Part shown: positions 1 through 64,000 of the stretch, in pieces
Numbering within the stretch: the first letter of the stretch is position 1
How the letters are laid out: each line of letters starts with the position of its first letter
NCBI GenBank assembly: GCA_964441335.1
Contig: CAYTUI010000001.1
Coordinates: 961 to 64,960 of the forward strand
DNA: 64,000 bases
Reading direction: 5' to 3'
DNA from: an uncultured Gammaproteobacteria bacterium
Lineage (GTDB): Bacteria; Patescibacteriota; Patescibacteriia; UBA1558; 2-01-FULL-52-15
Made by a program: the position numbers and the translations under genes
The notes under the pieces: model-generated
Databases searched by the model: none
Told to the model about the DNA's origin: nothing
The model's input: only the letters and a program-made list of their open reading frames with translations

Positions 1-12
1 AAAAAATCCTCA

Positions 13-96
13 GGAGGAGTCGCATAGCGGCCATTGCAACGGCTTGGAAAGCCGTGATCCGAAAGGGTCCCGCGGGTTCGAGTCCCGCCTCCTCCG
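13..96 (+). tRNA. tRNA-Ser (anticodon GGA), type II with long variable arm; CCA not encoded
   Basis: Cloverleaf read directly: acceptor GGAGGAG/CTCCTCC, anticodon stem ACGGC/GCCGT with loop TTGGAAA, long variable arm, T-arm GCGGG-TTCGAGT-CCCGC. Confidence 0.8.
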
Positions 97-219
97 CTTT
101 GGCAAAATTCATACCATTCGGTATTGAATTTTGACAACATGAGTGTGGGACTCGAAGGGCACGAGAGCGCGCAATGCCCAGGCCCGAATCGGAGTGAGGG
201 GAGTCCCGCCTCCTCCGCC

Positions 220-759
220 ATGACAATTTTTTATCGGCATGACCCGAGTACCTATAATAATAAAACAATTATGGCTTTTCCTAAGACAACCGAAGTTAGT
301 GAGGAGTATAAAGCAAGAATCAATTGGTTAGTACAGCCCACATTGAATAATGTAAAATTTCAACAATTACAAAACAAGCACTTGTTTAAGTTTATATTAT
401 ACTGGATGATATTTGATTCATATTTGACTGAAATTTCTCAATGTAGAGCGGATGAAGAAAAGCTAAAATATTTCTTTAAAGAAGATAGCGATTTTAAAAA
501 ATACATCGCAGATAAAAAAATTTCTGCAAAATCGCTAAAAGAACTTTCTCCCGTACAAGACATGCGTCCAAATTCAAACAGAAGCATTCTCCTAGAAGAC
601 GAAAATAATTTAGAGCAAATAATTAGATTTTTGTATCAAATTAGATGCAATCTCTTCCATGGCGCAAAGGATTTAAAAAAAGCCAGAGAGAATGACTTAG
701 TATATGAAGGCGCCAAGTACTTAGAATTATCAGTGGGAGGCTGGATAATAGGACAATAA
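220..759 (+). CDS. Hypothetical AT-rich protein with an Rx4HG (RCNLFHG) HEPN-like motif. ORF is open from 124; start set at the first ATG after the tRNA-Ser 3' echo copy
   Basis: ORF track 124..759; C-terminal motif IRCNLFHGAK fits the HEPN Rx4-6H signature. No other recognisable domain. Start codon uncertain (ATG 140, 220 or 271). Confidence 0.4.
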   Translation: MTIFYRHDPSTYNNKTIMAFPKTTEVSEEYKARINWLVQPTLNNVKFQQLQNKHLFKFILYWMIFDSYLTEISQCRADEEKLKYFFKEDSDFKKYIADKKISAKSLKELSPVQDMRPNSNRSILLEDENNLEQIIRFLYQIRCNLFHGAKDLKKARENDLVYEGAKYLELSVGGWIIGQ

Positions 760-975
760 TTTTAAACACCCAAACCCACGTGCCCCAAGCCTATCTCTTT
801 TCAGGCCATCAAAAAACCCTTACAATACTTGTATAACTTAGGTACATAACCCGAGTGTCCCGCCAAGGTGCACCTAGTAACGTTACGCACAGATCCTTAG
901 ACTATTACCATTATAAAATTAACAATCGGCAATACCGCTGTTTTTTTTATTCCCAAACGGAGTTATAATGTAAGT

Positions 976-1602
976 ATGAAAAGAGCAGAGGTTGTCGCTT
1001 TAATTATCGTTATTCTGGCCTTTATTTTGGGCTGGTATTTTTACCCGTTATTACCGGCGCAAACGGCCTCCCATTGGAATGCGGCCGGGCAGGTTGACGG
1101 TTATATGTCCGGTTTCTGGGGAGCTTTTTTAATGCCGGTAGTGGTCTTGGGTATGTGGCTGATGTTTTTTATCATCCCGCGCATTGATCCTTTGAAAAAC
1201 AATATTGAAAAGTTTCGGAAATATTTTGATGGTTTCGTAATTTTGATTTTGTTGTACATGATCTATATTTACGGTCTGACGATTGCTTGGAACCTTGGTC
1301 AGCAGTTAAACATTGTGCTCTGGATGACTCCGGCCATGGCAGTGTTGTTTTATTTTATCGGAGTTATGATGAAACACACAGAACGGAATTGGTTTGTCGG
1401 GATTAGAACTCCTTGGACTTTAAGTAGTGATAAGGTTTGGGAAAAGACTCACCGTTTGGCTGGCTTGATGTTTAAGATCGCGGCCGTTGTAAGTTTATTG
1501 GGAGTGTTATTTCCCGATCAAGCAATTTATTTTATTTTAATTCCGATAGCCATCGCCGGACTTTTTCCAGTTATTTATTCTTATTTTATTTTTAAAAAAT
1601 AA
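976..1602 (+). CDS. SdpI/YhfL-family (DUF1648-like) integral membrane protein
   Basis: Four or more TM segments; conserved HW..G and GIRTPWTLSSDKVWEKTHR motif typical of the SdpI immunity-protein family. Confidence 0.55.
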   Translation: MKRAEVVALIIVILAFILGWYFYPLLPAQTASHWNAAGQVDGYMSGFWGAFLMPVVVLGMWLMFFIIPRIDPLKNNIEKFRKYFDGFVILILLYMIYIYGLTIAWNLGQQLNIVLWMTPAMAVLFYFIGVMMKHTERNWFVGIRTPWTLSSDKVWEKTHRLAGLMFKIAAVVSLLGVLFPDQAIYFILIPIAIAGLFPVIYSYFIFKK

Positions 1603-1606
1603 TTAT

Positions 1607-1954
1607 ATGGCTAATAAAGCTTTTGATGATTTTGATAAAAAAAAGATTGGTTTCGGTAATAAATTCAGATCAGGCCAGGGTTATTTCCAGAGGACCGGCT
1701 TGGACGGCGCTTTCAAACGACTTAAAGACCCGTCTTATGGTGGAGTGGCTAAGAATCTGTCTTCACAAGATATTGATGCATTCAAGAAGATGCTGGAGGC
1801 TAAACTCAAAAGTAAATACGATTACAGCAAGGGTTTGAATTGGCAGGACAGAAGGGATATGACTCATGTACTGGAAACTTGGGTACGGGCCGGAAAAATT
1901 ACCAGAGAGGACATGGCTGATTTTGAAGAAATTATCGGCAAGTTGTCAGACTAA
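1607..1954 (+). CDS. Hypothetical protein (115 aa), first gene of the dnaG-rpoD transcription unit
   Basis: ORF with good coding periodicity and Lys-rich composition. No recognisable motif. Sits where rpsU usually is but does not resemble S21. Confidence 0.5.
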   Translation: MANKAFDDFDKKKIGFGNKFRSGQGYFQRTGLDGAFKRLKDPSYGGVAKNLSSQDIDAFKKMLEAKLKSKYDYSKGLNWQDRRDMTHVLETWVRAGKITREDMADFEEIIGKLSD

Positions 1955-2278
1955 AGATTTGACTATTTTTGGACAAGGTGTTAATAAATAAGCGTTTGCT
2001 AAGGAAGCTCATCACGTGAGTACGAATACGTAGCTCGCTGCTAACTCACAATCAGCGGCGACTTTTGTTCCGTCCGAGCAAAGTCTGACGATTACGGTCG
2101 TCAGGGGCTGCCGAATGGGCATGGGGCTCCTTTCCAGACTGCAGATCGAGCTGCGGTTTGACGTTGAGCAGAACGTTACCCCAAGTATGAACTGCCGGAA
2201 GTACCACACATGATCAATGGGGAAAGAGGCATTCAGGCCGAATTCCTGCTACGGGGTCTGGCTCGGCCTTAGCAAATT

Positions 2279-2319
2279 GCGCCTTCTGCACTGCTCTATG
2301 CGGAAGGCGCTTTTCTTTG
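2279..2319 (+). terminator. Rho-independent terminator (GCGCCTTC...GAAGGCGC plus T-tract)
   Basis: 8-bp GC stem with 16-nt loop followed by TTTTCTTT; closes the GC-rich structured region 1955-2330. Confidence 0.6.
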
Positions 2320-2353
2320 ACTTTAGACCTGTTTCAGATTAAACTAGGCACAT

Positions 2354-4144
2354 ATGACGCCAATTGAGGAAATAAAATCACGTCTGGATATAGTGGATAT
2401 TATCGGCGGCTATTTTCCGCTCAAGCAGTCAGGCACCAACTGGAAGGCTAACTGTCCGTTTCATCAGGAAAAAACGCCGTCTTTTATGGTTTCCAAAGAT
2501 AAGCAGATTTGGCATTGCTTTGGCTGTAATGAAGGTGGTGATGCTATTTCCTTTGTGCAAAAATATGAGGGTTTGGAATTTTCCGAGGCTTTAAAAATGC
2601 TGGCTGACAAAGCCGGTGTTATTTTACCCGATTTTAAAACCGGTGATCAGAGTTTTAAAAAAAATATTCTCTGGGAATTAAATGAGCAGGCTCTGAAGTA
2701 TTGGCAAAATATTTTAAATCAGGAAACCCCGAGCGCTGTTAAGACACGTGATTATTTACATCAAAGAGGTCTAACGCCGGAAACAATTACCCAATGGTCT
2801 TTGGGTTTATCTTCAGAAAAATGGGATGGTCTTTATAATTATTTGAAAGAAAAAAAATACCAAGACGAGGATATTAATCAGTCGGGGTTAATAATCAGGA
2901 AAGACAGTAAGGTTTTTGATCGTTTCAGACAACGTTTAATGTTTCCGATTCGTGACGGTCAGGGCAAAGTAGTTGGTTTTACCGCGCGGACTTTGATGGG
3001 CTTTGTTTTTGAAGGTGAAGATTTTGGCGGTAAGTATGTCAACACTCCACAGACCGCAGTTTATAACAAGAGCGCTATTCTTTATGGTTTGGATTTTGCC
3101 AAACAGGAAATTAAACGACATGATTATGTAATTGTTGTGGAAGGCAATATGGATGTCATCATGTCGCAGCAGGCCGGAGTAAAAAATGTGGTAGCTGTAT
3201 CTGGTACCGCTCTGACCCCAGATCAATTGAGAATAATTAAGAGATATACCAATAATATAATTTTATCTTTTGACGCTGACGCGGCCGGCTCGCAGGCGAT
3301 ATACAAAAGTGGAATAATTTCCGCGGCGGACTTTGATATGAATGTTAAAGCTTTAATTTTGGAAGGCGGTAAAGATCCGGCTGACATAGTTAAGGCAAAT
3401 TCGGAAGATTGGAAGGCTTTAATTAAAAAAAGTATTCCAATTGTGGATTTTTATTATAGTGAAATATTTAAACGAGTTGATATTAACCGCGCTGATCATA
3501 AAAAAATTGCGGTTCATAAAATATTGAGCATTTTGGCGATGCTGAAGGATAAGGTGGAGCAGGATCATTACATCAGGAAAATTGCCGATGATTTGAATAT
3601 CTCCTCACAAGTTTTGTGGGAACAGTTGGCCAAGTTAAATCGGCAGAATTCTTCGCAGGTTGGTGAGGTAGTGGGAGTAAAGACCAAACTTGCGGACGAC
3701 AGGGTTGATTTATTGAGTCAGACGATTTTGGCATTGGTTGGTTCATATCCAGCCTGTTTGCCGGCTTTAATAGATAAGGTAGAACCGGAGGTCTTTTCTT
3801 TGGAGCTCCAAGACCTTTACAAAAAGATAATAATCTATTACACTAAGAACCAATCTGACGATTTAAAGGGGCTTGGTACTGCCTTAGATAGTCAACAATT
3901 GAATCAGTGGAGCAAAATAGTTCACCAGTCTGAAGAATTTTATAATGATTGGGATGAACAACAGCTGGTCAAGGAGTTTGAGCAGTTATCCAAAAGATTG
4001 CTCAAGCGCTGGTTGCAAACGCGACTTAAAGCTCTGTCTCAAAGGATTGAGGCGGCCGAGCAGGCTGGTTTGCAGGAGGATGTTGACAGTTTAACCTTAG
4101 AATTTAGCGATTTGAGTAAAAAACTCTCTGAATATTTATCTTAA
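2354..4144 (+). CDS. dnaG: DNA primase DnaG
   Basis: CHC2 zinc finger (CPFHQEKTPSF...WHCFGCNEGGDAISFV), TOPRIM region (VVEGNMDV, SFDADAAG); followed by rpoD. Confidence 0.95.
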   Translation: MTPIEEIKSRLDIVDIIGGYFPLKQSGTNWKANCPFHQEKTPSFMVSKDKQIWHCFGCNEGGDAISFVQKYEGLEFSEALKMLADKAGVILPDFKTGDQSFKKNILWELNEQALKYWQNILNQETPSAVKTRDYLHQRGLTPETITQWSLGLSSEKWDGLYNYLKEKKYQDEDINQSGLIIRKDSKVFDRFRQRLMFPIRDGQGKVVGFTARTLMGFVFEGEDFGGKYVNTPQTAVYNKSAILYGLDFAKQEIKRHDYVIVVEGNMDVIMSQQAGVKNVVAVSGTALTPDQLRIIKRYTNNIILSFDADAAGSQAIYKSGIISAADFDMNVKALILEGGKDPADIVKANSEDWKALIKKSIPIVDFYYSEIFKRVDINRADHKKIAVHKILSILAMLKDKVEQDHYIRKIADDLNISSQVLWEQLAKLNRQNSSQVGEVVGVKTKLADDRVDLLSQTILALVGSYPACLPALIDKVEPEVFSLELQDLYKKIIIYYTKNQSDDLKGLGTALDSQQLNQWSKIVHQSEEFYNDWDEQQLVKEFEQLSKRLLKRWLQTRLKALSQRIEAAEQAGLQEDVDSLTLEFSDLSKKLSEYLS

Positions 4145-4147
4145 TCT

Positions 4148-5413
4148 ATGGTAGGTAAAAAACATAACACCAAGAAAATTTTAAAAAAAGTTGCCAAAAA
4201 GAAAATCGCCGTTAAAGCTAAGAAGAGTTTAAAAACTAAGGCGGCTAAAAAGATTATCACCGGACGCTCGGCAATAAAGAGTCCGGCGAAGATTAAGTTA
4301 ATGCCGGCCAAGAAGTTGATTTTGGAACAGGAGACTGTTGACTTCTTAGAAAAGAAAGGAGCTTCCCGCGGTTTTATTACTGAAGATGAGGCTTTGCGGG
4401 TTTTTGTTGATTTGGAAAATCACGTTCAAGAGTTTGAAGATTTTTTGGACGCTTTGGAAAAGAGCAGTATCCAACTGATTAGTATGGACGGCGGTATTCT
4501 GGATTTATCCAGCAAGGAGAAGTCCAATTCTGTTTTGAGTAAATTTGGTATTGCTGGAGATCAAAAGCGTTCTGATTTAGCTGACATTTCTGCTGACTCC
4601 ATCCAGATGTATTTACGGGAAATCGGTAAGGTTCATTTGCTGACTTCGGAAGAGGAGATCTCCTTGGCCAAGCGTAAGGAAAAGGGCGAGCTGGAAGCCA
4701 GACGTCGTTTGGTGGAAGCTAATTTGCGATTGGTAGTCAGTATTGCCAAAAAATTTACCGGCCGATCATTGACATTGTTAGATTTAATTCAAGAGGGTAA
4801 CATTGGTTTGTTCAGAGCCGTAGATAAATTTGATTACCGCAAGGGTTATAAATTTTCCACTTATGCTACTTGGTGGATCAGGCAGGCTGTCACCAGAGCT
4901 TTGGCTGATCAGTCCAGAACAATCAGAATCCCCGTCCACATGGTGGAAACCATCAATCGTTTTCAGCAGGTTCAAAGACGTTTGATTCAGGATTTGGGAC
5001 GCGAACCATTGCCCGAAGAAATTGCTTCAGAAATGGGTGAAGATATTGATAAAGTCCGACACATTATTAAAATTTCACAGGAGACAGTATCTCTGGAAAC
5101 TTCGGTCGGAGATGACGGTGATGACGATAGCACCTTAGGAGATTTTATTGAGGACATAAAGACCATTACTCCTGATAGAGTCGCCTCCTTGCAGTTATTG
5201 AAAAATCATGTTAATGCAATAATCAGTGATTTAAGTCCCAGAGAGCAAAAGATTTTGGAAATGCGTTTTGGGCTGAAAGACGGTATTGCTCATACTTTGG
5301 AAGAAGTCGGTCAGGAGTTTGGTGTTACCAGAGAGCGAATCAGGCAGATTGAGGCTAAAGCTTTGGAAAAGATTAAGCATCACCGGAGTATGAGGAAGTT
5401 GAAGGATTATTAG
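4148..5413 (+). CDS. rpoD: RNA polymerase sigma-70 factor RpoD with Lys/Ala-rich histone-H1-like N-terminal tail
   Basis: Regions 2-4 motifs ([48 protein letters not shown], region 4 HTH). First 60 aa are KKxAKK repeats. Confidence 0.95.
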
Positions 5414-5530
5414 GTTAGTGAGTAGTTTGTAGTGAGTAGTGAGTAGTTTGCCCCGCCATTTCTTTATAATTATATGGTTAGCGGGATAGGAGTAGTTAGT
5501 AGTTTAGGGTTTAGAGTTTAGGATTTATAA
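5414..5530. repeat. GTAG-rich low-complexity tract (GTGAGTAGTTT / TAGTAGTTTAGGGTTTAG)
   Basis: Tandem degenerate GTAG/TAGTTT units seen directly; same style recurs at 8160-8230, 12500-12560 and 52570-52640. Confidence 0.7.
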
Positions 5531-5554
5531 TTTGCAGGCGTTAGCCTGCTACGT

Positions 5555-5631
5555 CGCGGGGTAGAGCAGTCAGGCAGCTCGCCAGGCCCATAACCTGGAG
5601 GTCGCCGGTTCAAATCCGGCCCCCGCTACCA
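5555..5631 (+). tRNA. tRNA-Met (anticodon CAT), initiator-like (1:72 mismatch C.U, GG/CC in anticodon stem), CCA encoded
   Basis: Cloverleaf read directly: CGCGGGG-TA-GAGC..GCTC, anticodon loop CCCATAA, T-arm GCCGG-TTCAAAT-CCGGC, 3' CCCCGCTACCA. Confidence 0.8.
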
Positions 5632-5720
5632 CGCCATTCGCGAATGGCGTGGGCTACCCACATCGTTCCCGAACGACATGGGCTACCCATCACGCCATTC
5701 ACGAATGGCGTGAGTCCCCC
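5632..5720 (+). repeat. REP-like hairpin array directly abutting the tRNA-Met 3' end
   Basis: Perfect palindrome ACGCCATTCGCGAATGGCGT (centre TCGCGA), then two GGGCTACCCA-flanked hairpin units (GTGGG-CTA-CCCAC) and a second palindrome CACGCCATTCACGAATGGCGTG. Units contain CTAC and echo the tRNA GCTACCA end. Confidence 0.6.
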
Positions 5721-5811
5721 ACTTTATTATGGTGTCCACAATTTTACGCGCAGCTCGAGAACGATATAGTTTATTAAATAATTATCACAATAAACAGGGA
5801 AACCTGTTTTT

Positions 5812-6078
5812 ATGTTTTATTTTTATATTATACAAAGTCAAAAAGACAAAAATTGGTTCTATAAGGGTCAAACCGGCGATTTGCGAAATAGAATGCGGCG
5901 CCATCATAGTGGGATGGTTAAATCAACCGCTAAATATTTGCCAGTTAGATTGGTTTATTATGAGGCTTATATAACTAGGAGAGCCGCTAAACAAAGAGAA
6001 TGGAGTGTAAAATATCATGGATCGGTTTCTGTCCCGTTACTTAAAAGAATAAAGAGAAGCCTTGAAGATAAGGACTAG
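5812..6078 (+). CDS. GIY-YIG nuclease superfamily protein (UPF0213/YhbQ-like), 88 aa
   Basis: FYFYIIQSQKDKNWFYKGQTGDLRNRMRRH matches the GIY-x10-YIG..R..H core; small stand-alone gene between two tRNA-Met genes. Confidence 0.7.
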   Translation: MFYFYIIQSQKDKNWFYKGQTGDLRNRMRRHHSGMVKSTAKYLPVRLVYYEAYITRRAAKQREWSVKYHGSVSVPLLKRIKRSLEDKD

Positions 6079-6120
6079 GACTTGAAAAAATGCCTATTTA
6101 AGGTATGCTTTCTATGTTTT

Positions 6121-6197
6121 GGCGGGGTAGCTCAGTTGGTTAGAGCGCAGGACTCATAAGCCTGAGGTCGTGGGTTCGATTCCCACCCCCGCTACCA
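6121..6197 (+). tRNA. tRNA-Met/Ile2-type (anticodon CAT), elongator-like, CCA encoded
   Basis: GGCGGGG-TA-GCTC AGTTGGTTA GAGC, anticodon loop CTCATAA, T-arm GTGGG-TTCGATT-CCCAC, 3' CCCCGCTACCA. Confidence 0.8.
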
Positions 6198-6310
6198 CGT
6201 CGCTCGCGAGCGACGTGGGCTACCCACATCGTTCCCGAGCGACGTGGGCTACCCACATCGTTCCCGAGCGACGTGGGCTACCCACATCATTGCGAATGGC
6301 GTGAGCCACC
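6198..6310 (+). repeat. REP-like tandem array: palindrome CACGTCGCTCGCGAGCGACGTG plus 2.5 copies of 29-nt unit GGCTACCCACATCGTTCCCGAGCGACGTG
   Basis: Direct tandem repeats seen in sequence, no spacers (so not CRISPR). Each junction forms hairpin GTGGG-CTA-CCCAC containing CTAC. Confidence 0.65.
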
Positions 6311-6391
6311 CATAATGATTATAAATTAAATAAAGTATAACAGATGCCCGTAAGGGCTGTTTTTTTATTTCTGAACATGTATACTTGGCTA

Positions 6392-6958
6392 ATGAAGAAC
6401 TTTAAACAAATTTTCTTAGCAATACTTGTGCTAATTATTGCTAATGGCTGCAGTTTATTTATCAATAAATCCAATGTTCCGGTTAAACCGATCATGCCGG
6501 TTAATTCGCCGACTAACTCTAAAATATTAGACTTGAGTAACCAGGGTTTAACATCTATTAAGGCTGAACAGTTTAATGATGCTAATGTTACTGAGCTAGA
6601 TGTTTCTAATAATAATCTGATAGGGTCGCTGCCGGCGGAGGTCAGACGTCTCCCGGCGCTACAAATAATTAATGCTTCACACAATAATTTTACCGGTATA
6701 CCGGCGGAAATAGGTCAACTTAAAAATTTAATAAGTTTGGATTACAGTTACAATAATTTGGACACCATGCCGGATGAATTACAAAATCTTGTGGGCTTGA
6801 AGTATTTGTCGCTGGCCAATAATGACTACCAAGAAGTGCCGTTTGAGATAGCCAGTTTGAAAAATTTAAAGGTCTTGGATTTGGACGCTAATCCGATTCC
6901 GTCAGATCAGATTGATAAATTGCGTCAGGCTTTGCCCCAGACTGATATAAAATTTTAG
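6392..6958 (+). CDS. Leucine-rich-repeat (LRR) lipoprotein
   Basis: Signal peptide with lipobox LIIANGC; about seven LxxLxLxxNxL repeats (LDLSNQGLTSI, LDVSNNNLIGSLP, INASHNNFTGIP, LDYSYNNL, LSLANNDYQEVP, LDLDANPI). Confidence 0.75.
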   Translation: MKNFKQIFLAILVLIIANGCSLFINKSNVPVKPIMPVNSPTNSKILDLSNQGLTSIKAEQFNDANVTELDVSNNNLIGSLPAEVRRLPALQIINASHNNFTGIPAEIGQLKNLISLDYSYNNLDTMPDELQNLVGLKYLSLANNDYQEVPFEIASLKNLKVLDLDANPIPSDQIDKLRQALPQTDIKF

Positions 6959-6970
6959 GTATAAATTACA

Positions 6971-7010
6971 ACACCCCCGTCCAGTCAGATGACAGACGGG
7001 GGTGTTTTGG
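6971..7010. terminator. Bidirectional Rho-independent terminator between convergent genes
   Basis: ACACCCCCGTC-loop-GACGGGGGTGT flanked by T-runs on both strands. Confidence 0.7.
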
Positions 7011-7011
7011 T

Positions 7012-7719
7012 TCAGACCTCGGTGAAACAGGCATCGGCCAGTGTTAGGCCGGTTCGTTGCAGTTCCGGCGCCAGGAAATCCTGCAATAGCTGTTTGAATC
7101 GCGCTTGTTGCTCGGGATCCAAGGGATTGAAGAAGGCCGCCAGTTCATGTCTGCGCTTCTCGTTGAAGTCATAGAGCATACTGGTTAACCACGTTTCCAT
7201 CGCGCGGCTGTAGCTGTAAGACAGTTGACCAGGCTTTCTGAAGTTCAATGCTTTCCACATAGTAATCAGCCCCTCAGGGGTGGAGCAGTTAACCTGAACC
7301 CAGTATTTGATATCCCTGACGCCAGGATTGCTGGTGATTGGTCGCACATTCATCCAGACTAAGGACTCATTTTCCTTAGGCTCGATGTTGATGATGTCAG
7401 CACCATTGAGACGCTGATCCCAGCGCCAGAGACGCAGATTAGTTGCTGACTGCAAGACCAGCTTGGCATCTTGACTGTCGGGTTTGATGAAGGCAGCACG
7501 ATTAGGACCGACGCTGGTCACCATAACCCAGTGAGTGAGCGGCCAGATAAGCAGCCATGCCAGGCATGACAGAAATATTGCCATTGGCAAAGCTTCGGGG
7601 TCGCTCCTATTGGTGTAGGGATCGGCCAGGACGAGCAGATAAGTGGCAGTCAGAGCCAAGCCGTAGCCGATGACACCGGTCACGAAGAATTTGTTGAACT
7701 GGACGCGTTTCATGGTCAA
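7012..7719 (-). CDS. Hypothetical membrane protein encoded on a locally GC-rich (about 50%) patch
   Basis: Long ORF with RBS GGAGG upstream; two or three N-terminal TM helices. No recognisable catalytic motif. GC clearly above flanks. Confidence 0.55.
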   Translation of the reverse strand: MTMKRVQFNKFFVTGVIGYGLALTATYLLVLADPYTNRSDPEALPMAIFLSCLAWLLIWPLTHWVMVTSVGPNRAAFIKPDSQDAKLVLQSATNLRLWRWDQRLNGADIINIEPKENESLVWMNVRPITSNPGVRDIKYWVQVNCSTPEGLITMWKALNFRKPGQLSYSYSRAMETWLTSMLYDFNEKRRHELAAFFNPLDPEQQARFKQLLQDFLAPELQRTGLTLADACFTEV

Positions 7720-7787
7720 ACCTCCTCGGTGGTTGTGTAGAGAACAAAGATCAAAGTAGCTTAGGCCGAGCGGCTTTTTTTGTCAAG

Positions 7788-8156
7788 TTACTGACGGTTT
7801 GTTTTATAAATAAAATTCTCGTCCAGATACTCTTTGAGGATAGTTCGTTGGCAGTGCTGTGACTGCTTGGCATGGCCGACTAAAGTTATATTTTCATTTT
7901 CGGCCGCTTGGGCAATTTGCTCCAGAATATTTTGAATTCGCGGTTTTTTAAGTCTTTCTAAATACTGTTGCCGGAAATAATCCCAGTCAAATTTCTGACC
8001 GTGCCAATTTTTTATTAACTCCAACTCACTGCCGAGTTCCGGAAACCACATGTCAACAATATTACGCTCGGCAAATTTTGGCCAAAAACAGCTGACTAGA
8101 ATTCTCTTGCCGTCAGTCGGTTCAATAGGGTCGTGAACTGATTTAGTTTTTATCAT
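7788..8156 (-). CDS. DUF488 family protein (YeaO-like)
   Basis: RILVSCFWPKF...W.PEL.PS..L...W.G....W..F...Y..EL pattern matches the E. coli YeaO/DUF488 family closely. Confidence 0.7.
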   Translation of the reverse strand: MIKTKSVHDPIEPTDGKRILVSCFWPKFAERNIVDMWFPELGSELELIKNWHGQKFDWDYFRQQYLERLKKPRIQNILEQIAQAAENENITLVGHAKQSQHCQRTILKEYLDENFIYKTNRQ

Positions 8157-8159
8157 GGA

Positions 8160-8460
8160 TTAGAAGATAGGGAATAGTAGATAGAAGATGGGGAATAGGA
8201 GATGGAAGGTAGGGGATGGAAGATAGAAGATTGGGGTTGCCCCTCGTTCTTAAGTTCTTTGGTTCTTTCGTTCTGTGTTCTTCGGTTCTTTTGTTTTTAC
8301 GTTCTTTAGTTTTTAGATTATAGGTATTAGGTTCCCTCGTTCTTACGTTCTTAAGTTATTTTGTTCTTCGGTTCTTCAGTTCTTAAGTTCTTTAGTCCCT
8401 CCGTTCTTCCGTTCTTTCGTTCTTCGTTCTTCAGTTTCCCCGTCCCTCTGGTAACAAATG
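8160..8460. repeat. Composite low-complexity intergenic element: AGAAGATAG/TAGTAG purine tract followed by about 30 degenerate GTTCTT(A/C)(A/G) heptamer-like repeats
   Basis: Seen directly; the same two-part architecture recurs at 12500-12650. Confidence 0.7.
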
Positions 8461-9021
8461 CTTTGTAATACTGGCAACTGATAGAATTAAAGCCAGGTAG
8501 AAAATATAGAGCACTATTGTATTGTTAAACGTATTAGCGGGCATTATCAGCAACCACAGAACGCCTAAGGTTTGGAAGGCCATTTTATATTTACCGAATT
8601 TATTGGCACCCAAACTCCGGCGCTGACCGATTTTTTCAAAAAAAGGTTTAAGTAAAAATACCAAACAAACTAATAGTATCTCCAGACCGATGGTCGACCA
8701 GACTAACCAGAGTGGTAGAATTTTAATACCCAAGAAATAAAAAATCGGCAACACCATTACCTTGTCTGCAAAAGGGTCTAAAAGTTTGCCGTTGATAGTC
8801 GTTTGACCTCTAAGCCTAGCCAATGGTCCGTCAAGGTAATCTAGGGCGGCCATGATGAGGAATAATAAAATTGTGGTGAGATGAGCAGCGTAGATAACCG
8901 AAAATAACAAAGGGATGGTCATTACCAATCTAAGAACTGTCAGGTGCATCGGATGAACTCTGGTCGGAAAAGTAGAAACAATTTTTAAGGCCAGATTTTC
9001 TTTAAATTCAAAAAATGTCAT
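8431..9021 (-). CDS. CDP-alcohol phosphatidyltransferase (PgsA-like)
   Basis: D-x2-DG-x2-AR...G-x3-D-x3-D motif: DYLDGPLARLRGQTTINGKLLDPFADKV; multi-TM. Confidence 0.85.
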   Translation of the reverse strand: MTFFEFKENLALKIVSTFPTRVHPMHLTVLRLVMTIPLLFSVIYAAHLTTILLFLIMAALDYLDGPLARLRGQTTINGKLLDPFADKVMVLPIFYFLGIKILPLWLVWSTIGLEILLVCLVFLLKPFFEKIGQRRSLGANKFGKYKMAFQTLGVLWLLIMPANTFNNTIVLYIFYLALILSVASITKHLLPEGRGN

Positions 9022-9464
9022 AAAAATTTTTCAACCACCAAAGCGATAATTGTGGCGTAAATCCCGGCTAGAATGTCGTCGGCCATGATGCCAAATGTTT
9101 TGGGTAATGATTGCAGATAATTGATACCAACCCATTTAGTAATATCAAATAGTCTAAAAGCAATGAGACCCACCGCATATAACCAAATGTTTTGGGGTAG
9201 GAAAGTAACAACCAGTAGAGCACCGACGATTTCATCGGAGACGATAAAGTGAGGGTCTTGATAATTGTACTTGCTTCTGAACAGCTCGGTTGCTGGCCAT
9301 AGTATTAACAAACTAACAATGAAAATTAACGCTCGCCAGGTAATGTCCAAAGGACTGACAAATAAATAGGCCAAAATGAAAATTATTAGGCTGGTAATCG
9401 TGCCGGAAGCGGCCAGATAGCCCAAACCGAAAAAGGTGCTTAATAGTTTGCTAATTTTTAACAT
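9018..9464 (-). CDS. pgpA: Phosphatidylglycerophosphatase A (PgpA)
   Basis: FGLGY...G.T, DEIVG, FRLFDI, G.MADDILAG motifs characteristic of PgpA. Confidence 0.8.
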   Translation of the reverse strand: MLKISKLLSTFFGLGYLAASGTITSLIIFILAYLFVSPLDITWRALIFIVSLLILWPATELFRSKYNYQDPHFIVSDEIVGALLVVTFLPQNIWLYAVGLIAFRLFDITKWVGINYLQSLPKTFGIMADDILAGIYATIIALVVEKFL

Positions 9465-10338
9465 GGCGGTTGGTGATTATTGGTAAAGCTTGTTTAATGA
9501 TCTCTATATTGAGTGATTTCTGATTGTCTTCTAAATAATCTCCGTCAACTTGAACCTTATCGTCGGTTTCCAGACGGATGACGAAATGCCTACCTTCTAT
9601 GATAGATAAATGACGAGGTGGGCTATCATGAAAATAATAATAGTAGGTAGCTTCAATAAAGCTGAAAAAATTTTTATTGGTGGCCACGGTTAATTCAAAT
9701 TTTCCGTCCTGCAAATCGCTGTTACGCTTTGGCTCAAAGCCAAAAAGTCTGGAGGTGTTGACGACAAATAGACTGTTGCCCTGTCGCTGATAATCCTGAC
9801 CGTCCACAGTAAAACTAAAATTATATTGGGGCATTCTGGTTTTCCAAAGGAAACTCATTAAATAAGCCATAAAACCGAAAGATCTTTTTAGTTTTTGTTC
9901 GGCAGCCACAACTCTTTCCGATAAATAACCGATTGCAAAAGCCTCTAAGAAGTAATCTCTTTTGTTGATTAAGCCCACATCAATGTATTCTATGTTGCCC
10001 TCGTTAATAACCTCAAGAGCCTGATGGAGTGATCGGGGAATATAAAGACTTTGGGCCAGCACGTTTGCCGAGCCGGTAGGTAGTATTCCGATGGGGATAT
10101 TAAGCTTATTTTTTAGTATGAATTCTGCTACCCGGCGAATAGTTCCGTCGCCACCGGCGATAATAATAAGGTCGTATTTATAATCTTTGGCTAAAGGTTT
10201 GACGTTCAGAAAATTTTCAAAGTTTTTAAAATACAGCTGGTATTTGGATCGTTTAAGATTCTTTTTGATGGTTGGCAAAAGTCTGGAGCGGCGTCTGCGC
10301 CCGGCGGCTAAATTATAAATGACTAAAACTTTTTTCAT
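9451..10338 (-). CDS. Diacylglycerol/lipid kinase, catalytic-domain family (YegS/BmrU-like)
   Basis: VLVIYNLAAG..., IIAGGDGT, GILPTGSANVLA motifs of DAGK_cat lipid kinases. Confidence 0.8.
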   Translation of the reverse strand: MKKVLVIYNLAAGRRRRSRLLPTIKKNLKRSKYQLYFKNFENFLNVKPLAKDYKYDLIIIAGGDGTIRRVAEFILKNKLNIPIGILPTGSANVLAQSLYIPRSLHQALEVINEGNIEYIDVGLINKRDYFLEAFAIGYLSERVVAAEQKLKRSFGFMAYLMSFLWKTRMPQYNFSFTVDGQDYQRQGNSLFVVNTSRLFGFEPKRNSDLQDGKFELTVATNKNFFSFIEATYYYYFHDSPPRHLSIIEGRHFVIRLETDDKVQVDGDYLEDNQKSLNIEIIKQALPIITNRHVKN

Positions 10339-10339
10339 A

Positions 10340-10903
10340 TTACCACCAGACTTTTTTTATTTTGAAATAATAGCCGATTAAGTTAGAGACTGGATGAACC
10401 GCCAAAGTTATAATAACAGCCGCCCAGACAATTTCCGGAGTCCAGACGACTAATAGCCAGGTTAGTAGAAAAAAACCAACAATAAAATCTAGTTGGTCAA
10501 ACACCGGCCAAGCATTGCCGGATGTAATTTTAACCCGTCTTTTAATAAAACTTTTAACTAAATCTCCGCCTAAAGCTCCTAGGCCAGCCAAAAATCCGAA
10601 CAGCAAATAATTCAGCTCCCAGTAGTTAATCAAGCGTATACTGTCCAGCCAGCCTATTTGCTGGAAAAATGTCTGTATAATAACTGTTATCATGGCTACC
10701 AGCACGCCAATTATTAATCCCCGCCAAGTTTTACCTTTGCCCAATAAATCCTGGCCGAAAAGTTTTAATCCACCGTCAATCGGTTTAGCCAGTTGTTTCC
10801 AATAGCCAAGACGTTGGACAATCACTGGCGCCATGTTTGCTAAATAAACGGGCAACAGTAAATAAATGGTGGCCAGAATCAGCAGTATGTCTAATGTCAT
10901 CAA
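10340..10903 (-). CDS. CarS/CdsA-like (DUF46) CTP-dependent cytidylyltransferase-family membrane protein
   Basis: Multi-TM protein with DGG..FG...GKGKTWRG and GGDL.KS.KRR motifs resembling CDP-archaeol/CDP-diglyceride synthase-like DUF46 proteins. Confidence 0.5.
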   Translation of the reverse strand: MMTLDILLILATIYLLLPVYLANMAPVIVQRLGYWKQLAKPIDGGLKLFGQDLLGKGKTWRGLIIGVLVAMITVIIQTFFQQIGWLDSIRLINYWELNYLLFGFLAGLGALGGDLVKSFIKRRVKITSGNAWPVFDQLDFIVGFFLLTWLLVVWTPEIVWAAVIITLAVHPVSNLIGYYFKIKKVWW

Positions 10904-11982
10904 GCGTTTTTTAAAATTCTTAAAGTTTCAGCGGCTGTTTTTTCCCAGCGGAATTCTTGGCTACGTTTCAGTCCCTTGGTAATAAGGTCGGTCTGTAGGT
11001 TTTTGTCATAGTATAGTTTATTTATCGCCTCAACAACCTCGGGAATATTATTGGCGTCAACCAGTAGGGCGGCGTCCCCGGCAATTTCTGGCATACTGGC
11101 GGCACGATTGGTAATAATGGCTGTTTGGCAGGCCATAGCCTCAATTAAGCCAAAACAAAAGCCTTCATATTTTGCCAAATGGATATAAATAGCCGCTTCG
11201 GATATAAGTTTATATTTTTCTTCTTCATTAATCCAGCCGTGACGAATAACCTTTTCTTCCAGCCGAAACTGTTTGATCAGATTTTCAGCTTCTTGCCAGC
11301 CGCGGCTAGGATAACCGACTAAGTGTAAACTTATTCTTTTGCCCCAGCTAGTCTTTTGCATAGCCGCAAAAATCCTGATGAGTTGAGCAATATTTTTTTT
11401 ACTTTCCAGCCGCCCGACAAACAGCAGATAATTTTTTTTCTGTTTTGACGCTGGAGGAATTTTTTCGGGATTACTTAAACCAAGATAAGTTACCTGAATT
11501 TTGTCGGCGGCAATTTGATAGTACTTGATAATTTCGCTTTTAGAAAATTGTGAAACAGTGATAATTTGGCTACAAAATTTTTTGGCCCACTTAGCAGATA
11601 ATCTTTGGTAAGCTCGCCCCTTCCACGACAGATCGTTTTTATACGCTTCATAGGCCACGTCGTGCAGAGTGGTAACGGTTCTTTTGGGGGAGATGATAGG
11701 GATAATTGAAGCCGGGATAAATAAGACGTCAGGAGGGTTAAACAGCATTTCTAAAGACAGGCGAACTTGCGTCCAGAGATATTTAAAGGGCCAATATAGT
11801 CGGCGATATTCCACATTAGGACCCAAGTTCAGCAGTTCGGTTTCAGGAGCGCTATTGAAATAAAGCCTAAAAGTTATAGTTGGATCCAGTTTGGGCAGTT
11901 CCTTGATTAAAAAAAAGGAGTACCATTCTACCCCGGTTTTTTGTGGTTTGTTGGCCCTGGTCGCATCAATGCCTATAATCAT
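10900..11982 (-). CDS. Family GT4 glycosyltransferase
   Basis: C-terminal EX7E-type motif (YEGFCFGLIEAMACQTAII) and GT-B fold pattern. Confidence 0.85.
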   Translation of the reverse strand: MIIGIDATRANKPQKTGVEWYSFFLIKELPKLDPTITFRLYFNSAPETELLNLGPNVEYRRLYWPFKYLWTQVRLSLEMLFNPPDVLFIPASIIPIISPKRTVTTLHDVAYEAYKNDLSWKGRAYQRLSAKWAKKFCSQIITVSQFSKSEIIKYYQIAADKIQVTYLGLSNPEKIPPASKQKKNYLLFVGRLESKKNIAQLIRIFAAMQKTSWGKRISLHLVGYPSRGWQEAENLIKQFRLEEKVIRHGWINEEEKYKLISEAAIYIHLAKYEGFCFGLIEAMACQTAIITNRAASMPEIAGDAALLVDANNIPEVVEAINKLYYDKNLQTDLITKGLKRSQEFRWEKTAAETLRILKNA

Positions 11983-12348
11983 AATGAGGGTATTTTAGCA
12001 GACTATGGCTATAAAATGAAGCGTCCACAGATTGACAGCAGAGCATATTTTTAGTATCTTAACAACGTTATTTTGTTGCCGCTGTGTCCCTCGACTTCGC
12101 CATCAGCCATTGGCTGATCGGGACAAGCGGACGTAACGTACATGATAATAGTAAGTTTGTAAGTTAGCAGTATTATTGATATTTGATGCCGCTGTGGCGG
12201 AACCCCACTTCACTGAAGTTTCGTGGGGCAGGTTGGCAGACTCCGTATCGCTAAAGCTTTGCGGGATAGGCGTGCACGACTCTTGTCAGAGGCGAATAGG
12301 CAAAATCGCGCCTTGATAAGTGTATTATGTAAATTGTTATCATTTGTT

Positions 12349-12435
12349 GCCGCGGTGGCGGAACTGGTAGACGCGTAGGTCTCAAAAACCTATAGGAGTT
12401 CTCCTGTGAGAGTTCGAGTCTCTCCCGCGGCACCA
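12349..12435 (+). tRNA. tRNA-Leu (anticodon CAA), type II, CCA encoded
   Basis: GCCGCGG-TG-GCG..CGC, anticodon stem TAGGT/ACCTA with loop CTCAAAA, long variable arm, T-arm GAGAG-TTCGAGT-CTCTC, 3' CCGCGGCACCA. Confidence 0.8.
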
Positions 12436-12499
12436 AATGGAAGTAATATACACAGGTTCGCCTGCCCGCCGTAGCTTTAGCGTAGGCGGGACCCCGACC

Positions 12500-12650
12500 A
12501 GCGGCACCATTTAGTTAGTAGCTAGTAGTTAGTAGTCAGTAGCTTGCAGCCAGTAGCTTATGGAGTAGAGCTCGTAGTCCTTAAGTTCGTCAGTTCTTAA
12601 GTTCATCGGTTCATAGGTTATTAAGCATTAAGACTTAATACTTAATTATT
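12500..12650. repeat. Composite GTAG-rich (AGTTAGTAGCTAGTAG...) then GTTCTTAAGTTC-rich low-complexity tract
   Basis: Seen directly; same architecture as 8160-8460. Confidence 0.7.
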
Positions 12651-12656
12651 ATAATC

Positions 12657-13073
12657 ATGGATATTAAACTCTGGGTGGCTACTAAAGCTTTTATTGTTTA
12701 TCAGGGCAAGCTTTTGGTTATTAGGGAATCGTCAAAATATAGTGACGGAACTCAAACGGGTAAGTACGGAGAAGTGGGCGGACGGGTGACGCCTGGTGAG
12801 AATTTTCGCGACAGTTTAATCAGAGAGGTAAAAGAAGAAACTGGTCTTGATATTAAAATTGGTAAACCATTTTTCGTCAACGAATGGCGGCCGGTCGTCA
12901 GAGGGGAGCAATGGCAAATAGTAGGGATTTTTTTTGAATGCTTTGCCGATACTGATGAAGTTGTTTTAAGCGAGGATCATGATGATTACAAATGGATTGA
13001 GCCGGCTAACTGGCAAAACGAAGGAATGATTGAGAACTTACGGCCGGTTTTTGAAGCTTATTTAAAGAAATAG
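12657..13073 (+). CDS. NUDIX hydrolase
   Basis: Nudix box GGRVTPGENFRDSLIREVKEETGL (GX5EX7REVXEETG). Confidence 0.85.
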   Translation: MDIKLWVATKAFIVYQGKLLVIRESSKYSDGTQTGKYGEVGGRVTPGENFRDSLIREVKEETGLDIKIGKPFFVNEWRPVVRGEQWQIVGIFFECFADTDEVVLSEDHDDYKWIEPANWQNEGMIENLRPVFEAYLKK

Positions 13074-13176
13074 ATAAATACCATTTCAGGTTAGATTAAA
13101 AGAACAAATTATTGCTGAACTTGTCAAAATTATTGGACATGGTATACTATGCAGTGTAGTAGAAAATAAGAGATAT

Positions 13177-13563
13177 ATGGCAAAAAACAGTATAAAAATA
13201 TTTGGCGATTTGGAAGCAGAAATAATGGAAATCGTCTGGAAATCTGGCTCGGCATCAGTCAGGGATGTTCTATTGGCTTTAGAGAAAAGAAGAAAAATCG
13301 CCTATACCACCGTGATGACTGTTATGGCCAGGCTGTATGAGAAGGGCATTTTAAAACGCAAGATGGATGCTTGTAATGCTTTTATATATTTACCGACTCA
13401 AGGTAAACAGGCTTTTATGCAAAAAGCCTCTGAGAAAATAATCAAGGGATTCTTGAAGGAATACGGTGATGTTGCTGTAGCTCAATTTGTGGGTATAATT
13501 GAAACATCGGATGCTAAACATTCCGACGAATGGAAAAGAAAATTGAGAGGTCTGATTAAATAA
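13177..13563 (+). CDS. BlaI/MecI/CopY-family winged-helix transcriptional repressor
   Basis: N-terminal E.EIMEIVW..G..SVRDV........AYTTVMT...RL..KG pattern of the penicillinase-repressor/CopY family; paired with M56 gene downstream. Confidence 0.8.
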   Translation: MAKNSIKIFGDLEAEIMEIVWKSGSASVRDVLLALEKRRKIAYTTVMTVMARLYEKGILKRKMDACNAFIYLPTQGKQAFMQKASEKIIKGFLKEYGDVAVAQFVGIIETSDAKHSDEWKRKLRGLIK

Positions 13564-13567
13564 TATT

Positions 13568-14629
13568 ATGCAACGATCTTTTGCGCAGAAAGCCAATCTG
13601 ACATTTGTAGAAATTATAGCTATTGTTTTAAGCACAGTTGGCGTGGTTATTTTTTTATTTTGGGAAATTTATCAAAGAGTTTATTTATATGGTGGTGTCT
13701 TAATTCATAAATTACTAACCGCCTGTGGTTGTACGCAGATGGCCCAGTTAATTGCTATGCACCCATTAATATTTATTGCTGTAATTACTCTCGGTTTGGT
13801 CATTATGACCTATTTATTTTATACAGTTTATCGATTAATAAAATTAATTATTCAGACAAGAAGGTTTGTATCTTTATATTTAAAACGGGCAAAAGACCAA
13901 CACTCAACAAAATTGCGCGATGTTGTAGCTGGTTTAAATATTGATGCATCCAAGGTCATTGAAATTAGAGATGTTAGGACAGTGGTGTTTTGTTTTGGTC
14001 TTTGGCGTCCCAAAGTATGTATTTCTAGCGGTTTGATAAAAATGCTGGACAAAGGCGAGTTAGAAGCTGTTTTACTACACGAATATCATCACTTGATTTC
14101 CAGGGAGCCTGTTAAAATGTTTGCTATAAAATATTTTCAAAGTATTTTCTTCTTTTTACCGGGAATAAAAGCTGGTGTAAATAAGTATCTGACATATTCA
14201 GAATTAGCTGCTGATGAACGGGCGACGAATAATTTTCTTGATAAATTGAAGTTGGCCAGAGCTTTATACAAAATATCTGAAAAAGAGGAGAACTTACTTT
14301 TGCGAACTGGCTTGGCCTTATCTTTTTTCAGTTCCGTTATTGGGGTACGGGTTAGTAAGCTTTCAAATAATGACTACGTGCCTAATTTTAAATTGCAGGT
14401 CACGAGGTTTTATACGGGGTTAGGTATAGCAATCGTGGTTCTTTTGGGTATGATGTTATTTTTAACAGATAGCTCAAAAGCGTTCGCCATGCATGACACG
14501 GGCAGTTGTATTTCAAATATCAACGGAACTCAAAATAACGGCTTGGTTTGCGATGATAATACTCAGCAATCAGCCGGCTTAAATGAAGGCAATTACTCGG
14601 CAGCGTTAACCAACTGTAAAATGAAGTAA
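13568..14629 (+). CDS. BlaR1/M56-family membrane zinc-peptidase (signal transducer/antirepressor-like) without a recognisable sensor domain
   Basis: HEXXH (LLHEYHHLISREP) in a multi-TM context following a BlaI-like gene. Confidence 0.7.
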   Translation: MQRSFAQKANLTFVEIIAIVLSTVGVVIFLFWEIYQRVYLYGGVLIHKLLTACGCTQMAQLIAMHPLIFIAVITLGLVIMTYLFYTVYRLIKLIIQTRRFVSLYLKRAKDQHSTKLRDVVAGLNIDASKVIEIRDVRTVVFCFGLWRPKVCISSGLIKMLDKGELEAVLLHEYHHLISREPVKMFAIKYFQSIFFFLPGIKAGVNKYLTYSELAADERATNNFLDKLKLARALYKISEKEENLLLRTGLALSFFSSVIGVRVSKLSNNDYVPNFKLQVTRFYTGLGIAIVVLLGMMLFLTDSSKAFAMHDTGSCISNINGTQNNGLVCDDNTQQSAGLNEGNYSAALTNCKMK

Positions 14630-14796
14630 AGGTGGTTGTGGATAACCGGGGCTGGACAAAATATATAAACCCTACTATACTGTGTAGTAGGGTTTATTAA
14701 TTAACCATAAAATACTAATTTAAAGGCTTTTTGCGAGTTATTCAATGTTAACATCAGTAAAATATTTAATTTCATTAAACTAACTAAGAATTATTT

Positions 14797-16563
14797 ATGA
14801 GTAAAATTACAGTTCCTATAAAGGGCATGCACTGCCGGTCGTGTGAGATACTAATTGAGAATAATCTACATAACGTACCGGGTGTAAAAAAAGTTGAGGT
14901 AAGTCATAAAACTGGCAGAGCTGATATTTTTTATCACCATGAATTGCCGGCTGGAGATTTGATTGATCACGCTGTCCAAAACGCCGGTTATAGTATCGGG
15001 AAGAAAGATAAATTGGCTTGGCTTTCAAGAGACAGAAATGATTATCTCAATTTGCTCAAAGGAGCGGCAATTTTATTAATTCTGTATATTGCTGCCGAAC
15101 GTTTCGGTTTATTTAGTTTGGGGGTTAATACGCAAAGCACAAGTTTGTTTGTTGCCTTGATTGTTGGTTTGGTTGCGGGAATTTCCACTTGTATGGCTCT
15201 GGTCGGCGGATTGGTATTGAGTCTATCTGCGCGTCATGCTGAATTGCATCCAGAAATTTCCACAAAACAAAAATTTGTGCCGCACCTGTACTTCAATTTA
15301 GGCAGAATATTAGGCTTTGCTTTTTTAGGAGGCGTTATTGGGTTGGTTGGCTCCGTGGCCAGACCATCAACTGGCGTGCTTGGTTTTATGACCATAATCA
15401 TAGGTGGCGTGATGATTTTCTTGGGACTCAAGTTAGTTGAAATATTCCCGATATTAAAAGATAAATCCATATCTTTACCTAAGAGTATCTCAAAATTTTT
15501 TGGCTTAGGTCGGGAGCAAAAAGAGTATAGCCATAAAAATTCAGTTATCACAGGCGCCTTAACATTTTTCCTGCCTTGCGGTTTTACTCAAGCTATGCAG
15601 TTATACGCTGTTTCTACAGGTAGTTTTGGAAAGGGTGCATTGATTATGGGATTATTTGCTTTAGGAACCGCACCTGGATTACTCGGGGTTGGTGGTTTGG
15701 CCTCGGTCTTTAAGGGTAAAAAAGCTAAAGTATTTTTTGCTGGCACTGGGTTAGCGGTTATGTTGTTGGGTTGGTTTAATGTTGCCAATGGTAGCCAGTT
15801 GTTTTTTCAGGGCAGAACACAAGCCAATGTGGGCGTAGCTAATTCCACGGGAGTTCAGGAAGTTAAAATGGCTCAAGGCAGTTCAGGTTATTCGCCCAAT
15901 GTATTTACAGTAGAAAAAGGTAAAAAGGTAAGATGGATCATTACCTCGACTAATCAATTTACCTGTGCCAGCTCACTTGTTATGCCAAAATATGGCATTA
16001 ATAAAGGTCTGCAAAAAGGTGAAAATATTATTGAATTTGTGCCGACAGAGGTTGGGGAGATTGCTTTTTCCTGTTCAATGGGCATGTATCGGGGGAAATT
16101 TATAGTGGTTGAATCAGGTCAGGTGGGCTCTGCTGGTAAAAATTTGGCAGTTGCGCCAAGTGCTAACCTGCCCGCAGGTGGCGGGTGCGGTGGTGGAGGC
16201 GGAGGAGGGGGCTGTGGCGGGTGCGGTGGTGGTGCAAAAAAACCTTTAGATGCGGTTTCAACCAACGCCAAAGAGAACGCGACCGGTGAACAAGTAATAC
16301 AGTCGGAATATACTTTAGCCAAAGATATCGTGCCCAATAAATTTACAGTGAAAAAGGGTCAACCGGTTAGGTTTGAAGTTAACGTTAAGGAAAACGGGCG
16401 GGGTTGTATGAGTACGATTATGATACCAAACTTGGTTAATGACCCTCAGTATTTGCAGGGTGGGACAAAAATCGCCCTGACTTTTACGCCGGATAAAGCT
16501 GGGGACTATAATATTACTTGTGCTATGGGAGTGCCTCGAGGCGTAATTACCGTAACAAATTAA
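14797..16563 (+). CDS. HMA-domain fused to a DsbD_2/UreH-like polytopic permease with a Gly/Cys-rich linker and two C-terminal cupredoxin-like domains
   Basis: N-terminal GMHCRSCE (MxCxxC HMA); permease with conserved ISTCMA and FLPCGFTQAMQ cysteines; GGGCGGGGGGGGCGGCGGG linker; two ~90-aa domains with C....C.MG.Y/C.MGVPRG. Confidence 0.6.
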   Translation: MSKITVPIKGMHCRSCEILIENNLHNVPGVKKVEVSHKTGRADIFYHHELPAGDLIDHAVQNAGYSIGKKDKLAWLSRDRNDYLNLLKGAAILLILYIAAERFGLFSLGVNTQSTSLFVALIVGLVAGISTCMALVGGLVLSLSARHAELHPEISTKQKFVPHLYFNLGRILGFAFLGGVIGLVGSVARPSTGVLGFMTIIIGGVMIFLGLKLVEIFPILKDKSISLPKSISKFFGLGREQKEYSHKNSVITGALTFFLPCGFTQAMQLYAVSTGSFGKGALIMGLFALGTAPGLLGVGGLASVFKGKKAKVFFAGTGLAVMLLGWFNVANGSQLFFQGRTQANVGVANSTGVQEVKMAQGSSGYSPNVFTVEKGKKVRWIITSTNQFTCASSLVMPKYGINKGLQKGENIIEFVPTEVGEIAFSCSMGMYRGKFIVVESGQVGSAGKNLAVAPSANLPAGGGCGGGGGGGGCGGCGGGAKKPLDAVSTNAKENATGEQVIQSEYTLAKDIVPNKFTVKKGQPVRFEVNVKENGRGCMSTIMIPNLVNDPQYLQGGTKIALTFTPDKAGDYNITCAMGVPRGVITVTN

Positions 16564-16573
16564 AATAATCATT

Positions 16574-16777
16574 ATGCAAATAAATTTTACAATTACCAAC
16601 ATCGACTGTGCGGCTTGTATTAAATTAAGCCAGACAGCGCTCAAAGGTTTGCCCGGGGTGCTAAGAGTGGAGGTAAAAAATAACGGTTTAGTGTTGATAG
16701 AGTCCGAACAGGATATTGCCTGGGAGGAAATCACTGAAGCCTTAGTTAAGGTCGGTAAAAACGCCAAACAAAATTAA
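16574..16777 (+). CDS. copZ: CopZ-like copper chaperone (HMA domain)
   Basis: 67 aa, NIDCAAC metal-binding motif. Confidence 0.8.
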   Translation: MQINFTITNIDCAACIKLSQTALKGLPGVLRVEVKNNGLVLIESEQDIAWEEITEALVKVGKNAKQN

Positions 16778-16795
16778 GTTACTATTAATAAATAT

Positions 16796-17839
16796 ATGCA
16801 CACAAAATTGGACATAAAAATCAGAGGAGCGGTCGGAGTTGACGATCTTAAATTAATCGAAGGTAATTTAAAATCACAGAGCGGAATCAATACCATTAGA
16901 GCCATGCTTACTAAAGGACAGGCTATAATTAGGATTGAATTTGACAGCAAAAAAATTAGTCAACAACAAATTTACGCAATAATTAAACTGAGTGGCGATT
17001 TTAGCGTTGAAGAGCAAAGTGAAACAGATACGATACACTCCAAAGAGCTAGAGAGAGCGCCTCTAAAATCAGTAATGTCTCTGCCTGCTATGGTTAACTA
17101 TGGCTCAGAAGCTAATCCAAACAGAGCTCCATTTATTTGGGGTCTGTTGTGCGGTATTTCTATAGGTTTGAATATAATTTTTGGATTCTTGTTAATGACA
17201 GGCGGTGCTAATAACTTGCTAGCCACGAATTTATTTGCTAAGACAAATGGTCAGGTTGTCCAACAGGCAGTACAGCCACAGGCTGTTGCTCCTTCACCAA
17301 GCCAAGACGCTGGCGTGATTCAAACTTTTAATATCACTAAGAGTGATCATGTCCGCGGTGATTTCAACGCCCCGGTTACCTTGGTGGAGTATTCAGATTT
17401 TCAGTGTCCGTTCTGTGGTAAACACTTTCCGACCCTAAACAAGGTTTTGAGTGATTATACTGGGAAAGTTCGTTTGGTTTACAAACATTTCCCTTTAGGT
17501 TTTCATGAAAATGCCCAGAAAGCCGCGGAGGCGTCAGAGTGCGCTAACGAGCAAAATAAATTTTGGGAGTATCATGATAAATTATTTGAGAATCAGGCGA
17601 GTGGTTTTAGTCTAGCTAATTTTAAACAGTGGGCCAATGATTTAAGTCTTAATGCCAGTAAATTCAATGATTGTCTGGACTCTGGCAAGTACGCTAGCAA
17701 GGTACAGGCTGATGCAACTGATGGTCAAAGTAGAGGTGTACAAGGCACTCCGACGACATTCGTTAACGGGCAGGCGGTATCAGGAGCGGTTCCGTATGAA
17801 TCATTGAAAGCGGTCATTGATCAAGTTTTAAATAATTAA
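16796..17839 (+). CDS. DsbA-like thioredoxin-fold oxidoreductase with N-terminal HMA-like (Cys-less) domain and one TM segment
   Basis: C-terminal [12 protein letters not shown] (CPFC active site) in a DsbA-family context; N-terminal ferredoxin-like beta-alpha-beta-beta-alpha-beta pattern. Confidence 0.7.
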
Positions 17840-17847
17840 TCAAACCT

Positions 17848-20811
17848 ATGGATAGAACTGTAAAATTAGGCATTGAGGGAATGCATTGCGGGTCTTGTGA
17901 AAAAATTATTGAAATGCAATTGCTGGAGATCCCGGGAGTAAAAGAGGCGAAAATAAGCTTTCAGACTGGGGAAGGCCAGATTGTTGTCGGATCAAATGTC
18001 AGTACTGACCAGTTGGTTGAAGCTGTTACTCAGGCTGGTTATAATAGCCGAATCATTAATGACCAAAATATCAACGATCAAGTGAGTAGTCAAGATGAGT
18101 CAGATGTTATTATTGAACAAAGAATTGTTGATTCTGAATCGCCAGTCAAGATTAGACTGGAATCATCAGTCCTGACGGATGGGGAATTTTCACAGAAAGA
18201 CAGTGTACCCAGTTTTAATGGTAAGGTTAATCACATTAAGAAAGGAGAGTTCGAAATTCCTCAAGGTCGGCCGGACATTGAAAAAATTATAAAGAATTTA
18301 TTTAGTGTATCAAAAATTAATCAAATGTTTGGTTTAATCTCGGACGAAGCCCCGGCCGGAGCCCCTGCCATAATCGCATCATCAATGCCCGTTACGGGTG
18401 TTGAATCGGTTTCAGTAGCAACAATACCTGATGGCCTTAAAGATAAAAAGGAAGAGCAAGTGCAGTTGACTTTAATAGGTATGCACTGCGCATCATGTGC
18501 TGGATTGATTGAGCGTGGACTTAAGAAAGTTTCCGGGGTTAAAACTGCTAATGTTAATTTTGCGGCAGAAAAAGCTAGAATTATTTTTGATTCTTCGCTG
18601 GCGTCGGTTAATCAGCTCATCAGTGCAGTGGAAAAATCTGGTTATAAAGCACGTTTGACAGATAGTAGCGATCCCGAAGCAGATAGGAGACGACGTGAAA
18701 ATGTAATAAAGGGCTATTGGAAAAAATTCGTCTGGAGTCTTGTTCTAAGTTTGCCGTTGTTATATTTTATGTTTTTGGATTTTTTCTTTTTCCTGCCTGG
18801 ACGGATGCTCTTGTTACCATATATAGGCGTGGTGTCGTTGATTCTTACGATACCGGTGCAATTTATCATTGGCTACAGTTTCTATCAGGGCATGTGGAGT
18901 AGTTTGCGAATGAAGACCTTTAATATGGACAGCCTGATTGCTATTGGTACCAGCACAGCCTTCTTTTATAGTTTATGGCAATTTCTTGATTATGTCGGTC
19001 GCACAGGCAGTGTAATTGGTTTGAATGGAGAAAAAATTCCCGAGCTATATTTTGAAACAGCGGCTTTCCTGATAACTTTCGTTATACTAGGTAAGTGGCT
19101 AGAAGCTAGGACCAAAGGTGCAACATCGGATGCTATAAAGAAGTTGATGGGGCTTCAGGCTAAAACAGCTAGGGTCATAAAAAATGGCGTGGTGGCAGAT
19201 GTACCGATTGAACAGGTTATCGCTGGCGATACTATTGTTGTCCGTCCGGGTGAAAAAATACCGGTCGATGGCATAGTCAGTAAAGGGCAGTCCAGTGTGG
19301 ACGAATCCATGATTACCGGCGAAAGTATCCCAGTAGAAAAAAATGTCGGTGATACGATTATCGGGGCTACGATTAATAAACATGGCAGTTTTGAGTTTAC
19401 CGCCACCAAAGTGGGAAGTGAAAGTACCCTGGCGCAGATTATTCGTGTTGTGGAGGAAGCCCAAGGGTCCAAGGCGCCAATTCAGGCATTTGCCGATAAA
19501 ATTTCCGCCTATTTCGTGCCGATCGTAATTGTTTTGGCTATCCTTACGTTTTTGATTTGGTATCTGTTGCTCGGTGCCACTTTGACTTTTGCTCTCATGG
19601 CCTTTACCTCGGTCATAGTTATTGCCTGTCCTTGCGCATTAGGTTTAGCCACGCCTACCGCAATAATGGTTGGCACCGGTAAAGGAGCCGAGCATGGCAT
19701 TTTGATTAAAGGCGGTGAACCGCTGGAAGCGGCCTGTAAAATTAAAGCTGTGGTCTTTGATAAAACCGGGACTTTAACCAAAGGCAAACCAGAAGTGACC
19801 GATGTTATAAGCGCGGGTCTTTCTGATGAAGAAGAAATTACTTCTATCGTTGCGAGTTTGGAAAAACTTTCCGAGCATCCCTTGGCCGAGGCTATTGTTA
19901 AATACGCCGAAGAAGAAAGTATCTCGCTGCGGGAAGCCACAGAGTTTCGAGCGATTCCAGGACATGGTGTGGAAGCTAGTATTGATGGTCAAAAATATTT
20001 TTTTGGTAACCGTAAACTTGTTACTGATGTCGTTAATTTGGGTCAAGAAGTAATAGAAAAAATTGAGCGCAAGATTCGTAAACTTGAAGAGAGTGGTAAA
20101 ACAGTAATGATTTTGAGCTCGACACAGGAAATTCTTGGTCTGATAGCGGTCGCCGATACTATTAAGGAAACCTCAATGGAAGCAGTGCGGGCTCTACAGG
20201 ATCGTCATATCGAAGTCTTTATGATTACCGGTGATAATCGTCGGACAGCCGAAGCGATTGCCCGGCAGGCTGGAATAAAAAATGTCTTGGCCGAAGTACT
20301 GCCAGAAGACAAAGCTAATGAAGTAAAAAAATTGCAGGGAACCGGTATTAAAGTAGCTATGGTTGGCGACGGTATTAATGACGCACCCGCCTTAGCTCAG
20401 GCTGATTTAGGCATTGCCATGGGCAGTGGCACTGATGTGGCAATGGAAACGGGCGGAATTGTTATTATCAAAAATGATTTACGGGATGTTATTACTGCCA
20501 TTCAGCTTAGCCGTGAGACAATGGGTAAAATTAAGCAGAATATGTTCTTTGCTTTGTTCTATAATGTCATTGGCATTCCTATTGCCGCTCGCGTTTTTAT
20601 GGCTTTCGGGTTGGTACTTAAACCGGAGTTAGCTGGTCTGGCCATGGCGTTCAGTTCAATTTCGGTAGTTTCCAATTCCTTGCTCTTGCGCTGGTTTCGG
20701 GCAGGCAAACCTAATTATTTTTCGCAGATCGCTCCTTATGTGTTAGCAATTATTTTTACCTTGGTTTTTGTGGAATTTAGTAGAATTAGTTCTGGCATGG
20801 CCACTACTTAA
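17848..20811 (+). CDS. copA: Copper-translocating P1B-type ATPase CopA with two N-terminal HMA domains
   Basis: GMHCGSCE and [11 protein letters not shown] motifs, TGES, CPC ([12 protein letters not shown]), [15 protein letters not shown]. Confidence 0.95.
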
Positions 20812-20822
20812 CTTAATGACGT

Positions 20823-21332
20823 ATGAAAAATAATAAAAAATTGGACAATTTCAGTTTGTGGGTGATTATTGGTACTGTTATTTTATTATCCTTGATGATT
20901 TTTTGGGGTTCTTCAGTCCAAAAGGGTGAAGCGACTAGCAATGATGATAAAGGTAGTCAACTTCAAGCCTCCGAGAGCAGCTATGACTTCGGTTCAATTT
21001 CCATGGCCCAAGGAAAAGTTACAAAAGTTTTTAGTTTTAAGAATAACACTTCAGAAGCGATTAAGGCCAAAAAACTTTACACCTCATGTATGTGTACTAA
21101 AGCCACTCTAATTAAAACTGATCAGACCCTTGGTCCTTTTGGTATGCCAGCACATGGGTTTATTCCAGAAATTAACGTGAATATTGAGCCAGGAGAAGAG
21201 GCTAAAATTGAAACCGTATTTGATCCGGCTGCGCACGGTCCAGCTGGCGTCGGTCCCATCGCCAGAGAAGTAATATTAGAAACTAGTGATGGTAAGTTAA
21301 TATTTAAATTTAACGCCCAAGTAACTCCTTAA
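20823..21332 (+). CDS. Secreted DUF1573-family protein
   Basis: Signal peptide; YDFGSI...G.....F.F.N......I......SCMCT pattern resembling the DUF1573 conserved SCGCT core. Confidence 0.5.
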   Translation: MKNNKKLDNFSLWVIIGTVILLSLMIFWGSSVQKGEATSNDDKGSQLQASESSYDFGSISMAQGKVTKVFSFKNNTSEAIKAKKLYTSCMCTKATLIKTDQTLGPFGMPAHGFIPEINVNIEPGEEAKIETVFDPAAHGPAGVGPIAREVILETSDGKLIFKFNAQVTP

Positions 21333-21342
21333 GACCCAAAGC

Positions 21343-22128
21343 ATGAAAAACCAAAGATTATACTTTATTTTATCGGTGTTAGGGATACTCATAGCCGCTT
21401 TATTGTTATTAAAATCCAGTACTGGCTCCGCGCAGTTTATTTGGAATCTCTCCAAGGGCGGAACCTTCCTTTTTCCTTTGGTTTCTTTATCGGCTCTGAT
21501 TGACAGCATTAATCCCTGTGCTTTTTCCATCTTACTTTTGACCATCGCATTTTTATTCAGTCTGGACACTTCAAGGTCTGATCTGATTAAAATTGGCTCG
21601 GCCTATATCAGTGGAATTTTTTTGGCCTATTTACTGATTGGTCTGGGTATTTTGGGTGCTTTGCACATTTTTAACACCCCGCATTTTATGGGTAAACTGG
21701 GAGCATTTATATTGATTGCCATGGGCCTGATAAATTTGCTTGGCCAATTCATTCCGCGTTTTCCGATAAAATTACAAATTCCCGGCTTCGCGCATAACAG
21801 AATGGCAGAGTTGATGAAAAAGAGTTCGGTATCGGCGGTATTTTTCTTAGGTATGCTGGTTGGGCTTTGCGAATTTCCCTGTACCGGCGGCCCTTATCTG
21901 ATGGTTTTGGGTTTATTGAATGACGGCGCATCATATGTCAGAGGCCTGTTGTATCTTGTTTGGTATAATATTCTGTTTGTTCTACCGTTAGCGGCAATTT
22001 TATTCGTGGCCAGTGATAAAATATTGCTAACCAAATTACAGAATTGGAAGCGGAATAATTTGAATCAGACCAGATTAATCGGTGGCATAATTATGGTCGT
22101 TTTGGGAATAGTCATATTATTAATCTAA
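21343..22128 (+). CDS. CcdA/DsbD-family thiol:disulfide interchange membrane protein-like
   Basis: 6-8 TM helices with conserved Cys in TM1 (NPCAFSIL) and in a CxxC-like CEFPCTGGP segment. Confidence 0.5.
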   Translation: MKNQRLYFILSVLGILIAALLLLKSSTGSAQFIWNLSKGGTFLFPLVSLSALIDSINPCAFSILLLTIAFLFSLDTSRSDLIKIGSAYISGIFLAYLLIGLGILGALHIFNTPHFMGKLGAFILIAMGLINLLGQFIPRFPIKLQIPGFAHNRMAELMKKSSVSAVFFLGMLVGLCEFPCTGGPYLMVLGLLNDGASYVRGLLYLVWYNILFVLPLAAILFVASDKILLTKLQNWKRNNLNQTRLIGGIIMVVLGIVILLI

Positions 22129-22132
22129 AATT

Positions 22133-22642
22133 ATGAGAGAAATAAGAAATTATCAGGACTTAATGCAAAAGGTTAATCAGATCAAACAAGACGGCAAAAT
22201 TGATTTGTCCATGGAAGAGGATTTGAGTATTGCTGTCATGAATTTAATCAGTTTGGAGGAGCATTTCTTTTTTACGGCGGAAAAAACCGGTAAAGACTCC
22301 TATATTAATCTATTGGAAACAGTTAGAGATATGAGGAAAGAGCTTTTGGCTATGATGATAAAAAAGTATGAGGGAGAGACTTGGTGTATTGCCAAACATT
22401 TGCTGGCCGCCTCAATGAGATTAATGGAAGTAGGGACAAAATTACAGTCTGGGGGGCAGCCTGATCAGGCCAAAAATATGTTTGCTAAATCTTACGAACT
22501 GTTCAATTTATTTTTTGCCGTACGGCTTAAACTTATTGACTTGCCTGAACTAAAAAATAACGCAAAGTCAGAAATTAATTTGGATCAGCCATGGACCAAG
22601 GAAGAGATAATGAATAAATTATTGGATTGCTGCAAAGAATAA
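22133..22642 (+). CDS. Hypothetical cytoplasmic protein
   Basis: ORF with RBS; no recognisable motif. Confidence 0.45.
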   Translation: MREIRNYQDLMQKVNQIKQDGKIDLSMEEDLSIAVMNLISLEEHFFFTAEKTGKDSYINLLETVRDMRKELLAMMIKKYEGETWCIAKHLLAASMRLMEVGTKLQSGGQPDQAKNMFAKSYELFNLFFAVRLKLIDLPELKNNAKSEINLDQPWTKEEIMNKLLDCCKE

Positions 22643-22878
22643 ATCAAATTTTTATGCATCACGATTATAAAGGAGATCATGATAGCCACAAAAAAGTAAT
22701 GTGGCTAATGATGTTAATCTGTGCCCTGCCGATATTATTTATTCTCTTCTCCGCAGCTAAGACACGTTTTTTCGCTATATTATTTTTAGCAGCTTGCTGT
22801 ATTGATGGCCATTTTTTGCTGATGAAATTATTGGGGCATTCAGGCCATACTAATAAGGACAAGCCAGATAAAGAGTAA
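22627..22878 (+). CDS. Small His-rich membrane protein (possible metal-binding)
   Basis: HHDYKGDHDSHKK N-terminus, two TM helices, C-terminal HSGHTNKDKPDKE. Confidence 0.4.
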   Translation: MLQRINQIFMHHDYKGDHDSHKKVMWLMMLICALPILFILFSAAKTRFFAILFLAACCIDGHFLLMKLLGHSGHTNKDKPDKE

Positions 22879-23025
22879 TATATTCTTTGGCAACTGGTTC
22901 GGCATATTTAATCCGCAGTTAGAAGTTAGTCGAATATTTGCTGATAAAAACGTCCGCGGTTTAAAAAAAGAGGTCATTCTGGCTAGTGGGTATACATGAT
23001 ATAATACAGTGGCAACAATATTATC

Positions 23026-25290
23026 ATGCAGACAATAAAAAATAGTCATTATTCTAGCAATCAGAAAAAAAAGTGCTCTGATTGTATCAACTGTAGTGCT
23101 TGTCAGGTAAATCATCTAAGCGTCAGCTGTGGCTGTGACAATGAGGCCAAACAATTCGAATACCGCGGACATATTCACAGCGAGCATCATGATCATGGAG
23201 GTCGGGCGCCAATCACAGCGCAAACCAAAAAAGCACATTCTGGTCATGCTAGCGCTAAGATGAATCATGCAGATCATGCGGCTGCCATGAGTAATCCGGC
23301 GATAGCGAAATTTATGGAGGAAGATATGCGCCGCCGTTTTTTTATCTCTCTGATATTGTCCATACCGACTTTTCTGTATTCCCCTGTGGGCATAGATTTT
23401 TTTAAATTAAATTTACCTACTCCTATTCCCGTCAATTTGTTGCTGTTAATTTTTACCACGCCAATCGTTCTTTGGGCTGGCTCAATTTTTATTAGCGGGA
23501 CATATCATTCTCTGCGGGCAGGAAAATTAAATATGTCAGTATTGATTTTTACCGGGGTCATGACCGCCTATTTGTTTAGCCTTTTTTTGACCTTTACGGG
23601 TGGTCAGGAAACATTTTATGAAGCCGCGGCCTTGTTGGTGACTTTTGTACTCTTTGGGCACTGGATGGAAATGCGTTCGCGTCGGGGAACATCGGATGCT
23701 TTGCGCGCGCTTTTTGATTTAGTACCGCCACAGGCGATTATAATTCGTGACGGTCGGGAAATGACTGTTGCTAGCGCGGAGATAATTAATGGCGACGTGG
23801 TAATAATTAAACCTGGCAATAAAATTCCTGTTGATGGAGAGGTGGTTGAAGGGGACACGTATATTGATGAATCTTTAGTAACTGGCGAGTCGCTGCCGGT
23901 GCATAAGGCTAGTGGCAGTTCGGTGGTTGGGGGGTCAATCAATAAGAATGGCACGATTAAATTCAAGGCCACCAAAGTCGGTAGTGATACTGTTTTAGCT
24001 CAAATCATTAAACTGGTTGAGAGTGCCCAGAATTCCAAGGCACCGGGGCAGAGGATTGCGGACAAAGCGGCTGCGATATTAGTAATTGTTGCTATCGGTT
24101 CAGGCCTAGCCGCTTTTATTGGATGGTACGTGATAGCTGGCGTCAGTTTTATCATAGCTTTGACTTTTGCTGTTTCGACTATTGTTATTGCTTGTCCGGA
24201 TGCTTTGGGGTTGGCGACTCCTACTGCGGTGGCCGTGGGCACCGGCATAGGTGCTAAACATAATATTCTAATTAAAGATGCCACAACGCTGGAAAAAACC
24301 GCTAAAATTAATGCCATTGTTATGGATAAAACAGGTACCTTGACCAAAGGACAACCGGAGGTAACCGATGTTGTTTCCTTTAACTCTTCTTTGGCAGACG
24401 AGGCTGCTGTATTTCAACTGGTGGCATCAATAGAAAAAAATTCAGAGCACCCTTTGGCCAGCACTATTATCAAGAAAGCTGTCAAAGATAAAGTTGAATT
24501 TTTACCCCTTCATAACTTTGCTGCTATTACTGGTCAGGGCGTTAAGGGGACGACTACTGATAACCAGCAAATATTTTTAGGCAACATAAAATTATTAGCT
24601 GACGCTGGCATTTCTTTAACGGCAAAAGATCAGCAAAGAGTGCAATCTTTACAGACTGAAGGCAAAACAGTAATGATATTGGCCAAAGATAAAGAGGTTT
24701 TAGGGGTTATAGCTGTAGCCGATACTGTGCGCGATAGCTCGAAGAGGGCAGTAGAATTACTGCAAAGGATGAAAGTTGAAATAATTATGATTACTGGTGA
24801 TAATATTCAGACGGCGCAGGCCATCGCGGCCAAGCTGGGCATTGAACGCGTGTTTGCCGATGTCTTGCCGGCGGACAAAGCAAACTGGATAAAAAAACTT
24901 CAAACTGAAGGCAAATTCGTGGCTATGGTGGGTGATGGCATTAATGACGCGCCAGCCTTAGCCCAGTCTGATATTGGTATTGCTATCGGCGCCGGAACAG
25001 ACGTAGCTATAGAGACAGCTAGTATTGTTTTAATGAAATCCGATCCTTTGGATATCGTCGCTGCTATTCGCCTTAGTAAGGCGACGGTAAATAAAATGCG
25101 GCAGAATTTATTTTGGGCGGCAATTTATAATCTAATAGCCATTCCTTTTGCGGCTGGCGTTTTTTATAACTCTCTAGGATGGTCTTTACGACCGGAAATC
25201 TCGGCCTTACTGATGTCAGTGTCATCAATTGTTGTCGCTACCAATGCGGTATTGTTAAAAAGAGTAGAACCAAAATTAACAGTTAATTAG
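23026..25290 (+). CDS. CopB-like heavy-metal P1B-type ATPase with Cys/His-rich N-terminus and atypical CPD transmembrane motif
   Basis: N-terminal CSDCINCSAC..SCGCD and HIHSEHHDHGG.. His-rich stretch; TGES; IACPDALGLATP (CPD instead of CPC/CPH); DKTGTLT; GDGINDAP. Confidence 0.9.
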   Translation: MQTIKNSHYSSNQKKKCSDCINCSACQVNHLSVSCGCDNEAKQFEYRGHIHSEHHDHGGRAPITAQTKKAHSGHASAKMNHADHAAAMSNPAIAKFMEEDMRRRFFISLILSIPTFLYSPVGIDFFKLNLPTPIPVNLLLLIFTTPIVLWAGSIFISGTYHSLRAGKLNMSVLIFTGVMTAYLFSLFLTFTGGQETFYEAAALLVTFVLFGHWMEMRSRRGTSDALRALFDLVPPQAIIIRDGREMTVASAEIINGDVVIIKPGNKIPVDGEVVEGDTYIDESLVTGESLPVHKASGSSVVGGSINKNGTIKFKATKVGSDTVLAQIIKLVESAQNSKAPGQRIADKAAAILVIVAIGSGLAAFIGWYVIAGVSFIIALTFAVSTIVIACPDALGLATPTAVAVGTGIGAKHNILIKDATTLEKTAKINAIVMDKTGTLTKGQPEVTDVVSFNSSLADEAAVFQLVASIEKNSEHPLASTIIKKAVKDKVEFLPLHNFAAITGQGVKGTTTDNQQIFLGNIKLLADAGISLTAKDQQRVQSLQTEGKTVMILAKDKEVLGVIAVADTVRDSSKRAVELLQRMKVEIIMITGDNIQTAQAIAAKLGIERVFADVLPADKANWIKKLQTEGKFVAMVGDGINDAPALAQSDIGIAIGAGTDVAIETASIVLMKSDPLDIVAAIRLSKATVNKMRQNLFWAAIYNLIAIPFAAGVFYNSLGWSLRPEISALLMSVSSIVVATNAVLLKRVEPKLTVN

Positions 25291-25307
25291 GGAAGGAGGT
25301 GTATAAT

Positions 25308-25442
25308 ATGATTAATTATAGTTATATGATGGGCAGTTCGGGAGGCGGCTTGATGTTTTTTTCATGGACCACTTATATTCTGTTAACTGCATTGCTGATT
25401 CTTGGCATAGCCGCTTTATGGAAATATATTAATAAAAAATAG
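25308..25442 (+). CDS. Small membrane protein (44 aa), not in ORF track
   Basis: Strong RBS GGAAGGAGG 7 nt upstream of ATG; MINYSYMMGSSGGGLMFFSWTTYILLTALLILGIAALWKYINKK, one TM helix. Confidence 0.45.
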   Translation: MINYSYMMGSSGGGLMFFSWTTYILLTALLILGIAALWKYINKK

Positions 25443-25443
25443 T

Positions 25444-25698
25444 ATGATTAGTGCGAAACATTTACTTAAAGTCAGTTTAGTATGGGTCAATATCGTTTAT
25501 GTAATTTGTTTTTTGGTCGTGGTAATTTATCCGCCGCTAAGGGAACAATTCATGCTCTACGCGTTACACACTAACGTGGAGTTAGGCCAGGACGTGACCA
25601 CGGTTACTACGTTTATTACAGGCTTGATTTGGTGGAACATTTTAGCGGTGTCGGCAGTTGGACTGTTCGCTTGGTTAGACCATAAAATTAAGAAGTAG
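25444..25698 (+). CDS. Small hypothetical membrane protein
   Basis: 84-aa ORF, two TM helices. Confidence 0.4.
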   Translation: MISAKHLLKVSLVWVNIVYVICFLVVVIYPPLREQFMLYALHTNVELGQDVTTVTTFITGLIWWNILAVSAVGLFAWLDHKIKK

Positions 25699-25852
25699 AG
25701 TTACTTAGGGGACATTTTGGTGATCCTGGTAATTGATGTTGATTAATGTTGGGATTTGTTTATTTAGGCGATGTTATAAAATTTTTCGTCTTTTAGAGTT
25801 TCTATAATGACTGATTTTTTATGATTTTAAGATTGAAAATTTAATTGAAATT

Positions 25853-26878
25853 ATGTCAGACAGCAAAACATATGTATTTCACGTGGCCGGCATGCACTGT
25901 TCGGCCTGCGAGATATTAATTGAAGACGAATTAGGAGCGGCTCCGGGCGTTAGCCAAGTGAAGGCCAATTTAGCTAAAAATCAGGTGACAGTTACTTTGG
26001 ATAATCCGGGCGAGCCAGAAGCTATTACCAAAGAGTTATCGGCTAAAATTGCCTCCAAAGGCTACAGCCTGCAGACTGAAAAAATTAAGCCTAACCGGCA
26101 GTGGCAAGATTTCTGGTATGCCGTGCCTTTGGCCGCTATTCTGATTATCATATTTGTCTATCTGCAAAAGATTGGTTTAGTAAACTTAGTTAGTGGCTCA
26201 AGAGTTAATTACGCGACAGCTTTGTTAATCGGCGCTATTGCTTCTGTGTCCACCTGTTTAGCGGTAGTCGGAGGATTAACTTTATCGTTGTCGGCTAATT
26301 ATGCTAAGAGTGGCGCTAAATTTTTACCGCACGTAATGTTTCACACTGGACGATTGGTCGGTTTTTTTCTATTAGGTGGTTTACTGGGTTTGTTAGGGAA
26401 GTCATTTAATATGAGTTTAAGTATCGGAAATACTTTGGGTTTGGTAGTAGCTGTAATTATGTTAATACTAGGGTTAAATTTATTGGATGTTTTTAAGTTC
26501 ACAAAGAAATTACAGTTTAGGATGCCGAAAATTACGGCCAAGCATGCTACTAGACAATCAGTTAAAGGCGGGCGACTAACGCCGATAATAATTGGCGTAA
26601 TAACTTTTTTTCTGCCCTGCGGTTTTACGCAATCCATGCAGGTTTATGCTTTGACAACTGGTAGTTTTCTAACCGGCGCTCTGACCATGGCGACTTTTGC
26701 TTTAGGTACGCTACCTGCTTTGGCTTTATTGTCTTTTGGCTCATTTAGCCTAGCTCATAAATCCTGGTCAGGTATATTTTTTAAGACCGCTGGTCTGATA
26801 GTTATGACCATGGCGTTATTTAATCTGGCCAATATTTTAGCAGTGATGGGCATTATTAATCCAATCTTTAATTTTTAA
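25853..26878 (+). CDS. HMA-domain fused to DsbD_2/UreH-like permease (paralog of 14797..16563 without cupredoxin domains)
   Basis: GMHCSACE HMA motif; conserved VSTCLA and FLPCGFTQSMQ positions shared with the paralog. Confidence 0.6.
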   Translation: MSDSKTYVFHVAGMHCSACEILIEDELGAAPGVSQVKANLAKNQVTVTLDNPGEPEAITKELSAKIASKGYSLQTEKIKPNRQWQDFWYAVPLAAILIIIFVYLQKIGLVNLVSGSRVNYATALLIGAIASVSTCLAVVGGLTLSLSANYAKSGAKFLPHVMFHTGRLVGFFLLGGLLGLLGKSFNMSLSIGNTLGLVVAVIMLILGLNLLDVFKFTKKLQFRMPKITAKHATRQSVKGGRLTPIIIGVITFFLPCGFTQSMQVYALTTGSFLTGALTMATFALGTLPALALLSFGSFSLAHKSWSGIFFKTAGLIVMTMALFNLANILAVMGIINPIFNF

Positions 26879-26886
26879 TTATAAAA

Positions 26887-27279
26887 ATGAAAAAAATTAT
26901 TATTCCAATCGTCATAATAGTTGTTTTAGTGGGAGGGGTATATTTATTAGGTAAGCAGGCGAGTGGCGGCACCGATAATACTGGGATTTCCGACAACGTT
27001 AAACAAGTTGGCGGACAACAGGTAGTAGAGATTTTTGCCAAAGGCGGCTATTCGCCAAGAGTTGCCAATGCTCAAGCCGGGGTAGAAACAGTTTTGAAAA
27101 TTTCCACCAACGGAACGTATGATTGCTCTTCCAGTTTGGTAATCCCCAGCTTAAATTACCGTAAATTTTTACAACCGACCGGCGTGGAAGAGATTACTAT
27201 CCCTAAAGATAAAGCCATCGGCAAATTGCGAGGACTATGCGGTATGGGTATGTATTCTTTTGAGATTAGGTTTCAGTAG
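26887..27279 (+). CDS. Small secreted cupredoxin-like protein
   Basis: Signal anchor; domain homologous to the C-terminal modules of 14797..16563 (YDCSSSLVIPSL...GLCGMGMY). Confidence 0.5.
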   Translation: MKKIIIPIVIIVVLVGGVYLLGKQASGGTDNTGISDNVKQVGGQQVVEIFAKGGYSPRVANAQAGVETVLKISTNGTYDCSSSLVIPSLNYRKFLQPTGVEEITIPKDKAIGKLRGLCGMGMYSFEIRFQ

Positions 27280-27439
27280 TCTGTTTTAAACATATATAAG
27301 TCAGAGTAGTGCGAGGTTGAAGCTTTTTAGCGTTTTTAACTGCCTGTTTTAAACATTTATAACGCCGCCAACCGGGTCATTGACAAATTTTTGGAGTAGC
27401 GTTACTATGTGTATATAATACAGTAAGTAATCCACAGGT

Positions 27440-28114
27440 ATGACAGTTAATAGAAAATATGAATTCGCCGTAATTGCTACCGACATTGCTATTTTCGCCG
27501 TAATTGATGGTAAATTACAGGTATTAATGATTGAGATGGTGAAACCACCTTTTACCGGTCAGTGGGCTTTACCGGGCGGACTGATAAAAATCACAGAGAC
27601 CGTTGAAAATGCGGCTAAGCGCACTTTGCTGGAAAAGACTGGCGTCCAGGATGTTTATCTGGAGCAGCTCTTTACTTTTGGTGAGGTTAACCGTGATCCT
27701 TTTGGGAGAGTGGTATCGGTAGCTTATTTTGTTTTAATTTCTGATCCAACCAAGTTAAAACTAAAGGCCGGACGAGAATATAGAAATATAGGCTGGAAAT
27801 CAGTTGATCGGTTGCCTGTTTTGGCTTACGATCACAAGAAAATAGTAGCGGTAGCTATTGAGCGTTTACGATCTAAATTATCTTATACTAATATTGTTTA
27901 TGGTCTATTGCCGAAAGAATTTACTTTAACAGAATTCCAAAGTCTATATGAATTAATTTTAGATCAGCAGTTTGATAAAAGAAATTTCCGTAAAAAAATG
28001 TTGTCATTAGGACTAATAAAGAAGTCAGGACGAAAACAGAGTGGAGTGGCTAACCGACCAGCCAACCTTTTTTCCTTTTCCAGCCGCTCCCCAAAAGTAG
28101 TAGAAATATTATAA
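27440..28114 (+). CDS. nrtR: NrtR-type regulator: Nudix-like ADP-ribose-binding domain fused to C-terminal winged helix
   Basis: Degenerate Nudix fold (QWALPGG...E....AAKR.L.EKTG) plus ~90-aa C-terminal domain; sits directly upstream of pnuC-nadR. A paralog lies at 40501. Confidence 0.7.
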   Translation: MTVNRKYEFAVIATDIAIFAVIDGKLQVLMIEMVKPPFTGQWALPGGLIKITETVENAAKRTLLEKTGVQDVYLEQLFTFGEVNRDPFGRVVSVAYFVLISDPTKLKLKAGREYRNIGWKSVDRLPVLAYDHKKIVAVAIERLRSKLSYTNIVYGLLPKEFTLTEFQSLYELILDQQFDKRNFRKKMLSLGLIKKSGRKQSGVANRPANLFSFSSRSPKVVEIL

Positions 28115-28162
28115 TTTTTTTTAATTAAAGATAGTGTAAATTTTACAATAAATAATAAAGCC

Positions 28163-28741
28163 ATGAGTACATATGAAATTATAGCGGTAGTCTTTGGTCT
28201 AATCTCGGTCTATCTGACTACCAGTCAAAATATTTGGAGTTGGCCAACAGGCTTAGTCAGCGTAGTAGCTTTTGGCTTATTGTTTTTTGACATCAAGCTC
28301 TACGCTGATGTTATTCTGCAAGCCTTTTTCTTTGTTACGGGTTTATTGGGCTGGTATTGGTGGAAGTTTGGAGGAAAGAATAAAACTGAGCTCCAAGTTA
28401 AGTTGTTGAAATCCGTAAGCCGCTGGTGGATATTTCTGTCTATAATTCCTTGCCTTGCTTTGATGGGTTGGCTGTTGTCAAACTACACCGACGCCTCATT
28501 ACCCTATTGGGATTCTTTTATCAGTGTCGTCAGCATTTTTGCACAGTTATTACTGACCAAAAAAATTTTTGAAAATTGGATTCTTTGGATAGCGGTAGAT
28601 ATTGTGGCTATAGGAGTTTATAGTTTTAAAGAAGTTTATTTAACAACCGGTTTGTATGTCATATTTTTATGCTTAGCGACAGTCGGATTAATAAAGTGGT
28701 ATAGATCATGGCAACAGCAAAAAAAAATAACGATAGCATAG
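28163..28741 (+). CDS. pnuC: Nicotinamide riboside transporter PnuC
   Basis: PnuC-like TM protein; the WxxW signature appears in variant form GWYWWKF; adjacent to nadR. Confidence 0.8.
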   Translation: MSTYEIIAVVFGLISVYLTTSQNIWSWPTGLVSVVAFGLLFFDIKLYADVILQAFFFVTGLLGWYWWKFGGKNKTELQVKLLKSVSRWWIFLSIIPCLALMGWLLSNYTDASLPYWDSFISVVSIFAQLLLTKKIFENWILWIAVDIVAIGVYSFKEVYLTTGLYVIFLCLATVGLIKWYRSWQQQKKITIA

Positions 28742-29712
28742 GTTTGGTGCTGGGAAAGTTTGCCCCGCTGCACAAAGGCCATCAGCTGCTAATTGAAACC
28801 GCCCGCCGGGAAATGGATAGGGTTAAGGTGATGATTTATAACTGTCCCGAAACAACAAATATTCCGTTGAACGTACGTTCCGGCTGGATCAAAAAGCTTT
28901 ATCCCGATGTCGAGGTGATTGAAGCCTGGGACGGACCAACTGAAACAGGACGGGCGGCCTGGATAAAGAAAAAAAATGAGGATTATGTTCTTAAAAAAAT
29001 AAATGAACCAATTTCAGCCTTTTACAGTAGTGAGTGGTACGGGGACCATATGAGCAAATTCTTAAACTGCGCCAATATTATGGTTGATAGGCCTCGTCAA
29101 AATTTTAACGTTTCAGGCACTAGAGTAAGAAACAACTCCTATCGTTACAGAAAGTATTTAGACCCCATTGTTTACAATGACTATTTGATCTCAGTTGTTT
29201 TATTGGGCGCTGAATCTTCTGGTAAGACAACTTTAACAAAAGCTTTGGCAAAAAAGTACAAGACAGTTTGGCTGCCGGAATACGGTCGCGAGTATTGGGA
29301 GAAAAATCAGCAGAACGGTTTATTGACTCATAATCAGCTGGTTGAGTTAGCAATTGAACATCGTCACCGTGAGTATGAGTTGATTATGAAAGCTAAAATT
29401 TTTTTATTTATCGATACTAATGCCATGACCACAGCGCTGTTTGATGAATATTACCATGGAGAAATAGATAGTCGACTCCAGAAAATGGCCAACGAAGATG
29501 CCGAGAGGCAGAATATTTTTCTGCTCTGCGATATCGATATTCCTTATGAAGACGACGGTAGCCGTTCCGGCGCAGAACATAGGATCAAATTTGCCAGGCG
29601 GATAGAGGAGGATCTACAGGCCAAAAAAGTCTCTTATTATAAGATCAGGGGAACATTGGAACAGCGTTTAAAACAGGTTAAGAAAATTTTAAATAGGATT
29701 GACATTTATTAG
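28708..29712 (+). CDS. nadR: NadR-like bifunctional NMN adenylyltransferase / ribosylnicotinamide kinase
   Basis: HxGH-type nucleotidyltransferase motif (GKFAPLHKGH) and P-loop kinase motif (LLGAESSGKTTL). Confidence 0.85.
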   Translation: MATAKKNNDSIGLVLGKFAPLHKGHQLLIETARREMDRVKVMIYNCPETTNIPLNVRSGWIKKLYPDVEVIEAWDGPTETGRAAWIKKKNEDYVLKKINEPISAFYSSEWYGDHMSKFLNCANIMVDRPRQNFNVSGTRVRNNSYRYRKYLDPIVYNDYLISVVLLGAESSGKTTLTKALAKKYKTVWLPEYGREYWEKNQQNGLLTHNQLVELAIEHRHREYELIMKAKIFLFIDTNAMTTALFDEYYHGEIDSRLQKMANEDAERQNIFLLCDIDIPYEDDGSRSGAEHRIKFARRIEEDLQAKKVSYYKIRGTLEQRLKQVKKILNRIDIY

Positions 29713-29957
29713 ATGGCTAATATTAGCAAAAAAATCCATCAGAATATTTTCGATAAGTATCTAAAATAAGGATTTTTATCGAAGATCTGCTGATTAATCT
29801 TCCTGACTTGACAAAAATGGCTAATTTTAGTAAACTTGGCCGTTTACTGTCAGGTCTTGGCAGGTAAATTTTTTTGCTCTTTGTTAAGGAATTTAGCAGT
29901 TTTAAACGCAGACCTTTTGGTCATCAACCACTACCCAGAAACGAGGAGGTATAGGCT

Positions 29958-30875
29958 ATGAAGAAGCCTTTCGGTCTCTACGATCCGTCTTTGGTCGGGA
30001 TAAACTACAAGCCGCGTATTGAAGAAGCGCGGGCAGAGGGTCGCGCGGCAGGTCTCAGTGATGCCTCAACGGATACCTTCCGGACCATGCTGGCGCTGAT
30101 CGATTTCCAGCAGTGCTTCACACGTCCGGGTATGCCGCTGTGTGTACCGGGGGCCGTGGATGATATCCGACGGATCATCGCCTGGATTCTGACCCATCCG
30201 GAGGAGATCACGCGCGTTCTGATTACCCTGGATTCTCACAGCGCCTTGCAGGTCTTCACCCGCTGGTGGTGGAAACATCGTGACGGCTATCATCCGGATG
30301 ACTTTACCGATATCCTCACCGACCGTGTGGAATCTGGTATATGGATTCCGCAGGTGATGCCGAAGTGGTCGAGAACCTACCCGCGCCGTCTTGAAGAGAG
30401 CGGACAGGCTCCGCTCAAGATCTGGCCCCAGCACGGCGAGGTGGGTAGTGAGGGCTGGCAGTTGGACCCGGCGTTGATCGAGGTGATCGAGTGGCTGTGC
30501 GCCGCCCGCAACATTGCCCCCACCTATCTCTTCAAGGGCAATGTGCCGGAGTCCGAGTACTACGGAATTTTCCGTCCCTGCATTCTGGTGCCGACTCACC
30601 CGGATGGGGGATGGAACTATCCACTACTCAACTGGTTCCCGACCTTCGACCGCGTCATTGAAGCTGGTGAAGCGGAGGAATTCTGCGTTGGCGAATCCAT
30701 GAAACAGCAGATCGCTCACTACCGCGAGGTTGATCCCGAGGTTCTCAAGAAGATCGTCTTCTTGCGCGACTGCACCTCCACTGTTCTGCCTGAGAACCGA
30801 GGCCGAGCGGATGAGCTGCTGGACACGATGAAGCACGTGGGCATCCAGGTGTCTACCACAACTGAGTTGGTCTAG
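29958..30875 (+). CDS. Isochorismatase-family hydrolase (nicotinamidase PncA-like), GC-rich
   Basis: ALIDFQQCF..G.PLCVPGA pattern resembles the isochorismatase/PncA N-terminal catalytic-Asp region; later FCVGES Cys. First gene of the GC-rich NAD island. Confidence 0.55.
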   Translation: MKKPFGLYDPSLVGINYKPRIEEARAEGRAAGLSDASTDTFRTMLALIDFQQCFTRPGMPLCVPGAVDDIRRIIAWILTHPEEITRVLITLDSHSALQVFTRWWWKHRDGYHPDDFTDILTDRVESGIWIPQVMPKWSRTYPRRLEESGQAPLKIWPQHGEVGSEGWQLDPALIEVIEWLCAARNIAPTYLFKGNVPESEYYGIFRPCILVPTHPDGGWNYPLLNWFPTFDRVIEAGEAEEFCVGESMKQQIAHYREVDPEVLKKIVFLRDCTSTVLPENRGRADELLDTMKHVGIQVSTTTELV

Positions 30876-31060
30876 TTGCTGGCTGGTTGGCAGACTGCTT
30901 GGGATGTTAAGCCGGGCTTGTGGGAGGGTCACGTCAGTGACCCTCCCACACCTAATTTTTTAGAAACTTGTTCCCAACAATCGTTGGAGACAAATTTCTA
31001 ACCTTGATTTTTTTGAGGTTATGCACCTTTCCAAGTCAACAACAAACAAGGAGGTAGCCG

Positions 31061-32449
31061 ATGCCTAAGGTGGCGGTTTTCGGAGGCAGTTTCAATCCGC
31101 CGGGTCAGCATCATTTTCTGATCGTCAGGGAATTGTTAGAGCGGGGCGGCTTTAATCAAGTGATTGTAGTGCCCTGCGGCCCGCGGCCGGATAAATTGAC
31201 TACAAACGATATCGATTCTGTCTCCAGAGCCACTATGGTCGATCTGACTTTCCGCGGCCTGGCGAACGTTGAAGTCGACCTGTTCGATCTGGAGAACGGT
31301 ACCTTTACCAGAACTCACCAGCTGGACAAGCGCTATGGCCAACGAGGTGATCTCTGGCATGTGGTCGGCACTGATTTGATCAGTGGCGGAGCCGTCGGTC
31401 AGTCCCAGATTCAGCGAGTTTGGAAAAACGGATCGGAAATTTGGAGTAGCCTCCAGTTTCTGGTCCTGGTGCGCAACGGGTACAAGCTGAATCAGGCAGA
31501 TTTGCCGCCGCGCAGTCAGGTTCAGCAACTGGATCTGGACGGTGCCAGCTCGGATATTCGGACGGCAGCCATGAATCACCGGTCGTTGGCCGGACTGGTC
31601 AGACCGGAGGTAGCCAGCTACATCGAGCGTCATGAACTCTATCGCGGTTCCTGGCCGCGGCGGACCACTCGCTTGCGCCTGGTGCAACCGCAGATCCTGG
31701 TCTTTCACGATCAGCGCAATGAGCGTGCGGTGGAAGTTGCTGCCGCTTTGCGCCGCTGGGAGTCGGATGACCCGAATCTGGTGGTGGCCGTTGGTGGAGA
31801 TGGCACTATGCTGCGCGCCATTCATCAGCACTGGCAGAGACATTTACCGTTTATCGGTATCAATGTCGGACACCGGGGGTTTCTGCTGAATAACCTGGAA
31901 GGCGATCAGCTGGCGGAAGTGGTTTCACAGGGTCTGGAGGTCCATCGTTCGCCGCTGTTGTACGTTGAGACCGTTACCAATCAGGGAGCTGAGCAACGGT
32001 CTTTGGTGGCCAACGATGCTTGGGTGCAGTGTCAGCCTGGCACTACGGGCTGGTTGGAGGTAAAAATTGACGGTCAGGTTCGCCTGCCACGTCTGGTCTC
32101 CGACGGTGTTCTGGTTTCAACCGCCGCCGGTTCTACCGCTTATGCCAGAGCCATGGGAGCAACGCCCATACCGGTTGGCACGCCGGAGCTAGTCCTAGTC
32201 GGTAACAACGTTCTGGAACCACCCAACTGGCGCTCGGCCTACCTGCCGCTGGACTCGCTGATTCAAATCAGGAGTCTCGATCAGGCTAGGCCGACCAAAA
32301 GGCCGATTCTGGGCTTTGTGGACGGTTTGTCTCTGGGCGAGATTCGGCAGTTGGATATCCGCGCCAGTCGGATAGCGGCTATTGAGCTAGCTTTCTTGCC
32401 CGGTTATAACCTCGGACACAAGCTGGCCGAGATCCAATTCCCTTCCTAG
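31061..32449 (+). CDS. Fusion protein: N-terminal NMN/NaMN adenylyltransferase (NadD/NadM-like) plus C-terminal NAD kinase (NadK)
   Basis: N-term GGSFNPPGQHH (HxGH-class); C-term GGDGTML, GINVGHRGFL and DGVLVSTAAGSTAYARAMG NAD-kinase motifs. Confidence 0.8.
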   Translation: MPKVAVFGGSFNPPGQHHFLIVRELLERGGFNQVIVVPCGPRPDKLTTNDIDSVSRATMVDLTFRGLANVEVDLFDLENGTFTRTHQLDKRYGQRGDLWHVVGTDLISGGAVGQSQIQRVWKNGSEIWSSLQFLVLVRNGYKLNQADLPPRSQVQQLDLDGASSDIRTAAMNHRSLAGLVRPEVASYIERHELYRGSWPRRTTRLRLVQPQILVFHDQRNERAVEVAAALRRWESDDPNLVVAVGGDGTMLRAIHQHWQRHLPFIGINVGHRGFLLNNLEGDQLAEVVSQGLEVHRSPLLYVETVTNQGAEQRSLVANDAWVQCQPGTTGWLEVKIDGQVRLPRLVSDGVLVSTAAGSTAYARAMGATPIPVGTPELVLVGNNVLEPPNWRSAYLPLDSLIQIRSLDQARPTKRPILGFVDGLSLGEIRQLDIRASRIAAIELAFLPGYNLGHKLAEIQFPS

Positions 32450-32459
32450 TCGTTGAAAG

Positions 32460-32491
32460 CCGCAGGGACGAGCAGCAGCTCGTCCCTGCGG
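32460..32491 (+). terminator. Hairpin terminator CCGCAGGGACGAGC-AGC-AGCTCGTCCCTGCGG
   Basis: 14-bp perfect stem; followed by AT-rich spacer with a second palindrome CCTTGTTTCAAACAAGG. Confidence 0.55.
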
Positions 32492-32600
32492 ACCCAATTT
32501 TGAAATAAAGAATTGCCAGTTTTATAAGTTGTCAGTTCCTTGTTTCAAACAAGGCCAAGTTCTTTGTAAATCTAAGAGATCAAAACCAAGGAGGAAAAAC

Positions 32601-33188
32601 GTGGAACGTACGGTGATTCATAGCGGTTTTTTGCAGCTGGAAGTTGTGGCAACACCACAGGGCCAGAGGGAGCTGGTGCGTACCACTGATTCTCTTTGCC
32701 TGTTGATTTTCGATCAGCTACGCAATCGGCTGATCTTAGTTCGACAGCCGCGGCCTTCACAGATGTCTGAACTCAATCCCGATAGTCCCCTGGCCAATCG
32801 CGAGGGGCTGATCACCGAGTGCTGCGCCGGCCGTTTCGACGGTCGGTATTCTCCGCTGGAGTTGGCGGTCAAGGAAGCCGAGGAGGAAACTGGTATTCAG
32901 GTCAATCCGGAGAATGTCGAGCTGCTGAACGGCGGGCGGCCCATGGCTGTGTCCGCCGGGGTCATCACGGAGTTATCCTATCTGGCGTACGTGAGGATCA
33001 CTTCAGATACCTCCGGTCTCGACCAGAAGTTGCACGGTCGGGCAGATGAGGGTGAGGAGATTCGTCTGGTCAGTCTGGACGCGGATCCTCGTTATCTGCA
33101 GGTGTACTTGGGCGGAGCTTGTCAGGACATTCGTGTCTTCACTCTGCTGCAGTATCATCTCAACAAGATGGAATGTCAGGTGTCCTGA
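32601..33188 (+). CDS. NUDIX hydrolase, ADP-ribose pyrophosphatase-like (start GTG at 32601 after AAGGAGG)
   Basis: Nudix box AGRFDGRYSPLELAVKEAEEETGI; strong SD 7 nt upstream of GTG. ORF track lists 32529..33188. Confidence 0.7.
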   Translation: MERTVIHSGFLQLEVVATPQGQRELVRTTDSLCLLIFDQLRNRLILVRQPRPSQMSELNPDSPLANREGLITECCAGRFDGRYSPLELAVKEAEEETGIQVNPENVELLNGGRPMAVSAGVITELSYLAYVRITSDTSGLDQKLHGRADEGEEIRLVSLDADPRYLQVYLGGACQDIRVFTLLQYHLNKMECQVS

Positions 33189-33212
33189 CAGTTTCCAGGA
33201 GAGGAGTTTTCA

Positions 33213-34838
33213 GTGAGGAGTCTGTATCAAATCGTTCAGCAGATGTTTCCCCTGCAGCGTCTACCCTGGGATGAGTACTTCGCGGCCATGGCGCAGTCCG
33301 ACTTCAAGCTCGGGCGGCACCAGATTCCGGCCACCAAGTCATTCTTTATCAGGTCGGCGCCGTTTGGCGGATCGTTTGCGCTGCTGGGCGGTATTACCGA
33401 AGCCCTACGAACCATCAACGAGTTGCGCTTTGACGCAGATTTCCGGGCGATCATGGAGGAATTCGGCTACGAAGCCGATTTCCTGGACTGGTTGCAATCG
33501 GAAGAACGGTTGAAGGTTCAGGTCTACGCGCCGCCGGAAGGCAGCGTTTTCTTCCCCAGCGAGCCCGTGGTCACTTTTCGTGGGCCGTTGGCGCACATTC
33601 GGCTGGTCGAAGGCATGATGATTGAGGCGCTGAACTTCTCTACCTTGTCACTGACCAAATGGCAGCGACTGGTCAGGGTGGTGCGCCCCGGCTCTGTGTT
33701 GGAGTTCGCTCGTCGGCGATCGCAGCATCATCTCCGATCCTCGCTTTACGGTTTGCTGGCCGGTTGCCGGCAGATCAGCAACAGCGAAGCGGCCCGTCTG
33801 ATCGGCGTAAAGCCGGTCGGTACCATGGGTCATGAGTGGATGCAGTCGTTCGGCGATGTCCGCGAGGCCTTCGATGCCTGGCTCAAGGTCAATCCGCATA
33901 AGCCTGTTGGCTTGGTGGATACCTTGCAGTGTCTGGAGATCGATTTTCCGGCTTGGCTGGAGGCGGTCTACGAGCAGCGCGAGGTTGTAAAGGCCGCTGA
34001 CAGTCCGATCTGGGGCTGGCGCAACGATTCGGGTGACCTTGCCTACCTGACTATTGAGCAGTACATTCGCTTTTGGAAGCATCTGCTGTCTCAGGATCAG
34101 TGGTTTGCCGACCGCATGCACATTGTGCTGACCAACGATCTGGATGAGTACTCTTCGGAGGAAATCATCCAGCAGATTCGTAGCCAGGCCGGAGCCGCCG
34201 GTTTGGATGCCGAGGATCTGCTCCGACGGATCATTTGGGCGGCCGGTACCAAGCCGGGCACCTGCTATGATCAGCCGGCTTTGGGCGGCGTAGCCAAGCT
34301 GATGGAAGTCGATGGTCATGGCTGCATCAAGCTGGCTTTCGATGCCGACGGTAATCCGGGCGCCAAGACCTCGATTCCGGGGTTCAATCGCTCAGCGCTG
34401 ATCCGCGATCGTGATTCCGGTGAAGTTCACTGCCTGTTGATCTATCCGGCCGAGGACACTACTTTCCATCTGTTTGAGCATGATGGAGAAGGTTACTTCG
34501 GTGACGGGCGGAAGGGAGACGCTTGGGAGACCATTACCGCACATCATCCGGACACGCCCGGTTCGGAGCTGCACATCAAGAACTATCTGGTTCAGGGACG
34601 ACAGCAGCTGGTCTTTGATACGATCGATCAGAACGGCCTGACCGACGAGTGGATAGAGGACACTGTACAGTCGGTGGCTGAACGGGTTGTGAGGGAAATT
34701 GATTCCCTGCACTGGACTGTCAGCCGTCTCCGCAAGCCTCATCGGGTCAAGGTCTCTGTCACAGAAGGTCTGTTTGAGCAGCGGACGAATCTGATTCGTA
34801 CCCGCTGTCTGCGAACGGACAAGATGTGGAAGCAGTAG
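33213..34838 (+). CDS. pncB: Nicotinate phosphoribosyltransferase (PncB/NAPRT family, long form)
   Basis: N-terminal DEYFAAMAQ...SFFIRSAPFGGSFALLGGI..AL..L.ELRF and VYAPPEGSVFFPSEPVVTFRGPLAHIRLVE..MIEALNF.TL match type II PRTase NAPRTase conservation. Confidence 0.75.
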   Translation: MRSLYQIVQQMFPLQRLPWDEYFAAMAQSDFKLGRHQIPATKSFFIRSAPFGGSFALLGGITEALRTINELRFDADFRAIMEEFGYEADFLDWLQSEERLKVQVYAPPEGSVFFPSEPVVTFRGPLAHIRLVEGMMIEALNFSTLSLTKWQRLVRVVRPGSVLEFARRRSQHHLRSSLYGLLAGCRQISNSEAARLIGVKPVGTMGHEWMQSFGDVREAFDAWLKVNPHKPVGLVDTLQCLEIDFPAWLEAVYEQREVVKAADSPIWGWRNDSGDLAYLTIEQYIRFWKHLLSQDQWFADRMHIVLTNDLDEYSSEEIIQQIRSQAGAAGLDAEDLLRRIIWAAGTKPGTCYDQPALGGVAKLMEVDGHGCIKLAFDADGNPGAKTSIPGFNRSALIRDRDSGEVHCLLIYPAEDTTFHLFEHDGEGYFGDGRKGDAWETITAHHPDTPGSELHIKNYLVQGRQQLVFDTIDQNGLTDEWIEDTVQSVAERVVREIDSLHWTVSRLRKPHRVKVSVTEGLFEQRTNLIRTRCLRTDKMWKQ

Positions 34839-34970
34839 AGCTGCTACAAGCCGGTGGTCACCAGCAGGTGACCACCGGCCCTTACTTCAGCCTTGTCATA
34901 AAGAAAATGAAAGGGTTGAAGAGAGGCTAGTTCATTCAATGTCTATTCTAAAACCAAGGAGGTGCTCTAA

Positions 34971-35927
34971 ATGAGTTCTGCTCAGCCGATCGCTCACGGT
35001 AGCGGTCAAATGGGGGCGCAGTCTATCTCCATTCAGGTATCCACGCGGGAGCGTTGCAACGCCGGTTGTCGTTTTTGCATTTCGCGAACAACGCCGGGAG
35101 TGGAAACACCGGGCAATCCTCATGAAGTTAAGTTCTGCGATGAGCCGCGTCTGCAGGTCGGGTTGAACTATGCCCGGCAGTTGGGTGCGACGCATGCTAT
35201 CCTGACATCACGAGCTGATCCTTCGCAGGAGGACCCAAGGTATCTGCACCGACTGATCAGTACCAGTCGTCAGTTCTTGCCGCTAGTGGACATGCATACC
35301 AATGGTTTTCTTTGGCTGCCTGGTAAGCCGCAAGCCGATGATCTGTCTATACTGGTGGTTTCGGGTCTGACCATGCTTACTCTGTCGATCGCTTCTTTCG
35401 ATCAAAATCAGAATAGAGAGCTGATGATGATCCGCGAAAGCGGTGCCGGTTTGATCCGTCGGGCTCGGGATTTGGGTCTGCTGGTCCGCTGCTCTTTGGT
35501 TGTCAATTCCCAGGGAGTCAACGATTACCAGGGGGTTATCAACTACATCAAACAGGCCGGCAACCTGGGAGCCCACATGGTGGTCGTTAGAGAAGTCTGG
35601 CGACCGGAAGTGTATGGCGATTTCCAGCCCGAAGTGCTGGACTGGAACAACTGCAACTGGGTGGATATCGGTCCGATCCAGAGTCAGTTTATCCAGGCCG
35701 CCGGCCAGAGGGACAACCCTTACGGCTTGCAGCTTCGTGACCCCTTGCCCTGGGGCACACCGGTTATGGTGATGGGCGGAGTGTTCGACGACCCCAATCA
35801 TGGGGTCAATATCACTTTCGCTCGTTGCGAGGAGGGTACCAGGGGCTCGACCATTAAGAGCATCGTCCATAAGCCCGATGGTCACGGTTATCGCAACTGG
35901 GATCACAACGGCGATATCCTCTACTGA
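34971..35927 (+). CDS. Radical SAM domain protein (CX3CX2C)
   Basis: RERCNAGCRFCISRT cluster-binding motif near N-terminus; no further family assignment possible by eye. Confidence 0.6.
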   Translation: MSSAQPIAHGSGQMGAQSISIQVSTRERCNAGCRFCISRTTPGVETPGNPHEVKFCDEPRLQVGLNYARQLGATHAILTSRADPSQEDPRYLHRLISTSRQFLPLVDMHTNGFLWLPGKPQADDLSILVVSGLTMLTLSIASFDQNQNRELMMIRESGAGLIRRARDLGLLVRCSLVVNSQGVNDYQGVINYIKQAGNLGAHMVVVREVWRPEVYGDFQPEVLDWNNCNWVDIGPIQSQFIQAAGQRDNPYGLQLRDPLPWGTPVMVMGGVFDDPNHGVNITFARCEEGTRGSTIKSIVHKPDGHGYRNWDHNGDILY

Positions 35928-36057
35928 TTAGGTGGAGGACGGGGCATCTGCGTCGGCGCAGATGCCCCCTTTCCCGAGGTCTTATCATCTATAGATAAGG
36001 TCTTAGGAGAGTTCAGTTCTTTAACACGCAACCATCTAAAACCAAGGAGGAGAGGGA

Positions 36058-38082
36058 ATGCTAAAGTCCGAACAGTTTATGGACGTTCGACAGCATGGGT
36101 TTATCCGTTTGGCCGTGATTGTACCCAGAGTTCATTTGGGCAATGTACCGGCAAACGTGGCTGAACATCTGATGAAGATCAGCGAGGTTCGCAGACAAGG
36201 CGCCAGTTATATAGTGGCTCCTGAGTTGAGTCTGACCGGCTACTCCAACGGCGATCTGTTTCATTCACAGGCACTGCTGGAAGCGGCCGTGATCGGTTTG
36301 GGCGAGTTGCTGGAGGCAACGGCAGCCTGGCCGCAGATCATCTCGGTCGGCCTGCCCCTGCTGGTGGACGGCGCGGTCTACAACTGTGCTGTGACCATTC
36401 ATCGGGGCGTTATTCTGGCGGTGGTGCCTAAGGCCTATCCGCCGGAGTATCGCGAGTTTTATGAGCAGCGGCACTTCGCCTCGGCCTATGAGGCTCAGTC
36501 CACTGTTATCAACCTGCTGGGTCAGACAGCTGCTTTCGGAACCGACATTTTGTTGGTTTCGGATCACAACCCGCGTCTGACGATTCACACCGAGGTCTGC
36601 GAAGATCTTTGGGTGCCGATTCCGCCCAGCACTGAGGCGGCTCTAGCTGGCGCAACGGTGCTGGCCAACCTGTCGGCTTCCAATATCACCATCGGTAAGA
36701 GCGGATATCGGGAGCTGTTGGTGGCCGGATCGTCAGCCAAGAATCTGGCTGTGCAGATGTACAGCGCGGCAGGTTTCGGTGAGTCCACGACTGACCTGTC
36801 CTGGGACGGGGAAGCCCTGATCGCCGAGCGTGGCGAAATTCTGGTCAGGGGTCAGCGTTTCAGCCTTGACGGCGGCACTTCAGTTGTGGCCGACGTGGAT
36901 CTGGAGCTGTTGGCACTGGAACGCGCCAGGCAGAATTCCTTCAGGTCAAACGCCAGTCAGCATCCCCGTAAGTTCCGGCGCATCCTGATTACTGGACAGT
37001 TATCTGATGCTGTTCAGGACGGGCTGGAGCAGGTGCATCACAAGTTGCACCGCTTCGTGGATCCGCATCCCTTCGTGCCTAGCGACCAGTCTCAGCGCGA
37101 TGAGCGCTGTCGGGAAACTTTCCTGATTCAGGCAACGGCTTTGGCCAGACGGCTGGAACAGCTGCCACAGGATCGTCGGCACGTGGTGGTGGGTATTTCC
37201 GGTGGACAGGATTCAACGCACGCGCTCAACGTGGCGGTCCATGCTATGGATCTCATGAAGATGCCGCGTCGCAACATCCTGGCGGTAACCATGCCGGGGT
37301 TCGGCACAACCGACCTGACAAAGAACAATGCCGTGGCATTGGTCAAAGCGGTCGGCGCTGAACTGCTGGTGATTCCCGTTAGTGAACTGTCGCTCCTGAT
37401 GTTCCAAAACATCGGGCATAATCCGGATGAGCACGACCTGACCTACGAGAACGTTCAGGCTTGGGCCCGGATGTATACGGAGCTGTCATTAGCTGCCGAG
37501 AAAGGAGGGTTGGTACTGGGGACTGGTGACTTGTCGGAGCTGATGCTTGGCTGGTGTACTTACCTGGGTGATCACGCCAGTCATTATGGTATCAACGCCG
37601 GTGTGCCCAAGACTCTTATTTCCTATCTGATCGCCTGGACCGCAGAGCAGGTCTATGGAGAGAAGGAACCGGAAGTTAGGGGTATTCTGCAGAGCATTCT
37701 GGTAACTCCGATATCACCGGAGCTCTTACCACCGGCGGCTGACGGTTCTATAGCGCAGAGAACGGAAGACAAGGTTGGACCATATGAGCTGCATGATTTC
37801 TTCGGTTATTACTTCGTTCGCTTTGGTTTCAGCCCCAAGCGCATCGTGCGTCTGGCATTGGCTGCCTTTGGCGACAAGTACTCCATCGGAGAGATCAAGT
37901 CTTGGTTCAGGCTCTTCCTGACTCGTTTCTTCCGGAATCAGTTCAAGCGATCTTGTTTGCCCGATGGTCCCAAGGTAGGTCTGACGTGCATCTCGCCTCG
38001 CGGTGACTGGCGGATGCCCTCGGATGCTGACCCGACTGTTTGGCTTCAGGATCTGGAGCTGGTACCGGACAACCTCAACTAG
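36058..38082 (+). CDS. nadE: Glutamine-dependent NAD+ synthetase NadE (nitrilase-like glutaminase domain plus NAD synthetase domain)
   Basis: N-terminal CN-hydrolase fold (IVAPELSLTGY, ...CEDLW); C-terminal PP-loop VVGISGGQDST and long 674-aa architecture like actinobacterial NadE. Confidence 0.9.
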   Translation: MLKSEQFMDVRQHGFIRLAVIVPRVHLGNVPANVAEHLMKISEVRRQGASYIVAPELSLTGYSNGDLFHSQALLEAAVIGLGELLEATAAWPQIISVGLPLLVDGAVYNCAVTIHRGVILAVVPKAYPPEYREFYEQRHFASAYEAQSTVINLLGQTAAFGTDILLVSDHNPRLTIHTEVCEDLWVPIPPSTEAALAGATVLANLSASNITIGKSGYRELLVAGSSAKNLAVQMYSAAGFGESTTDLSWDGEALIAERGEILVRGQRFSLDGGTSVVADVDLELLALERARQNSFRSNASQHPRKFRRILITGQLSDAVQDGLEQVHHKLHRFVDPHPFVPSDQSQRDERCRETFLIQATALARRLEQLPQDRRHVVVGISGGQDSTHALNVAVHAMDLMKMPRRNILAVTMPGFGTTDLTKNNAVALVKAVGAELLVIPVSELSLLMFQNIGHNPDEHDLTYENVQAWARMYTELSLAAEKGGLVLGTGDLSELMLGWCTYLGDHASHYGINAGVPKTLISYLIAWTAEQVYGEKEPEVRGILQSILVTPISPELLPPAADGSIAQRTEDKVGPYELHDFFGYYFVRFGFSPKRIVRLALAAFGDKYSIGEIKSWFRLFLTRFFRNQFKRSCLPDGPKVGLTCISPRGDWRMPSDADPTVWLQDLELVPDNLN

Positions 38083-38088
38083 AGGTTT

Positions 38089-38131
38089 GACCCCGCCCCA
38101 ACACTTTTGTGTCATGGGCGGGGTCTTTTTT
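38089..38131 (+). terminator. Rho-independent terminator closing the GC-rich NAD island
   Basis: GACCCCGCCC-loop-GGGCGGGGTC followed by TTTTTT. Confidence 0.7.
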
Positions 38132-38312
38132 AATTTGATAGACCTTCGTACCGCCAGCCATTGGCTGATCGGGGCTTCGGTTTGGGGGCCTTAGATTTGT
38201 TTATTTTGTTAAATATATAAGCTTCAATGCTTAGCGCAGAAGTAGTTTGATCATCCTTGACAGCCTTAATTTTACCAGCTTAAATTAAGTTATAATTTGT
38301 AGTTATAAAAAT

Positions 38313-38597
38313 ATGAAGCCCTTGAGAATAACAATTTTAATGCTGGCGATAGTTGGTTTAAATGGCTGTTTTAAACTGTCGCAAAACAATTTAAAGGATG
38401 GAAATACTAATAAAGTAAACGATGAGGTAAATACTGCAGAGATATTACCGACGACTCCCACGACAACTCCAGAATCAGATATTAGTAAAGATGATGATAG
38501 CATTAAGGATTGTGTCTTATTAACCGAGCAGGAATGTCTGGTTAGAGAAGGTTGTCAGGGAAATGGATGGAGAGGAACGTTGTTTAGAATAAAATAA
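38313..38597 (+). CDS. Small lipoprotein, Thr/Pro/Asp-rich
   Basis: Lipobox LNGCF after signal peptide; AT-rich native composition. Confidence 0.5.
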   Translation: MKPLRITILMLAIVGLNGCFKLSQNNLKDGNTNKVNDEVNTAEILPTTPTTTPESDISKDDDSIKDCVLLTEQECLVREGCQGNGWRGTLFRIK

Positions 38598-38622
38598 TTT
38601 TAAAAAGTAATTACTCAATTAT

Positions 38623-39843
38623 ATGAAAAGGTTTTCTATTTTATTAATAGCGGGCGCGATAATTTTAAGCGGTTGCATTGATAGTAGACATTTTTCTAAA
38701 ACGGAAAGATTTAATGACCCGGATATTAAGAATGAATTTTGCGGCGCGGTCATAAGTTTTCAATACTGTAAATGTGCTTTTCATAACGATTATTGCGACG
38801 AAATTGGCATGTCGCGTCCAGAAGCAGATGCTTATGTTGAATCTGAATATGAAAAATGGCGTCAGGGGCAACTTCTAACTTTTAAGGAAAACTGTAAAAA
38901 TTACGGCGGGATATTTGTTGATGACGAATGTAATTATTGTGATGAAGATTTTGCTGTCCAGGATGATAAATGTGTCCTACAGGAAGAGGTTACTGTGGCT
39001 GACAATCAGGAATTTAAACCAGACGGACCTTTGGATGAAGATTGTACTATTAAAACAGAAGAGTTTAATCAGGACTGGAAGAAATATTCAGATATTGATA
39101 ATGCCATCCCCAAGGAAGACAGGAGTTATGAAGCGCAGCAGGCTTTAACAGCCTACGAAACAATGATTGGCAAGTTGGTGGAAACTTTTGAATTACAGCG
39201 CGATATTGAAATTGAAGAGCAATCGCAGACTGATTTGAATGAGTATCGTCAGGCTTTAGTTCAGAATCAGAAAGCCAATTTGTTAAAAGCGTTTTGGCGC
39301 ATGTCCTGGGTAACTTATTCAACTATTAAGAGTGGCGTCTCGGCTGGAACATCGTATAGTAAGTTGTTAACTAGCGCCGGTAGCGCCGTCCAGAGTATTG
39401 GTTCGGGTTTAAAAACTATTCAAGCTACGATTCCGTCTAATTCAGATATTGCTATAGATAAATCCACTGTGACGGGTAAAGCTCTAAGTGTCGGGTCTAA
39501 GACGGCTATGGAAGCAGTGGAAAGTTTAGGTGATCCGACAAAAATTGCTGTGCGTCTAGCGAAATCAGCGGCTGATATGACTCTTCCTTCGGCAAATTTG
39601 ACTGACGCTGAAATTAATATTTTAAGGCAACAACAGATTGATAAGGGCGTGTTAGACCAAGTGTTAGCGGCTAGTCAGGCGGCCAATGCCGAACGTCAGG
39701 CCAGGCTGACTATCTTGGAAACAGAGATTGACGGTTTAGAAGTGCAGATTGCCGATTGGGAAACAAAAGAACAGGAAAGAGTAAAGTCTATGTTAGAGGA
39801 TAGTTGTCAGAAACAAAAAGACGGTGCAGAGACAGAGGAGTAG
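38623..39843 (+). CDS. Lipoprotein with Cys-rich N-terminal domain and C-terminal coiled coil
   Basis: Lipobox LSGCI; about 14 Cys in first 130 aa; heptad-rich C-terminus. Confidence 0.55.
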   Translation: MKRFSILLIAGAIILSGCIDSRHFSKTERFNDPDIKNEFCGAVISFQYCKCAFHNDYCDEIGMSRPEADAYVESEYEKWRQGQLLTFKENCKNYGGIFVDDECNYCDEDFAVQDDKCVLQEEVTVADNQEFKPDGPLDEDCTIKTEEFNQDWKKYSDIDNAIPKEDRSYEAQQALTAYETMIGKLVETFELQRDIEIEEQSQTDLNEYRQALVQNQKANLLKAFWRMSWVTYSTIKSGVSAGTSYSKLLTSAGSAVQSIGSGLKTIQATIPSNSDIAIDKSTVTGKALSVGSKTAMEAVESLGDPTKIAVRLAKSAADMTLPSANLTDAEINILRQQQIDKGVLDQVLAASQAANAERQARLTILETEIDGLEVQIADWETKEQERVKSMLEDSCQKQKDGAETEE

Positions 39844-40132
39844 AGATAATTGTTGAGATTTGTTTATCACAAAAACAGCTGATAAAAGCTGTTTTGTGTA
39901 ATTTATAGCGTTTTAGTTTCTAGCAGGGTGTCAAATATTGACTTTTTGCCATTTGTCCATTAACATCTATCCTTGTGATATCAACTATGACTTTTGCTTG
40001 CTGTAGCACTATAGATATCGATGGTTTCAAAAAATCACTTGGTATTGGAAACAGCCCGCTCTTCGGAATTAAGTATTTAGGAAATTGTGATTTGTTTAGT
40101 ATTTTGGTTTTGGGATTTGAAATTTATTAAAG

Positions 40133-40208
40133 CGGGGTGTGGCGCAGTTGGTAGCGCGCATGCATGGGGTGCATGAGGCCGTGGGTTCAAGTCCCGCCAC
40201 CCCGACCA
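40133..40208 (+). tRNA. tRNA-Pro (anticodon GGG), CCA encoded
   Basis: CGGGGTG-TG-GCGC AGTTGGTA GCGC, anticodon stem CATGC/GCATG with loop ATGGGGT, T-arm GTGGG-TTCAAGT-CCCGC, 3' CACCCCGACCA. Confidence 0.8.
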
Positions 40209-40369
40209 AGTGATTCTGAAAAAATTCACAGGAGATGTAGTTGCGGGTTTCGCCCAAAGGGCGACCCGGTCGAATGACCGGGCAAGTCCTGTCACCCCGA
40301 CCATTCGACTTTGTTCAGCTTAGCTTGACCAAGAAAATTATATAACAATATTAAATCTCGTTTGATGGA

Positions 40370-40444
40370 TCCGCGGTAGCTCAGTGGTAGAGCAGCTGAC
40401 TGTTAATCAGCGGGTCGTCGGTTCGAACCCGACCCGCGGAGCCA
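40370..40444 (+). tRNA. tRNA-Asn (anticodon GUU), CCA encoded
   Basis: TCCGCGG-TA-GCTC AGTGGTA GAGC, anticodon loop CTGTTAA, T-arm GTCGG-TTCGAAC-CCGAC, 3' CCGCGGAGCCA. Confidence 0.85.
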
Positions 40445-40500
40445 TCAGGTGAGATTTTTTTGTACCACATGTTTCTGATATACAATTTGACTTTTCCCCC

Positions 40501-41202
40501 ATGAAGTGTAAATATAACACTAGAAATATGACTCGACCTAAAAGTATTGACGTTAAAAAATTAAAGTTTGCTATTATTGCTGTTGATGTGGCTGTCTTTC
40601 GGATTAACAACGGGATTTTAGAAGTGTTGCTGGGGGAGGTTATGAATCCTCACTTTAGAAACAGACCTGGTCTGATCGGTGGAGTTATCGAGACAACCGA
40701 AACAGCCGAGCAGGCAGTTGTTAATCATTTAAAAAATAAGACGGGCGTCAAAGTTGATTTTATTGAACAACTTCAGACATTTAGTAGAATTGACAGGGAT
40801 CCCCGCGGTCGCGTTTTGTCGGTTGCCTATTTGGCTATTATCAATAAGATAAGCCCTGTCGGAGGAAATATTAGAACCGTTTGGGTTCCAATTAACCAGG
40901 CCAAAAATTTAGCCTATGACCACGATGAAATATTGCGGGTAGCTGGTGAAAGACTGCGGGCTAAATTTGGTTATACTAATATTGCCCAGCATTTTTTACC
41001 GTTGAATTTTACTTTAACCGAACTGCAACAGGTTTATCAGATTGTTATGAATCAAACTATAGACAAGAGGAATTTTAGACGTAAAGTATTGAATGTCGGT
41101 TTAGTAGCACCGACCGGCAGAACAACGACTAAAGGCACCAAGAAACCTGCGCAACTGTTCAGATTCGCATCGTTGAAGCCAAAAATCATTGAACTGTTTT
41201 AA
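40501..41202 (+). CDS. Second NrtR-like regulator (Nudix-like domain plus C-terminal wHTH), paralog of 27440..28114
   Basis: Same architecture and alignable motifs (GG.IE..E.....V...L..KTGV, AYDH..I...A.ERLR.K..YTNI, FTLTELQ.VY..I....DKRNFR.KVL..GL). Confidence 0.7.
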   Translation: MKCKYNTRNMTRPKSIDVKKLKFAIIAVDVAVFRINNGILEVLLGEVMNPHFRNRPGLIGGVIETTETAEQAVVNHLKNKTGVKVDFIEQLQTFSRIDRDPRGRVLSVAYLAIINKISPVGGNIRTVWVPINQAKNLAYDHDEILRVAGERLRAKFGYTNIAQHFLPLNFTLTELQQVYQIVMNQTIDKRNFRRKVLNVGLVAPTGRTTTKGTKKPAQLFRFASLKPKIIELF

Positions 41203-41418
41203 TTTATCAGGGCGATATTTTTTTGCTTGTGAATAAGTGTCTACTTGACACTTATTTTGATTGTTGCTAAGGTAGAGGCAGAGGAGAAAGTGGACAACTA
41301 TTTAAGGGATTGACAAAATTCTATAAATATTGTAGGTTCACCAACTCTGTTTCTTTGACAATTTATAAGATATTTATAGTGAAATGGCCAAGAAACCTTG
41401 AAAGGAGGTGGACGACCA

Positions 41419-42245
41419 TGATTGTGAAACACGGAGACCGGCAATTCGAAGCCGGTCGTCTGGTGGCCGATAACGGCCGTTATCGCCAGTATCTCTGCGT
41501 GGAGATTGGCGCTGACAAGGAAAAGGAGTGTTTGTTGCAGATCGCCACCGCTACCAATGGTAACGGTCAACTCGATCGGGCAGCCTACTTCCTTCAGGAA
41601 CTTGAGCGTCGAGCTCGCGAAGTGGAGAAGGAGTTCAAGAAGGTCAGAACCGATCCCAAGGTGATGCTCAATTACGGGCTGGGCTTTCCCAAGCTGGTTG
41701 ACAGCTTCGTCTGTCAGGAGCAGGGCGGCCGCCGTATCAACATCCTGGCTTTCAGACGCGTTGATCAGGTTGGTCAGATGATCCCTTTGAGTAGTGTGAT
41801 CAAAAGCAACCTGATGATTGACCGTCGTACTAGCGTCTGGATTCTGGGAAAGCTTCTCAAGCTGTTGACTTTTAGTCACAGTGAAGGGATTGCTGTCGGA
41901 CGCCTGGACGCTGACAACATTCTGCTTCAGCCGAATCAGCACTACGTGGTGTTGTTTGACTGGTCGGAAGGAAGTCAGTATCCGGAAAAAGTGCCTGCGG
42001 AAATCGCCTGTCAGGAGATCACTCAAGCTGCCATATCAGTTATGGCCGCCCTGTACTATGATCCGGAGTCTGGGAAATTCCCTGACGATCCGGATGATCC
42101 TGACGATCGTTATGTCAAGCACCTGATGACTCTGGCTAAAGGTCAGGAGCATCGGGCGGATCAGGCTCACCAGGAATTCTACAAACTGGTTGACACTATC
42201 TGGGAAAGGAGATTCTACCCCTTTACGACTCGACCGAAGTTCTGA
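41419..42245 (+). CDS. APH/ChoK-like (aminoglycoside-phosphotransferase-fold) small-molecule kinase-like protein, GC-rich
   Basis: Catalytic-loop-like GRLDADNILL and metal-binding VVLFDWSEG (IDWE-type) motifs; start ATG 41419 after AAAGGAGG. ORF track lists 41310..42245. Confidence 0.5.
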
Positions 42246-42288
42246 AGCTACGCTACGTTAGACCAACGAAAGAAGGAGGACGAGTACT

Positions 42289-43452
42289 ATGGGACGCGAT
42301 ACCTTGTCTCGTGATGCCTTTACCAGAGTCAGCTCGTTGGCGACGAGGGGTGGCAGGAAAGCCACTCACGATGCTGAAGAGCAAGTCAGACAAGGCAAGG
42401 GTATTGATCCCCTTGTTGATCCGAAAGGGCCGTCTCATCTCGGTCCGATTCGTAGGTCGCTGCCGCGTTTTGAGAAGCAGAAGTCGCTTTGGCGATTGGT
42501 GATGAACATGCCGATGGCCGAGGAGACCCTGCTGGATACGACCGGTTCTATGCAACAAAACGTGGAGCTGGCGTTCGCGGCGTTGCCGAAGTCGTTCGGG
42601 ATGTACACCGAAGGATCTTGTCCGGTACTGGGTAGATACGATGTCCAGATCGCCACCGGAATCTTCAACGACGTCGACGATCTTGATGCAAATCCGTATG
42701 CCCAGGTCCTGTGTCGTTCGCAGTTTGAAATGGGCGAGAAGATCGCCTTGCAGATGACTCGGATGATCCCGGGACGCAACGGCTGCGGCAACTTCAAGGA
42801 GGATTCACAGTTTGGGCTGTTCGGAGCCGCCTATCTGACGGATGCCAGGATCACGAAGTACGGCCTCAGGACCTATCATTTCACGGTGTCGGACGAGCCG
42901 ACCGTGGAAACGATCGAACTGGGCTGGCTGAAGAAGATCTTCGGCGACGACGTGCTGGAGCGAACGGCCGAGAACGGCTGGGACTTCACCGCGCGTACTC
43001 TGCCGGACACGGCGCAGGCAGTTCGTGACCTGCAGACGCGGGCTCACGCCTTCTTTCTGCAAGTTCCGGGTTGGCATGATGAACGCAGGGTCACGAATCA
43101 GTGGACCGAGCTTTACGGCCCGGCTCATTTCGTGATGCTGCCCGGCGGGACTGAGTATGTGCACGCTGTCAAGGGCTGCATCATCGGTCTGACCGAGGGT
43201 GTTATCAGTCTCTCGTCGGCCAAGGACTTCCTGCGCGAGCATGGGGTTCCGGCTGACGCGGCTGCCAAAATCGTCCGCGCAGTCGCGCATATTCCTCTGG
43301 CAGCGCAGACCCTGGCTCCGAACTTCGACAAGCTGCCGAAGGTTGGGGATCTCTTCAAGGAAAAGACCGACCTCTGGCCGGTTGATCCCCAAGAGGTGCC
43401 GGAAGCGACTGTTGAAGACAAGGACAAGGGCGAGGAGACCGAGTGGCTGTAG
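42289..43452 (+). CDS. von Willebrand factor A (vWA) domain protein, TerY-like
   Basis: MIDAS motif LLDTTGSM after a ~70-aa N-terminal extension; strong SD GAAGGAGGA. Confidence 0.55.
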   Translation: MGRDTLSRDAFTRVSSLATRGGRKATHDAEEQVRQGKGIDPLVDPKGPSHLGPIRRSLPRFEKQKSLWRLVMNMPMAEETLLDTTGSMQQNVELAFAALPKSFGMYTEGSCPVLGRYDVQIATGIFNDVDDLDANPYAQVLCRSQFEMGEKIALQMTRMIPGRNGCGNFKEDSQFGLFGAAYLTDARITKYGLRTYHFTVSDEPTVETIELGWLKKIFGDDVLERTAENGWDFTARTLPDTAQAVRDLQTRAHAFFLQVPGWHDERRVTNQWTELYGPAHFVMLPGGTEYVHAVKGCIIGLTEGVISLSSAKDFLREHGVPADAAAKIVRAVAHIPLAAQTLAPNFDKLPKVGDLFKEKTDLWPVDPQEVPEATVEDKDKGEETEWL

Positions 43453-43498
43453 CTCCTTAACCTGACAACCGTAAATCCTAAACCAAAGAGAGGTGACT

Positions 43499-44884
43499 AT
43501 GACCAAGAAGGTCTACCTGGTCACCGATCTCGGTCCTGGAGACGGTGGTAAAGGTGGAGTGGTACACAAAGTCTCCAAGCTGATGCGTGCCCACACCATC
43601 ATCAAGGTTGGGGGTGCGCAAGGAAGCCATGGAGTCAGAACCTCAACAGGCGAACACTTCGCTTTCAGCCAATGGGGTTGCGGCACATTCGAGGGGGTGA
43701 GGTCTTACCTCTCCCCTCGGATGGTCGTTTCCCCGGAAGGGCTACTGAACGAAGCTGACGTTCTCCGCTACCGCTGGGGTATTTATAACCCCTTTGATCT
43801 ACTGATAGTGGACCAAAGGGCGTTGTGTGCCACGGCGTATCACGGGATTGCTTCGCGTCTAAAAGAAATGGCGCGCAAGGATAATCCCCGTGGCACGATC
43901 GGTACCGGAGTTGGCGAGGCTTACCGCGCTGCACAGCGGTTCCCTGATCTGGCGATTTATGCCCGTGATCTAAAACGGGCTGATCTGCGAGATCGGTTGG
44001 CCGTTGTTAGGCAACAACAGCAACAGGAATTGGCGCCGATCATAGCGGCGGAGTTTCTGCTCTATGATCAAGACGCCGTCGCCAAGGAAGTTAGTTGTCT
44101 GTTTGATGACGACTTCCTGGATTTCGTCGTTAGGCGGTTCCAAGAAGTATCCCAAAGAGCAACCATTGTTGACCAGGACTATCTGGGACGGGAAATCCTG
44201 TCCCGAGACGGTGTGGTCGTCGTGGAAAGCTCGCATGGGGTGCTGACTGATCACTACGCCGGGTTCCATCCGCACACCAGCGCCATTCGGACATTGCCTT
44301 GTTTCACCGAGGTGATGCTCCGGGAGGCTGGTTACAACGGACCAATCATCAACCTCGGGGTAACCCGAGCCTATCAGATACGCCACGGCGCAGGTCCGCT
44401 GCCAACTGCTGATCCAGCGTTGTCAGAGAATCTGTTGCCCGGCAGTCACAAGCAGGACAATCGTTACCAGGGCCAGGTTCGCGTTGGACCTCTGGACTTG
44501 GTGCTACTGCGCTACGCTCTGGCGGCTTGCGGCGGTCCAACTAGTTTTGATGGTTTGGCCATTACCTGGTTTGACCAGATTCAAGCTAATGGAGTTTGGC
44601 GTTTCTGTGACCGTTACCAAGGCAGTGACGACCCGACCTACTTCACGCCGTCCGGTGAGTTGCGGGTGCGGTTCGGAGCTGATGAAGAGCAGTTGTCCTT
44701 TCAAGAAAATCTCGGGCGTCAGCTTGGCAGTTGTCGTCCGGAGATTACTACCCAAGATATCCCGACGAGCATGGGGCGTGATGATCTGTATGATCTTTGC
44801 GCCAATACTCTGAAGGAGAAACTGGGTGTCCCTGTTCGCATGGTTTCGTTCGGTCCGACCGAGCGGGACAAAGTCTGCAAGTAA
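43499..44884 (+). CDS. Divergent adenylosuccinate synthetase (PurA)-like enzyme
   Basis: Alignable with PurA: P-loop TDLGPGDGGKGGVV (vs GDEGKGK), GGAQGSHGV (vs QGGHNAGHT), PRGTIGTGVGEAY (vs IGTTGRGIGPAY), VVESSHGVLTDHYAGFHPHTSA (vs [22 protein letters not shown]), TRAYQIRHGAGPLP (vs KAYSTRVGAGPFP). Confidence 0.65.
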   Translation: MTKKVYLVTDLGPGDGGKGGVVHKVSKLMRAHTIIKVGGAQGSHGVRTSTGEHFAFSQWGCGTFEGVRSYLSPRMVVSPEGLLNEADVLRYRWGIYNPFDLLIVDQRALCATAYHGIASRLKEMARKDNPRGTIGTGVGEAYRAAQRFPDLAIYARDLKRADLRDRLAVVRQQQQQELAPIIAAEFLLYDQDAVAKEVSCLFDDDFLDFVVRRFQEVSQRATIVDQDYLGREILSRDGVVVVESSHGVLTDHYAGFHPHTSAIRTLPCFTEVMLREAGYNGPIINLGVTRAYQIRHGAGPLPTADPALSENLLPGSHKQDNRYQGQVRVGPLDLVLLRYALAACGGPTSFDGLAITWFDQIQANGVWRFCDRYQGSDDPTYFTPSGELRVRFGADEEQLSFQENLGRQLGSCRPEITTQDIPTSMGRDDLYDLCANTLKEKLGVPVRMVSFGPTERDKVCK

Positions 44885-44913
44885 ATGCGTGAACGCGAAA
44901 GGAGATAGTGCAG

Positions 44914-46083
44914 ATGAGTGAAGATCGGGAAGGAACGCGGCAAATTTCCGCGGGTGATGCTATCGCTTTGTTGCTCACCGACCACGGCTTGGAAGCCGCG
45001 GTTATCGACAAGATCAAGACCGATCTGGGCGCCGCTACCGTTGAGGATTTGTCGGCGCTGACCGAAGCCGACCTCGTCGGTATCGGCATGAAGAAGCTGC
45101 CGGCTCGCAAGCTGGTGGCGGATCTGAAGCCGGTGGAGGTTGCTCCGACACCTGCGGCCAGTCCGGTCAGTACCATGTCCTTCGATTCCATCCTGCCCAA
45201 CGTCCCTACGGACTCTTCCTGGCTGGAAGCGCTTCGGACGGGCGGTGTTCTCAAGGTCGATCAGTCCACCGTCATCGGCGCCATTCGGGCGGCCTTGGCT
45301 CACAAGGCCAGGCTGTATGACATCCCGGACGGGCTGGTGACCATGTTGGAACGGTTCGCCGAGGAGAACGAGGAACAGGTGGACGTCGAGTTCTTCAAGT
45401 TGAAGAAGCAGCTGACCCGCCGAAACTACGCCGAGATCTTCTCGGCCATCGAAGGGCTGGACGGCAGCTACGTGACCGAGGGTCGGAAGAAGCAGCTGTT
45501 CGGTCGCATCGACGAGCATCTCTGGCCGTCGATCGAAACCTTCTACGGCCAGTTGAAGGGCTGGCAGGAGGCTTGGCTCCAGGGCGGGGCCAATCCGATG
45601 ATCATGATGAGCGCGATCATGGCGGCTTCGGGCGGCGGCGCGGGTGTCATGCCTCCCGGCGTGATGCAACCGCCGGATACCGGGGGGCTCCGTGATCATG
45701 CCGACGCCGTGGCCGACGCCATCAACAAGTGCTTCGCTGGCACTGGCGTGCAGATCGCGTCGGCTTTGGCCTACGATGCCACCAAGATCCGGGAGACGTT
45801 GGAGAACCCGCGTCTGCCGGCACTGGTCGGAGCTGCCAACCGCGATCAGATGCTCCGGCAACTGGGAGTGGCCGTTTCGGCCACCTACCCGCGGCTGGAG
45901 ACCAATCTGACCCGCTTCGTCCTGTCGACGTTGCAGGTCAAGGACCAGGCGGCCGGCACCGAGGAGCTGCAGTACTTCAGCTCCCTGTTCATGCTCGGGT
46001 CGCAGATCCCTTGGGATCAGCTTGGTAACAAGCGTCCCAGTGGCAAGCTCTCGGGCATCGGCGTCACGAGGCGCGACCTCTAG
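44914..46083 (+). CDS. Hypothetical protein, last gene of the GC-rich 4-gene operon
   Basis: ATG 44914 with SD AAAGGAG; 389 aa, Ala/Gly-rich, no recognisable motif; followed by terminator. Confidence 0.5.
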   Translation: MSEDREGTRQISAGDAIALLLTDHGLEAAVIDKIKTDLGAATVEDLSALTEADLVGIGMKKLPARKLVADLKPVEVAPTPAASPVSTMSFDSILPNVPTDSSWLEALRTGGVLKVDQSTVIGAIRAALAHKARLYDIPDGLVTMLERFAEENEEQVDVEFFKLKKQLTRRNYAEIFSAIEGLDGSYVTEGRKKQLFGRIDEHLWPSIETFYGQLKGWQEAWLQGGANPMIMMSAIMAASGGGAGVMPPGVMQPPDTGGLRDHADAVADAINKCFAGTGVQIASALAYDATKIRETLENPRLPALVGAANRDQMLRQLGVAVSATYPRLETNLTRFVLSTLQVKDQAAGTEELQYFSSLFMLGSQIPWDQLGNKRPSGKLSGIGVTRRDL

Positions 46084-46111
46084 ATCCAACGCGGTTCTGG
46101 AGTAACCTTGG

Positions 46112-46148
46112 GGCCGGACAACGACATGTTGTCCGGCCTCTTTTTTTA
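46112..46148 (+). terminator. Rho-independent terminator (GGCCGGACAACG-ACAT-GTTGTCCGGCC plus T9)
   Basis: Perfect 11-bp stem then TCTTTTTTTT; marks end of GC-rich island 2. Confidence 0.75.
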
Positions 46149-46198
46149 TCCAAAAAAATAAACCGCGATATTTTATTAGGCAGTTTATTATTGTTTGA

Positions 46199-48127
46199 TT
46201 ATTTAGAAATTTTTGGCAGAAAAACCCGGCTGGCAAATAGTTTGGTAGCTGTTTGCCGATAACCAGAATCCCAAAAGGTGCTTTGACCGTCAATCAAATC
46301 AGAATGCGGAGTGCTAATACCACCAAAGGTAGGGAAATATCGGCTATAACCTTTATGCATTAGTCGGTAGTGCAAAGTGTCCCGTTCCATTTCTTCAAGA
46401 TATAAACCTCGTGCTTCCCGATCGTAAATTATTTTATCTGTGTCATACATATATGGCGTCAGCAATTGGCCTTGCAATTGTTTAATGGTTGTCTTATCAC
46501 CTTCCCAGGCCGCTCCAAACAAGACATGTGTCCAGGTACTATGACCAAGTGAAACATCAGGTTTGTCAAAGTCGCGGACAGCTAAGCCGTCAGCAGTTTC
46601 TTCCAGCCAAAATTCAACCACTTGCCCCTGTATCTTTTCATGAGAGAATATTTTTCTTAGTGCAGCCTGTAATTGACCGCGATTATCCGAAGAGGTGCCG
46701 GGTTTGATAAATACTCCAACATCAATGTCGGCGTTTTGCTGACCATAACCTTTGAGGCGCGAGCCAAAAATCAAAGCCACTGGGTAGATGAATTTTGTCA
46801 GTTCATGATCAGATTCAATTAAGCCAATAATATCTTGGACATCGCTCATCTCGGTTTTCATAGTTTTAAGGTTTTCGGAAAACGGGCCAGCTAATTGAGG
46901 GATGGTGATATCTAGTTTGTCTAACTGTTGATCATCTAAAATACCTAATCCGTGCAACCGACAAAATGTTTTGGACAAAGCCTCGCGGATTTCCATCGTG
47001 TCATTATCCCATAAAGATAGCAGTGTTTCCCGATAGCGATCGTATAGTGCCAGAGCTTCATCATTGGACGCAGTTTCAACAGCCATTCTAATGCCTTCAA
47101 TTAAAGCCAGTTGGCAGGTAGGATCAGCTTCAGCTGTGGCTAATTGTGAGACAATCTCAGCCGACAGTTTATTGTCGGCAATGGCCAGACTGATATCCTC
47201 GGCGGCTGATTTAACGGCTTGCTGTTTCTTTTCTTGTTTAAGCCAAGCTGTCCGTTTTTTAGTGATGCCCCTAATCTCTTCAGCGTCAATGCGACTAAAT
47301 TCTTCTCGCAGTTTATTTTGTAGTGTTGATAATGTTATGTCTGACGATTGAACTTTATCGTCATCTTTATTTTCCCATGAGCTGATAAGTATTGCCATAT
47401 TGCGAGCTAGCGGATCGGCAGAGGCCTTAAGACGCGCTATTTCAGGTTTTTGTATGAACCCTAGATCAGCTAACACGGGCAGGGTATCGGCAATACTTTG
47501 TTTTAAAGTCTCATCCTCGCTGGTTTCCAATAGTTTAAAAACGTCTTCAATTGCAATTAAATTATTTTCTACCAATTTAGGAATTAGATGAGCAGCTTTG
47601 ACGACTCGGGGTAAATCAGACACTCGCGATTCTACTTCCAGAACATCGCCGTCAACAAAATTAGCCCGGACATCATGTATATGCAGTAAATCATTCCAAG
47701 CGGCTAAATAGGCTTCTTTAAATTGTGCGGCTGCCTTTTTGAGTTCTGGCGATTCAGGCTGCCAATCAGCCTTTGGTAAAAATTCAAAAGGCAGATAGAG
47801 AACAAGACGTTTATAGTCCGAGCTGGTCTCTAATAAATTGCTTAGTGAGACGTATAATTCAGCTACCTGGCTTTCAGTTAAATGATTTTCAGAGACAGCA
47901 CTTTGTAAAGTGATATCTGGTCGCGGCAGTCTGGAGATAACAGCGTCCAGCCGTTGGTTAAGCTCTTGCCTGTCGGCCACTTGTTTTAAAAATTCTTTAT
48001 TGTCGCTAAGGTGCTCGGGCCAGGCAATTTTGGCTTGTTCAGGATCAAGCAGTAACTCTACGGCCGGTGGAGTAAAAATGTCGATTTTGGGTAACTCTTT
48101 TTGGTTGTCTAATCTTTCGTTATTCAT
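46199..48127 (-). CDS. Large (642 aa) protein with C-terminal Pol-beta-superfamily nucleotidyltransferase domain and long helical N-terminal region
   Basis: GSRLKGYGQQNADIDVGVFIKP (GS-x10-DxD) NTase signature near residue 490, with downstream acidic EFWLEE. The N-terminal 480 aa are helical and unassigned. Confidence 0.55.
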   Translation of the reverse strand: MNNERLDNQKELPKIDIFTPPAVELLLDPEQAKIAWPEHLSDNKEFLKQVADRQELNQRLDAVISRLPRPDITLQSAVSENHLTESQVAELYVSLSNLLETSSDYKRLVLYLPFEFLPKADWQPESPELKKAAAQFKEAYLAAWNDLLHIHDVRANFVDGDVLEVESRVSDLPRVVKAAHLIPKLVENNLIAIEDVFKLLETSEDETLKQSIADTLPVLADLGFIQKPEIARLKASADPLARNMAILISSWENKDDDKVQSSDITLSTLQNKLREEFSRIDAEEIRGITKKRTAWLKQEKKQQAVKSAAEDISLAIADNKLSAEIVSQLATAEADPTCQLALIEGIRMAVETASNDEALALYDRYRETLLSLWDNDTMEIREALSKTFCRLHGLGILDDQQLDKLDITIPQLAGPFSENLKTMKTEMSDVQDIIGLIESDHELTKFIYPVALIFGSRLKGYGQQNADIDVGVFIKPGTSSDNRGQLQAALRKIFSHEKIQGQVVEFWLEETADGLAVRDFDKPDVSLGHSTWTHVLFGAAWEGDKTTIKQLQGQLLTPYMYDTDKIIYDREARGLYLEEMERDTLHYRLMHKGYSRYFPTFGGISTPHSDLIDGQSTFWDSGYRQTATKLFASRVFLPKISK

Positions 48128-48650
48128 AGTGGGTATTATAAACTACTGTCTGCCTAGAACACAAGCGGGTATTTTTACGCAACAACTTGTGGTTATCTTT
48201 AGATAGAATGGAATAGATGAAGCCCCGTCCAGATGTACCGAACGGGGCTTCGCGAGCATTCATCGCACTTGCGTGCGGGCAGGAGTGAACCAACCGGTTC
48301 TGATGTCGTTTCGCCTACATATAGGGTGTCGTCTTTTGTTCCACTTGGGGAACTGTGTCCCGCTTGGGAACCCCTTTGCGAAAACGTTGCCACCAGTCAC
48401 TCCTGATTGTGCCTGATTGCCGCTCCGAGCGCTATCTACCAGCTACGGGGGATGGTCCGTCACGAGATTCACGCGAACCTCCTAGTTGATCCGACACTGG
48501 TCGATGGATAGCTAGCTCCCGAAGGAACCGCTGGCAACATACTATACTTTATTTGGTAAATTGTCAATATCAGTCGGTTTAGGGCTAAATAAATGGTATA
48601 ATATAATCATGAAATTTAAGTTTAGAGGCTTTACCCAGCACCGTTTTTGT

Positions 48651-49349
48651 ATGTCGTTTGGTGCAACTGATGCGGGGGTTAAACAGTTTATCGGAAGATA
48701 TTTTTACCAGATAAAAAAGGGTGCTGGGTTTACGTTGATTGAACTACTGGTGGTTATTTCTGTGATCAGCATCTTAAGCTCTATCACTATCGTTAGTATG
48801 TCCAAGGCTAGAGCTAAAGCCAGGGATGCTGTTAGGTTAAGTGAGATAAATACTATATTAACTGCCTTGCAGGCTTATTACCAAAATCACAATGGTTGGC
48901 CGCTAGGAGATACGGGTTCGTATTCTGCCCCCGTAGGTTTTCCAGCGACTGGTAAGTGTTCAAAACCATTAAATTATTATGTTTGTCGTTCTTATGAGCC
49001 CTGCCAGTCGCAGAAAACTGATGGGACCCCAAATGATAGTAATTGGATTGATGCTCTAGGCCCTTATTTTGCATCTGGTCATCCTCCAATGGGCCCGACT
49101 TTTTCAGGAGATAAATGTCCACATCCGGGCGCTCCTGCAGCGACACAATCTAACTATTTTTATACTTATGTACGGTATAATGAAGAAAGCTCCCGCTTCG
49201 GAGAAATGGATCTTTTCTATATTCTAGAAAATGATAATTCATTAAATAACTTAAGAGGGGAATATTTTGCAATTTGTCCTCTACAGGAGTTAAGCTCTTC
49301 TTATTGTATGCGTATAACGGGACAGGCTGATGGCAAGATAATAGATTGA
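48651..49349 (+). CDS. Type IV pilin/pseudopilin-like protein (prepilin N-terminal methylation motif) with large Cys-containing C-terminal domain
   Basis: KGAGFTLIELLVVISVISIL class III signal/N-methylation site. Start uncertain: the nearest in-frame ATG gives a 32-aa leader, and a non-ATG start closer to the G|FTLIEL site is possible. Confidence 0.7.
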   Translation: MSFGATDAGVKQFIGRYFYQIKKGAGFTLIELLVVISVISILSSITIVSMSKARAKARDAVRLSEINTILTALQAYYQNHNGWPLGDTGSYSAPVGFPATGKCSKPLNYYVCRSYEPCQSQKTDGTPNDSNWIDALGPYFASGHPPMGPTFSGDKCPHPGAPAATQSNYFYTYVRYNEESSRFGEMDLFYILENDNSLNNLRGEYFAICPLQELSSSYCMRITGQADGKIID

Positions 49350-49398
49350 GTATAAGGCATTTTTCTTGTACAATAGAACAGTTGATTTTAAATTTATT

Positions 49399-50163
49399 AT
49401 GGCCAGAGTAATCGCGATTGTTAATCAAAAAGGCGGGGTAGGTAAAACTACTACCGCTATTAATCTGGCTTCTTATTTAGCGGCGGCCGGCCGACGGGTG
49501 TTGGTTATAGATATTGATCCGCAGGGCAATGCCACTTCCGGTTTGGGACTAAATCACCGTTCGGAAGAGGCCGGCATTTATCAGGTATTGGTGAACGAAC
49601 CGTTAAAACTTAGTTCTGTTGTTAAGGTAGTCAGCGATAATTTACATTTAGCGCCTTCAACACCGCATCTGGCCGGAGCAACTGTGGAATTAGTTAATTA
49701 TCCGGGGCGGGAGTATGTTTTGCATAAGAATATTCAGGAGGTTCTGCCTTATTATGATTATATTTTAATAGACAACCCGCCGTCTTTAGGGCTGTTGACT
49801 TTAAACGGTTTGGTGGCTGCGAATGAAGTATTGATTCCGGTGCAGTGTGAATATTATGCTCTGGAAGGTTTGAGTCAGTTATTGCATACAATTAGTTTGG
49901 TGAAAGACAGCTTGAACCCTGACTTGCAAGTTTTAGGCGCTGTTATGACTATGTTTGACGGTCGCAATAAATTATCCGAGGCGGTATTTGAAGAACTTTA
50001 TCAATTTTTTCCCAATAAGATTTTTCGTTCAGTTATTCCGCGCAATGTCAAATTGGCAGAGGCGCCTTCGCACGGCTTGGCCATTAAAGATTATGATAAT
50101 AAATCACGTGGCGCTGTCGCTTATCAAAAATTAGCTGAAGAAATAGTAAAAGCATATGAATAA
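49399..50163 (+). CDS. parA: Chromosome partitioning ATPase ParA/Soj
   Basis: Deviant Walker A IVNQKGGVGKTTTAINLA. Confidence 0.9.
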   Translation: MARVIAIVNQKGGVGKTTTAINLASYLAAAGRRVLVIDIDPQGNATSGLGLNHRSEEAGIYQVLVNEPLKLSSVVKVVSDNLHLAPSTPHLAGATVELVNYPGREYVLHKNIQEVLPYYDYILIDNPPSLGLLTLNGLVAANEVLIPVQCEYYALEGLSQLLHTISLVKDSLNPDLQVLGAVMTMFDGRNKLSEAVFEELYQFFPNKIFRSVIPRNVKLAEAPSHGLAIKDYDNKSRGAVAYQKLAEEIVKAYE

Positions 50164-51025
50164 TAATACTTTAGGCAGGGGATTGGGCGCACTAATCCCG
50201 GGGTCAGATTTAAAAGATAGTCAGAAGTCACAGCCGGCTTTTAAAAGCGAGCCTGATGTTTTGGGACAGCAGATTATTAAAGTCCCGCTGGCAAAAATTA
50301 TTTCTAATCCTTGGCAGCCGCGTACCGGCTTTGATCATGACAAAATGGCAGAGTTGGCGGCCTCAATCAAGAGGTATGGAATTATTCAACCCTTAGTTTT
50401 GTCACCCGGTGACAATGACGGTTATCAGTTGATTGCCGGCGAAAGGCGATTTAAGGCGGCTCAATTGCTTGGTCTGACAGAAGTGCCGGCGATTATCCGC
50501 AAAGCGCAGGATCATGAGAAATTGGAATTGGCACTGGTGGAAAATATTCAAAGACAGAATCTTAATCCTTTGGAAGAGTCTGGTAGTTACCAGAGATTAA
50601 TGGACGAGTTTGGTTTGACGCAGGAGGAAGTGGCCGAGCGGGTTGGTAAAAGCCGTTCAACGGTAGCCAATTGTTTACGTCTGAAAAATTTACCTGATGA
50701 AGTTAAGCAGGCCTTACGTGATGAAAAGATTTCTTTTTCCCATGCCAAAGTTTTATTAGGTTTGTCTACAAAGCAGGAACAGCTGAAATTGATGAAGAAA
50801 ATTATAGACGACAGTATACCGGTGGCCGTTTTACAGCAGAAGCAAACAGTTGTTAGGCAACATACCAGACAGATTAAAGACCCTGTTTTATCAGCTTTGG
50901 AATTAAAATTAACACAGTCATTGTCAGCACGTGTGAATGTCAAGAAATCAGGTTTGGGCGGGACTGTAGAGATTGCCTGGGAATCGGAAGAAGACCTTAA
51001 ACGTTTGGCTGATCGTTTGAGTTAG
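50156..51025 (+). CDS. parB: Chromosome partitioning protein ParB/Spo0J
   Basis: ParB box GERRFKAAQLLGL and HTH region; overlaps parA stop. Confidence 0.9.
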   Translation: MNNNTLGRGLGALIPGSDLKDSQKSQPAFKSEPDVLGQQIIKVPLAKIISNPWQPRTGFDHDKMAELAASIKRYGIIQPLVLSPGDNDGYQLIAGERRFKAAQLLGLTEVPAIIRKAQDHEKLELALVENIQRQNLNPLEESGSYQRLMDEFGLTQEEVAERVGKSRSTVANCLRLKNLPDEVKQALRDEKISFSHAKVLLGLSTKQEQLKLMKKIIDDSIPVAVLQQKQTVVRQHTRQIKDPVLSALELKLTQSLSARVNVKKSGLGGTVEIAWESEEDLKRLADRLS

Positions 51026-52482
51026 TTCCAAAATTTTTCTGAACTATTTTTTCTTAGTTGATTGCGAATTTTATCACGGGCCTTACCAGTTTTGGCCATT
51101 CTTAACCAGTCGGCATTCGGCTGTTTTCTGTTTTTATCCTTAATGATTTCCACCACGTCGCCGCTTTTAAGAGGCCTATCCAAGCTGGACATTTGCTGGT
51201 TAACCAGAGCGCCTGACATGTGACCGCCAATCTCTGAATGAATGTGATAGGCAAAGTCTATCGGGGTGGCTGCTTCCGGCAAATCAATAACATCACCTTC
51301 GGGTGTAAAGACAAAAATTCGATCCTGAAAAATATCGTTTTTAATATCTTTGAGATATTGCATGTTGTCCTTAATGTCCTTTTGCCAGCCCAGCAAGTCG
51401 TCTATCCAATGCAGACTCTTTTTGGAATAAAATTTATTGGTAATTTCTTTGTATTTAGTATGGGCGGCAATACCGTATTCGGAAATTTCGTGCATCATTT
51501 CGTCGCGAATCTGAAACTCCACGACTTTGCCAAATTCGGTGAAAACAGAAGTATGTAAAGATTGATAACCGTTTGGTTTGGGTTGGGCGATATAATCTTT
51601 AACGCGGCCTTTCAGTGGCGTCCAGCGACGGTGGATAACACCCAATGCCTGATAACAATCGGCTACAGTCGGAACAATAATGCGCAAGGCTATCAGATCA
51701 TAGATTCTGGTTATATCTTTTCCGCGGCTAAGTAATTTTTTGTAGAGACTGTAGATATGTTTAACTCGGCCCTGAATTTCAATTACCGGCACATTGTTTT
51801 TCATCAGTTGGTGGTAAGCAATTTTTTGGGCCTTGTCAATGTATTTACGTTCGTTTTTTAGACGATCTTTGACCAGAGAATTGACCCACTTATATTCTTC
51901 CGGATAGACAAAGGGGAAAGAATAATCCTCTAGTTGGCTTTTTAATTCAAACATACCCAGACGATTAGCAATCGGCGCGTAGATTTCCAGGGTTTCTTGG
52001 GCAATACGCTTGGCCTTATCCGGGCGATGAATGTCTAAGGTTTTTATATTATCCAACCGGTCGGCCAGTTTGATAATGATAATTCTTAAATCGCTAGCCA
52101 TCGCCACGAACATTTTTCGCAGGTTTTCCGCGTAGCGTTCAATGCCGCGGTATTTTAATGTCCCCAGCTTGGTAATACCGGATACTAGAGTGCAGATATC
52201 ATCGCCAAACTCCCGTTTAATATCCTCTAAAGTTTTGTCAGTATCTTCAGGCACATCATGCAGTAGTCCGGTAACGATTGTGGCCATGTCCATTTTTAAT
52301 TCCACCAAATTATAAGCGGTGGCCAGACTGTGGTAGATGTATTCCTCGCCGGTTTTTCTTTTTTGACCGGCGTGCGCCTGGCGGGCAAAGTCATAGGCTT
52401 TAACCAATAAAGTAATATCTTCATCAGGATGAAGCTGAATAACAGCCGATTTCAATTTTTGCCAGGTAATTTTTGGGGTCAT
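51022..52482 (-). CDS. Short bifunctional (p)ppGpp synthetase/hydrolase Rel/SpoT homolog (HD + synthetase + TGS, no ACT/RRM tail)
   Basis: HD-domain HD motif (LHDVPEDT), RelA/SpoT synthetase region (RVKHIYSLYKKL, LIALRIIV), TGS-like C-terminus (IFVFTPEGDVIDLP). Confidence 0.85.
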   Translation of the reverse strand: MTPKITWQKLKSAVIQLHPDEDITLLVKAYDFARQAHAGQKRKTGEEYIYHSLATAYNLVELKMDMATIVTGLLHDVPEDTDKTLEDIKREFGDDICTLVSGITKLGTLKYRGIERYAENLRKMFVAMASDLRIIIIKLADRLDNIKTLDIHRPDKAKRIAQETLEIYAPIANRLGMFELKSQLEDYSFPFVYPEEYKWVNSLVKDRLKNERKYIDKAQKIAYHQLMKNNVPVIEIQGRVKHIYSLYKKLLSRGKDITRIYDLIALRIIVPTVADCYQALGVIHRRWTPLKGRVKDYIAQPKPNGYQSLHTSVFTEFGKVVEFQIRDEMMHEISEYGIAAHTKYKEITNKFYSKKSLHWIDDLLGWQKDIKDNMQYLKDIKNDIFQDRIFVFTPEGDVIDLPEAATPIDFAYHIHSEIGGHMSGALVNQQMSSLDRPLKSGDVVEIIKDKNRKQPNADWLRMAKTGKARDKIRNQLRKNSSEKFWN

Positions 52483-52559
52483 AGGCTTATCATGAATCTT
52501 AGGCTAAAAAGCCGAGGTTTTCAAGACAGCGGTATGTTAGAAATAATAAACATGTCCAA

Positions 52560-52680
52560 TTGAATTATGGATTGAAAGAGGTAGTAGGAAGTAGGTAGTA
52601 GGAAGTAGGTAGTAGCTAGTAGGTAGTAGGTTATCGCCCAGTTGGTGGTGGGCGAAGGTTGTGGGCGGGGGTTCCGATTA
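52560..52680. repeat. GTAG/CTAC-rich low-complexity tract plus terminator hairpin (CGCCCA..TGGGCG on minus strand) downstream of topA
   Basis: AGGTAGTAGGAAGTAGGTAGTAG... repeats seen directly. Confidence 0.65.
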
Positions 52681-52681
52681 A

Positions 52682-54880
52682 CTAATTTTGGTATTTGCAG
52701 TTAGAGTTGGAACACTTAATTTTATCGTTAGCGGCGTAGGTTAACAGTGAACGGCAGTCTGGGCATTTGTCGCCTGTGGGTTTTTGCCAGAGAGCAAATT
52801 TGCAGTCCGGATAGCGATTACAGCTATAGAAAATTTTGCCTTTGCGACTTTTCTTTTCGGTTATTTCTCCCTGATTACATTCCGGACATTTAACGCCGGT
52901 AGAAACCGAGTGGTTCTTAATATTTTTACAGTCAGGATAACCGGTGCAGGCTAAAAATTTTCCGAAGCGGCCGTGTTTGAAAGCCATAGGCTTACCACAC
53001 TTGTCGCAGATTTCATCAGTAGTTTCTGCCGGAGCCGGCTCGCCGTCACCGCCCAGCTGTTTGGTATTTTTGCAGTCCGGATAACCGGTGCAGGCTAAAA
53101 ATTTGCCGAAACGCCCCATTTTTACCACCATCGGCTTACCGCATTTTTCGCAAATCTCGTCGGTAGCTTCTTCAGTCAATTCTTTTTTGGTTAAGTCTTG
53201 TTCCTTTTGCATGAGATTATCTTTAAATGGATAATAAAAGTCGGCAATGACCGGCTGCCATTTGATTTCTCCTTGGGCAACTTTGTCCAGGTTATCTTCC
53301 ATGGAAGCTGTAAAATCATAGTCGATAATTTGACTAAAATGTTCTTTAAGAATATTCGTGACTAACTTACCCATGTCTGTTGGTTTGAGACGCTTTTCCT
53401 CTTTGACGACATATTTTCTGGCAATCACCGTAGAGATAGTCGGAGCATAAGTAGATGGTCGGCCAATACCTTTTTCTTCTAAAGCCTTAACCAAACCGGC
53501 TTCAGAATAACGGGCCGGTGGTTGGGTATAATGCTGATTGGCTAGTAATTCTTTTAAAGTTACTTGATCGCCTTGAGCTAAAGTCGGCAATTCTTTGTCA
53601 CCATTGCTGCTATGATAAACTTTTAACCAACCGGGAAATTTAACAACTGAACCGGTAGCTCTTAAAGTATAGGGTGTTCCTTCGGCTTTAATATCTACCG
53701 AAGTCATAGCGACTTTGGCGTCAGGCATTTGAGTAGCCAAAGCTCTAGACCAGATTAAATTATAAAGTTTGTGTTGACGGCTATCCAAGTATTGTTTGAT
53801 TGACTCTGGTTCGCGGTTGGGGTCGGTCGGTCTAATTGCTTCGTGAGCTTCCTGTGCCAGTTTGGACTTTTGTTTGAAAAAACGGGGTTTATCCAAACTG
53901 TAGTCTGAACCAAATTTTTGATTTAAATAGGTCACGGCTTGGCCGGTAAATTCGTTAGACAAATTTAAAGAGTCGGTTCTCATGTATGTAATTAAACCGG
54001 TGGAGCCTTCAGAGCCGATATCTATACCTTCGTATAGTTGCTGGGCGAGCATCATAGTTTGCTTGGCTGAAAAACCCAGTTTACGGTTAGCCTCCTGCTG
54101 TAAGGTGGAAGTGGTAAAAGGTGTTGGGGCTTTGCGGCTAATTTCTTTGCCGTTAACTTCAACAACCTTTAGTGTGCTGTTTTTGATTTGCTGTTCAGCT
54201 TCTTTGGACTGCTGTTCCTGAAGGTCAAATTTTTTGAATGGTTTATCGTCTTTGGAATATAAACTTATTTCAAAATCAATCTTATCTTTGGTTGCCAGAC
54301 CGTCCACGGTCCAGTATTCCTCTGGCTTGAATGCCTCAATTTCTTCTTCCCGTTCCACAATTAATCTGACAGCCACCGATTGAACGCGACCGGCGGATAA
54401 ACCGCGGGCCACTTTTTTCCAGAGGAAAGGCGACAGTTCATAACCGACCAACCGGTCAAGAACACGACGAGCCTGTTGGGCGTCTATTAGATTGATGTTC
54501 AGAGAATGAGGATGTTTTAAAGCGTCTAAAATAGCCTGTTTGGTTATTTCATGAAAAGTAATTCGTTTAACTTTGTCAGCCGGCACTTTAAATATCTGCT
54601 GTAAATGCCAAGAGATGGCTTCTCCTTCACGGTCTTCGTCAGTCGCGAAGTAGATTTCATCAGCCTTATCGGCCAACTTCTTTAACTCTGTGACAATTTT
54701 TTTGGCTTTCAAAGGAATAACATATTGAGGTTCGAAATCATTCTTTATATCTATACCCATCTTGCTTTTTGGCAAATCACGGATATGACCAAAGGAGGAC
54801 TTGATGGTGTAGTCCTTGTCTAAAAATTTAGAAATTGTTTTGGCTTTTGTCGGAGATTCGACGATGACCAGATTTTTCAT
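52682..54880 (-). CDS. topA: DNA topoisomerase I TopA with C-terminal zinc ribbons
   Basis: Toprim N-terminus (LVIVESPTKAKTI), active-site region, three C4 zinc-ribbon repeats (CxxC...CxxC). Confidence 0.95.
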   Translation of the reverse strand: MKNLVIVESPTKAKTISKFLDKDYTIKSSFGHIRDLPKSKMGIDIKNDFEPQYVIPLKAKKIVTELKKLADKADEIYFATDEDREGEAISWHLQQIFKVPADKVKRITFHEITKQAILDALKHPHSLNINLIDAQQARRVLDRLVGYELSPFLWKKVARGLSAGRVQSVAVRLIVEREEEIEAFKPEEYWTVDGLATKDKIDFEISLYSKDDKPFKKFDLQEQQSKEAEQQIKNSTLKVVEVNGKEISRKAPTPFTTSTLQQEANRKLGFSAKQTMMLAQQLYEGIDIGSEGSTGLITYMRTDSLNLSNEFTGQAVTYLNQKFGSDYSLDKPRFFKQKSKLAQEAHEAIRPTDPNREPESIKQYLDSRQHKLYNLIWSRALATQMPDAKVAMTSVDIKAEGTPYTLRATGSVVKFPGWLKVYHSSNGDKELPTLAQGDQVTLKELLANQHYTQPPARYSEAGLVKALEEKGIGRPSTYAPTISTVIARKYVVKEEKRLKPTDMGKLVTNILKEHFSQIIDYDFTASMEDNLDKVAQGEIKWQPVIADFYYPFKDNLMQKEQDLTKKELTEEATDEICEKCGKPMVVKMGRFGKFLACTGYPDCKNTKQLGGDGEPAPAETTDEICDKCGKPMAFKHGRFGKFLACTGYPDCKNIKNHSVSTGVKCPECNQGEITEKKSRKGKIFYSCNRYPDCKFALWQKPTGDKCPDCRSLLTYAANDKIKCSNSNCKYQN

Positions 54881-54965
54881 AAGTCTGACTATAATAGAAA
54901 AGCTTTATTTTGGCAAGTTTTTGGTTGTTGATAGTCAAAGTCATATATAATATTGTCCGTTGCGA

Positions 54966-55556
54966 TCAATCAGCATCGTTAGAATTATTTCGGTCTTTTA
55001 GCCAATTAATCGGGTTATTTTTAATGTACATACGAATTTTATATAGAGATTCTTCATTCCGTATAATATGATCGTGGAATCGCGATTGCCAGAATTGTCG
55101 TCCGAGGGTGCCGCGGTGCTGGTTAATGCGGCGGGCCGAAAATGTTTTAAAACCGCGAATTATTTCTGATACCGAATAGCGCCCGGTTGGGTAATCGTTG
55201 AAATGACGTTGATTTAATGCAAAACCCGTGGAGGCGGGTTTGAAACCCGCCTCTACAGGACGCCGGTTGCAATTATACCGGGCGTTAATGCGGATTATTC
55301 CATGAACGTGGTTCGGCATTATGACAAATGCGTCCAATCGGCAATCGCAATAATGTTTTGTTAAATCACGCCAGCATTTTTTCACGATTTGTCCCAATGG
55401 TGATAGTTGCATTTTACCGTTAACAATTTGTCCTAAATCGCAGATTCTGTTTTTGACGCAAATGGTTATAAAATAATATCCTTGATTTGAATAATCCCAA
55501 TATGGTAAACGTGTTGATTCGATTCTATATCTGCCTAGGTATTTTGAATATTTCAT
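54966..55556 (-). mobile_element. IS200/IS605-type Y1 (HuH) tyrosine transposase, RAYT/YafM-like, carrying an in-frame GTAG+hairpin (REP-like) insertion
   Basis: HuH motif MPNHVHGII and C-terminal FWQSRFHDHIIRNEESLYKIRMYIKNNP (YafM-like catalytic region). Perfect palindrome GAGGCGGGTTT-G-AAACCCGCCTC + CTAC at 55231-55256 lies inside the reading frame. Gene sits between topA and dprA. Confidence 0.75.
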
Positions 55557-56608
55557 TTCAATTCAATAATATTCCCCGGTTTTTTTTCAATCCAATTATT
55601 CAATTCCAGCTGCGAAATTGTTGAACGAACTGTGGAATTGTCTGTTGAAAGTTTTCTTAATAGTTCATTAATTTCTTGCGAACCATTTTTTAATATTTCG
55701 ATAATTTGTTTTTCTAGCGGATTGGCAGATTGATATTTGTCGGTTTGTTTCGGCGAAATTACCGGCAAACCCATTATTTCCAAAATGTCCCGGCCGGAGG
55801 TTATTAAATGAGCGCCTTGCTGTAACAGATAATTACTGCCTTCAGATAACGGCTGATTAATATTGCCCGGTATAGCCATGACCTCACGGTTAATATCAGC
55901 CGCCAGACGAGCAGTGATCAGGGCGCCGGATTTAACCGCCGCCGAAACTATCAGCACCGATTTAACTAAACTGGCGATTGTTTGATTACGTCTGGGGAAG
56001 TTAATGCGATCAACCGGACTGTTTTTTGAAAATGGCGAAATAATTAAACCGTTGGCCTTTAATATATTTTTGGCTAGTCCTAAATTTGATTGCGGATAGA
56101 TTTCCTGATCGGAAATAGGTGTGCCAAGGACCGCAATTGTCGGTAAATTATGTTCCAGAGCTAATTGATGCGCTAGGGCGTCTATGCCGTAAGCCAGACC
56201 GCTGACAATCGTTAAACCACTGTTGTTTAAATCTTGGAAAATTTTTTTTAAAGCCGGCGCATTATAGTTATCCAATCGCCGGCTACCAATAATAGCTAAA
56301 CAAGTGGTTGTTAATAAATTTAGATTACCCCGATAGTAGAGTAACGGCTCGGGATAGCCGTCTTTAAGGATCTCCGGATAATCATCATCAACCATGGTGA
56401 TGAATTGAGGATTGTTCAGCCGATGCTCTTGCCATTGGGCCAGAGACCCATTAAGACCGCCCCTTTTTTCCTGCTCCCAGGCAAATTTAAAAGAACCATA
56501 ATGGTCCCTGATTTTCATTAAGCTGGCCGGTCCGATCCCTTTGGTATTTAGCCAAGCAAAAAAATAAATTTTTTCTTCTTCAGTTGTCATAAAATCGCTT
56601 TTCCGCAT
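55553..56608 (-). CDS. dprA: DNA processing protein DprA (Smf)
   Basis: Rossmann-like DprA core (GLAYGIDALAHQ, VLGTPI, AVKSGALITARLAADINREV) plus C-terminal wHTH-like tail. Confidence 0.9.
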   Translation of the reverse strand: MRKSDFMTTEEEKIYFFAWLNTKGIGPASLMKIRDHYGSFKFAWEQEKRGGLNGSLAQWQEHRLNNPQFITMVDDDYPEILKDGYPEPLLYYRGNLNLLTTTCLAIIGSRRLDNYNAPALKKIFQDLNNSGLTIVSGLAYGIDALAHQLALEHNLPTIAVLGTPISDQEIYPQSNLGLAKNILKANGLIISPFSKNSPVDRINFPRRNQTIASLVKSVLIVSAAVKSGALITARLAADINREVMAIPGNINQPLSEGSNYLLQQGAHLITSGRDILEIMGLPVISPKQTDKYQSANPLEKQIIEILKNGSQEINELLRKLSTDNSTVRSTISQLELNNWIEKKPGNIIELK

Positions 56609-56725
56609 TAGTTGTCCCCAAAAACTCTGGAGCCCTAGACTAATATTGACATTTTAAATCATTGGCGATAAATTTCAAGTGCAGTTCATCGAAAACCCCG
56701 TGTTTTCTTGCGAAAGGAGAAAACC

Positions 56726-56983
56726 GTGTCAATCAGCGTGAATACGGAGCAGCCAAGCAAAGGCCCGCCGCCGATAGCTCGAATGTCCAACAGACAGTTG
56801 GCAACCGAGCTGGCAACCTTTGGCAATCAGAGCGACATGGCGCTGTTGAAGCCTCAAGATTTTCTTACCTTCAATGGTCGTCAGGTGCCGCGACAAGATC
56901 TGTTGGACGAAGTCCAGTATGTTCGGACCAACGGCAGATCGCTGTGGGTCAAGGAGGTTCTGGAGAGAAAGAGTCGGACGTAG
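56726..56983 (+). CDS. Small hypothetical protein on a GC-rich (about 52%) patch
   Basis: GTG start after GAAAGGAGAAAACC; 85 aa; followed by hairpin terminator 57028-57062. Confidence 0.35.
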   Translation: MSISVNTEQPSKGPPPIARMSNRQLATELATFGNQSDMALLKPQDFLTFNGRQVPRQDLLDEVQYVRTNGRSLWVKEVLERKSRT

Positions 56984-57027
56984 GCTCTAGATAGGGGGAG
57001 CGGTGTGGTCAATACGAGAGCTGCGAT

Positions 57028-57062
57028 AAAGCCTGTTTTCCATCATGGACGGACAGGCTTTA
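57028..57062. terminator. Bidirectional hairpin terminator (AAAGCCTGT...ACAGGCTTT)
   Basis: 9-bp stem, 16-nt loop, between convergent genes. Confidence 0.55.
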
Positions 57063-60008
57063 CCTTTGTAGCGAAATAACAGAATCTTTTAGATATTTAT
57101 GCCAGTTCTGCAGACTGGATTTTTTTATTTTCAATTTATCCTTAGTCCAGATCCAGTCAGGAAATTTTTGTAGTAGCGTTTTGAGATAATCAACAGACGG
57201 TTCGTTGGTAAAAAATATTTCCAGCCAGTAATCAGCAACTGGCGATTGACCTCGGGCAGAAATTTTTTCAATTAAACTATCCTGCGCTAAAATTCGCAGT
57301 CCTTGAATATAGCGGATGTTATCAAAAACCTGACCGTCATAGTTTTTAAAAAAAGCCTGAAGCTCATGAGTGGTTCTGATAGCCGCCAGTTGTTGCCAGA
57401 AAAATATTTTGGCCTGGACATGCGGAAATAAATTATCGGGTAAAGCCGTGTCTAACGGCAACTCAATTTCCACCTGACGCCAGATTTTTGTTTCCATTCC
57501 TCTTAGCTCGTTCACTGATTGTTCAATCAATTCCTGATACAATTGCAGACCAATCGCCTTTACTCGGCCATGCTGATTTTTACCCAGAATATTTCCTACA
57601 CCCCTTAACTCCATATCACGGTTGGCAATTCTAAAGCCACTGCCCAAAGCTGTCTCTCTTTTGATGGTTTTTAATCTTTCCAGAGCATCGCCTTGAAGTT
57701 TTTGCTGATTGTAAAGAAAATAAGCATAGGCCTGGCGATCACTACGGCCGACTCGTCCTCGTAACTGGTGTAATTGCGCTAAACCAAAATTAACCGTGTC
57801 AGTTACAATGATAGTATTGACGTTGGCCAAATCCAGACCGTTAGTAATAATAGTAGAGCAGATTAAAATATCTATCTTTCCTTCGTCAAAATTATGCATG
57901 GTCCTGGCCAGCTGTTTATCGTCCATTTGCCCATGAGCAATGGCTAGCTTGGCTTTGGGGAATAGTTTGGTTAAAGTTTGTTTGGCAAAATCAATAGTCT
58001 CTACTTTATTATGTAGATAATAGACTTGGCCGTGGCGTTTAAGCTCATTGCTGATAACTTTTTTTATCAGCTCTTCGTTCCAAGGTAAAACTTCGGTTTT
58101 AATATCTTGGCGTCCTTTGGGCGGCTCTGTCAGCAAACTGATATTGCGGATGTTGGATAGTGATAAGTGTAAAGTCCGAGGGATAGGAGTGGCTGATAAA
58201 CTTAAGACATGAATTTGATCGGCCAGCTCTTTAAGTTTTTCTTTATCTTTAACGCCAAAATTTTGCTCCTCATCAATAATCAGTAATCTTAGATTGGAAA
58301 ATTTAATGTCTCGGGATAATAAGCGGTGCGTACCGACAACGATATCGGCTTTAGCTTGGCTGATTTTTTTTACAATGTCGTGTTGTTGTGTTTTTGTCTG
58401 CCAGCGGGATAAAAGTTCAATATCAGCGCCGTATTTGCTTAATCGTTTATTAAAGGTGTCAAAATGTTGTTGCGCCAAAATAGTTGTCGGACAGATTAAA
58501 GCAACTTGTCCGCCATTCAGAACAGTCCGCCAGCTGGCTCGCAGAGCAATCTCTGTTTTACCAAAGCCAACATCGCCGCAAATCAGTCTTTCTGTCGGGT
58601 AATCCTTCGCCAAGTCGTTCAAGGTATCAGACAGTGCGGTTAACTGCGAAGGAGTTTCTTCAAAAGGGAAATCATCAGCTACTAGGCGTTCATCTTTTTG
58701 TTGACTTAGGGGTCTAATGTGTCGCAGTTTTCTTTGCGCTTCATGACGCAAGATTTTTAAGGCCAAAGCCCAAGTTTCCTCTTTGATTTTTTTAATACTG
58801 TTGATCCAAGAGCTGTCATTAGATAAACGTGAAATTTTGGGCTGACTGGGCCCGACATATTTGGAAATTTTGTCAGCCTGATCGGTCGGCAGGTAGATTT
58901 TATCTTGGGCCGCGTATTCAATGGTTAAATATTCTCTGGTAATACCATCCACAGTCAGCGGTTCAATATTAATTAATTGACCAATACCATGGTCACGATG
59001 CACTACATAATCGCCTGGTTTAATTTCCGCCAGCCAGATATTAGACCGTTTAGTCAGTTTTTCAGCCGGTGGTAGCAGATGATTATCGTTTAAAACCAGA
59101 ATTTTATCTTGGGCCGATTGCCAGCCGGGAGGAGTCTGTAATAAATTATTCGACAGTTTCAGTAAGTTAATTTTTAGATGGTGTTCCTTAATAATTTTCA
59201 GCGCTTGTTGTGACTGACTGCTTAACCAATAAATAGAGTAATTAGATAATTGACGGAGCTGTTGCCAGTTCTGTGCGCCCTGTAAATAGGAAAAATCCGG
59301 CCAGGTTTCATTTTTGACAATGTCCGGTTCCTGATCAAGTTCGGAAATAATTAATTGCTGGGGTAAATTATTATCCTGATAGCCGATAGTTAATACCCGG
59401 TCGCTTAAATAATCCTCCAAATGGCCCTTGGGCATGGTAATGTTGAGTGGTGGTATTTGAACTATATTTATGGAAGCTATTTTAGTTTGATCATGGAGTG
59501 TTAACCAGTGAATACTTTCCAAATTATTACCGCTAAATTCCAGCCGCAAAATTTTTCCAAATAACCCAAGATCAATAATTCCACCGCGGGCAGCCACTTC
59601 ACCCTCTAGATTAACCTGAATGTTCGGCTCAAAACCAATATTTTGACATTGTGTAATTAGTTTGGAAAAATTATAGGTTGAGCCAACTTCCAGTGATAGG
59701 CTGTATTTTTTTGTTTGTTCAAGACTGGGAATTTTTAACTTCAGATTGTTGGTAGTCGTTAGGATGATTGCATTTTTATGATGGAGAAAAGCATCGGTGA
59801 CAGCTGGAGATAGGGGAGAATCGCTGACCCAAGTTAGAATTGGTTTAGAATATTTCCAAATGTTTAAACTGTCAGCTAGATTTTTTATTTGATGATCGTC
59901 TTCCAGTAAACACAAAAGCACCTCATACTTATTTAAGAGGGGGGTGTTCGCCAGCCAATAGCCCAGCGAATTATAGTTCCATATGCCGTTTACGATAATT
60001 TTTTTCAT
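57060..60008 (-). CDS. mfd: Transcription-repair coupling factor Mfd (short form, 982 aa)
   Basis: RNAP-interacting domain, SF2 helicase motifs (GDVGFGKTEIALRA, LLIIDEEQNFGV), TRCF C-terminal domain. Confidence 0.9.
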   Translation of the reverse strand: MKKIIVNGIWNYNSLGYWLANTPLLNKYEVLLCLLEDDHQIKNLADSLNIWKYSKPILTWVSDSPLSPAVTDAFLHHKNAIILTTTNNLKLKIPSLEQTKKYSLSLEVGSTYNFSKLITQCQNIGFEPNIQVNLEGEVAARGGIIDLGLFGKILRLEFSGNNLESIHWLTLHDQTKIASINIVQIPPLNITMPKGHLEDYLSDRVLTIGYQDNNLPQQLIISELDQEPDIVKNETWPDFSYLQGAQNWQQLRQLSNYSIYWLSSQSQQALKIIKEHHLKINLLKLSNNLLQTPPGWQSAQDKILVLNDNHLLPPAEKLTKRSNIWLAEIKPGDYVVHRDHGIGQLINIEPLTVDGITREYLTIEYAAQDKIYLPTDQADKISKYVGPSQPKISRLSNDSSWINSIKKIKEETWALALKILRHEAQRKLRHIRPLSQQKDERLVADDFPFEETPSQLTALSDTLNDLAKDYPTERLICGDVGFGKTEIALRASWRTVLNGGQVALICPTTILAQQHFDTFNKRLSKYGADIELLSRWQTKTQQHDIVKKISQAKADIVVGTHRLLSRDIKFSNLRLLIIDEEQNFGVKDKEKLKELADQIHVLSLSATPIPRTLHLSLSNIRNISLLTEPPKGRQDIKTEVLPWNEELIKKVISNELKRHGQVYYLHNKVETIDFAKQTLTKLFPKAKLAIAHGQMDDKQLARTMHNFDEGKIDILICSTIITNGLDLANVNTIIVTDTVNFGLAQLHQLRGRVGRSDRQAYAYFLYNQQKLQGDALERLKTIKRETALGSGFRIANRDMELRGVGNILGKNQHGRVKAIGLQLYQELIEQSVNELRGMETKIWRQVEIELPLDTALPDNLFPHVQAKIFFWQQLAAIRTTHELQAFFKNYDGQVFDNIRYIQGLRILAQDSLIEKISARGQSPVADYWLEIFFTNEPSVDYLKTLLQKFPDWIWTKDKLKIKKSSLQNWHKYLKDSVISLQR

Positions 60009-60052
60009 CGGCCCAGTCAGTTTAGCTGAAGACTGGTTTTTGGTCTAGCTGG

Positions 60053-60127
60053 GTCACGCCTCTCGCGAGAGGCGTGACTAATGTTTACGAGCGACGGGAT
60101 TGACCCAGCACCTCGCGAGGTGCTGGG
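60053..60127. promoter_or_regulatory. Two perfect GC-rich palindromes centred on TCGCGA (26 bp and 24 bp) in the mfd upstream / divergent promoter region
   Basis: GTCACGCCTC-TCGCGA-GAGGCGTGAC (60053-60078) and CCCAGCACC-TCGCGA-GGTGCTGGG (60104-60127). Confidence 0.5.
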
Positions 60128-60501
60128 TTGACACAAATCTCAATTTATGATAGCTTCGGCTGTTAACCTTTGGTTCTTATATCTACTCGCCAGGCAGTGA
60201 TGGAAATGACACCCCCTCCTTGTTGTTGAAATCATTGCGCTAAGGCCGCGGTCTTCATGGCTTTAGGTCTTGGCTTTTGCTGGTGGGTAGTTATAAGTGT
60301 CAGAGGTTTTTATTTTTGTTAATTTTTATTACTTCATTAATGACATTGAAGTTGGAAAATTAAGACGGAAAATTATTAAACTGAGAATAGATTATTTGTA
60401 ATTTTGGGTTGACTTTTTCCAAAAAAAGGAGTATAATTAATCAATAAGACTAAATTTTGTGGATAATTGAGAACACAAAATAATACTACGCGAGCGCACC
60501 C

Positions 60502-61170
60502 ATGGCGCCTAAAAGAAAAACTTTATCAGCACTAGTTATTATCTCGACACTGATGTTGATGGTTTTTTTTAATTTTCCATGGTTACGGACAGTCTGGGCG
60601 GTCAACACCACTACTTTATCCCAGACGATTAATGCGGGCACCTTAGCGGTTAGTATTGTTGATGGCGATGGTAACGCGGTAGGGTCTCCGGCAGTTGCTT
60701 TTGGAGCCTTGGCTTTTTCTTTTGATGCCGCCACTACAACAGCTACATTAGGCACAGCATCGGAAAAGATTCGTTTATCAAATCCCACTGCTACTGCCGC
60801 TTGGAGTGTGACTTTGGCCGGCAGTGCTCCGACCGCAGTCTGGACTGACGGAGGCAGTAATACTTTTGACTTTAATGATTCTGCTTGGTCGCAGGATGGA
60901 GCAGATGACGATACTAAAGGTGGCAGGTTAGCTGTAGATCCTTCTGCCGGTACCATCACTGGTGTTAACGGTTGTGCCACCACCAATACTTCCCTAGGGT
61001 CTTCATCGGCCTTTGTGGAAACATCCAATAATTCTATCACCTTATTTTCCTCCACCACAGCTGCTACTTATTGTCGTTTTGAGTTGATAGATGTGTCCTT
61101 GTCACAAGCTATACCGGCGGCTCAACCAGCGGCAGTTTATACCTTGGGCTTGACACTGACCGCTAGTTAA
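60502..61170 (+). CDS. Secreted Thr/Ala/Ser-rich cell-surface protein, WxL-domain-like (small)
   Basis: Signal peptide; domain shared with C-terminus of the 62723.. protein (TL[AS]VSIVD[GA]DG..VGSP.V, TLG.AS.KIR). Confidence 0.5.
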   Translation: MAPKRKTLSALVIISTLMLMVFFNFPWLRTVWAVNTTTLSQTINAGTLAVSIVDGDGNAVGSPAVAFGALAFSFDAATTTATLGTASEKIRLSNPTATAAWSVTLAGSAPTAVWTDGGSNTFDFNDSAWSQDGADDDTKGGRLAVDPSAGTITGVNGCATTNTSLGSSSAFVETSNNSITLFSSTTAATYCRFELIDVSLSQAIPAAQPAAVYTLGLTLTAS

Positions 61171-61275
61171 AATAATTTGATGAAGAGAGATATTTGACGC
61201 AGCAGTAATGCGGCGTTTTAATTTGTGGCAGAGCTGAATAGATGGTATAATTTATGAGTTAATAGCTATATTTAA

Positions 61276-62700
61276 ATGACAGAAAACTCAAGAAATTTTT
61301 TTATAAAACGGCACTGGATCATCTATTCGCTGATAATTATTTTTTCATTATTAATATCTAACGCCAGTATTGTTCGGGCTCTGGATTATGGCGGTATTGG
61401 TGGTAGGCCGGCGACTTCTGATCCGAATGTTCAAAACTCACAGAGCTGGTTTATTTATAATTTGGCGGCCAAAACTCAAAAGCAAGATGTTTTGATTGTG
61501 GTCAATTCCACCAATGAAGAACAGGAAATAATGGTTTATCCGGCCGACTCCACGCCCTCTTCTGACGGGGCGTTTGCTTTGAAACAAAAAACTGAAGCCA
61601 TGACCGATATCGGTAGCTGGATTAAATTATATCCGTCCGAAGCTGTCTTTGCAGATGAGGCGGTTTGGAAAGCGCTGTATCCTAAGGAAGCTGATTCTAA
61701 GTCTATTATTGATCGATGTTCGATTATACAGTTGGGCGCTGGTGATTTAGCCAAGTCATTGGAAGTGGTTGAGTCGCTCAAAGGAAAAAAAATATCTGCT
61801 GTGGAAATAGCTTACCTGACAGCTTTAGTTCCCTGGTGTCAGGGAGTCAGCGAATATACTTTTAAATTAGCGTCGAACACTCAAACAGAACTACCTTTTG
61901 TTATTAGTATTCCGGAGACAGCCGATGTGGGGGAGCATACCGGCGGTATTATGGTACAGAAAGTTGAAGCTCAACAGGTTCAGGGCACCGGCATCGCTTT
62001 AACTACCAGAGTGGGTGTCAGGGTTTATGAGACTGTTCCGGGTGAACAAATCTCCAAAATTACCTTGGGTAATTTTAATTATACCTATGATGTGGTCAAA
62101 AAATCTTATTCATTTTCTGTAGCTGTGAAGAATGAGGGCAATGTCGGTAAAGATGTTTTAATTACTTTGCATATTATTAATAAGTTGACAGGTCAGGAAG
62201 TTATATTAGACCAAGGCAAGAAGTCAACTTTTGAACGACCGTTGCAAGTTATGCGTAATGATCAGTTGATTTCTAATTTTGAATGGCAGGCGCCTGTCTT
62301 TGGCTATTATCAGGTGCGGGCGGAAGTATCTTACGATGATAATGGTCAGGCGATGACTTTAAATACCAGTGATTTAATAATCATTGTTGTACCTTGGCTG
62401 TATGTAGGAGCGATATTAGTTTTGATGGTTTTAGTCGTAGTTATTATTATATACAGAAAATCCCGATATCGTCAGAAGGTTAAGAAACATCAGTGGAAAC
62501 AGTATCGCATGAAAAAAGATGTTTCGCTGATGCAGTTGGCCCGCGTTTCCGGTGTTAACTGGAAGACCTTGGCTAAGGTCAATAAAATTAGGAAGCCATA
62601 TTTTGTCGAGGCTGGTCAAACTGTTAAACTGCCCGCGGTAGCTGTTAAACCAAAAGCGCGAAGGTCAGCGACTGGGGTTAAGAAAACGAAACGCCCATAG
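61276..62700 (+). CDS. Cell-surface protein, DUF916/DUF3324-like, with C-terminal TM anchor and LysM domain
   Basis: Signal peptide, long beta-rich ectodomain, TM helix (VVPWLYVGAILVLMVLVVVIIIY), C-terminal LysM (DVSLMQLARVSGVNWKTLAKVNKI...GQTVKLP). Confidence 0.55.
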   Translation: MTENSRNFFIKRHWIIYSLIIIFSLLISNASIVRALDYGGIGGRPATSDPNVQNSQSWFIYNLAAKTQKQDVLIVVNSTNEEQEIMVYPADSTPSSDGAFALKQKTEAMTDIGSWIKLYPSEAVFADEAVWKALYPKEADSKSIIDRCSIIQLGAGDLAKSLEVVESLKGKKISAVEIAYLTALVPWCQGVSEYTFKLASNTQTELPFVISIPETADVGEHTGGIMVQKVEAQQVQGTGIALTTRVGVRVYETVPGEQISKITLGNFNYTYDVVKKSYSFSVAVKNEGNVGKDVLITLHIINKLTGQEVILDQGKKSTFERPLQVMRNDQLISNFEWQAPVFGYYQVRAEVSYDDNGQAMTLNTSDLIIIVVPWLYVGAILVLMVLVVVIIIYRKSRYRQKVKKHQWKQYRMKKDVSLMQLARVSGVNWKTLAKVNKIRKPYFVEAGQTVKLPAVAVKPKARRSATGVKKTKRP

Positions 62701-62722
62701 CTTAACTCATTTTTGTTTAACC

Positions 62723-64000
62723 ATGGAGGAGTGTTGGCAGAAAAAATTTTCATTCAAGTTAGTCAAAGTCACTGCTGTGGCTTTGATTGTTTTTATGATT
62801 TTAAGTCAGTGGGGGAGAGTTGTTTTTAATATTTCATATTACGAACTGAAGAAAGTTCAAGCGGTGGCGACTGATAATTTTATTGCTTTTTGGGCTGGAG
62901 GATCCGCACCAACTGACTGGACTATTATTTCCGATGATGTAGGAGAAGATTTTTATCAGAAATTTCCCCGCGGTGCCTCCACCTATAGCAGTACTGGCGG
63001 AGCCACCATTCATAGTGATCATACTATCACCCGTGTCTCAGTTGCCGCGCAGTCCGCCTCTCCACTCACAAAAACTGCTGGGGCTGTTAGTCAAGCGAGC
63101 AAAGCTCATACCCATGGCACAATTTCCAGCACTACAATGGGGTCAGGAACTTTACTGCCGGTTTACCGGGATATTGAGGTGATTAAGTATAACTTAACAG
63201 GAACTCCTACTGTGATTCCTTCGGGAGTCATACTGATGTTTGATGCCGCCCAATCAGCCCCGTGGTCTAGGTATACAGTGCAGGACGGAAACTTTATTTA
63301 TGGTGCCGCCGATGTCTCAGGAACAGGCGGTAGTGCCACCCATACCCATGGGAGTGTGGGTTATACTGTGGACGCATCTTCTGGCGCCAATACTTTAGCT
63401 TGTGTCACTTGCGCTGGTTCGGGTTCGTTTAATCCTCATACACATACTGTATCAGGTAAGACAACAGCATCAGGCGATCATACACCGCCTTACATGGATG
63501 TTCTGCTTTATCAGGCAACGACGGATACTACTTTGCCTGATGGCGCAATTGCTATGTGGGACGCGACTCCGGCAGATACTAACTGGACAGTCAATTCTGG
63601 CGCCTCGCAGACGTTTAACGGAAAATTTTTACGTGGTACTGCAAGCTATACAGGCACGCCGGGAGGAAATTCAGCACATAACCATAGTAATTTATCAAGC
63701 GCTACAAGCGGGTCAGTAGAAGGAGCTAATTATGCTGATCAGTCTACGTTTGGTGGCGCGACTTCAAATCACACACACACCGCTGTTGTTTCTTTTGGTA
63801 ACTCCAATAATTTACCGCCGTATATTGATGTGATTATGGCCAAATACACGGCGCCGCCGGCTGGTACGTTATCAGTCTCAATCGTTGATGCTGACGGCGT
63901 TGATGTCGGTAGTCCGTCTGTTACTATGGATGCGGGAGAATATTCTTTCGTTTACCAAACTGTCAGTGGCACGCTGGGAGCAGCTAGTCAAAAAATCAGA
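62723..64000 (+). CDS. Large surface protein (partial, runs off window end) with about 50-aa repeats each carrying an H-T/N-H motif and a WxL-like domain
   Basis: Open frame from ATG 62723 with no stop to end of window (absent from ORF track because incomplete). Repeats KAHTHGT, SATHTHGS, NPHTHTVSG, SAHNHSN, SNHTHTAV. 3' part homologous to 60502 protein. Confidence 0.6.
   Translation, partial: MEECWQKKFSFKLVKVTAVALIVFMILSQWGRVVFNISYYELKKVQAVATDNFIAFWAGGSAPTDWTIISDDVGEDFYQKFPRGASTYSSTGGATIHSDHTITRVSVAAQSASPLTKTAGAVSQASKAHTHGTISSTTMGSGTLLPVYRDIEVIKYNLTGTPTVIPSGVILMFDAAQSAPWSRYTVQDGNFIYGAADVSGTGGSATHTHGSVGYTVDASSGANTLACVTCAGSGSFNPHTHTVSGKTTASGDHTPPYMDVLLYQATTDTTLPDGAIAMWDATPADTNWTVNSGASQTFNGKFLRGTASYTGTPGGNSAHNHSNLSSATSGSVEGANYADQSTFGGATSNHTHTAVVSFGNSNNLPPYIDVIMAKYTAPPAGTLSVSIVDADGVDVGSPSVTMDAGEYSFVYQTVSGTLGAASQKIR

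What the first reader, a model, noticed from the sequence alone, without database searches (positions are those of the whole stretch)
12060..12520. tRNA-Leu(CAA) locus with two upstream partial duplications of the tRNA 5' end and a downstream 3'-end echo, plus a 19-nt motif shared with the NAD-island boundary
TTGTTGCCGC(T/G)GTG... appears three times (12074, 12189, 12349); only the last is the full tRNA. The second copy shares 15 of 16 nt of the tRNA 5' end and then diverges into an unrelated hairpin-containing sequence. Downstream, GCGGCACCA (the tRNA 3' end) recurs at 12501-12509. The 19-mer CAGCCATTGGCTGATCGGG (near-palindrome) at 12104-12122 recurs exactly at 38155-38173, about 25 bp after the terminator that closes the GC-rich NAD island. 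Together these suggest repeated recombination or integration activity at this tRNA and a shared boundary motif.
Basis: seen in the sequence. Interest (0 to 1): 0.5.

Follow-up and report, generated by a model that had tools for sequence, protein, structure and literature searches.

The report
Working tRNA nested inside broken tRNA
The "partial tRNA copies" are the scattered pieces of this bacterial lineage's original leucine tRNA gene, which has been split by small GC-rich hairpin inserts and now encloses a second, complete leucine tRNA gene; the same nested layout recurs in a few related groundwater bacteria.

Summary
The repeats are real and non-random. They are not copies of the resident tRNA-Leu(CAA) at 12349-12435 ("type B").

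They are co-linear pieces of a different tRNA-Leu(CAA), "type A". Type A is the uninterrupted native gene at this locus in the closest relatives. In the window it survives at 12188-12310 and 12455-12509. It is cut by four 19-30 nt GC-rich hairpin inserts of one family, and type B sits where its variable arm should be.

The first copy (12078-12086) is a 9-nt stub plus a hairpin, placed where the native 5' end normally lies behind a conserved promoter.

The same nested layout occurs in three other Patescibacteria lineages. Hairpins sit at the same anticodon-loop and T-loop positions. Each lineage's nearest sampled relatives have a plain gene.

Between two genomes that share the layout, outer pieces plus hairpins are 106/109 identical, against 162/199 for flanking DNA.

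Best reading: a gene-replacement locus in which only the inner tRNA decodes. It is unresolved whether the outer shell is a scar or a selected processing scaffold.

Integrase att scars are not supported. The 19-mer is the core of one hairpin, seen twice; a boundary role is not supported.

The parts
12032..12060 (+). Conserved sigma-70-type promoter (TTGACA-17-TATCTT) pointing at the tRNA locus
   Evidence: 10 of 12 matches. The same TTGACA-17-TAT(C/T/G)(T/G)T promoter sits upstream of the tRNA-Leu in every relative read. Activity is inferred.
12078..12086 (+). 5' stub GCCGCTGTG, positions 1-9 of the native type A tRNA-Leu. It starts 18 nt after the -10 box, about where the native 5' end lies in plain loci.
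   Evidence: Similar stub-plus-hairpin arrangements occur in L201 layer 1 and in L109. Similarity to the tRNA beyond about 11 nt is weak (z=2.5).
12087..12127 (+). Hairpin that follows the stub. Outer stem GTCCC/GGGAC, inner palindrome ATCAGCC-ATT-GGCTGAT, tail CAAG. It contains the 19-mer at 12104-12122.
   Evidence: Fold (-25.6 kcal/mol, z=-3.0; I3).
12172..12187 (+). Leader of the outer copy (ATTATTGATATTTGAT), similar to the inner tRNA's leader at 12333-12348
   Evidence: repeat D1, 32 nt at 81% identity including the first 16 nt of the tRNA.
12188..12202 (+). Outer (type A) tRNA-Leu positions 1-15: acceptor 5' strand and start of the D arm
   Evidence: 15/15 identical to the native tRNA of relative L109. 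Co-linear block score z=11.6.
12203..12232 (+). Hairpin insert 1 in the D loop (CCCCAC...GTGGGG-CAGG)
   Evidence: Resembles the insert CCCACC...GGCGGG-CAGG of L201 layer 1. L197 and L203 have an insert at the same D-loop position.
12233..12240 (+). Outer tRNA positions 16-23 (TTGGCAGA, D loop)
   Evidence: 8/8 identical.
12241..12270 (+). Hairpin insert 2 (CTCCGTATCGCTAAAGCTTTGCGGGATAGG). It is an inverted repeat of the T-loop insert.
   Evidence: I2, 24 nt at 75% complementarity with 12459-12482. The two pair in the minimum-energy folds.
12271..12281 (+). Outer tRNA positions 24-34: D stem 3' strand, anticodon stem 5' strand, first loop bases
   Evidence: 10/11 identical.
12282..12300 (+). 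Hairpin insert H1 in the anticodon loop between positions 33 and 34 (CTTGTC-AGA-GGCGAA-TAGG)
   Evidence: Same position and a similar sequence in L113, in L159 and in both L201 layers.
12301..12310 (+). Outer tRNA: anticodon CAA, rest of the loop, anticodon stem 3' strand (CAAAATCGCG)
   Evidence: 8/8 for CAAAATCG. The stem keeps 4 of 5 pairs (read from the sequence).
12311..12348 (+). Spacer and leader of the inner tRNA. Together with the inner gene and its trailer it replaces the outer variable arm and T stem 5' strand.
   Evidence: No strong promoter match was found here.
12349..12435 (+). Inner, complete tRNA-Leu(CAA), type B. It is the only complete tRNA called at this locus and so the only copy able to decode.
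   Evidence: ARAGORN and Rfam, 58 bits. It differs from type A in the anticodon stem, variable arm and T stem. The closest tRNA found is L058, another Patescibacterium, at 92%.
12436..12454 (+). Trailer of the inner tRNA, partly complementary to its leader
   Evidence: I1, 28 nt at 79% complementarity. Fold.
12455..12460 (+). Outer tRNA T stem/T loop remnant GGTTCG
   Evidence: block 12453-12459, 5/7. Same arrangement in L113 and L201.
12461..12489 (-). Hairpin insert H2 in the T loop, between positions 57 and 58, same family in inverted orientation. The boundary is ambiguous by 1 nt.
   Evidence: strict family pattern on the minus strand at 12461-12490. A similar insert sits at the same position in L113 and L201.
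12490..12509 (+). Outer tRNA 3' end: T loop 3' part, T stem 3' strand, acceptor 3' strand CAGCGGC, then ACCA
   Evidence: 20/20 identical to the native tRNA of L116 and L109, and in the same place relative to the NUDIX gene as in L116. Score z=8.2. Complementary 7/7 to GCCGCTG at 12188 and at 12078.
38155..38173 (+). Second exact copy of the 19-mer, about 27 nt after the terminator hairpin that follows nadE
   Evidence: The flanks are only loosely similar (GAC(C)TTCG...CC).

Best explanation
This is a layered gene-replacement locus for tRNA-Leu(CAA).

Shown:
- The lineage's native gene (type A) is still in place between the glycosyltransferase operon and the NUDIX gene, but it is in pieces.
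- It is cut by four members of one GC-rich hairpin family (roughly YCCRCC-loop-GGYGGR-YARG). They lie in the D loop, the D stem, the anticodon loop (33/34) and the T loop (57/58).
- Its variable arm and T stem 5' strand are replaced by a 144-nt segment that carries a second, complete tRNA-Leu(CAA), type B.
- Upstream, a 9-nt stub plus another hairpin marks the original 5' end behind the conserved promoter.

Inferred working:
- The conserved promoter reads through the stub, the outer 5' pieces, the inner gene and the outer 3' piece as one precursor.
- Only the inner tRNA can be matured into a decoding tRNA. The outer copy cannot decode, because a hairpin splits its anticodon loop and it lacks a variable arm and a T stem.
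- The outer halves can still close around the inner pre-tRNA, through the 7-bp acceptor pairing and a roughly 20-24 bp helix between a hairpin insert and its inverted copy.

Inferred origin:
- A tRNA-bearing segment landed in the resident gene. Disrupting an essential single-copy tRNA is tolerable only if the insert brings a working copy.
- Target-biased insertion of the hairpin repeats followed.
- Unequal crossing-over between the similar 5' parts produced the extra upstream layer.
For: Identity of the pieces
- In relative L116 (NUDIX 93% identical) an uninterrupted type A tRNA runs from at least the D stem to the CCA end and lies directly upstream of NUDIX. Its last 20 nt equal window 12490-12509.
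- L109 gives the full type A gene.
- Block alignment places type A positions 1-15, 16-23, 24-34, 35-42 and 67-86 in order in the window, with 61/62 matches. Scores are z=11.6 (5' side) and z=8.2 (3' side) against shuffles.
- The inner gene is a distinct allele.

Recurrence
- The same nested layout occurs in L113-115, in L201/L202 (two outer 5' layers) and in L159. All carry a hairpin at 33/34; L113 and L201 also carry one at 57/58.
- The nearest sampled relatives of the window and of L113/L201 have plain genes.
- Only 3 of 96 distinct tRNA-Leu(CAA) loci had an upstream 5' copy and only 3 a downstream 3' copy by the 12-mer criterion.

Hairpin targeting
- In L113 both hairpins sit at GGACT^C(A/G)AA, once in the anticodon loop and once on the reverse complement of the T loop. 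That accounts for their opposite orientations.

Extra layers and promoter
- In L201 the spacers between layers are visibly similar, as unequal crossing-over predicts.
- A conserved promoter lies upstream of the outermost layer in all loci read.

Folding
- Minimum-energy folds close the outer acceptor stem and a long inverted-hairpin helix around an inner cloverleaf.
Against: - A dead scar should drift. Yet between L113 and L201 (GT gene 82% identical at DNA level) the outer pieces plus hairpins are 106/109 identical, against 162/199 for flanking non-tRNA DNA (Fisher p=2.8e-5). Two of the three differences restore an acceptor pair, T6:A67 to C6:G67.
- The window's outer pieces match the tRNA of a relative whose GT gene is only 70% identical at DNA level at 61 of 62 aligned positions.
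- No enzyme for hairpin insertion or for delivery of the inner segment was identified.
- Apparently independent gains in two clades call for a targeted mechanism that I cannot name.
- Co-transcription and processing are inferred. No expression data were available.
Confidence: 0.5

Rival explanations
1. The outer shell is a selected, functional RNA rather than a scar. On this view the locus encodes a 'tRNA within a tRNA-like scaffold'. The outer halves and their complementary hairpins form a closing helix that directs processing or stabilisation of the inner pre-tRNA, much like the leader-trailer stems of rRNA operons cut by RNase III. Alternatively, once the inner tRNA is cut out, the two outer halves stay paired as a non-decoding tRNA-like molecule ending in ACCA.
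For: - Outer pieces and hairpins are far more conserved than flanking DNA between L113 and L201 (106/109 against 162/199, p=2.8e-5). One change is a compensatory acceptor-pair swap.
- The discriminator A and the CCA are kept at every outer 3' end.
- In the window's H1 stem, two C-to-U changes keep G-U pairs. G-U pairs are tolerated in RNA.
- Predicted long-range helices: 19 bp in L113 and 24 nt at 75% complementarity in the window.
Against: - The nearest sampled relatives do without it.
- The partner of the T-loop hairpin differs between genomes: the D-stem insert in the window, the anticodon-loop insert in L113. L159 has no T-loop hairpin.
- The outermost layer in L201/L202 is visibly decaying.
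- The covariation could predate the disruption. The high conservation could also reflect recent exchange of the whole locus.
- No expression data.
Confidence: 0.3
2. The partial copies are att-site scars left by integrase-driven integration and decay of mobile elements at tRNA-Leu. The 19-mer would be a shared junction motif.
For: - tRNA genes are classic integration targets. Anticodon-loop and T-loop positions are the usual crossover sites (general knowledge).
- 3' echoes starting at the T loop follow tRNA-Leu, tRNA-Pro and tRNA-Ser.
- The window has 27.7 kb between tRNA-Leu and tRNA-Pro, against about 0.4-3 kb in relatives.
- The two 19-mers are direct repeats about 26 kb apart.
Against: - None of the larger ORFs tested from 12.6 to 40 kb has an integrase or recombinase Pfam hit.
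- One crossover cannot give native 5' part, complete foreign tRNA, native 3' part.
- The intervals between copies are 50-160 nt.
- The inserts belong to one hairpin family, not to element ends.
- The left edge of the GC-rich island lacks the 19-mer.
- No viral contig carries the 19-mer, the type B core or the H1 context.
Confidence: 0.08
3. The outer gene is an intron-containing or split tRNA that is spliced into a second working tRNA-Leu. That would make it a bacterial counterpart of archaeal multi-intron or split tRNA genes, or a carrier of group I introns.
For: - The inserts leave the exon-like blocks intact and in order.
- One insert lies in the anticodon loop at 33/34. The Patescibacteria group I intron survey lists 33/34 and 34/35 as common bacterial tRNA insertion sites (PMC13011429).
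Against: - Positions 43-59 (last anticodon-stem bases, variable arm, start of the T stem) are absent, so no complete tRNA can be assembled.
- The inserts are 19-30 nt, far too short for group I introns, and Rfam finds nothing but the inner tRNA.
- I could draw no bulge-helix-bulge at the 33/34 junction by hand. The 5' side has 3 nt and the 3' side 10 nt between the stems.
Confidence: 0.03
4. The repeats are chance matches, conserved promoter elements, or an assembly chimera.
For: Short tRNA-end motifs can recur by chance. Metagenome contigs often break at tRNA genes.
Against: - Block scores lie 8-12 standard deviations above shuffles.
- Independent assemblies give the identical 674 nt.
- Plain relatives lack the copies, so they are not general promoter elements.
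Confidence: 0.02

Closest known systems
tRNA gene fragments flanking integrated genomic islands or prophages (att duplications)
   Same: Partial tRNA copies lie next to a complete tRNA. The breakpoints are in the anticodon loop and the T loop. The locus varies between relatives.
   Different: No integrase and no element body. The fragments belong to a different allele that encloses the complete gene on both sides. The fragments are themselves cut by short hairpins.
Disrupted tRNA genes of Archaea (multiple non-canonical introns, split and permuted tRNAs)
   Same: Several short inserts at unusual positions leave ordered exon-like blocks. Complementary GC-rich sequences could bring the halves together.
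   Different: The host is a bacterium. No bulge-helix-bulge could be drawn at the 33/34 junction. The exon set is incomplete. A whole second tRNA sits inside.
Group I introns in Patescibacteria tRNA genes (PMC13011429)
   Same: Same phylum. Insertion inside the anticodon loop (33/34) of a tRNA gene.
   Different: The insert is 19-30 nt with no group I core (no Rfam hit), and further inserts lie outside the anticodon loop.
REP-like or MITE-like palindromic repeats
   Same: A family of short GC-rich hairpins inserted in either orientation. In L113 both sit at the same flanking motif, GGACT^C. A family member also lies inside the roughly 130-nt terminal inverted repeats of a small element in a Shapirobacteria genome (L039).
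   Different: In this 64-kb window they are confined to one tRNA locus, apart from one related copy at 38155. No transposase was linked to them.
Free-standing GIY-YIG homing endonuclease genes in tRNA regions (phage T4 SegB is the example I recall; not checked here)
   Same: Small GIY-YIG genes sit next to tRNA genes in the window and in the relatives where one was found. In L203 and L197 one follows a 5' stub of tRNA-Leu, and in L203 the intact gene follows it.
   Different: No such gene lies within the window's tRNA-Leu locus. No cleavage site or homing has been shown.
Leader-trailer processing stems of rRNA operons (RNase III)
   Same: A long helix, formed by sequences on either side, encloses the RNA gene in the predicted precursor.
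   Different: Prediction only. The pairing partners differ between genomes. Such stems are not known for single bacterial tRNA genes.

Membership tests
Integrase att duplication at a tRNA gene | Tyrosine or serine recombinase gene next to the tRNA or inside the flanked segment | tested here: not met
   Pfam on the larger ORFs from 9.4 to 48 kb gave no recombinase. Small ORFs were not all tested.
Integrase att duplication at a tRNA gene | Direct repeat of part of the resident tRNA at the far end of an inserted element | tested here: not met
   The echo starts 54 nt after the tRNA end and matches another allele 20/20. No further copy of the 3' 12-, 20- or 30-mer exists in 64 kb.
Integrase att duplication at a tRNA gene | Empty site in relatives with one att copy | tested here: inconclusive
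   Relatives have tRNA-Leu and tRNA-Pro/Asn 0.4-3 kb apart, against 27.7 kb here.
Archaeal-type intron-containing or split tRNA | Bulge-helix-bulge motif at each exon-intron junction | tested here: not met
   Checked by hand at 33/34 in the window and in L113. No 4-bp central helix flanked by 3-nt bulges is possible.
Archaeal-type intron-containing or split tRNA | The exons together make a complete tRNA | tested here: not met
   Positions 43-59 are missing or replaced in the window.
Archaeal-type intron-containing or split tRNA | Splicing endonuclease and ligase present in the genome | not testable with these tools
   Only 64 kb of the genome is available.
Group I intron in a tRNA | Conserved catalytic core detectable by the covariance model, length about 200 nt or more | tested here: not met
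   A permissive Rfam search of 11900-12700 found only the tRNA. The inserts are 19-30 nt.
REP/MITE-like palindromic repeat family | Short imperfect palindromes sharing a consensus | tested here: met
   The strict pattern matches the T-loop inserts of the window, L113 and L201, the anticodon-loop inserts of L113, L159 and L201, and the L201 and L039 copies. The window's other three inserts resemble it by eye.
REP/MITE-like palindromic repeat family | Many dispersed copies in the genome | tested here: not met
   In 64 kb, the strict pattern and a BLAST of the intergenic region find copies only at the tRNA-Leu locus, plus the 19-mer at 38155. The rest of the genome was not available.
REP/MITE-like palindromic repeat family | Cognate transposase (RAYT or IS200/IS605 type) | not tested
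   None was seen among the ORFs scanned. The genome is incomplete here.
Free-standing homing endonuclease cassette | Endonuclease ORF inside or beside the disrupted target | tested here: not met
   There is none at 11983-12656. It is met in L203 and L197. The window's GIY-YIG gene lies at 5812-6078, between the two tRNA-Met genes.
tRNA pseudogene | Cannot form a functional cloverleaf or anticodon loop | tested here: met
   ARAGORN and Rfam do not call it. The anticodon loop is split, the variable arm is absent and the T stem keeps 2 of 5 pairs.
tRNA pseudogene | Evolves at the neutral rate | tested here: not met
   L113 against L201: 106/109 compared with 162/199 in flanks, p=2.8e-5. This rests on one pair of genomes, so it is suggestive only.

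The most novel reading that the evidence does not exclude
A hairpin-bounded cassette that carries a full tRNA-Leu(CAA) invades native tRNA-Leu(CAA) genes in Patescibacteria, possibly in a homing-like way. The native gene's halves are then kept under selection as an RNA shell around the new tRNA. That would be a bacterial 'tRNA-in-tRNA' gene architecture. Its outer part would serve either as a processing stem or as a non-decoding, CCA-ended tRNA-like molecule.
Probability: 0.3. Interest if true: 0.85.

Novelty: new variant of a known kind. Interest (0 to 1): 0.62.

Why it matters
- Disrupted tRNA genes (multiple introns, split halves) are regarded as an archaeal speciality. In bacteria only group I introns are recognised in tRNAs.
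- Here a bacterial tRNA gene is cut at four or five places by one hairpin family and wraps a complete replacement gene.
- The layout recurs in several lineages, with signs of constraint on the outer pieces.
- If the outer shell is functional, this is a new way of building and processing a tRNA precursor.
- If it is a scar, it records how an essential single-copy tRNA gene can be replaced in place, and it reveals a hairpin repeat with a preference for tRNA loops.
- In practice, such loci break assemblies and mislead tRNA annotation in reduced genomes.

Tried and rejected
- **Known RNA families.** Gathering-threshold Rfam on the window and permissive Rfam on 11900-12700 found only tRNAs. ARAGORN found no tmRNA. 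I first suspected a tmRNA, SRP RNA or RNase P RNA closed by the GCCGCTG/CAGCGGC pairing; none fits.
- **Genome collection scan.** The type B pattern gave 98 loci from many phyla that share only the tRNA itself. The window's species is not among them.
- **Closest relative.** Its contigs stop 32 nt from the GT gene and inside the tRNA, so its full intergenic region could not be read.
- **Viral contigs.** There were no matches to the 19-mer, the type B core or the anticodon-loop hairpin context. The T-loop junction 16-mer gave 44 matches, almost all in GC-rich phages, that look like chance. One lies in a phage tRNA array and is unrelated.
- **Loose searches.** A loose search for split anticodon loops returned mostly noise and no new case.
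- **Stub region as a shrunken tRNA.** Treating 12078-12131 as a whole reduced tRNA copy is only weakly supported (z=2.5). I keep only the 9-nt stub plus hairpin.
- **Bulge-helix-bulge and group I readings** were rejected, as set out in the membership tests.
- **Literature.** Searches found no description of nested bacterial tRNA genes.
Full report
**1. Observation**

The region is the 674-nt gap between a glycosyltransferase (GT) gene (10900-11982, minus strand) and a NUDIX gene (12657-13073, plus strand).

- ARAGORN and Rfam find one tRNA-Leu(CAA) at 12349-12435 and no other known RNA.
- The 15-mer TTTG(T/A)TGCCGC(T/G)GTG occurs at 12072, 12182 and 12343 only.
- GCCGCTGTGGCGGAAC (12188-12203) matches the tRNA start at 15/16.
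- CCAGCGGCACCA (12498-12509) matches its end at 11/12.
- The 19-mer is exact at 12104 and 38155.
- The identical 674 nt turn up in independent assemblies of three samples.

**2. What the copies are**

GT homologues place the organism near Candidatus Komeilibacteria, in the Patescibacteria.

A close relative (NUDIX 93% identical, GT 91%) has a contig, L116, that starts inside a tRNA-Leu(CAA) lying directly upstream of NUDIX. That tRNA, "type A", differs from the window's resident gene, "type B". Its last 20 nt equal window 12490-12509. A 71% relative, L109, gives the whole type A gene. Its 3' 66 nt are identical to L116.

Aligning type A to the window with cheap long gaps places it in ordered blocks:

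| Window | Type A positions | Matches |
|---|---|---|
| 12188-12202 | 1-15 | 15/15 |
| 12233-12240 | 16-23 | 8/8 |
| 12271-12281 | 24-34 | 10/11 |
| 12301-12308 | 35-42 | 8/8 |
| 12455-12460 | GGTTCG of the T arm | see part list |
| 12490-12509 | 67-86 | 20/20 |

Against dinucleotide shuffles the 5' side scores z=11.6 and the 3' side z=8.2.

Between the blocks lie inserts of 30, 30, 19 and about 30 nt. Positions 43-59 are replaced by 12309-12452, which contains the complete type B gene.

So the second "partial duplication" and the "3' echo" are two ends of one broken native gene that encloses the working one. Types A and B differ in the anticodon stem, variable arm and T stem. The closest tRNA to type B among those fetched comes from another Patescibacterium (92%).

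**3. The same layout elsewhere**

| Locus | Layout |
|---|---|
| L113-115 (MAG GCA_964588865.1; GT 60% identical to the window) | Outer GCCGCCG...GGACT, 19-nt hairpin, CAAAATCCT, spacer, complete inner tRNA-Leu(CAA), GTCGGTTCG, 19-nt hairpin, AGTCCGAC, 29-nt hairpin, CGGCGGCACCA |
| L201/L202 (GT 88% to L113) | Two outer 5' layers in tandem, the same inner tRNA, and a 3' piece |
| L159 (another groundwater contig) | Outer 5' half with a 30-nt hairpin at 33/34, an inner tRNA, then tandem 3'-end units |
| L203 and L197 | Promoter, 15-nt stub plus hairpins, a decayed 5' half, a GIY-YIG gene; in L203 an intact tRNA-Leu follows (the L197 contig ends inside the GIY-YIG gene) |
| L116, L109, L112, L198/199, L200 | Plain genes (L109 has an upstream stub plus hairpin) |

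- By GT identity the nested genomes fall in two clades, each with plain relatives. The outer gene resembles a plain tRNA-Leu of related genomes in each case: for the window its own clade's type A; for L201 that of L112; for L113 that of L198, with the acceptor pair as the only difference from L112.
- Plain to nested is therefore the likely direction, probably more than once.
The copies are not general promoter elements.

**4. The inserts are one hairpin family**

- Oriented alike they read roughly YCCRCC-loop-GGYGGR-YARG, with either an AGA triloop or a 14-19 nt extension.
- The anticodon-loop insert is always in the plus orientation. The T-loop insert is inverted.
- In L113 the two are 15/19 inverted repeats, and both sit at GGACT^C(A/G)AA. 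This motif occurs in the anticodon loop and, on the other strand, in the T loop. Target-biased insertion would explain both position and orientation. This step is inferred.
- A family member also lies inside the roughly 130-nt terminal inverted repeats of an 800-nt element in a Shapirobacteria genome, L039.
- In the 64-kb window the family is confined to this locus.

**5. The first copy and the 19-mer**

- A conserved promoter, TTGACA-17-TATCTT (12032-12060), precedes the locus in all relatives read.
- The stub GCCGCTGTG (12078-12086) starts 18 nt after the -10 box. That is about where the native 5' end lies in plain loci.
- It is followed by a 41-nt hairpin (12087-12127) whose inner palindrome is the 19-mer.
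- L201 layer 1 and L109 have a stub plus hairpin at the same position.
- The second 19-mer copy (38155) lies just after the nadE terminator. Its flanks are only loosely similar.
- The left edge of the GC-rich island (about 29.95 kb) has no copy. None occurs in any other genome fetched or in viral contigs.
- Two copies cannot establish a boundary role.

**6. Scar or functional shell?**

For constraint:
- L113 and L201 share the layout, and their GT genes are 82% identical at DNA level. Outer pieces plus hairpins are 106/109 identical, against 162/199 for flanking non-tRNA DNA (p=2.8e-5). Two of the three differences convert T6:A67 to C6:G67.
- Minimum-energy folds close the outer acceptor stem and a long helix between a hairpin insert and its inverted copy, around an inner cloverleaf (z=-6.7 and -4.1).

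Against constraint:
- Close relatives lack the shell.
- The pairing partners differ between genomes.
- L159 has no T-loop hairpin.
- The outermost layer in L201/L202 is decaying.
- The conservation rests on a single genome pair. It could reflect recent exchange of the locus.

**7. How it most likely works**

Shown:
- Only the inner gene is a complete tRNA.
- The outer one has a split anticodon loop, no variable arm and a T stem with 2 of 5 pairs.

Inferred:
- One precursor is transcribed from the conserved promoter.
- RNase P and 3' processing release the inner tRNA.
- The outer halves can pair around it.

Origin (inferred):
- An insert that disrupts an essential tRNA survives only if it brings a working copy.
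- Hairpin repeats then accumulate at their preferred motifs.
- Unequal crossing-over between the similar 5' parts adds layers.
- GIY-YIG genes lie next to tRNA genes in the window and in six of the relatives' loci read, and inside the L203 and L197 versions of this locus. They are a candidate source of the breaks, but nothing here tests that.

**8. Rivals**

- Integrase scars fit poorly: no recombinase, intervals of tens of bases, and enclosure on both sides by another allele.
- A spliced second tRNA is unlikely: the exon set is incomplete, there is no group I core, and no bulge-helix-bulge can be drawn.
- Chance and assembly artefact are excluded.

**9. Novelty**

- I found no description of nested bacterial tRNA genes.
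- The one relevant paper reports group I introns in Patescibacteria tRNA anticodon loops (PMC13011429). That is a different phenomenon.
- I file this as a new variant of disrupted or replaced tRNA genes. There is a real chance (about 0.3) that it is a selected tRNA-in-tRNA architecture.

**10. Limits**

- Only 64 kb of the genome was available.
- The nearest relative is not assembled across the locus.
- No expression data were available.
- The collection scans were exhausted, so the census of nested loci is incomplete.

Noticed in passing
window 13-97 and 201-221: tRNA-Ser(GGA) is followed about 100 nt downstream by an 18/18 copy of its T-loop-to-acceptor 3' end (201-218). That copy continues into an encoded CCA, which the complete gene lacks. 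It looks like another older-allele remnant, as at tRNA-Leu. The upstream side is cut off by the window start.
   Followed up: partly
window 40133-40208 and 40280-40303: tRNA-Pro(GGG) is followed, after about 70 nt holding GC-rich hairpins, by GGGCAAGTCCTGTCACCCCGACCA. This is a diverged copy of its own T-loop-to-CCA end, with the last 11 nt exact. No 5' piece was found upstream (z=-0.9).
   Followed up: partly
window 5625-5712 and 6191-6288: Both tRNA-Met genes run straight into 29-nt tandem repeats (3.0 and 3.4 copies). Each unit starts with the tRNA's own 3' end, GCTACC(C)A, followed by a hairpin. Relatives L112 and L113 lack these repeats.
   Followed up: partly
window 5812-6078; L112, L113, L197, L198, L200, L203: A small GIY-YIG nuclease gene (88 aa, Pfam E=1.6e-11) sits between the two tRNA-Met genes. 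In the relatives where one was found, similar small GIY-YIG genes also lie beside tRNA genes but at different sites (Met-Met, Pro-Asn, and inside the tRNA-Leu locus in L203 and L197). This suggests a mobile, tRNA-associated nuclease gene.
   Followed up: partly
window 12510-40132: tRNA-Leu and tRNA-Pro/Asn are 27.7 kb apart here but about 0.4-3 kb apart in relatives L112, L113 and L200. The extra DNA holds duplicated copper/metal modules (HMA-DsbD-cupredoxin twice, two P-type ATPases, BlaI/BlaR-like pair, DsbA) and NAD salvage genes (NrtR, PnuC, NadR-like). No recombinase was found.
   Followed up: partly
window 29958-38127 and about 42000-46100: Two blocks of 55-63% GC lie in a roughly 40% GC genome. 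The first encodes NAD metabolism (NaPRTase, NAD synthase, NAD kinase/NMNAT-like). The second includes adenylosuccinate synthetase. They are likely recent foreign acquisitions.
   Followed up: no
window 27440-28114 and 40501-41202: Two NrtR-type regulators (NUDIX plus winged helix) are present. One lies upstream of the NAD genes and one right after tRNA-Asn.
   Followed up: no
window 12512-12558, 5416-5527, 52610-52629; 12572-12619 and 8246-8436: Intergenic low-complexity repeats recur: stop-codon-rich TAGTTAGTAG-type 7/14-nt repeats and GTTCTTAA-type 8-nt repeats.
   Followed up: no
L159 578-665: Downstream of its tRNA-Leu(CAA) are three tandem units of about 29 nt. Each carries GGCT, a T stem 3' strand and an acceptor 3' strand; the first two end in ACCA. 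The first unit's acceptor strand pairs 6/7 with the outer 5' half upstream, and the second repeats the inner tRNA's own acceptor strand.
   Followed up: partly
L039 6575-7400: An element of about 800 nt with roughly 130-nt terminal inverted repeats made of several hairpins, one of them from the hairpin family described here. It encloses what I read from the sequence as a small helix-turn-helix gene (not checked against a domain library).
   Followed up: no
L001-L009 contig ends (window 12406, 12434, 12473): Several short contigs of the same species end inside the locus, at the inner tRNA and in the T-loop hairpin. Strain-level variation at the locus is a possible cause.
   Followed up: no

Follow-up and report, generated by a model that had tools for sequence, protein, structure and literature searches.

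A putative copper(I) defence island with proposed BlaI/BlaR1-type control in a groundwater Patescibacterium

In Streptococcus pneumoniae, the adjoining genes copY, cupA and copA encode a repressor of the BlaI/CopY family, a Cu(I) protein of cupredoxin fold that is tethered to the membrane, and a P1B-1 pump. The CupA site is made up of Cys/Cys/Met/Met, structures are available for CupA (4F2E/2MRY) and for CopA's metal-binding domain (4F2F), and CupA is confined to a few streptococci according to reviews. In Synechocystis sp. PCC 6803, degradation of the regulator PetR depends on copper and on PetP. In gut Firmicutes, proteins that combine HMA and DsbD_2 domains are inferred members of the CsoR copper regulon (PMC4938975), and pumps with a CPD metal site were known earlier from three rhizobial (Rhizobiales) examples (PMC5552934). 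Features comparable to each of these were found together at positions 13177-27279 of the window (the whole 64,000-nucleotide stretch that was analysed), where 16 co-directional genes lie on the + strand (Table 1).

This region had been described from its open reading frames as a copper/redox homeostasis cluster, and the named ORFs and domains were reproduced when the domain calls were re-run with Pfam and NCBIfam profiles. All listed ORFs are real, with their positions and strand confirmed, but a 44-aa ORF had been overlooked. The order blaI-blaR-fusion-copZ-DsbA-copA-DUF1573-ccdA-like-169aa also occurs in a Falkowbacteria locus (L005) and a Magasanikbacteria locus (L036), and L006, which lacks blaI and blaR, has the same order from the fusion onward; the clustering is therefore not due to chance. 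The cluster is a genuine gene island of about 14 kb for copper and thiol redox functions. Although a comparison with oral bacteria or Actinomycetota hosts had been proposed, the identical sequence was found in groundwater metagenomes, and the relatives of the cluster are Falkowbacteria, Magasanikbacteria and other Patescibacteria; the host is a groundwater Patescibacterium (CPR). The island is probably a copper(I) defence island typical of Patescibacteria, with silver probably included. The best explanation overall, and a fairly probable one, is that it combines a repressor/protease switch, efflux and relay of copper(I), and thiol upkeep, arranged in four proposed transcription units.

Table 1. 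Coordinates of genes and putative regulatory elements in the island (window positions).
Feature	Position	Strand	Evidence or detail
Promoter 1	13121..13161	+	-35 TTGTCA 13121-13126; -10 TATACT 13143-13148
Operator 1, TACTATGCAGTGTAGTA (putative)	13145-13161	+	Palindrome search
BlaI/MecI/CopY-family winged-helix repressor, 128 aa	13177..13563	+	Penicillinase_R E 1e-24
BlaR1-like M56/M48 membrane zinc protease, 353 aa	13568..14629	+	Peptidase_M56 43.6 bits (cutoff 31), M48 39 bits
TGTGGATAA, reverse complement of consensus DnaA box	14637..14645	+	8 nt upstream of promoter 2 -35
Promoter 2	14653..14689	+	-35 TGGACA 14653-14658; -10 TATACT 14676-14681
Operator 2, TACTATACTGTGTAGTA (putative)	14673-14689	+	Palindrome, extends to AAACCC...GGGTTT
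HMA (CRSC) - 7 TM DsbD_2 (Cys132, Cys261) - two CupA-like cupredoxins, 588 aa	14797..16563	+	Pfam HMA, DsbD_2 (111 bits), two Cupredoxin_1 domains
CopZ-like HMA metallochaperone, 67 aa, CAAC	16574..16777	+	HMA 26.7 bits (cutoff 24.8)
Cys-less HMA-like domain - 1 TM - DsbA-like thioredoxin domain (CPFC), 347 aa	16796..17839	+	Pfam Thioredoxin_4 E 2.5e-34, DSBA E 1e-24
P1B-1 Cu(I)/Ag(I) ATPase CopA, 987 aa	17848..20811	+	TIGR01511 631 bits (cutoff 397)
DUF1573 Ig-like protein, membrane-anchored	20823..21332	+	DUF1573 43.5 bits
LysE/DsbD-superfamily membrane protein, CcdA-like	21343..22128	+	DsbD_TM weak, 22 bits (cutoff 27)
Soluble 169-aa conserved protein	22133..22642	+	Invariant WC85, C-terminal DCCKE
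Small 2-TM protein, His-rich ends, 74 aa from ATG	22654..22878	+	Translation, hydropathy
P1B-3-like ATPase, 754 aa	23026..25290	+	TIGR01511 574 bits
44-aa hydrophobic ORF, MINYSYMMGSSGGGLMFF...	25308..25442	+	Read off sequence
DUF5676 2-TM protein, 84 aa	25444..25698	+	Pfam 30.8 bits (cutoff 27.6)
HMA (CSAC) - DsbD_2 permease, 341 aa	25853..26878	+	DsbD_2 99.5 bits, HMA 50 bits
Membrane-anchored stand-alone CupA-like cupredoxin, 130 aa	26887..27279	+	Cupredoxin_1 33.8 bits

The first proposed unit is blaI-blaR, with genes for a repressor of the BlaI family and for a membrane zinc protease that is of BlaR1 type but sensor-less. Only the DNA-binding half of the repressor was matched by the NCBIfam model CopY_TcrY (47.5 bits, cutoff 122), and its translation contains no metal-binding Cys motif, the CopY-type CxCxxxxCxC included. 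Its sole cysteine, Cys66, is not conserved among nine homologues, in which Phe104 is invariant. The protease gene starts 4 nt after blaI, and its product carries HEYHH (HExxH) and no penicillin-binding sensor domain; it reaches 34 bits with the NCBIfam BlaR1 models, whose cutoffs are 400 or higher. Across 54 sequences, H171, E172, H175 and E212 are invariant, and conservation is 90% or higher at C53, C55, H65, P66, C314, C328 and C337. An AF2 model has three TM helices, with the conserved CGC..(M/N)HP between TM1 and TM2 and a disordered tail (residues 311-353). The CGC..(M/N)HP and the four tail cysteines are predicted to lie outside the membrane; these conserved Cys, His and Met residues and analogy with known systems suggest that the protease may sense copper, and the tail cysteines could also be plain structural disulfides. 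Since the repressor has no conserved Cys, the protease adjoins it and PetR/PetP provides a copper precedent, copper control by a BlaI/BlaR1-type pair instead of CopY-type metal binding is plausible, as is the proteolytic derepression put forward in the initial annotation.

A 17-bp palindrome, TACTACAnnnTGTAGTA, is present in exactly two copies, one before blaI and the other before the eight-gene operon, each overlapping a -10 box (18-mer: two exact matches versus 0.17 expected). Promoter 1 has a promoter-like score of 10/12 and an extended TG. All eight related blaI loci have two palindrome sites, and an equivalent of operator 1 lies a few to about 35 bp upstream of blaI in each. Additionally, TTGACA or TTGACG stands 14 nt before the palindrome in five loci, which places the -10 hexamer inside it. 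The extended stem at operator 2 also scored as terminator-like. Two copies of TGTGGATAA occur in the window versus 0.54 expected, and in L001, L005, L009 and L036 the motif is found at the corresponding position. A search for CopY-box inverted repeats upstream of 13177, 14797 and 23026 had been suggested; however, the cop box TACAnnTGTA has zero copies in the whole window. Inverted repeats of a different kind, the palindrome above, do precede 13177 and 14797, but not 23026, and no operator is recognisable in units 3 and 4.

In the lineage of the window, the second operator sits on the promoter of the fusion-copZ-copA operon and is conserved there in five loci. In four of the eight blaI loci, the distant ones, it lies instead upstream of a DsbA-like gene, so the signal may be thiol stress and not copper. 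If the pair responds to envelope or thiol stress or to another ligand, its copper neighbourhood would reflect a gene-order accident peculiar to the lineage, and the rarity of the pair (found no more than 10 kb from the fusion gene in only 8 of the 80 loci surveyed, each a species genome with a fusion homologue) and the small protease family (67 clusters) would agree with this. Nevertheless, all eight blaI loci are inside copper clusters, the operator is kept on the fusion-copZ-copA promoter as described, and the conserved CxC, His and Met of the protease are soft-metal ligands. Moreover, the pair occupies the slot upstream of the fusion that in other lineages is taken by a metal repressor of the CsoR family (in L014, L043 and L068) or by a histidine kinase. 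A non-copper signal is therefore considered unlikely. According to the copper explanation, the repressor would block the promoters of units 1 and 2 in the unstressed cell. Copper at the outer face, or copper-driven thiol damage, may then be sensed by the CGC..(M/N)HP hairpin and the four-Cys tail, upon which the cytoplasmic HExxH domain would cut the repressor, in a manner comparable to PetP/PetR.

Unit 2 would comprise eight genes, of which copZ and the P1B-1 copA would export cytoplasmic Cu(I). Its first gene encodes the HMA-DsbD_2-cupredoxin fusion. Doubt about the metal role had been reserved for the case that the permease was a TauE or other non-metal transporter and the C-terminal domains lacked copper-site residues. 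Neither applies: Pfam assigns the permease to DsbD_2 and gives no TauE match at E ≤ 0.01, and the cupredoxin-like domains retain their site, with C390, C426, M428 and M430 invariant in 81 homologues and aligned with the region bearing the Cu(I) site of CupA. The name 'TauE/SafE' for this permease is a label from the sources only. A Gly/Cys-rich linker separates the two cupredoxins. The AF2 model has seven TM helices, with one membrane cysteine per half (STC in TM1 and LPC in TM4) and a helix kinked at LPC; K/R-rich loops are on the HMA side. From the helix count and this charge bias, the HMA domain is predicted to be inside and the two CupA-like domains outside; the split pair 25853/26887, whose cupredoxin stands behind an N-terminal anchor, agrees with this. 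The fusion would thus span the membrane, with a CxxC HMA domain in the cytoplasm, two invariant Cys in the bilayer and two cupredoxins outside. Most likely it hands Cu(I) from the cytoplasm, through exchange of thiolate ligands, to a sink bound at the surface; alternatively, it may buffer Cu(I) expelled by CopA. The fusion had been called an uncommon architecture, but identical Pfam architecture was found in at least 120 clusters at 90% identity, and a relative is encoded in at least 594 species genomes. It is standard in Patescibacteria, yet unstudied. Both cupredoxin Cu-site motifs are present in 49 of 76 inspected homologues, copA lies downstream of the fusion in 67 of the 80 loci, and copZ lies between the two in 30. 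Genes 25853 and 26887 are a split version of the fusion. The permease ends past its last TM, carries no cupredoxin and shares the STC and LPCGFTQ motifs with the fusion; the cupredoxin has an N-terminal anchor (MKKIII...), CupA 2mry is its sole PDB match, and one Cys and CGMGM align with the Cys and CGMNM of CupA.

Ligand exchange has no inherent direction, and the order of an outer soft-metal binder, a membrane Cys pair and a cytoplasmic HMA domain is that of MerP/MerT/NmerA. Consistent with this, the HMA domain of the fusion has weak NCBIfam matches to MerTP fusions and MerP. The fusion might hence be a copper importer, a Mer-like inward relay resembling that for Hg(II), in which CupA-like domains capture copper and hand it through the membrane pair to HMA/CopZ and then to CopA or a cuproenzyme. 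Import is nevertheless very improbable: it would be futile during copper stress, the fusion shares an operon with an efflux pump under a stress-type repressor (CsoR being upstream in other lineages), and no reductase or obvious cuproenzyme gene was found in the cluster by the Pfam scan.

The remaining genes of the operon are largely thiol-related. The N-terminal domain of the DsbA-like protein is a Cys-less HMA domain (hhalign, 95.4% probability, E 1.8e-8) followed by one TM at 111-138, and its DsbA-like domain is predicted to be extracytoplasmic; with E 1e-38, but under the family cutoff, the protein also matches Rcas_1661 (seleno)lipoproteins. CopA has two N-terminal HMA domains and CPC, YNVIGIP and MAFSS (MxxSS) in its translation. 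The DUF1573 protein has an N-terminal TM and, in 19 homologues, invariant S88, C89, C91, T92 (SCxCT) and M108. The CcdA-like assignment stands on invariant NPC59 and C176xFPC180xGG, whereas its DsbD_TM score is under the cutoff, and SfLAP and ArsG matches are likewise weak and below cutoff; in distant homologues, a YNEACxxC motif is part of an N-terminal domain. DUF1573 precedes ccdA in most of the eight loci with a ccdA-like gene. The 169-aa protein has no match in Pfam, NCBIfam or PDB. Its gene follows the ccdA-like gene in L005, L006, L036 and L067, and in L037 it is apart from any ccdA-like match. For the small His-rich protein, ATG 22654 is the most likely start, which corresponds to a 74-aa gene call in public assemblies; the alternative TTG start at 22627 gives 83 aa.

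Taken as DsbD/CcdA-like thiol-disulfide electron conduits and not as metal channels, the DsbD_2 modules of the fusion and its split paralogue, together with the CcdA-like protein, would pass electrons from cytoplasmic CxxC/CC modules (HMA, 169-aa) through the membrane Cys pair to the outer CupA-like and DUF1573 domains. Cu(I)-binding cysteines would be kept reduced, or Cu(II) converted to Cu(I), and copper would be moved by the two ATPases only. DsbD superfamily membership, the conserved cysteine in each half (STC, LPC), the LPC kink and the YNEACxxC motif fit such a role, as do the three parallel sets, each with a Cys module in the cytoplasm, a Cys pair in the membrane and a Cys-bearing beta-sandwich outside, and the DsbA-like gene as the conserved second target of the repressor. 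CupA reduces Cu(II) in vitro (PMC5646241, PMC7558416), which also counts in its favour. By NCBIfam names, the HMA, DsbA-like and DUF1573 proteins have relatives with selenoprotein forms, and such forms are commonest among redox proteins. However, the flanking HMA and CupA-like domains have metal-binding folds instead of thioredoxin folds, the Pfam scan of the cluster found neither a thioredoxin nor a thioredoxin reductase gene, and across the 80 loci the fusion is tied to copZ-copA and not to dsbA. The LysE superfamily contains many metal exporters, and the nickel-uptake protein UreH falls in Pfam DsbD_2, which further weighs against electron transfer. This alternative is thus regarded as somewhat unlikely. 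With the fusion as a Cu(I) relay, the HMA-like-DsbA, DUF1573, CcdA-like and 169-aa proteins would set the redox state of exposed thiols under copper stress, and such upkeep would parallel Scs/DsbD systems.

Unit 3 would add a CPD-type P1B-3-like pump and two small membrane proteins, and unit 4 the split permease and cupredoxin; both are operator-less and probably constitutive or reached by read-through. The pump had been named CopB-like, but the subtype-defining CPH of its metal-site helix is CPD here. YN(x)4P and MSVSS are present, the N-terminus is Cys/His-rich with a CxxCxxCxxC-type cluster, and the top PDB matches are CopA chains. ACPDALGLATP occurs in 14 CPR loci versus three with CPH; the second pump of these loci is commonly of the CPD form. 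The start of the 44-aa ORF is preceded by a strong RBS, GGAAGGAGG, and the family search gave no match for its product. DUF5676 homologues are located near copper genes in L006, L012 and L036.

In comparison to known systems, the island resembles S. pneumoniae copY-cupA-copA in its set of adjoining components, and its cupredoxin domains match CupA by sequence and fold. In contrast, its repressor lacks the CxCxxxxCxC site and the cop box is absent, its cupredoxins are fused to or beside an HMA-DsbD_2 permease and predicted to face outward, whereas CupA is described as acting on cytoplasmic copper (PMC7558416), and its CopA has HMA-type instead of cupredoxin-type metal-binding domains. Similarly, PetR/PetP are encoded by adjoining genes for a BlaI-family regulator without a Cys motif and a short BlaR-type M48/M56 protease (HExxH), and PetP has no penicillin-binding domain and has candidate metal ligands in a loop before the protease domain. 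The operator cores have 3-bp half-sites five bases apart in both, GAC-N5-GTC for PetR and TAC-N5-GTA here. However, PetRP, reported from cyanobacteria only, governs not efflux but the plastocyanin/cytochrome c6 switch; two Met are the proposed PetP ligands, as opposed to CGC..(M/N)HP and the four-Cys tail, and PetP has four predicted TM helices versus three modelled here. BlaI/BlaR1, the kind of pair that governs resistance to penicillin, and MecI/MecR1 of Staphylococcus aureus share the repressor fold, M56 domain, gene order and an autoregulated promoter with a TACA/TGTA-containing dyad, but BlaR1/MecR1 have a C-terminal acyl-enzyme (penicillin-binding) sensor domain that the protease here lacks.

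For the membrane modules, DsbD/CcdA and ScsB/ScsC likewise combine an essential-looking Cys per half with outer thiol-active partners, and Scs (suppressor of copper sensitivity), by analogy only, also has a DsbA-like protein encoded in a copper-tolerance setting. The partner domains here have HMA and cupredoxin or Ig-like folds instead of thioredoxin folds, and the CcdA-like protein is under the Pfam threshold. The MerP-MerT-NmerA relay also has Cys pairs on either side of and inside the membrane and an HMA domain at the cytoplasmic end, but here the membrane fold is DsbD_2 and not MerT, no reductase is present, and the copper pump context points to export. Finally, like P1B-3 (CopB), the 23026 pump is without an HMA domain and has YN(x)4P and an N-terminus rich in His; it differs by CPD in place of CPH and by its extra Cys cluster, and it shares CPD/MSxSS with the Rhizobiales sub-type (PMC5552934).

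The stretch 13177-27279 comprises 16 open reading frames, all on the + strand and separated by short gaps, and the domain calls made for this cluster in the initial annotation were reproduced in Pfam and NCBIfam searches. A short reading frame overlooked there encodes a hydrophobic 44-aa protein (MINYSYMMGSSGGGLMFFSWTTYILLTALLILGIAALWKYINKK) behind a strong Shine-Dalgarno sequence (GGAAGGAGG); it lies between the second ATPase gene and the DUF5676 gene, with its stop codon 1 nt ahead of the next start. Neither this protein nor the 169-aa protein had a match in Pfam, NCBIfam, or the PDB, permissive E-values included. Based on the intergenic gaps, the genes fall into four units, separated by 167, 147, and 154 nt. 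Of the possible roles for this gene set, a copper or silver defence island is the best supported.

Features of the copper cluster and its two operators (window positions; units are those delimited by intergenic gaps)
Feature	Position	Strand	Unit	Description
Operator 1	13145-13162			Overlaps the -10 box of the TTGTCA-16-TATACT promoter before blaI
Repressor (blaI)	13177-13563	+	1	Penicillinase_R, 128 aa
Protease (blaR)	13568-14629	+	1	M56/M48, 353 aa, HEYHH
Operator 2	14673-14690			Overlaps the -10 box of the TGGACA-17-TATACT promoter before the eight-gene unit (14797-22878)
Fusion	14797-16563	+	2	HMA-DsbD_2-Cupredoxin_1 x2, 588 aa
CopZ-like HMA protein	16574-16777	+	2	67 aa
DsbA-like protein	16796-17839	+	2	347 aa
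CopA	17848-20811	+	2	Two HMA domains; CPC, YN, MxxSS; 987 aa
DUF1573 protein	20823-21332	+	2	
CcdA-like protein	21343-22128	+	2	Weakly CcdA-like membrane protein
169-aa protein	22133-22642	+	2	Soluble
Small His-rich protein	22654-22878	+	2	2 TM
Second P1B ATPase	23026-25290	+	3	754 aa
44-aa hydrophobic protein	25308-25442	+	3	
DUF5676 protein	25444-25698	+	3	2 TM
HMA-DsbD_2 protein	25853-26878	+	4	341 aa
Stand-alone cupredoxin	26887-27279	+	4	Cupredoxin_1, 130 aa

The cluster is followed by NrtR, PnuC, and NadR-like genes, which are NAD-related according to Pfam and lie outside it. Signs of a mobile island were absent, with no GC anomaly over 12-28 kb and no integrase or transposase Pfam match among the flanking reading frames scanned. 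The location does vary, since the upstream NUDIX gene is not kept beside blaI in relatives. In the spacer ahead of this NUDIX gene (12436-12656, after a tRNA-Leu(CAA) at 12349-12435), there are short degenerate repeat runs: AGTAGCT, AGTAGTT, AGTAGTC, then TTAAGTTC and TTAAG. Six tRNAs were the only Rfam matches in the window, and the 107-nt leader had no riboswitch match. Elsewhere in the window, GC content is 0.55-0.59 at 30000-38000 and 42000-46000, compared to 0.39-0.45 in the remainder, and these two blocks look like foreign DNA. The first directly follows the low-GC NrtR-PnuC-NadR-like genes and carries genes for the biosynthesis and salvage of NAD (NadD fused to NAD kinase, a NUDIX protein, NAPRTase, and glutamine-dependent NAD synthetase), and the second includes adenylosuccinate synthetase. 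In addition, a lipid gene row at 8431-11982 (YegS-type lipid kinase, PgpA, CDP-alcohol phosphatidyltransferase, and GT4 glycosyltransferase) includes a CarS-like gene (10340-10903, - strand), whose family, CDP-archaeol synthase, has an archaeal-type name although the genome is bacterial.

Exact copies of the cluster proteins are encoded on groundwater metagenome contigs (JGI 3300009031; ENA PRJNA292723), and all named relatives are Patescibacteria, including Falkowbacteria, Magasanikbacteria, and Buchananbacteria. The 588-aa fusion had been described as an uncommon architecture, but cluster and species counts do not bear this out. The best 120 clusters at 90% identity combine DsbD_2 with HMA and/or Cupredoxin_1, nearly all of them with all three, and two cupredoxin Cu-site motifs are present in 49 of 76 inspected homologues (one motif in a further 26). 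A fusion relative is encoded by at least 594 species genomes, with one genome scanned per species. That so many species with tiny genomes keep an HMA-DsbD_2(-cupredoxin) gene, usually beside CopA, suggests that it is probably important at mineral and host surfaces. Among 80 public species loci retrieved for comparison, copA follows the fusion gene in 67, with copZ in between in 30. The order blaI-blaR-fusion-copZ-DsbA-copA-DUF1573-ccdA-like-169aa recurs complete in two loci (L005 and L036), and a third (L006) has the same order from the fusion onward, without blaI and blaR. Many Patescibacteria loci that lack blaI have, immediately before the fusion gene, a gene for a membrane-anchored, Cys/Met/His-rich protein of 130-157 aa with no Pfam match, which may be a further copper-binding partner (for instance, L002 9520-9960, L003 9479-9919, L020 4592-5041, L021 3155-3628, L025 9439-9912, L041 6459-6932, and L045 1270-1671, among others). 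A literature search returned no paper tying Patescibacteria/CPR to CupA or cupredoxin copper genes, and for DsbD_2 plus copper it returned the CsoR meta-regulon paper only.

The repressor has a winged-helix Penicillinase_R DNA-binding domain (PF03965, E 1e-24). Its best NCBIfam model is CopY/TcrY (TIGR02698), at 47.5 bits against a cutoff of 122 and over the DNA-binding half only. The C-terminal CxCxxxxCxC Zn/Cu(I) site of CopY is absent; the sole Cys (Cys66) is not conserved, and there is no C-terminal Cys. Direct metal sensing by the repressor was rejected, as it has no conserved Cys or His. The initial annotation had also pointed to CopY-type inverted repeats as operators, but TACAnnTGTA has 0 matches in the 64-kb window, and such operators were therefore rejected. 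A dyad with a 3-nt spacer was found instead. The 18-mer TACTATnCnGTGTAGTAG occurs exactly twice in the window, compared to 0.17 expected occurrences, with up to three mismatches allowed. Its consensus, TACTACAnnnTGTAGTA, is present twice in each of the eight related blaI-carrying loci, with one copy just upstream of blaI and the other before the fusion gene in close relatives, or between blaR and a DsbA-like gene in four distant loci (L040, L048, L066, and L069). In five loci, TTGACA or TTGACG lies 14 nt before the second palindrome, and the -10 box (TACAAT, TACACT, or TATACT) is inside it. This layout is that of a putative repressor occluding the -10 box. No operator copy precedes 23026 or 25853, even at three mismatches. 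Window 14637-14645 also reads exactly TGTGGATAA, which is the consensus DnaA box TTATCCACA in reverse complement. In all five close loci (the window, L001 3316, L005 9904, L009 5966, and L036 6450), a perfect copy of this element precedes the -35 box of the fusion promoter by 8-12 nt, and perfect or one-mismatch copies are present before some blaI promoters. This 9-mer is fairly frequent elsewhere in these loci, and thus it may be a general promoter-proximal element.

The repressor and protease genes are adjacent, with a 4-nt gap, and the protease matches M56 at 43.6 bits (cutoff 31). It lacks a penicillin-binding (transpeptidase-like) sensor domain, ends 46 residues past its last transmembrane segment, and scores 34 bits with the BlaR1 equivalog models, against a cutoff of 400. 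The family is small (67 clusters), and its named members are Patescibacteria, Falkowbacteria, or Uhrbacteria. Among 54 members, the catalytic residues H171, E172, H175, and E212 are invariant, and conservation is at least 90% for C53-x-C55, H65-P66, and, in the tail, C314, C328, and C337; a fourth tail Cys is visible in the alignment near the C-terminus. In the AlphaFold model (pLDDT 77), there are three membrane helices, a CGC..MHP hairpin between helices 1 and 2, and a disordered tail. Since the protease domain should be cytoplasmic, this model would place both Cys/His/Met clusters outside, and the conserved CGC..(M/N)HP segment and tail Cys residues are candidate metal ligands. Similarly, Phe104 is conserved in the C-terminal half of the repressor, close to where BlaI and PetR have their cleavage-site Phe, and is a candidate pointer to a cleavage site. 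There is precedent for such a switch in Synechocystis, where degradation of PetR, a factor of the BlaI family, requires both copper and PetP, an M48/M56 protease that likewise has no sensor domain; PetR is without the ligands of CopY, and the proposed ligands of PetP are Met residues in the equivalent loop. The protease could alternatively respond to a signal independent of copper. This is the less likely reading. A metal signal is also favoured by the position immediately ahead of the fusion gene in other lineages, where L014, L043, and L068 have a metal repressor of the CsoR family and L051, L063, and L076 a histidine kinase.

Of the two P1B ATPases, CopA has the P1B-1 features (CPC, YN(x)4P, M(x)2SS, and HMA) and matches TIGR01511 at 631 bits (cutoff 397). 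The second pump has no HMA match, has YNLIAIP as its YN(x)4P motif together with MSVSS and a Cys cluster, and begins with a His-rich N-terminus (HIHSEHHDHGG...HSGH...HADH). However, the CPH motif of P1B-3 CopB is replaced by CPD (ACPDALGLATP). The identical sequence is present in 14 of the retrieved CPR loci, compared to CPH in 3 and CPC in 71. In three pumps of rhizobia, CPD had already been reported as novel (PMC5552934). CPD pumps are a recurrent P1B sub-type.

In the fusion, domain 1 of the two C-terminal domains matches the Streptococcus pneumoniae Cu(I) chaperone CupA (2mry/4f2e; E 5.6e-11) and the cupredoxin-type domain of pneumococcal CopA (4f2f), and CupA is also the first match for domain 2 and for the stand-alone 130-aa protein; all have the CupA-type cupredoxin fold. 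The Cys and C-x-M-x-M segment of CupA align with C390 and with C426, M428, and M430 of domain 1, and reviews place the bis-thiolate S1 and Met-rich S2 copper sites of CupA on such Cys/Met residues. Domain 2 has C537 and C575-A-M577-G-V, in which the second Met is missing, and the stand-alone cupredoxin has a Cys plus CGMGM. Invariant in 81 homologues are the Cu-site residues of domain 1, the CxxC of the HMA domain, and C132 (STCMA) and C261 (LPCGFTQ), one Cys in each half of the membrane domain. The latter matches DsbD_2 at 111 bits. A TauE/SafE sulfite exporter was rejected as its identity, as Pfam gives only DsbD_2 at E<=0.01 and TauE is the name in the source annotation. The seven membrane spans put the two ends of the fusion on opposite sides of the membrane and, together with K/R-rich loops on the HMA side, suggest that the cupredoxins lie opposite the cytoplasmic HMA domain, and thus outside. 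The split pair supports this orientation, as the permease stops after its last helix and the cupredoxin is separate behind an MKK-hydrophobic anchor. The CupA-like cupredoxin domains therefore probably face outward. In a JGI assembly of the same organism (L081), the only difference from the window over 21 kb is a 1-nt deletion (12619-12627; window 16226-16235) in the GGTGGTGGTG tract of the Gly/Cys-rich linker, which breaks the fusion gene in two, with products of 483 aa and 113 aa. The window sequence at this tract is shared by three other assemblies, and the deletion is either an assembly error or slipped-strand variation.

Several other proteins of the cluster have thiol motifs or related folds. 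At its N-terminus, the DsbA-like protein has an HMA-fold domain from which CxxC has been lost (hhalign 95.4%, E 1.8e-8). The DUF1573 protein is membrane-anchored, with an SCxCT motif invariant in 19 homologues; the 261-aa CcdA-like protein is below the family cutoff (22 versus 27 bits) but has invariant NPC and CxFPCxGG motifs; and the 169-aa protein has an invariant WC and a C-terminal end DCCKE. In most of the eight loci with a CcdA-like gene, it adjoins and follows a DUF1573 gene. Distant CcdA-like homologues in four loci (L033 5465, L043 15712, L059 10732, and L067 1418) carry at their N-terminus an additional domain of about 190 aa, marked by a conserved YYNEACxxC motif, that the window copy lacks. 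Overall, the cluster appears from its sequence to hold three sets built on one plan: a cytoplasmic Cys module, a two-Cys membrane module of the DsbD superfamily, and an outward Cys beta-sandwich.

If the sets carry copper, then they could be three copies of one ATP-independent trans-membrane 'thiolate wire', which would transfer Cu(I) itself across the membrane through ligand exchange and deposit it at the cell surface, induced by a BlaR-type protease that senses extracytoplasmic copper. Its parts would be an HMA CxxC or the WC...CC of the 169-aa protein in the cytoplasm, a LysE/DsbD-type module with two intramembrane Cys, and a CupA-like domain or the DUF1573 SCxCT outside, with one copy fully fused, one split in two, and one split in three. 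This reading is tentative; if true, Patescibacteria would widely possess a copper exporter or sequestration system of a new class. In the main competing reading, electrons pass through the membrane modules, as in DsbD and CcdA, and the outer Cu(I) sites are kept reduced. The fusion has the family membrane domain with one conserved Cys per repeat, as DsbD/CcdA proteins do, and a DsbA-like gene is nearby. DsbD/CcdA transporters pass electrons from thioredoxin to a periplasmic partner with a thioredoxin fold; the partners fused to the membrane domain here are HMA and cupredoxin. Electron transport is a doubtful, if serious, contender. The modules might also relay metal inward in a Mer-like manner, which is less likely for a cluster in which CopZ and CopA would pump Cu(I) out.

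As a copper or silver defence island, the cluster would operate as follows. The repressor would be released from its operators through BlaR-type cleavage, CopZ and CopA would pump Cu(I) out, and the fusion would pass Cu(I) to, or hold it on, outward CupA-like sites, with the DsbA-like protein and the DUF1573/CcdA-like/169-aa trio protecting exposed thiols. Domains, ligands, synteny, and conservation of the operator are shown, whereas the signal, repressor cleavage, membrane sidedness, and the cargo of the membrane module are inferred. The kind of every part is already known, as is copper-triggered BlaR-type proteolysis (PetRP). The new elements are the probable link between a BlaR-type switch of this kind, which has a defined operator, and copper efflux; the fusion of probably outward CupA-like domains to an HMA-DsbD_2 permease, in a Patescibacteria gene that is widespread yet unstudied; the repeated three-module Cys plan; and the CPD pumps. 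Besides cyanobacterial PetRP, the BlaI/BlaR pair would give a second independent example of BlaR-type proteolytic copper sensing, here over efflux, and because the operator is clearly defined, this regulatory idea is directly testable. If outside CupA-like sites wired to a Cys-lined permease are shown, then CupA chemistry would no longer be limited to a few streptococci but would be shared by an entire bacterial radiation, and a new route, either for copper export or for redox maintenance, would be defined.

In comparison to known systems, the switch resembles PetR/PetP as published: both pair a BlaI-family factor without a metal site with a sensor-less M48/M56 protease in one operon, and the operator core is TAC-N5-GTA in the window and GAC-N5-GTC for PetR. 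BlaI-BlaR1 and MecI-MecR1 share the adjacent repressor and HExxH M56 protease, whereas their extracellular sensor domain is absent here. Similarly, CopY/TcrY has a like DNA-binding domain, but its CxCxxxxCxC site and cop box are absent. The second pump resembles P1B-3 CopB in its His-rich, HMA-less N-terminus and YN(x)4P, and differs in its lack of CPH. Finally, pneumococcal CupA is described as acting on cytoplasmic copper (PMC7558416), whereas the domains here would lie outside; its single N-terminal anchor is found only in the 130-aa paralogue, and it docks to a cupredoxin-type domain of CopA, in contrast to the HMA domains of the CopA encoded here.

What the first reader, a model, noticed from the sequence alone, without database searches (positions are those of the whole stretch)
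23026..25290. P1B-type ATPase with CPD (not CPC/CPH/SPC) TM6 motif and a Cys-cluster plus His-rich N-terminus
The intramembrane metal-site motif is IACPDALGLATP. The usual P1B subgroups use CPC, CPH, SPC or TPC, so Asp in the third position is rare and may change metal selectivity. The N-terminus combines a CxxC-rich cluster (CSDCINCSACQ...SCGCD) with a CopB-like His-rich stretch.
Basis: partly seen in the sequence, partly recalled or inferred. Interest (0 to 1): 0.5.

Follow-up and report, generated by a model that had tools for sequence, protein, structure and literature searches.

The report
CopB-related copper pump with Cys-Pro-Asp motif
This is an intact heavy-metal export pump from a groundwater candidate-phyla-radiation bacterium; its unusual Cys-Pro-Asp metal-site motif is the hallmark of a widespread, already noted but never tested branch of copper pumps next to CopB, so it is a real curiosity, not a new kind of system.

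Summary
Window 23026-25290 (+) encodes a 754-aa P1B-type ATPase with all catalytic motifs, IACPDALGLATP in TM4, a Cys cluster and a His/Met-rich N-terminus.

CPD is not a read error. The identical protein occurs on 8 contigs from independent groundwater assemblies. All 120 closest homologues (60-74% identity, those named by a source being Patescibacteria) carry the same motif.

CPD is not confined to one lineage. The motif was called "novel CPD" in three rhizobial Cu-ATPases in 2017. I found no functional data.

In neighbour-joining trees with the motif masked, CPD and CPH (CopB) pumps form one clade (98-100% bootstrap). The signal comes mainly from the membrane helices. TM5 and TM6 keep the copper signature (YN, MxxSS).

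The gene sits in a copper island next to a classical CPC CopA, HMA-DsbD fusions and cupredoxin-like proteins.

The most likely function is an auxiliary copper exporter of CopB type. The metal is inferred, not shown.

The N-terminal Cys module (CxCx3Cx2C...CGC..EAKQYEY) recurs in the clade and matches no Pfam family.

Verdict: new member of a known, uncharacterised subtype, of modest interest.

The parts
23026..25290 (+). CPD-type P1B heavy-metal ATPase, 754 aa
   Evidence: ORF. Pfam E1-E2_ATPase 2.2e-52 and Hydrolase 2.3e-37. NCBIfam TIGR01525 597.6 bits (cut-off 346) and TIGR01511 Cu-ATPase 574 bits (cut-off 397). Best solved relative is A. fulgidus CopA 7r0g, E 5.9e-165. AF2 model pLDDT 80.6, best Foldseek match 7r0g.
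23074..23196 (+). N-terminal Cys module (residues 17-57): CSDCINCSACQVNHLSVSCGCDNEAKQFEYRGHIHSEHHDH
   Evidence: The same module (consensus CxCGKxCLxCxAEKLxVxCGCxMEAKQYEY..KLxHxEH) is in 42 of the 120 closest homologues. It has no Pfam match. In 1.9 Mb of held loci its profile hits only N-termini of CPD ATPases. AF2 gives it low confidence.
23236..23322 (+). His/Met-rich juxtamembrane motif (residues 71-99): HSGHASAKMNHADHAAAMSNPAIAKFMEE
   Evidence: H81, D83, H84, A87, M88 and P91 are nearly invariant or invariant in alignment A1. The family consensus is HxGHDMSKMSHxDHEAAMTNPQMAKxME. It resembles the MDHSKMDHS repeats of a CPH CopB (L123).
23656..23673 (+). TM2 motif GHWMEM (residues 211-216)
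   Evidence: H212, W213 and M216 are shared by CPD (98-100%) and CPH (90-100%) pumps. CPC pumps mostly have K, Y and A at these positions. E215 is invariant. A role at the metal entry site is inferred.
24187..24222 (+). TM4 metal-site motif IACPDALGLATP (residues 388-399); D392 codon GAT at 24199-24201
   Evidence: It aligns with the CPC of A. fulgidus CopA. It is invariant in 120 of 120 homologues and in alignment A1.
24325..24339 (+). Phosphorylation motif DKTGT (D434-T438)
   Evidence: Read from the sequence. D434, K435, T436 and G437 are invariant in A1; T438 is nearly invariant.
25105..25146 (+). TM5 signature NLFWAAIYNLIAIP (N694-P707) = N(x)6YN(x)4P
   Evidence: This is the copper-type signature. 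Ile, not Gly, precedes YN, as in the CPR/Chloroflexi flavour of CPD pumps.
25213..25245 (+). TM6 signature MSVSSIVVATN (M730-N740) = M(x)2SS(x)5N
   Evidence: S734 is shared with CPC pumps, whereas CPH pumps have Thr there.
17848..20811 (+). Neighbouring classical CopA: 987 aa, two HMA domains (CGSC, CASC), [19 protein letters not shown]
13177..14629 (+). BlaI/Penicillinase_R-type repressor (13177-13563) and M56 BlaR1-like membrane protease (13568-14629), at the head of the island
   Evidence: Pfam precomputed for the same contig; M56 and M48 hits.
14797..17839 (+). HMA-DsbD_2-Cupredoxin_1 fusion (14797-16563) and a DsbA/Thioredoxin_4 protein (16796-17839)
20823..22878 (+). DUF1573 protein, DsbD_TM/SfLAP-like membrane protein, unknown 169-aa protein and a small His-rich membrane ORF, directly upstream of the pump
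   Evidence: DUF1573, the DsbD_TM-like protein and the 169-aa protein recur next to CPD pumps in L059, L113 and L254.
25444..27279 (+). Downstream genes: DUF5676 2-TM protein (25444-25698), HMA-DsbD_2 fusion (25853-26878), Cupredoxin_1 protein (26887-27279)
   Evidence: Similar neighbours lie beside CPD pumps in L049 and L074.

Best explanation
The gene encodes a working ATP-driven heavy-metal export pump (P1B-type ATPase). It belongs to a distinct clade in which the second cysteine of the membrane CPC motif is always aspartate. This clade is the closest relative of the CopB (CPH) copper pumps.

The most likely function is a second, CopB-like copper exporter working beside the classical CopA encoded 2.2 kb upstream.

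Proposed cycle (all steps inferred):
- Cytoplasmic copper is caught by the Cys module and the His/Met-rich N-terminal tail, which has no HMA domain.
- It is handed to an entry site on TM2, the clade-specific GHWxEM motif.
- It is occluded between C390 and D392 (TM4), Y701 and N702 (TM5), and M730 and S734 (TM6).
- It is released outside after phosphorylation of D434.

Shown here: the fold, the catalytic and copper-signature motifs, the clade, and the copper gene context. Inferred: the identity and oxidation state of the metal, and the roles of the tail and of TM2.
For: Catalytic motifs are complete: TGES 286-289, DKTGT 434-438, SEHP 472-475, MITGD 588-592 and GDGINDAP 636-643.

Family and structure:
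- The NCBIfam copper-ATPase model is passed (574 bits against a cut-off of 397).
- The best solved relatives are all CopA/ATP7-type copper pumps.
- TM5 N(x)6YN(x)4P and TM6 M(x)2SS(x)5N are the copper signature.

Relationship to CopB:
- With the CPx columns masked, CPD+CPH form a clade in 98-100 of 100 neighbour-joining bootstraps, and in 88 of 100 with membrane columns alone.
- Shared derived residues include H212, W213, M216, L352, A356, P674 and M691.
- The N-terminus is His/Met-rich as in CopB.

Copper context in the window: CopA with 2 HMA domains, two HMA-DsbD_2 fusions and cupredoxin-like domains.

Context elsewhere:
- Rhodococcus: multicopper oxidase, HMA protein, CPC CopA and DUF305.
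- Deinococcus: DUF305 and a four-helix-bundle copper-binding protein.
- Ralstonia: CopC, a four-helix-bundle copper protein and a heavy-metal two-component system.
- 10 CPC ATPase genes lie within the roughly 8-kb loci fetched around CPD genes in the species-genome scan, plus one on the Rhodococcus plasmid.
Against: - No CPD pump has been tested, and I found no functional paper.
- A carboxylate is a hard ligand, unusual for Cu(I), and could favour Cu(II) or another divalent ion.
- The link to CopB rests mostly on membrane columns. Cytosolic columns alone do not recover it (0 of 100 exact splits, 55:45 on a lenient count).
- In the A-domain, CPD is closer to CPC (0.52 against 0.44 identity).
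- One relative (P0012) has a CsoR/RcnR-family regulator 3 kb upstream with C-H-H ligands, which by my recollection of that family's fingerprints are RcnR-like and not CsoR-like.
- Three proteobacterial CPD pumps are followed by an MFS transporter and not by copper genes.
Confidence: 0.6

Rival explanations
1. The Asp retunes the membrane site for a harder, divalent ion, such as Cu(II), Zn(II), Pb(II), Cd(II), Ni(II) or Co(II). On this reading the pump widens the metal range of the island and does not duplicate CopA.
For: - D392 is the one site-lining residue that separates the clade from both CPC and CPH pumps (D-only column).
- The organism already has a standard CopA next door, so a second identical function seems redundant.
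- There is an RcnR-like C-H-H regulator near homologue P0012.
- An MFS transporter, an RND pump and a GDCCVxC protein lie next to the proteobacterial members.
- From my own knowledge, Asp in TM6 is a Zn(II) ligand in ZntA.
Against: - None of the other divalent-metal signatures is present. There is no TM5 Lys and no TM6 DxG (P1B-2), and no SPC or HEGxT (P1B-4), as the sequence shows.
- The copper residues YN and MxxSS are conserved throughout the clade.
- Zn/Cd models score far below their cut-offs (NF033775 314 bits against 1240).
- CopA plus CopB pairs are common in organisms where both are reported to move copper (own knowledge).
Confidence: 0.22
2. It is a low-rate copper pump whose job is to supply copper to extracytoplasmic copper proteins (as FixI/CcoI-type pumps do), not to detoxify. 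Candidate clients are the cupredoxin-like proteins encoded downstream.
For: - It is immediately followed by an HMA-DsbD_2 membrane protein and a Cupredoxin_1 protein.
- A similar HMA-DsbD_2-Cupredoxin fusion and a DsbA lie upstream.
- Similar neighbours occur at L049 and L074.
Against: - The cupredoxin-like neighbours are not conserved across the clade.
- Many members sit on plasmid resistance islands.
- Pfam Cupredoxin_1 matches here are modest (33.8 bits), and copper-binding ligands were not checked.
Confidence: 0.12
3. The CPD codon is a sequencing or assembly error, or the gene is a decaying pseudogene.
For: None found.
Against: - The identical protein is on 8 contigs from independent assemblies.
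- 120 of 120 homologues have CPD.
- 117 further species genomes carry it.
- All catalytic motifs are intact and many columns are invariant.
Confidence: 0.01

Closest known systems
CopB / P1B-3 copper ATPases (CPH motif; e.g. Enterococcus hirae, Archaeoglobus fulgidus, Sphaerobacter thermophilus CopB)
   Same: - Sister grouping in neighbour-joining trees (98-100% bootstrap).
- Shared TM2 GHWxEM and other derived residues.
- His/Met-rich N-terminus without a CxxC HMA domain.
- YN in TM5.
- Encoded beside a CopA.
   Different: - Asp in place of His in TM4.
- TM6 reads MSVSS, not MSxST.
- Ile, not Gly, precedes YN.
- SKAP, T398, G405, G407 and P444 are CopA-like.
- It has an extra Cys module.
- Cytosolic domains are no closer to CopB than to CopA.
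CopA / P1B-1 Cu(I) ATPases (CPC motif; A. fulgidus CopA 7r0g, L. pneumophila CopA 3rfu)
   Same: - Best solved-structure matches (E 5.9e-165, 41% identity).
- Exact P1B-1 patterns in TM5 and TM6.
- It passes the TIGR01511 model.
   Different: - CPD, not CPC.
- No HMA domain.
- TM2 HW..M where most CopA sequences have K/Y..A.
- It falls outside the sampled CPC sequences in the tree.
'CPD' rhizobial Cu-ATPases, cluster VIc of Cubillas et al. 2017 (Xanthobacter autotrophicus, Nitrobacter hamburgensis, Bradyrhizobium sp.; PMC5552934)
   Same: - CPD in TM4 and YN(x)4P in TM5, placed next to CPH pumps.
- The Nitrobacter protein was checked here and has CPD.
- 46-52% identity to the query.
   Different: - Those pumps are the Actinobacteria/Proteobacteria flavour: GYN, MSGSS, an HMA-like N-terminal fold without CxxC plus a CG[YF]HC motif, and few His.
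- The window protein is the CPR/Chloroflexi flavour: IYN, MS[AVIL]SS, a His-rich tail and the Cys module.

Membership tests
P-type ATPase superfamily | DKTGT phosphorylation site, TGE(S) dephosphorylation loop and GDGxNDxP hinge | tested here: met
   D434KTGT, T286GES and G636DGINDAP are in the sequence and invariant in A1. Pfam E1-E2_ATPase and Hydrolase match.
P1B heavy-metal ATPases | Eight membrane helices (MA, MB, M1-M6), a xPx motif followed by ALGLATP in M4, and the SEHP motif in the nucleotide domain | tested here: met
   TIGR01525 scores 597.6 bits against a cut-off of 346. The AF2 model has helices at 91-117, 136-164, 170-191, 198-230, 340-369, 373-411, 674-709 and 723-751. S472EHP is present.
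P1B-1 (CopA, Cu+) | CPC in M4 | tested here: not met
   The motif is CPD; it aligns to the CPC of 7r0g.
P1B-1 (CopA, Cu+) | N(x)6YN(x)4P in M5 and M(x)2SS(x)5N in M6 | tested here: met
   NLFWAAIYNLIAIP and MSVSSIVVATN. The pattern definitions come from my own knowledge of Arguello 2003 and are partly quoted in PMC5552934.
P1B-1 (CopA, Cu+) | N-terminal HMA domain(s) with CxxC | tested here: not met
   There is no HMA hit at E <= 0.01 and none at E <= 10 on the N-terminus alone.
P1B-3 (CopB) | CPH in M4 | tested here: not met
   CPD; Asp is fixed across the clade.
P1B-3 (CopB) | His-rich N-terminus in place of a CxxC HMA domain | tested here: met
   11 His in the first 99 residues, with a conserved HxDHxxAM motif.
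P1B-3 (CopB) | MSxST in M6 (and GYN in M5) | tested here: not met
   MSVSS and IYN. In one search, S734 is shared with CPC, while CPH has Thr.
P1B-3 (CopB) | Phylogenetic grouping with CPH pumps | tested here: inconclusive
   98-100 of 100 neighbour-joining bootstraps on all columns and 88 of 100 on membrane columns, but no support from cytosolic columns alone. No maximum-likelihood test was possible.
CPD subtype of Cubillas et al. 2017 (cluster VIc) | CPD in TM6 (their numbering), YN(x)4P, MSGSS, and low His content at the N-terminus | tested here: inconclusive
   CPD and YN(x)4P are met. MSVSS replaces MSGSS and the N-terminus is His-rich. In the tree it is in the same CPD clade, but monophyly of all CPD has only 34-41% bootstrap.
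P1B-2 (ZntA/CadA, Zn/Cd/Pb) | CPC with Lys in M5 and DxG in M6 | tested here: not met
   The sequence has YN in M5 and MSVSS in M6. NF033775 scores 314 bits against 1240, and TIGR01512 scores below the Cu model.
P1B-4 (Co/Fe/Zn) | SPC in M4, HEGxT in M6, and only six membrane helices | tested here: not met
   CPD, no HEGxT, and MA/MB helices present. The best P1B-4 structure, 7qbz, scores only E 4.3e-78.

The most novel reading that the evidence does not exclude
CPD pumps are a functionally distinct P1B subgroup in which the Cys/Asp/Met membrane site selects a different species from CopA and CopB, for example Cu(II) or another divalent ion. They would also be loaded or gated by a previously undescribed N-terminal Cys4-6/His metal-binding module specific to the CPR/Chloroflexi branch.
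Probability: 0.2. Interest if true: 0.6.

Novelty: new member of a known kind. Interest (0 to 1): 0.32.

Why it matters
Metal selectivity in P1B pumps is usually read off the TM4 motif. After the 2018 revision of CopB from Cu(II) to Cu(I), which I know from the literature but could not read here, it is unclear how much the third residue matters.

The CPD clade is a natural experiment. It has the same scaffold and copper signature, with a carboxylate where CopA has a thiolate and CopB an imidazole. It is fixed in at least 117 species genomes, and found on plasmids of environmental bacteria, yet untested.

Cultivable hosts such as Rhodococcus, Ralstonia, Nitrobacter and Deinococcus make it testable.

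For this window alone the finding is modest. It shows that small-genome CPR bacteria carry a two-pump copper island and an unannotated Cys-rich N-terminal module.

Tried and rejected
1. Read error or pseudogene: rejected.

2. Key reviews: Smith et al. 2014 and Purohit et al. 2018 are not held. What I say about them is from memory.

3. Literature searches for CPD with P1B or ATPase terms, and for 'Cys-Pro-Asp', gave only Cubillas 2017. One apparent hit used CPD to mean critical point drying.

4. Cys module:
- Pfam at E <= 10 found nothing meaningful.
- A big-database search with the window's own module found no candidates.
- The 47-column profile found only one 67-aa fragment. That tool's word index is unsuited to so short a query.
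- AF2 gave pLDDT of about 60 or less for residues 1-80, so there is no fold to compare.

5. I suspected that CopF of Cupriavidus metallidurans pMOL30 might be CPD-type. That plasmid was not among the 60 best matches listed for a Ralstonia CPD pump, so I dropped the idea. Only those 60 rows were examined.

6. Promoter and terminator scans of the island did not exceed shuffled controls (45 against 39.4 +/- 6.2, and 16 against 13.6 +/- 3.1).

7. I could not measure site geometry because model coordinates are not exposed to scripts.
Full report
**Observation**

Window 23026-25290 (+) is one ORF of 754 codons. It contains IACPDALGLATP at residues 388-399, and the Asp codon is GAT at 24199-24201. 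The N-terminus reads C17SDC20INC23SAC26-x8-C35GC37DNEAKQFEYRGHIHSEHHDH. It is followed by HSGHASAKMNHADHAAAMSNP just before the first membrane helix.

**What the protein is**

- Pfam finds E1-E2_ATPase (2.2e-52) and the HAD hydrolase domain (2.3e-37), and no HMA domain.
- NCBIfam places it above the curated cut-offs of the heavy-metal model (TIGR01525, 597.6 bits against 346) and the copper model (TIGR01511, 574 against 397). It is far below the cut-offs of the Zn/Cd models.
- The best solved relatives are copper pumps: A. fulgidus CopA 7r0g (5.9e-165), L. pneumophila CopA, plant HMA4 and human ATP7B. In the alignment, the CPC of CopA lies over CPD.
- An AlphaFold2 model built on 89 sequences has mean pLDDT 80.6, with eight membrane helices and the A, P and N domains. 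Its best Foldseek match is again 7r0g.
- TGES, DKTGT, SEHP, MITGD and GDGINDAP are all present and invariant or nearly so among homologues.

It is therefore an intact pump.

**Is CPD an error or a one-off?**

No.
- The exact 754-aa protein is on 8 contigs from separate assemblies of groundwater samples: JGI 3300009031, Logan SRR2177986 and ENA SRR2177956.
- The 120 best homologues share 60-74% identity, and those named by a source are labelled Patescibacteria, Parcubacteria, Moranbacteria, Kerfeldbacteria or Liptonbacteria. All carry IACPDALGLATP.

**How widespread is CPD?**

Of these, 117 hold a P1B ATPase ORF with CPD. The record titles name Actinomycetota, Alpha-, Beta- and Gammaproteobacteria, Chloroflexota, Bacteroidota, Gemmatimonadota, Vicinamibacterales, Armatimonadota, Dormibacterota, Myxococcota and several CPR lineages.

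Related pumps lie on plasmids. CPD was confirmed directly in three of them: Rhodococcus sp. 008, Nitrobacter hamburgensis X14 and Deinococcus gobiensis. The stop-to-stop ORF scan used from then on sweeps every held locus and keeps those with the TM4 motif; the Ralstonia insidiosa (L248), Xanthobacter Py2 (L249) and Streptomyces FR1 (L250) plasmid loci were fetched later and their ATPases were not individually inspected for the motif, though they share 58-91% identity with a confirmed CPD pump. The remaining plasmid hosts listed (Mycolicibacterium, Variovorax, Bradyrhizobium and others) were likewise not checked for the motif.

In sequence space the clade is compact. Among the 150 best representatives of 50%-identity clusters, 7 are CPD and 1 is SPD. 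By the strict pattern 129 are CPC and 6 are CPH; 6 more are CPC and 1 more is CPH with variant flanks.

'Rare' is therefore fair as a share of P1B diversity. It is not fair as a statement about occurrence.

**Prior description**

One paper in the searchable library mentions the motif. Cubillas et al. [quoted passage not shown] I confirmed CPD in the Nitrobacter plasmid gene. I found no functional work.

**Placement**

I assembled complete cores of three groups:
- CPD pumps, from the genome scan and the homologue list.
- CPH pumps, from a metagenome scan and a viral-contig scan for the CPH pattern.
- CPC pumps, from neighbours of CPD genes, the window's own CopA and the representative search.

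The first tree used 179 sequences (101 CPD, 66 CPH, 11 CPC, 1 APC). CPD and CPH were each exactly monophyletic.

The second tree used 240 sequences (56 CPD, 40 CPH, 143 CPC, 1 APC outgroup) and 609 columns, with the three CPx columns masked. Neighbour-joining bootstraps gave:
- CPD+CPH clade: 98 and 100 of 100.
- CPH alone: 92.
- CPD alone: only 34-41, because a Deinococcus-type sequence (CPDALALATP, MSVST) floats at the base.

Residues shared by CPD and CPH but not by most CPC sequences include H212, W213 and M216 (TM2 GHWxEM), L352, A356, R569, P674, M691 and A705. Residues shared by CPD and CPC but not by most CPH sequences include A339, P340, T398, G405, G407, P444 and S734. The D-only positions are D392 and N336.

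The signal is uneven across the protein:
- Membrane columns alone recover CPD+CPH in 88 of 100 replicates.
- Cytosolic columns alone never give the exact split, and give 55:45 on a lenient count.
- In the A-domain, CPD is closer to CPC (0.52 against 0.44 mean identity).

My reading is that CPD pumps are a slowly evolving sister or grade to the faster-evolving CopB clade, intermediate between CopA and CopB. This rests on distance trees only.

**Two flavours of CPD pump**

- Actinobacterial and proteobacterial members have [VF]V[IV][TA]CPD, GYN and MSGS[ST]. Their N-terminus is an HMA-like fold lacking CxxC, followed by CG[YF]HC.
- CPR, Chloroflexi, Bacteroidota and Armatimonadota members, including this one, have V[VI]IACPD, IYN and MS[AVIL]SS..VATN.

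**The N-terminus**

In the CPR-type family the N-terminus is modular.

- Module 1 is the Cys module, with consensus CxCGKxCLxCxAEKLxVxCGCxMEAKQYEY..KLxHxEH. Three Cys are invariant and a fourth is nearly so; two more are variable. It is present in 42 of 120 homologues, including this protein.
- Module 2 is the Pfam HMBD domain (YTCPMHPEV...CPGCGM). By my motif pattern, 80 of 120 have it; this protein lacks it.
- Module 3 is HxGHDMSKMSHxDHEAAMTNPxxAKxME, abutting helix MA. By my motif pattern, 111 of 120 have it, and it is nearly invariant in A1. It resembles the MDHSKMDHS repeats of a CPH CopB (L123).

The Cys module has no Pfam match. In the 1.9 Mb of loci held here it is found only at the N-termini of CPD pumps. 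AF2 does not fold it confidently. Wider searches were uninformative.

**Genomic context**

The pump lies in a one-strand island, about 13.2-27.3 kb. In order it encodes:
- a BlaI-type repressor and an M56 sensor-protease;
- an HMA-DsbD_2-cupredoxin fusion;
- a DsbA;
- a classical CopA (987 aa, two HMA domains, CPC, MAFSS);
- DUF1573;
- a DsbD_TM-like protein;
- two unknown small proteins;
- the CPD pump;
- DUF5676;
- an HMA-DsbD_2 fusion;
- a cupredoxin-like protein.

Parts of this set recur beside CPD pumps in other CPR genomes (L049, L059, L074, L113, L254).

Elsewhere, CPD pumps sit beside the following:
- Rhodococcus: a CPC CopA, a multicopper oxidase and DUF305.
- Deinococcus: DUF305 and a four-helix-bundle copper protein.
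- Ralstonia: CopC and a heavy-metal two-component system.
- Nitrobacter, Ralstonia and Xanthobacter: an MFS transporter directly downstream.
- Ten CPC ATPase genes lie inside the roughly 8-kb loci fetched around CPD genes in the species-genome scan, plus one on the Rhodococcus plasmid.

**Mechanism**

Shown:
- It is an intact P1B pump with the copper-type TM5 and TM6 residues.
- Cys/Asp replaces Cys/Cys or Cys/His in TM4.
- It has a metal-ligand-rich tail and lies in a copper island.

Inferred:
- It exports copper as a CopB-like partner of CopA.
- The tail and the juxtamembrane HxDHxxAM motif pass the ion to the clade-specific His/Glu/Met cluster on TM2, and from there to the site formed by C390, D392, Y701, N702, M730 and S734.
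- A Met/Asp-type Cu(I) site has a precedent in the labile copper site of CueO (own knowledge), so Asp does not exclude Cu(I).
- Asp may also serve as a protonatable residue that aids release. This is speculation.

I give this explanation 0.6. The main rival, a shift toward Cu(II) or another divalent ion, gets about 0.2. A copper-delivery role gets about 0.1.

**Verdict**

The gene is a new member of a known but uncharacterised subtype. The most useful outcomes are three: the CPD clade is large, fixed and testable in cultivable hosts; it sits next to CopB; and its CPR branch carries an unannotated Cys-rich module. Interest is modest (0.32).

Noticed in passing
window 29958-38082 and 42289-46083: Two blocks of 55-59% GC lie in a genome of about 40% GC. 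The first encodes NAD-related genes: CTP_transf/NAD-kinase fusion, NUDIX, NAPRTase, a weak radical-SAM match and NAD synthase. The second encodes an adenylosuccinate-synthetase-like protein and unknowns. Each block follows an NrtR-type regulator (27440-28114 and 40501-41202). The junction into the first block is present in independent assemblies, so it is not a chimera. Horizontal transfer looks likely.
   Followed up: partly
window 14660-14702: A near-perfect palindrome (21-nt arms, 86% complementary, 1 nt apart) overlaps a promoter-like site upstream of the HMA-DsbD_2-cupredoxin gene. It is a candidate operator for the BlaI-type repressor at 13177-13563. No second copy was seen in the island.
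   Followed up: partly
window 16178-16232 (inside ORF 14797-16563): A 12-nt tandem repeat encodes a Gly/Cys-rich linker (GGGCGGGGGGGGCGGCGGG) between two cupredoxin-like domains. On the JGI contig the same region is called as separate genes of 483 and 113 aa. The repeat may vary in length or cause frame problems between assemblies.
   Followed up: no
L001, L248, L249 (Nitrobacter, Ralstonia and Xanthobacter plasmids): In Proteobacteria the CPD pump gene is directly followed by an MFS transporter gene in all three loci inspected. This is a conserved pair of unknown meaning.
   Followed up: no
L254 4564-4833: A CsoR/RcnR-family regulator lies 3 kb upstream of the CPD pump of homologue P0012. It has Cys33, His58 and His62 (x-C-H-H spacing). 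By my recollection this is closer to the Ni/Co sensor RcnR than to the Cu(I) sensor CsoR.
   Followed up: no
window 22627-22878 and 25444-25698: Small membrane ORFs flank the pump. One is an 83-aa ORF with His-rich ends (MHHDYKGDHDSHKK...GHSGHTNKD) and no family match. The other is a DUF5676 2-TM protein. The JGI gene calls differ: 74 aa at about 22654-22878, and a 44-aa gene at about 25308-25442 where I read DUF5676.
   Followed up: no
L002 5815-8277; L001 5752-8187: Actinobacterial and proteobacterial CPD pumps start with an HMA-like fold that lacks the CxxC metal site (e.g. VQGLQWATS). It ends in a conserved CG[YF]HC[AS]G motif, seen in 49 of the CPD loci scanned.
   Followed up: partly
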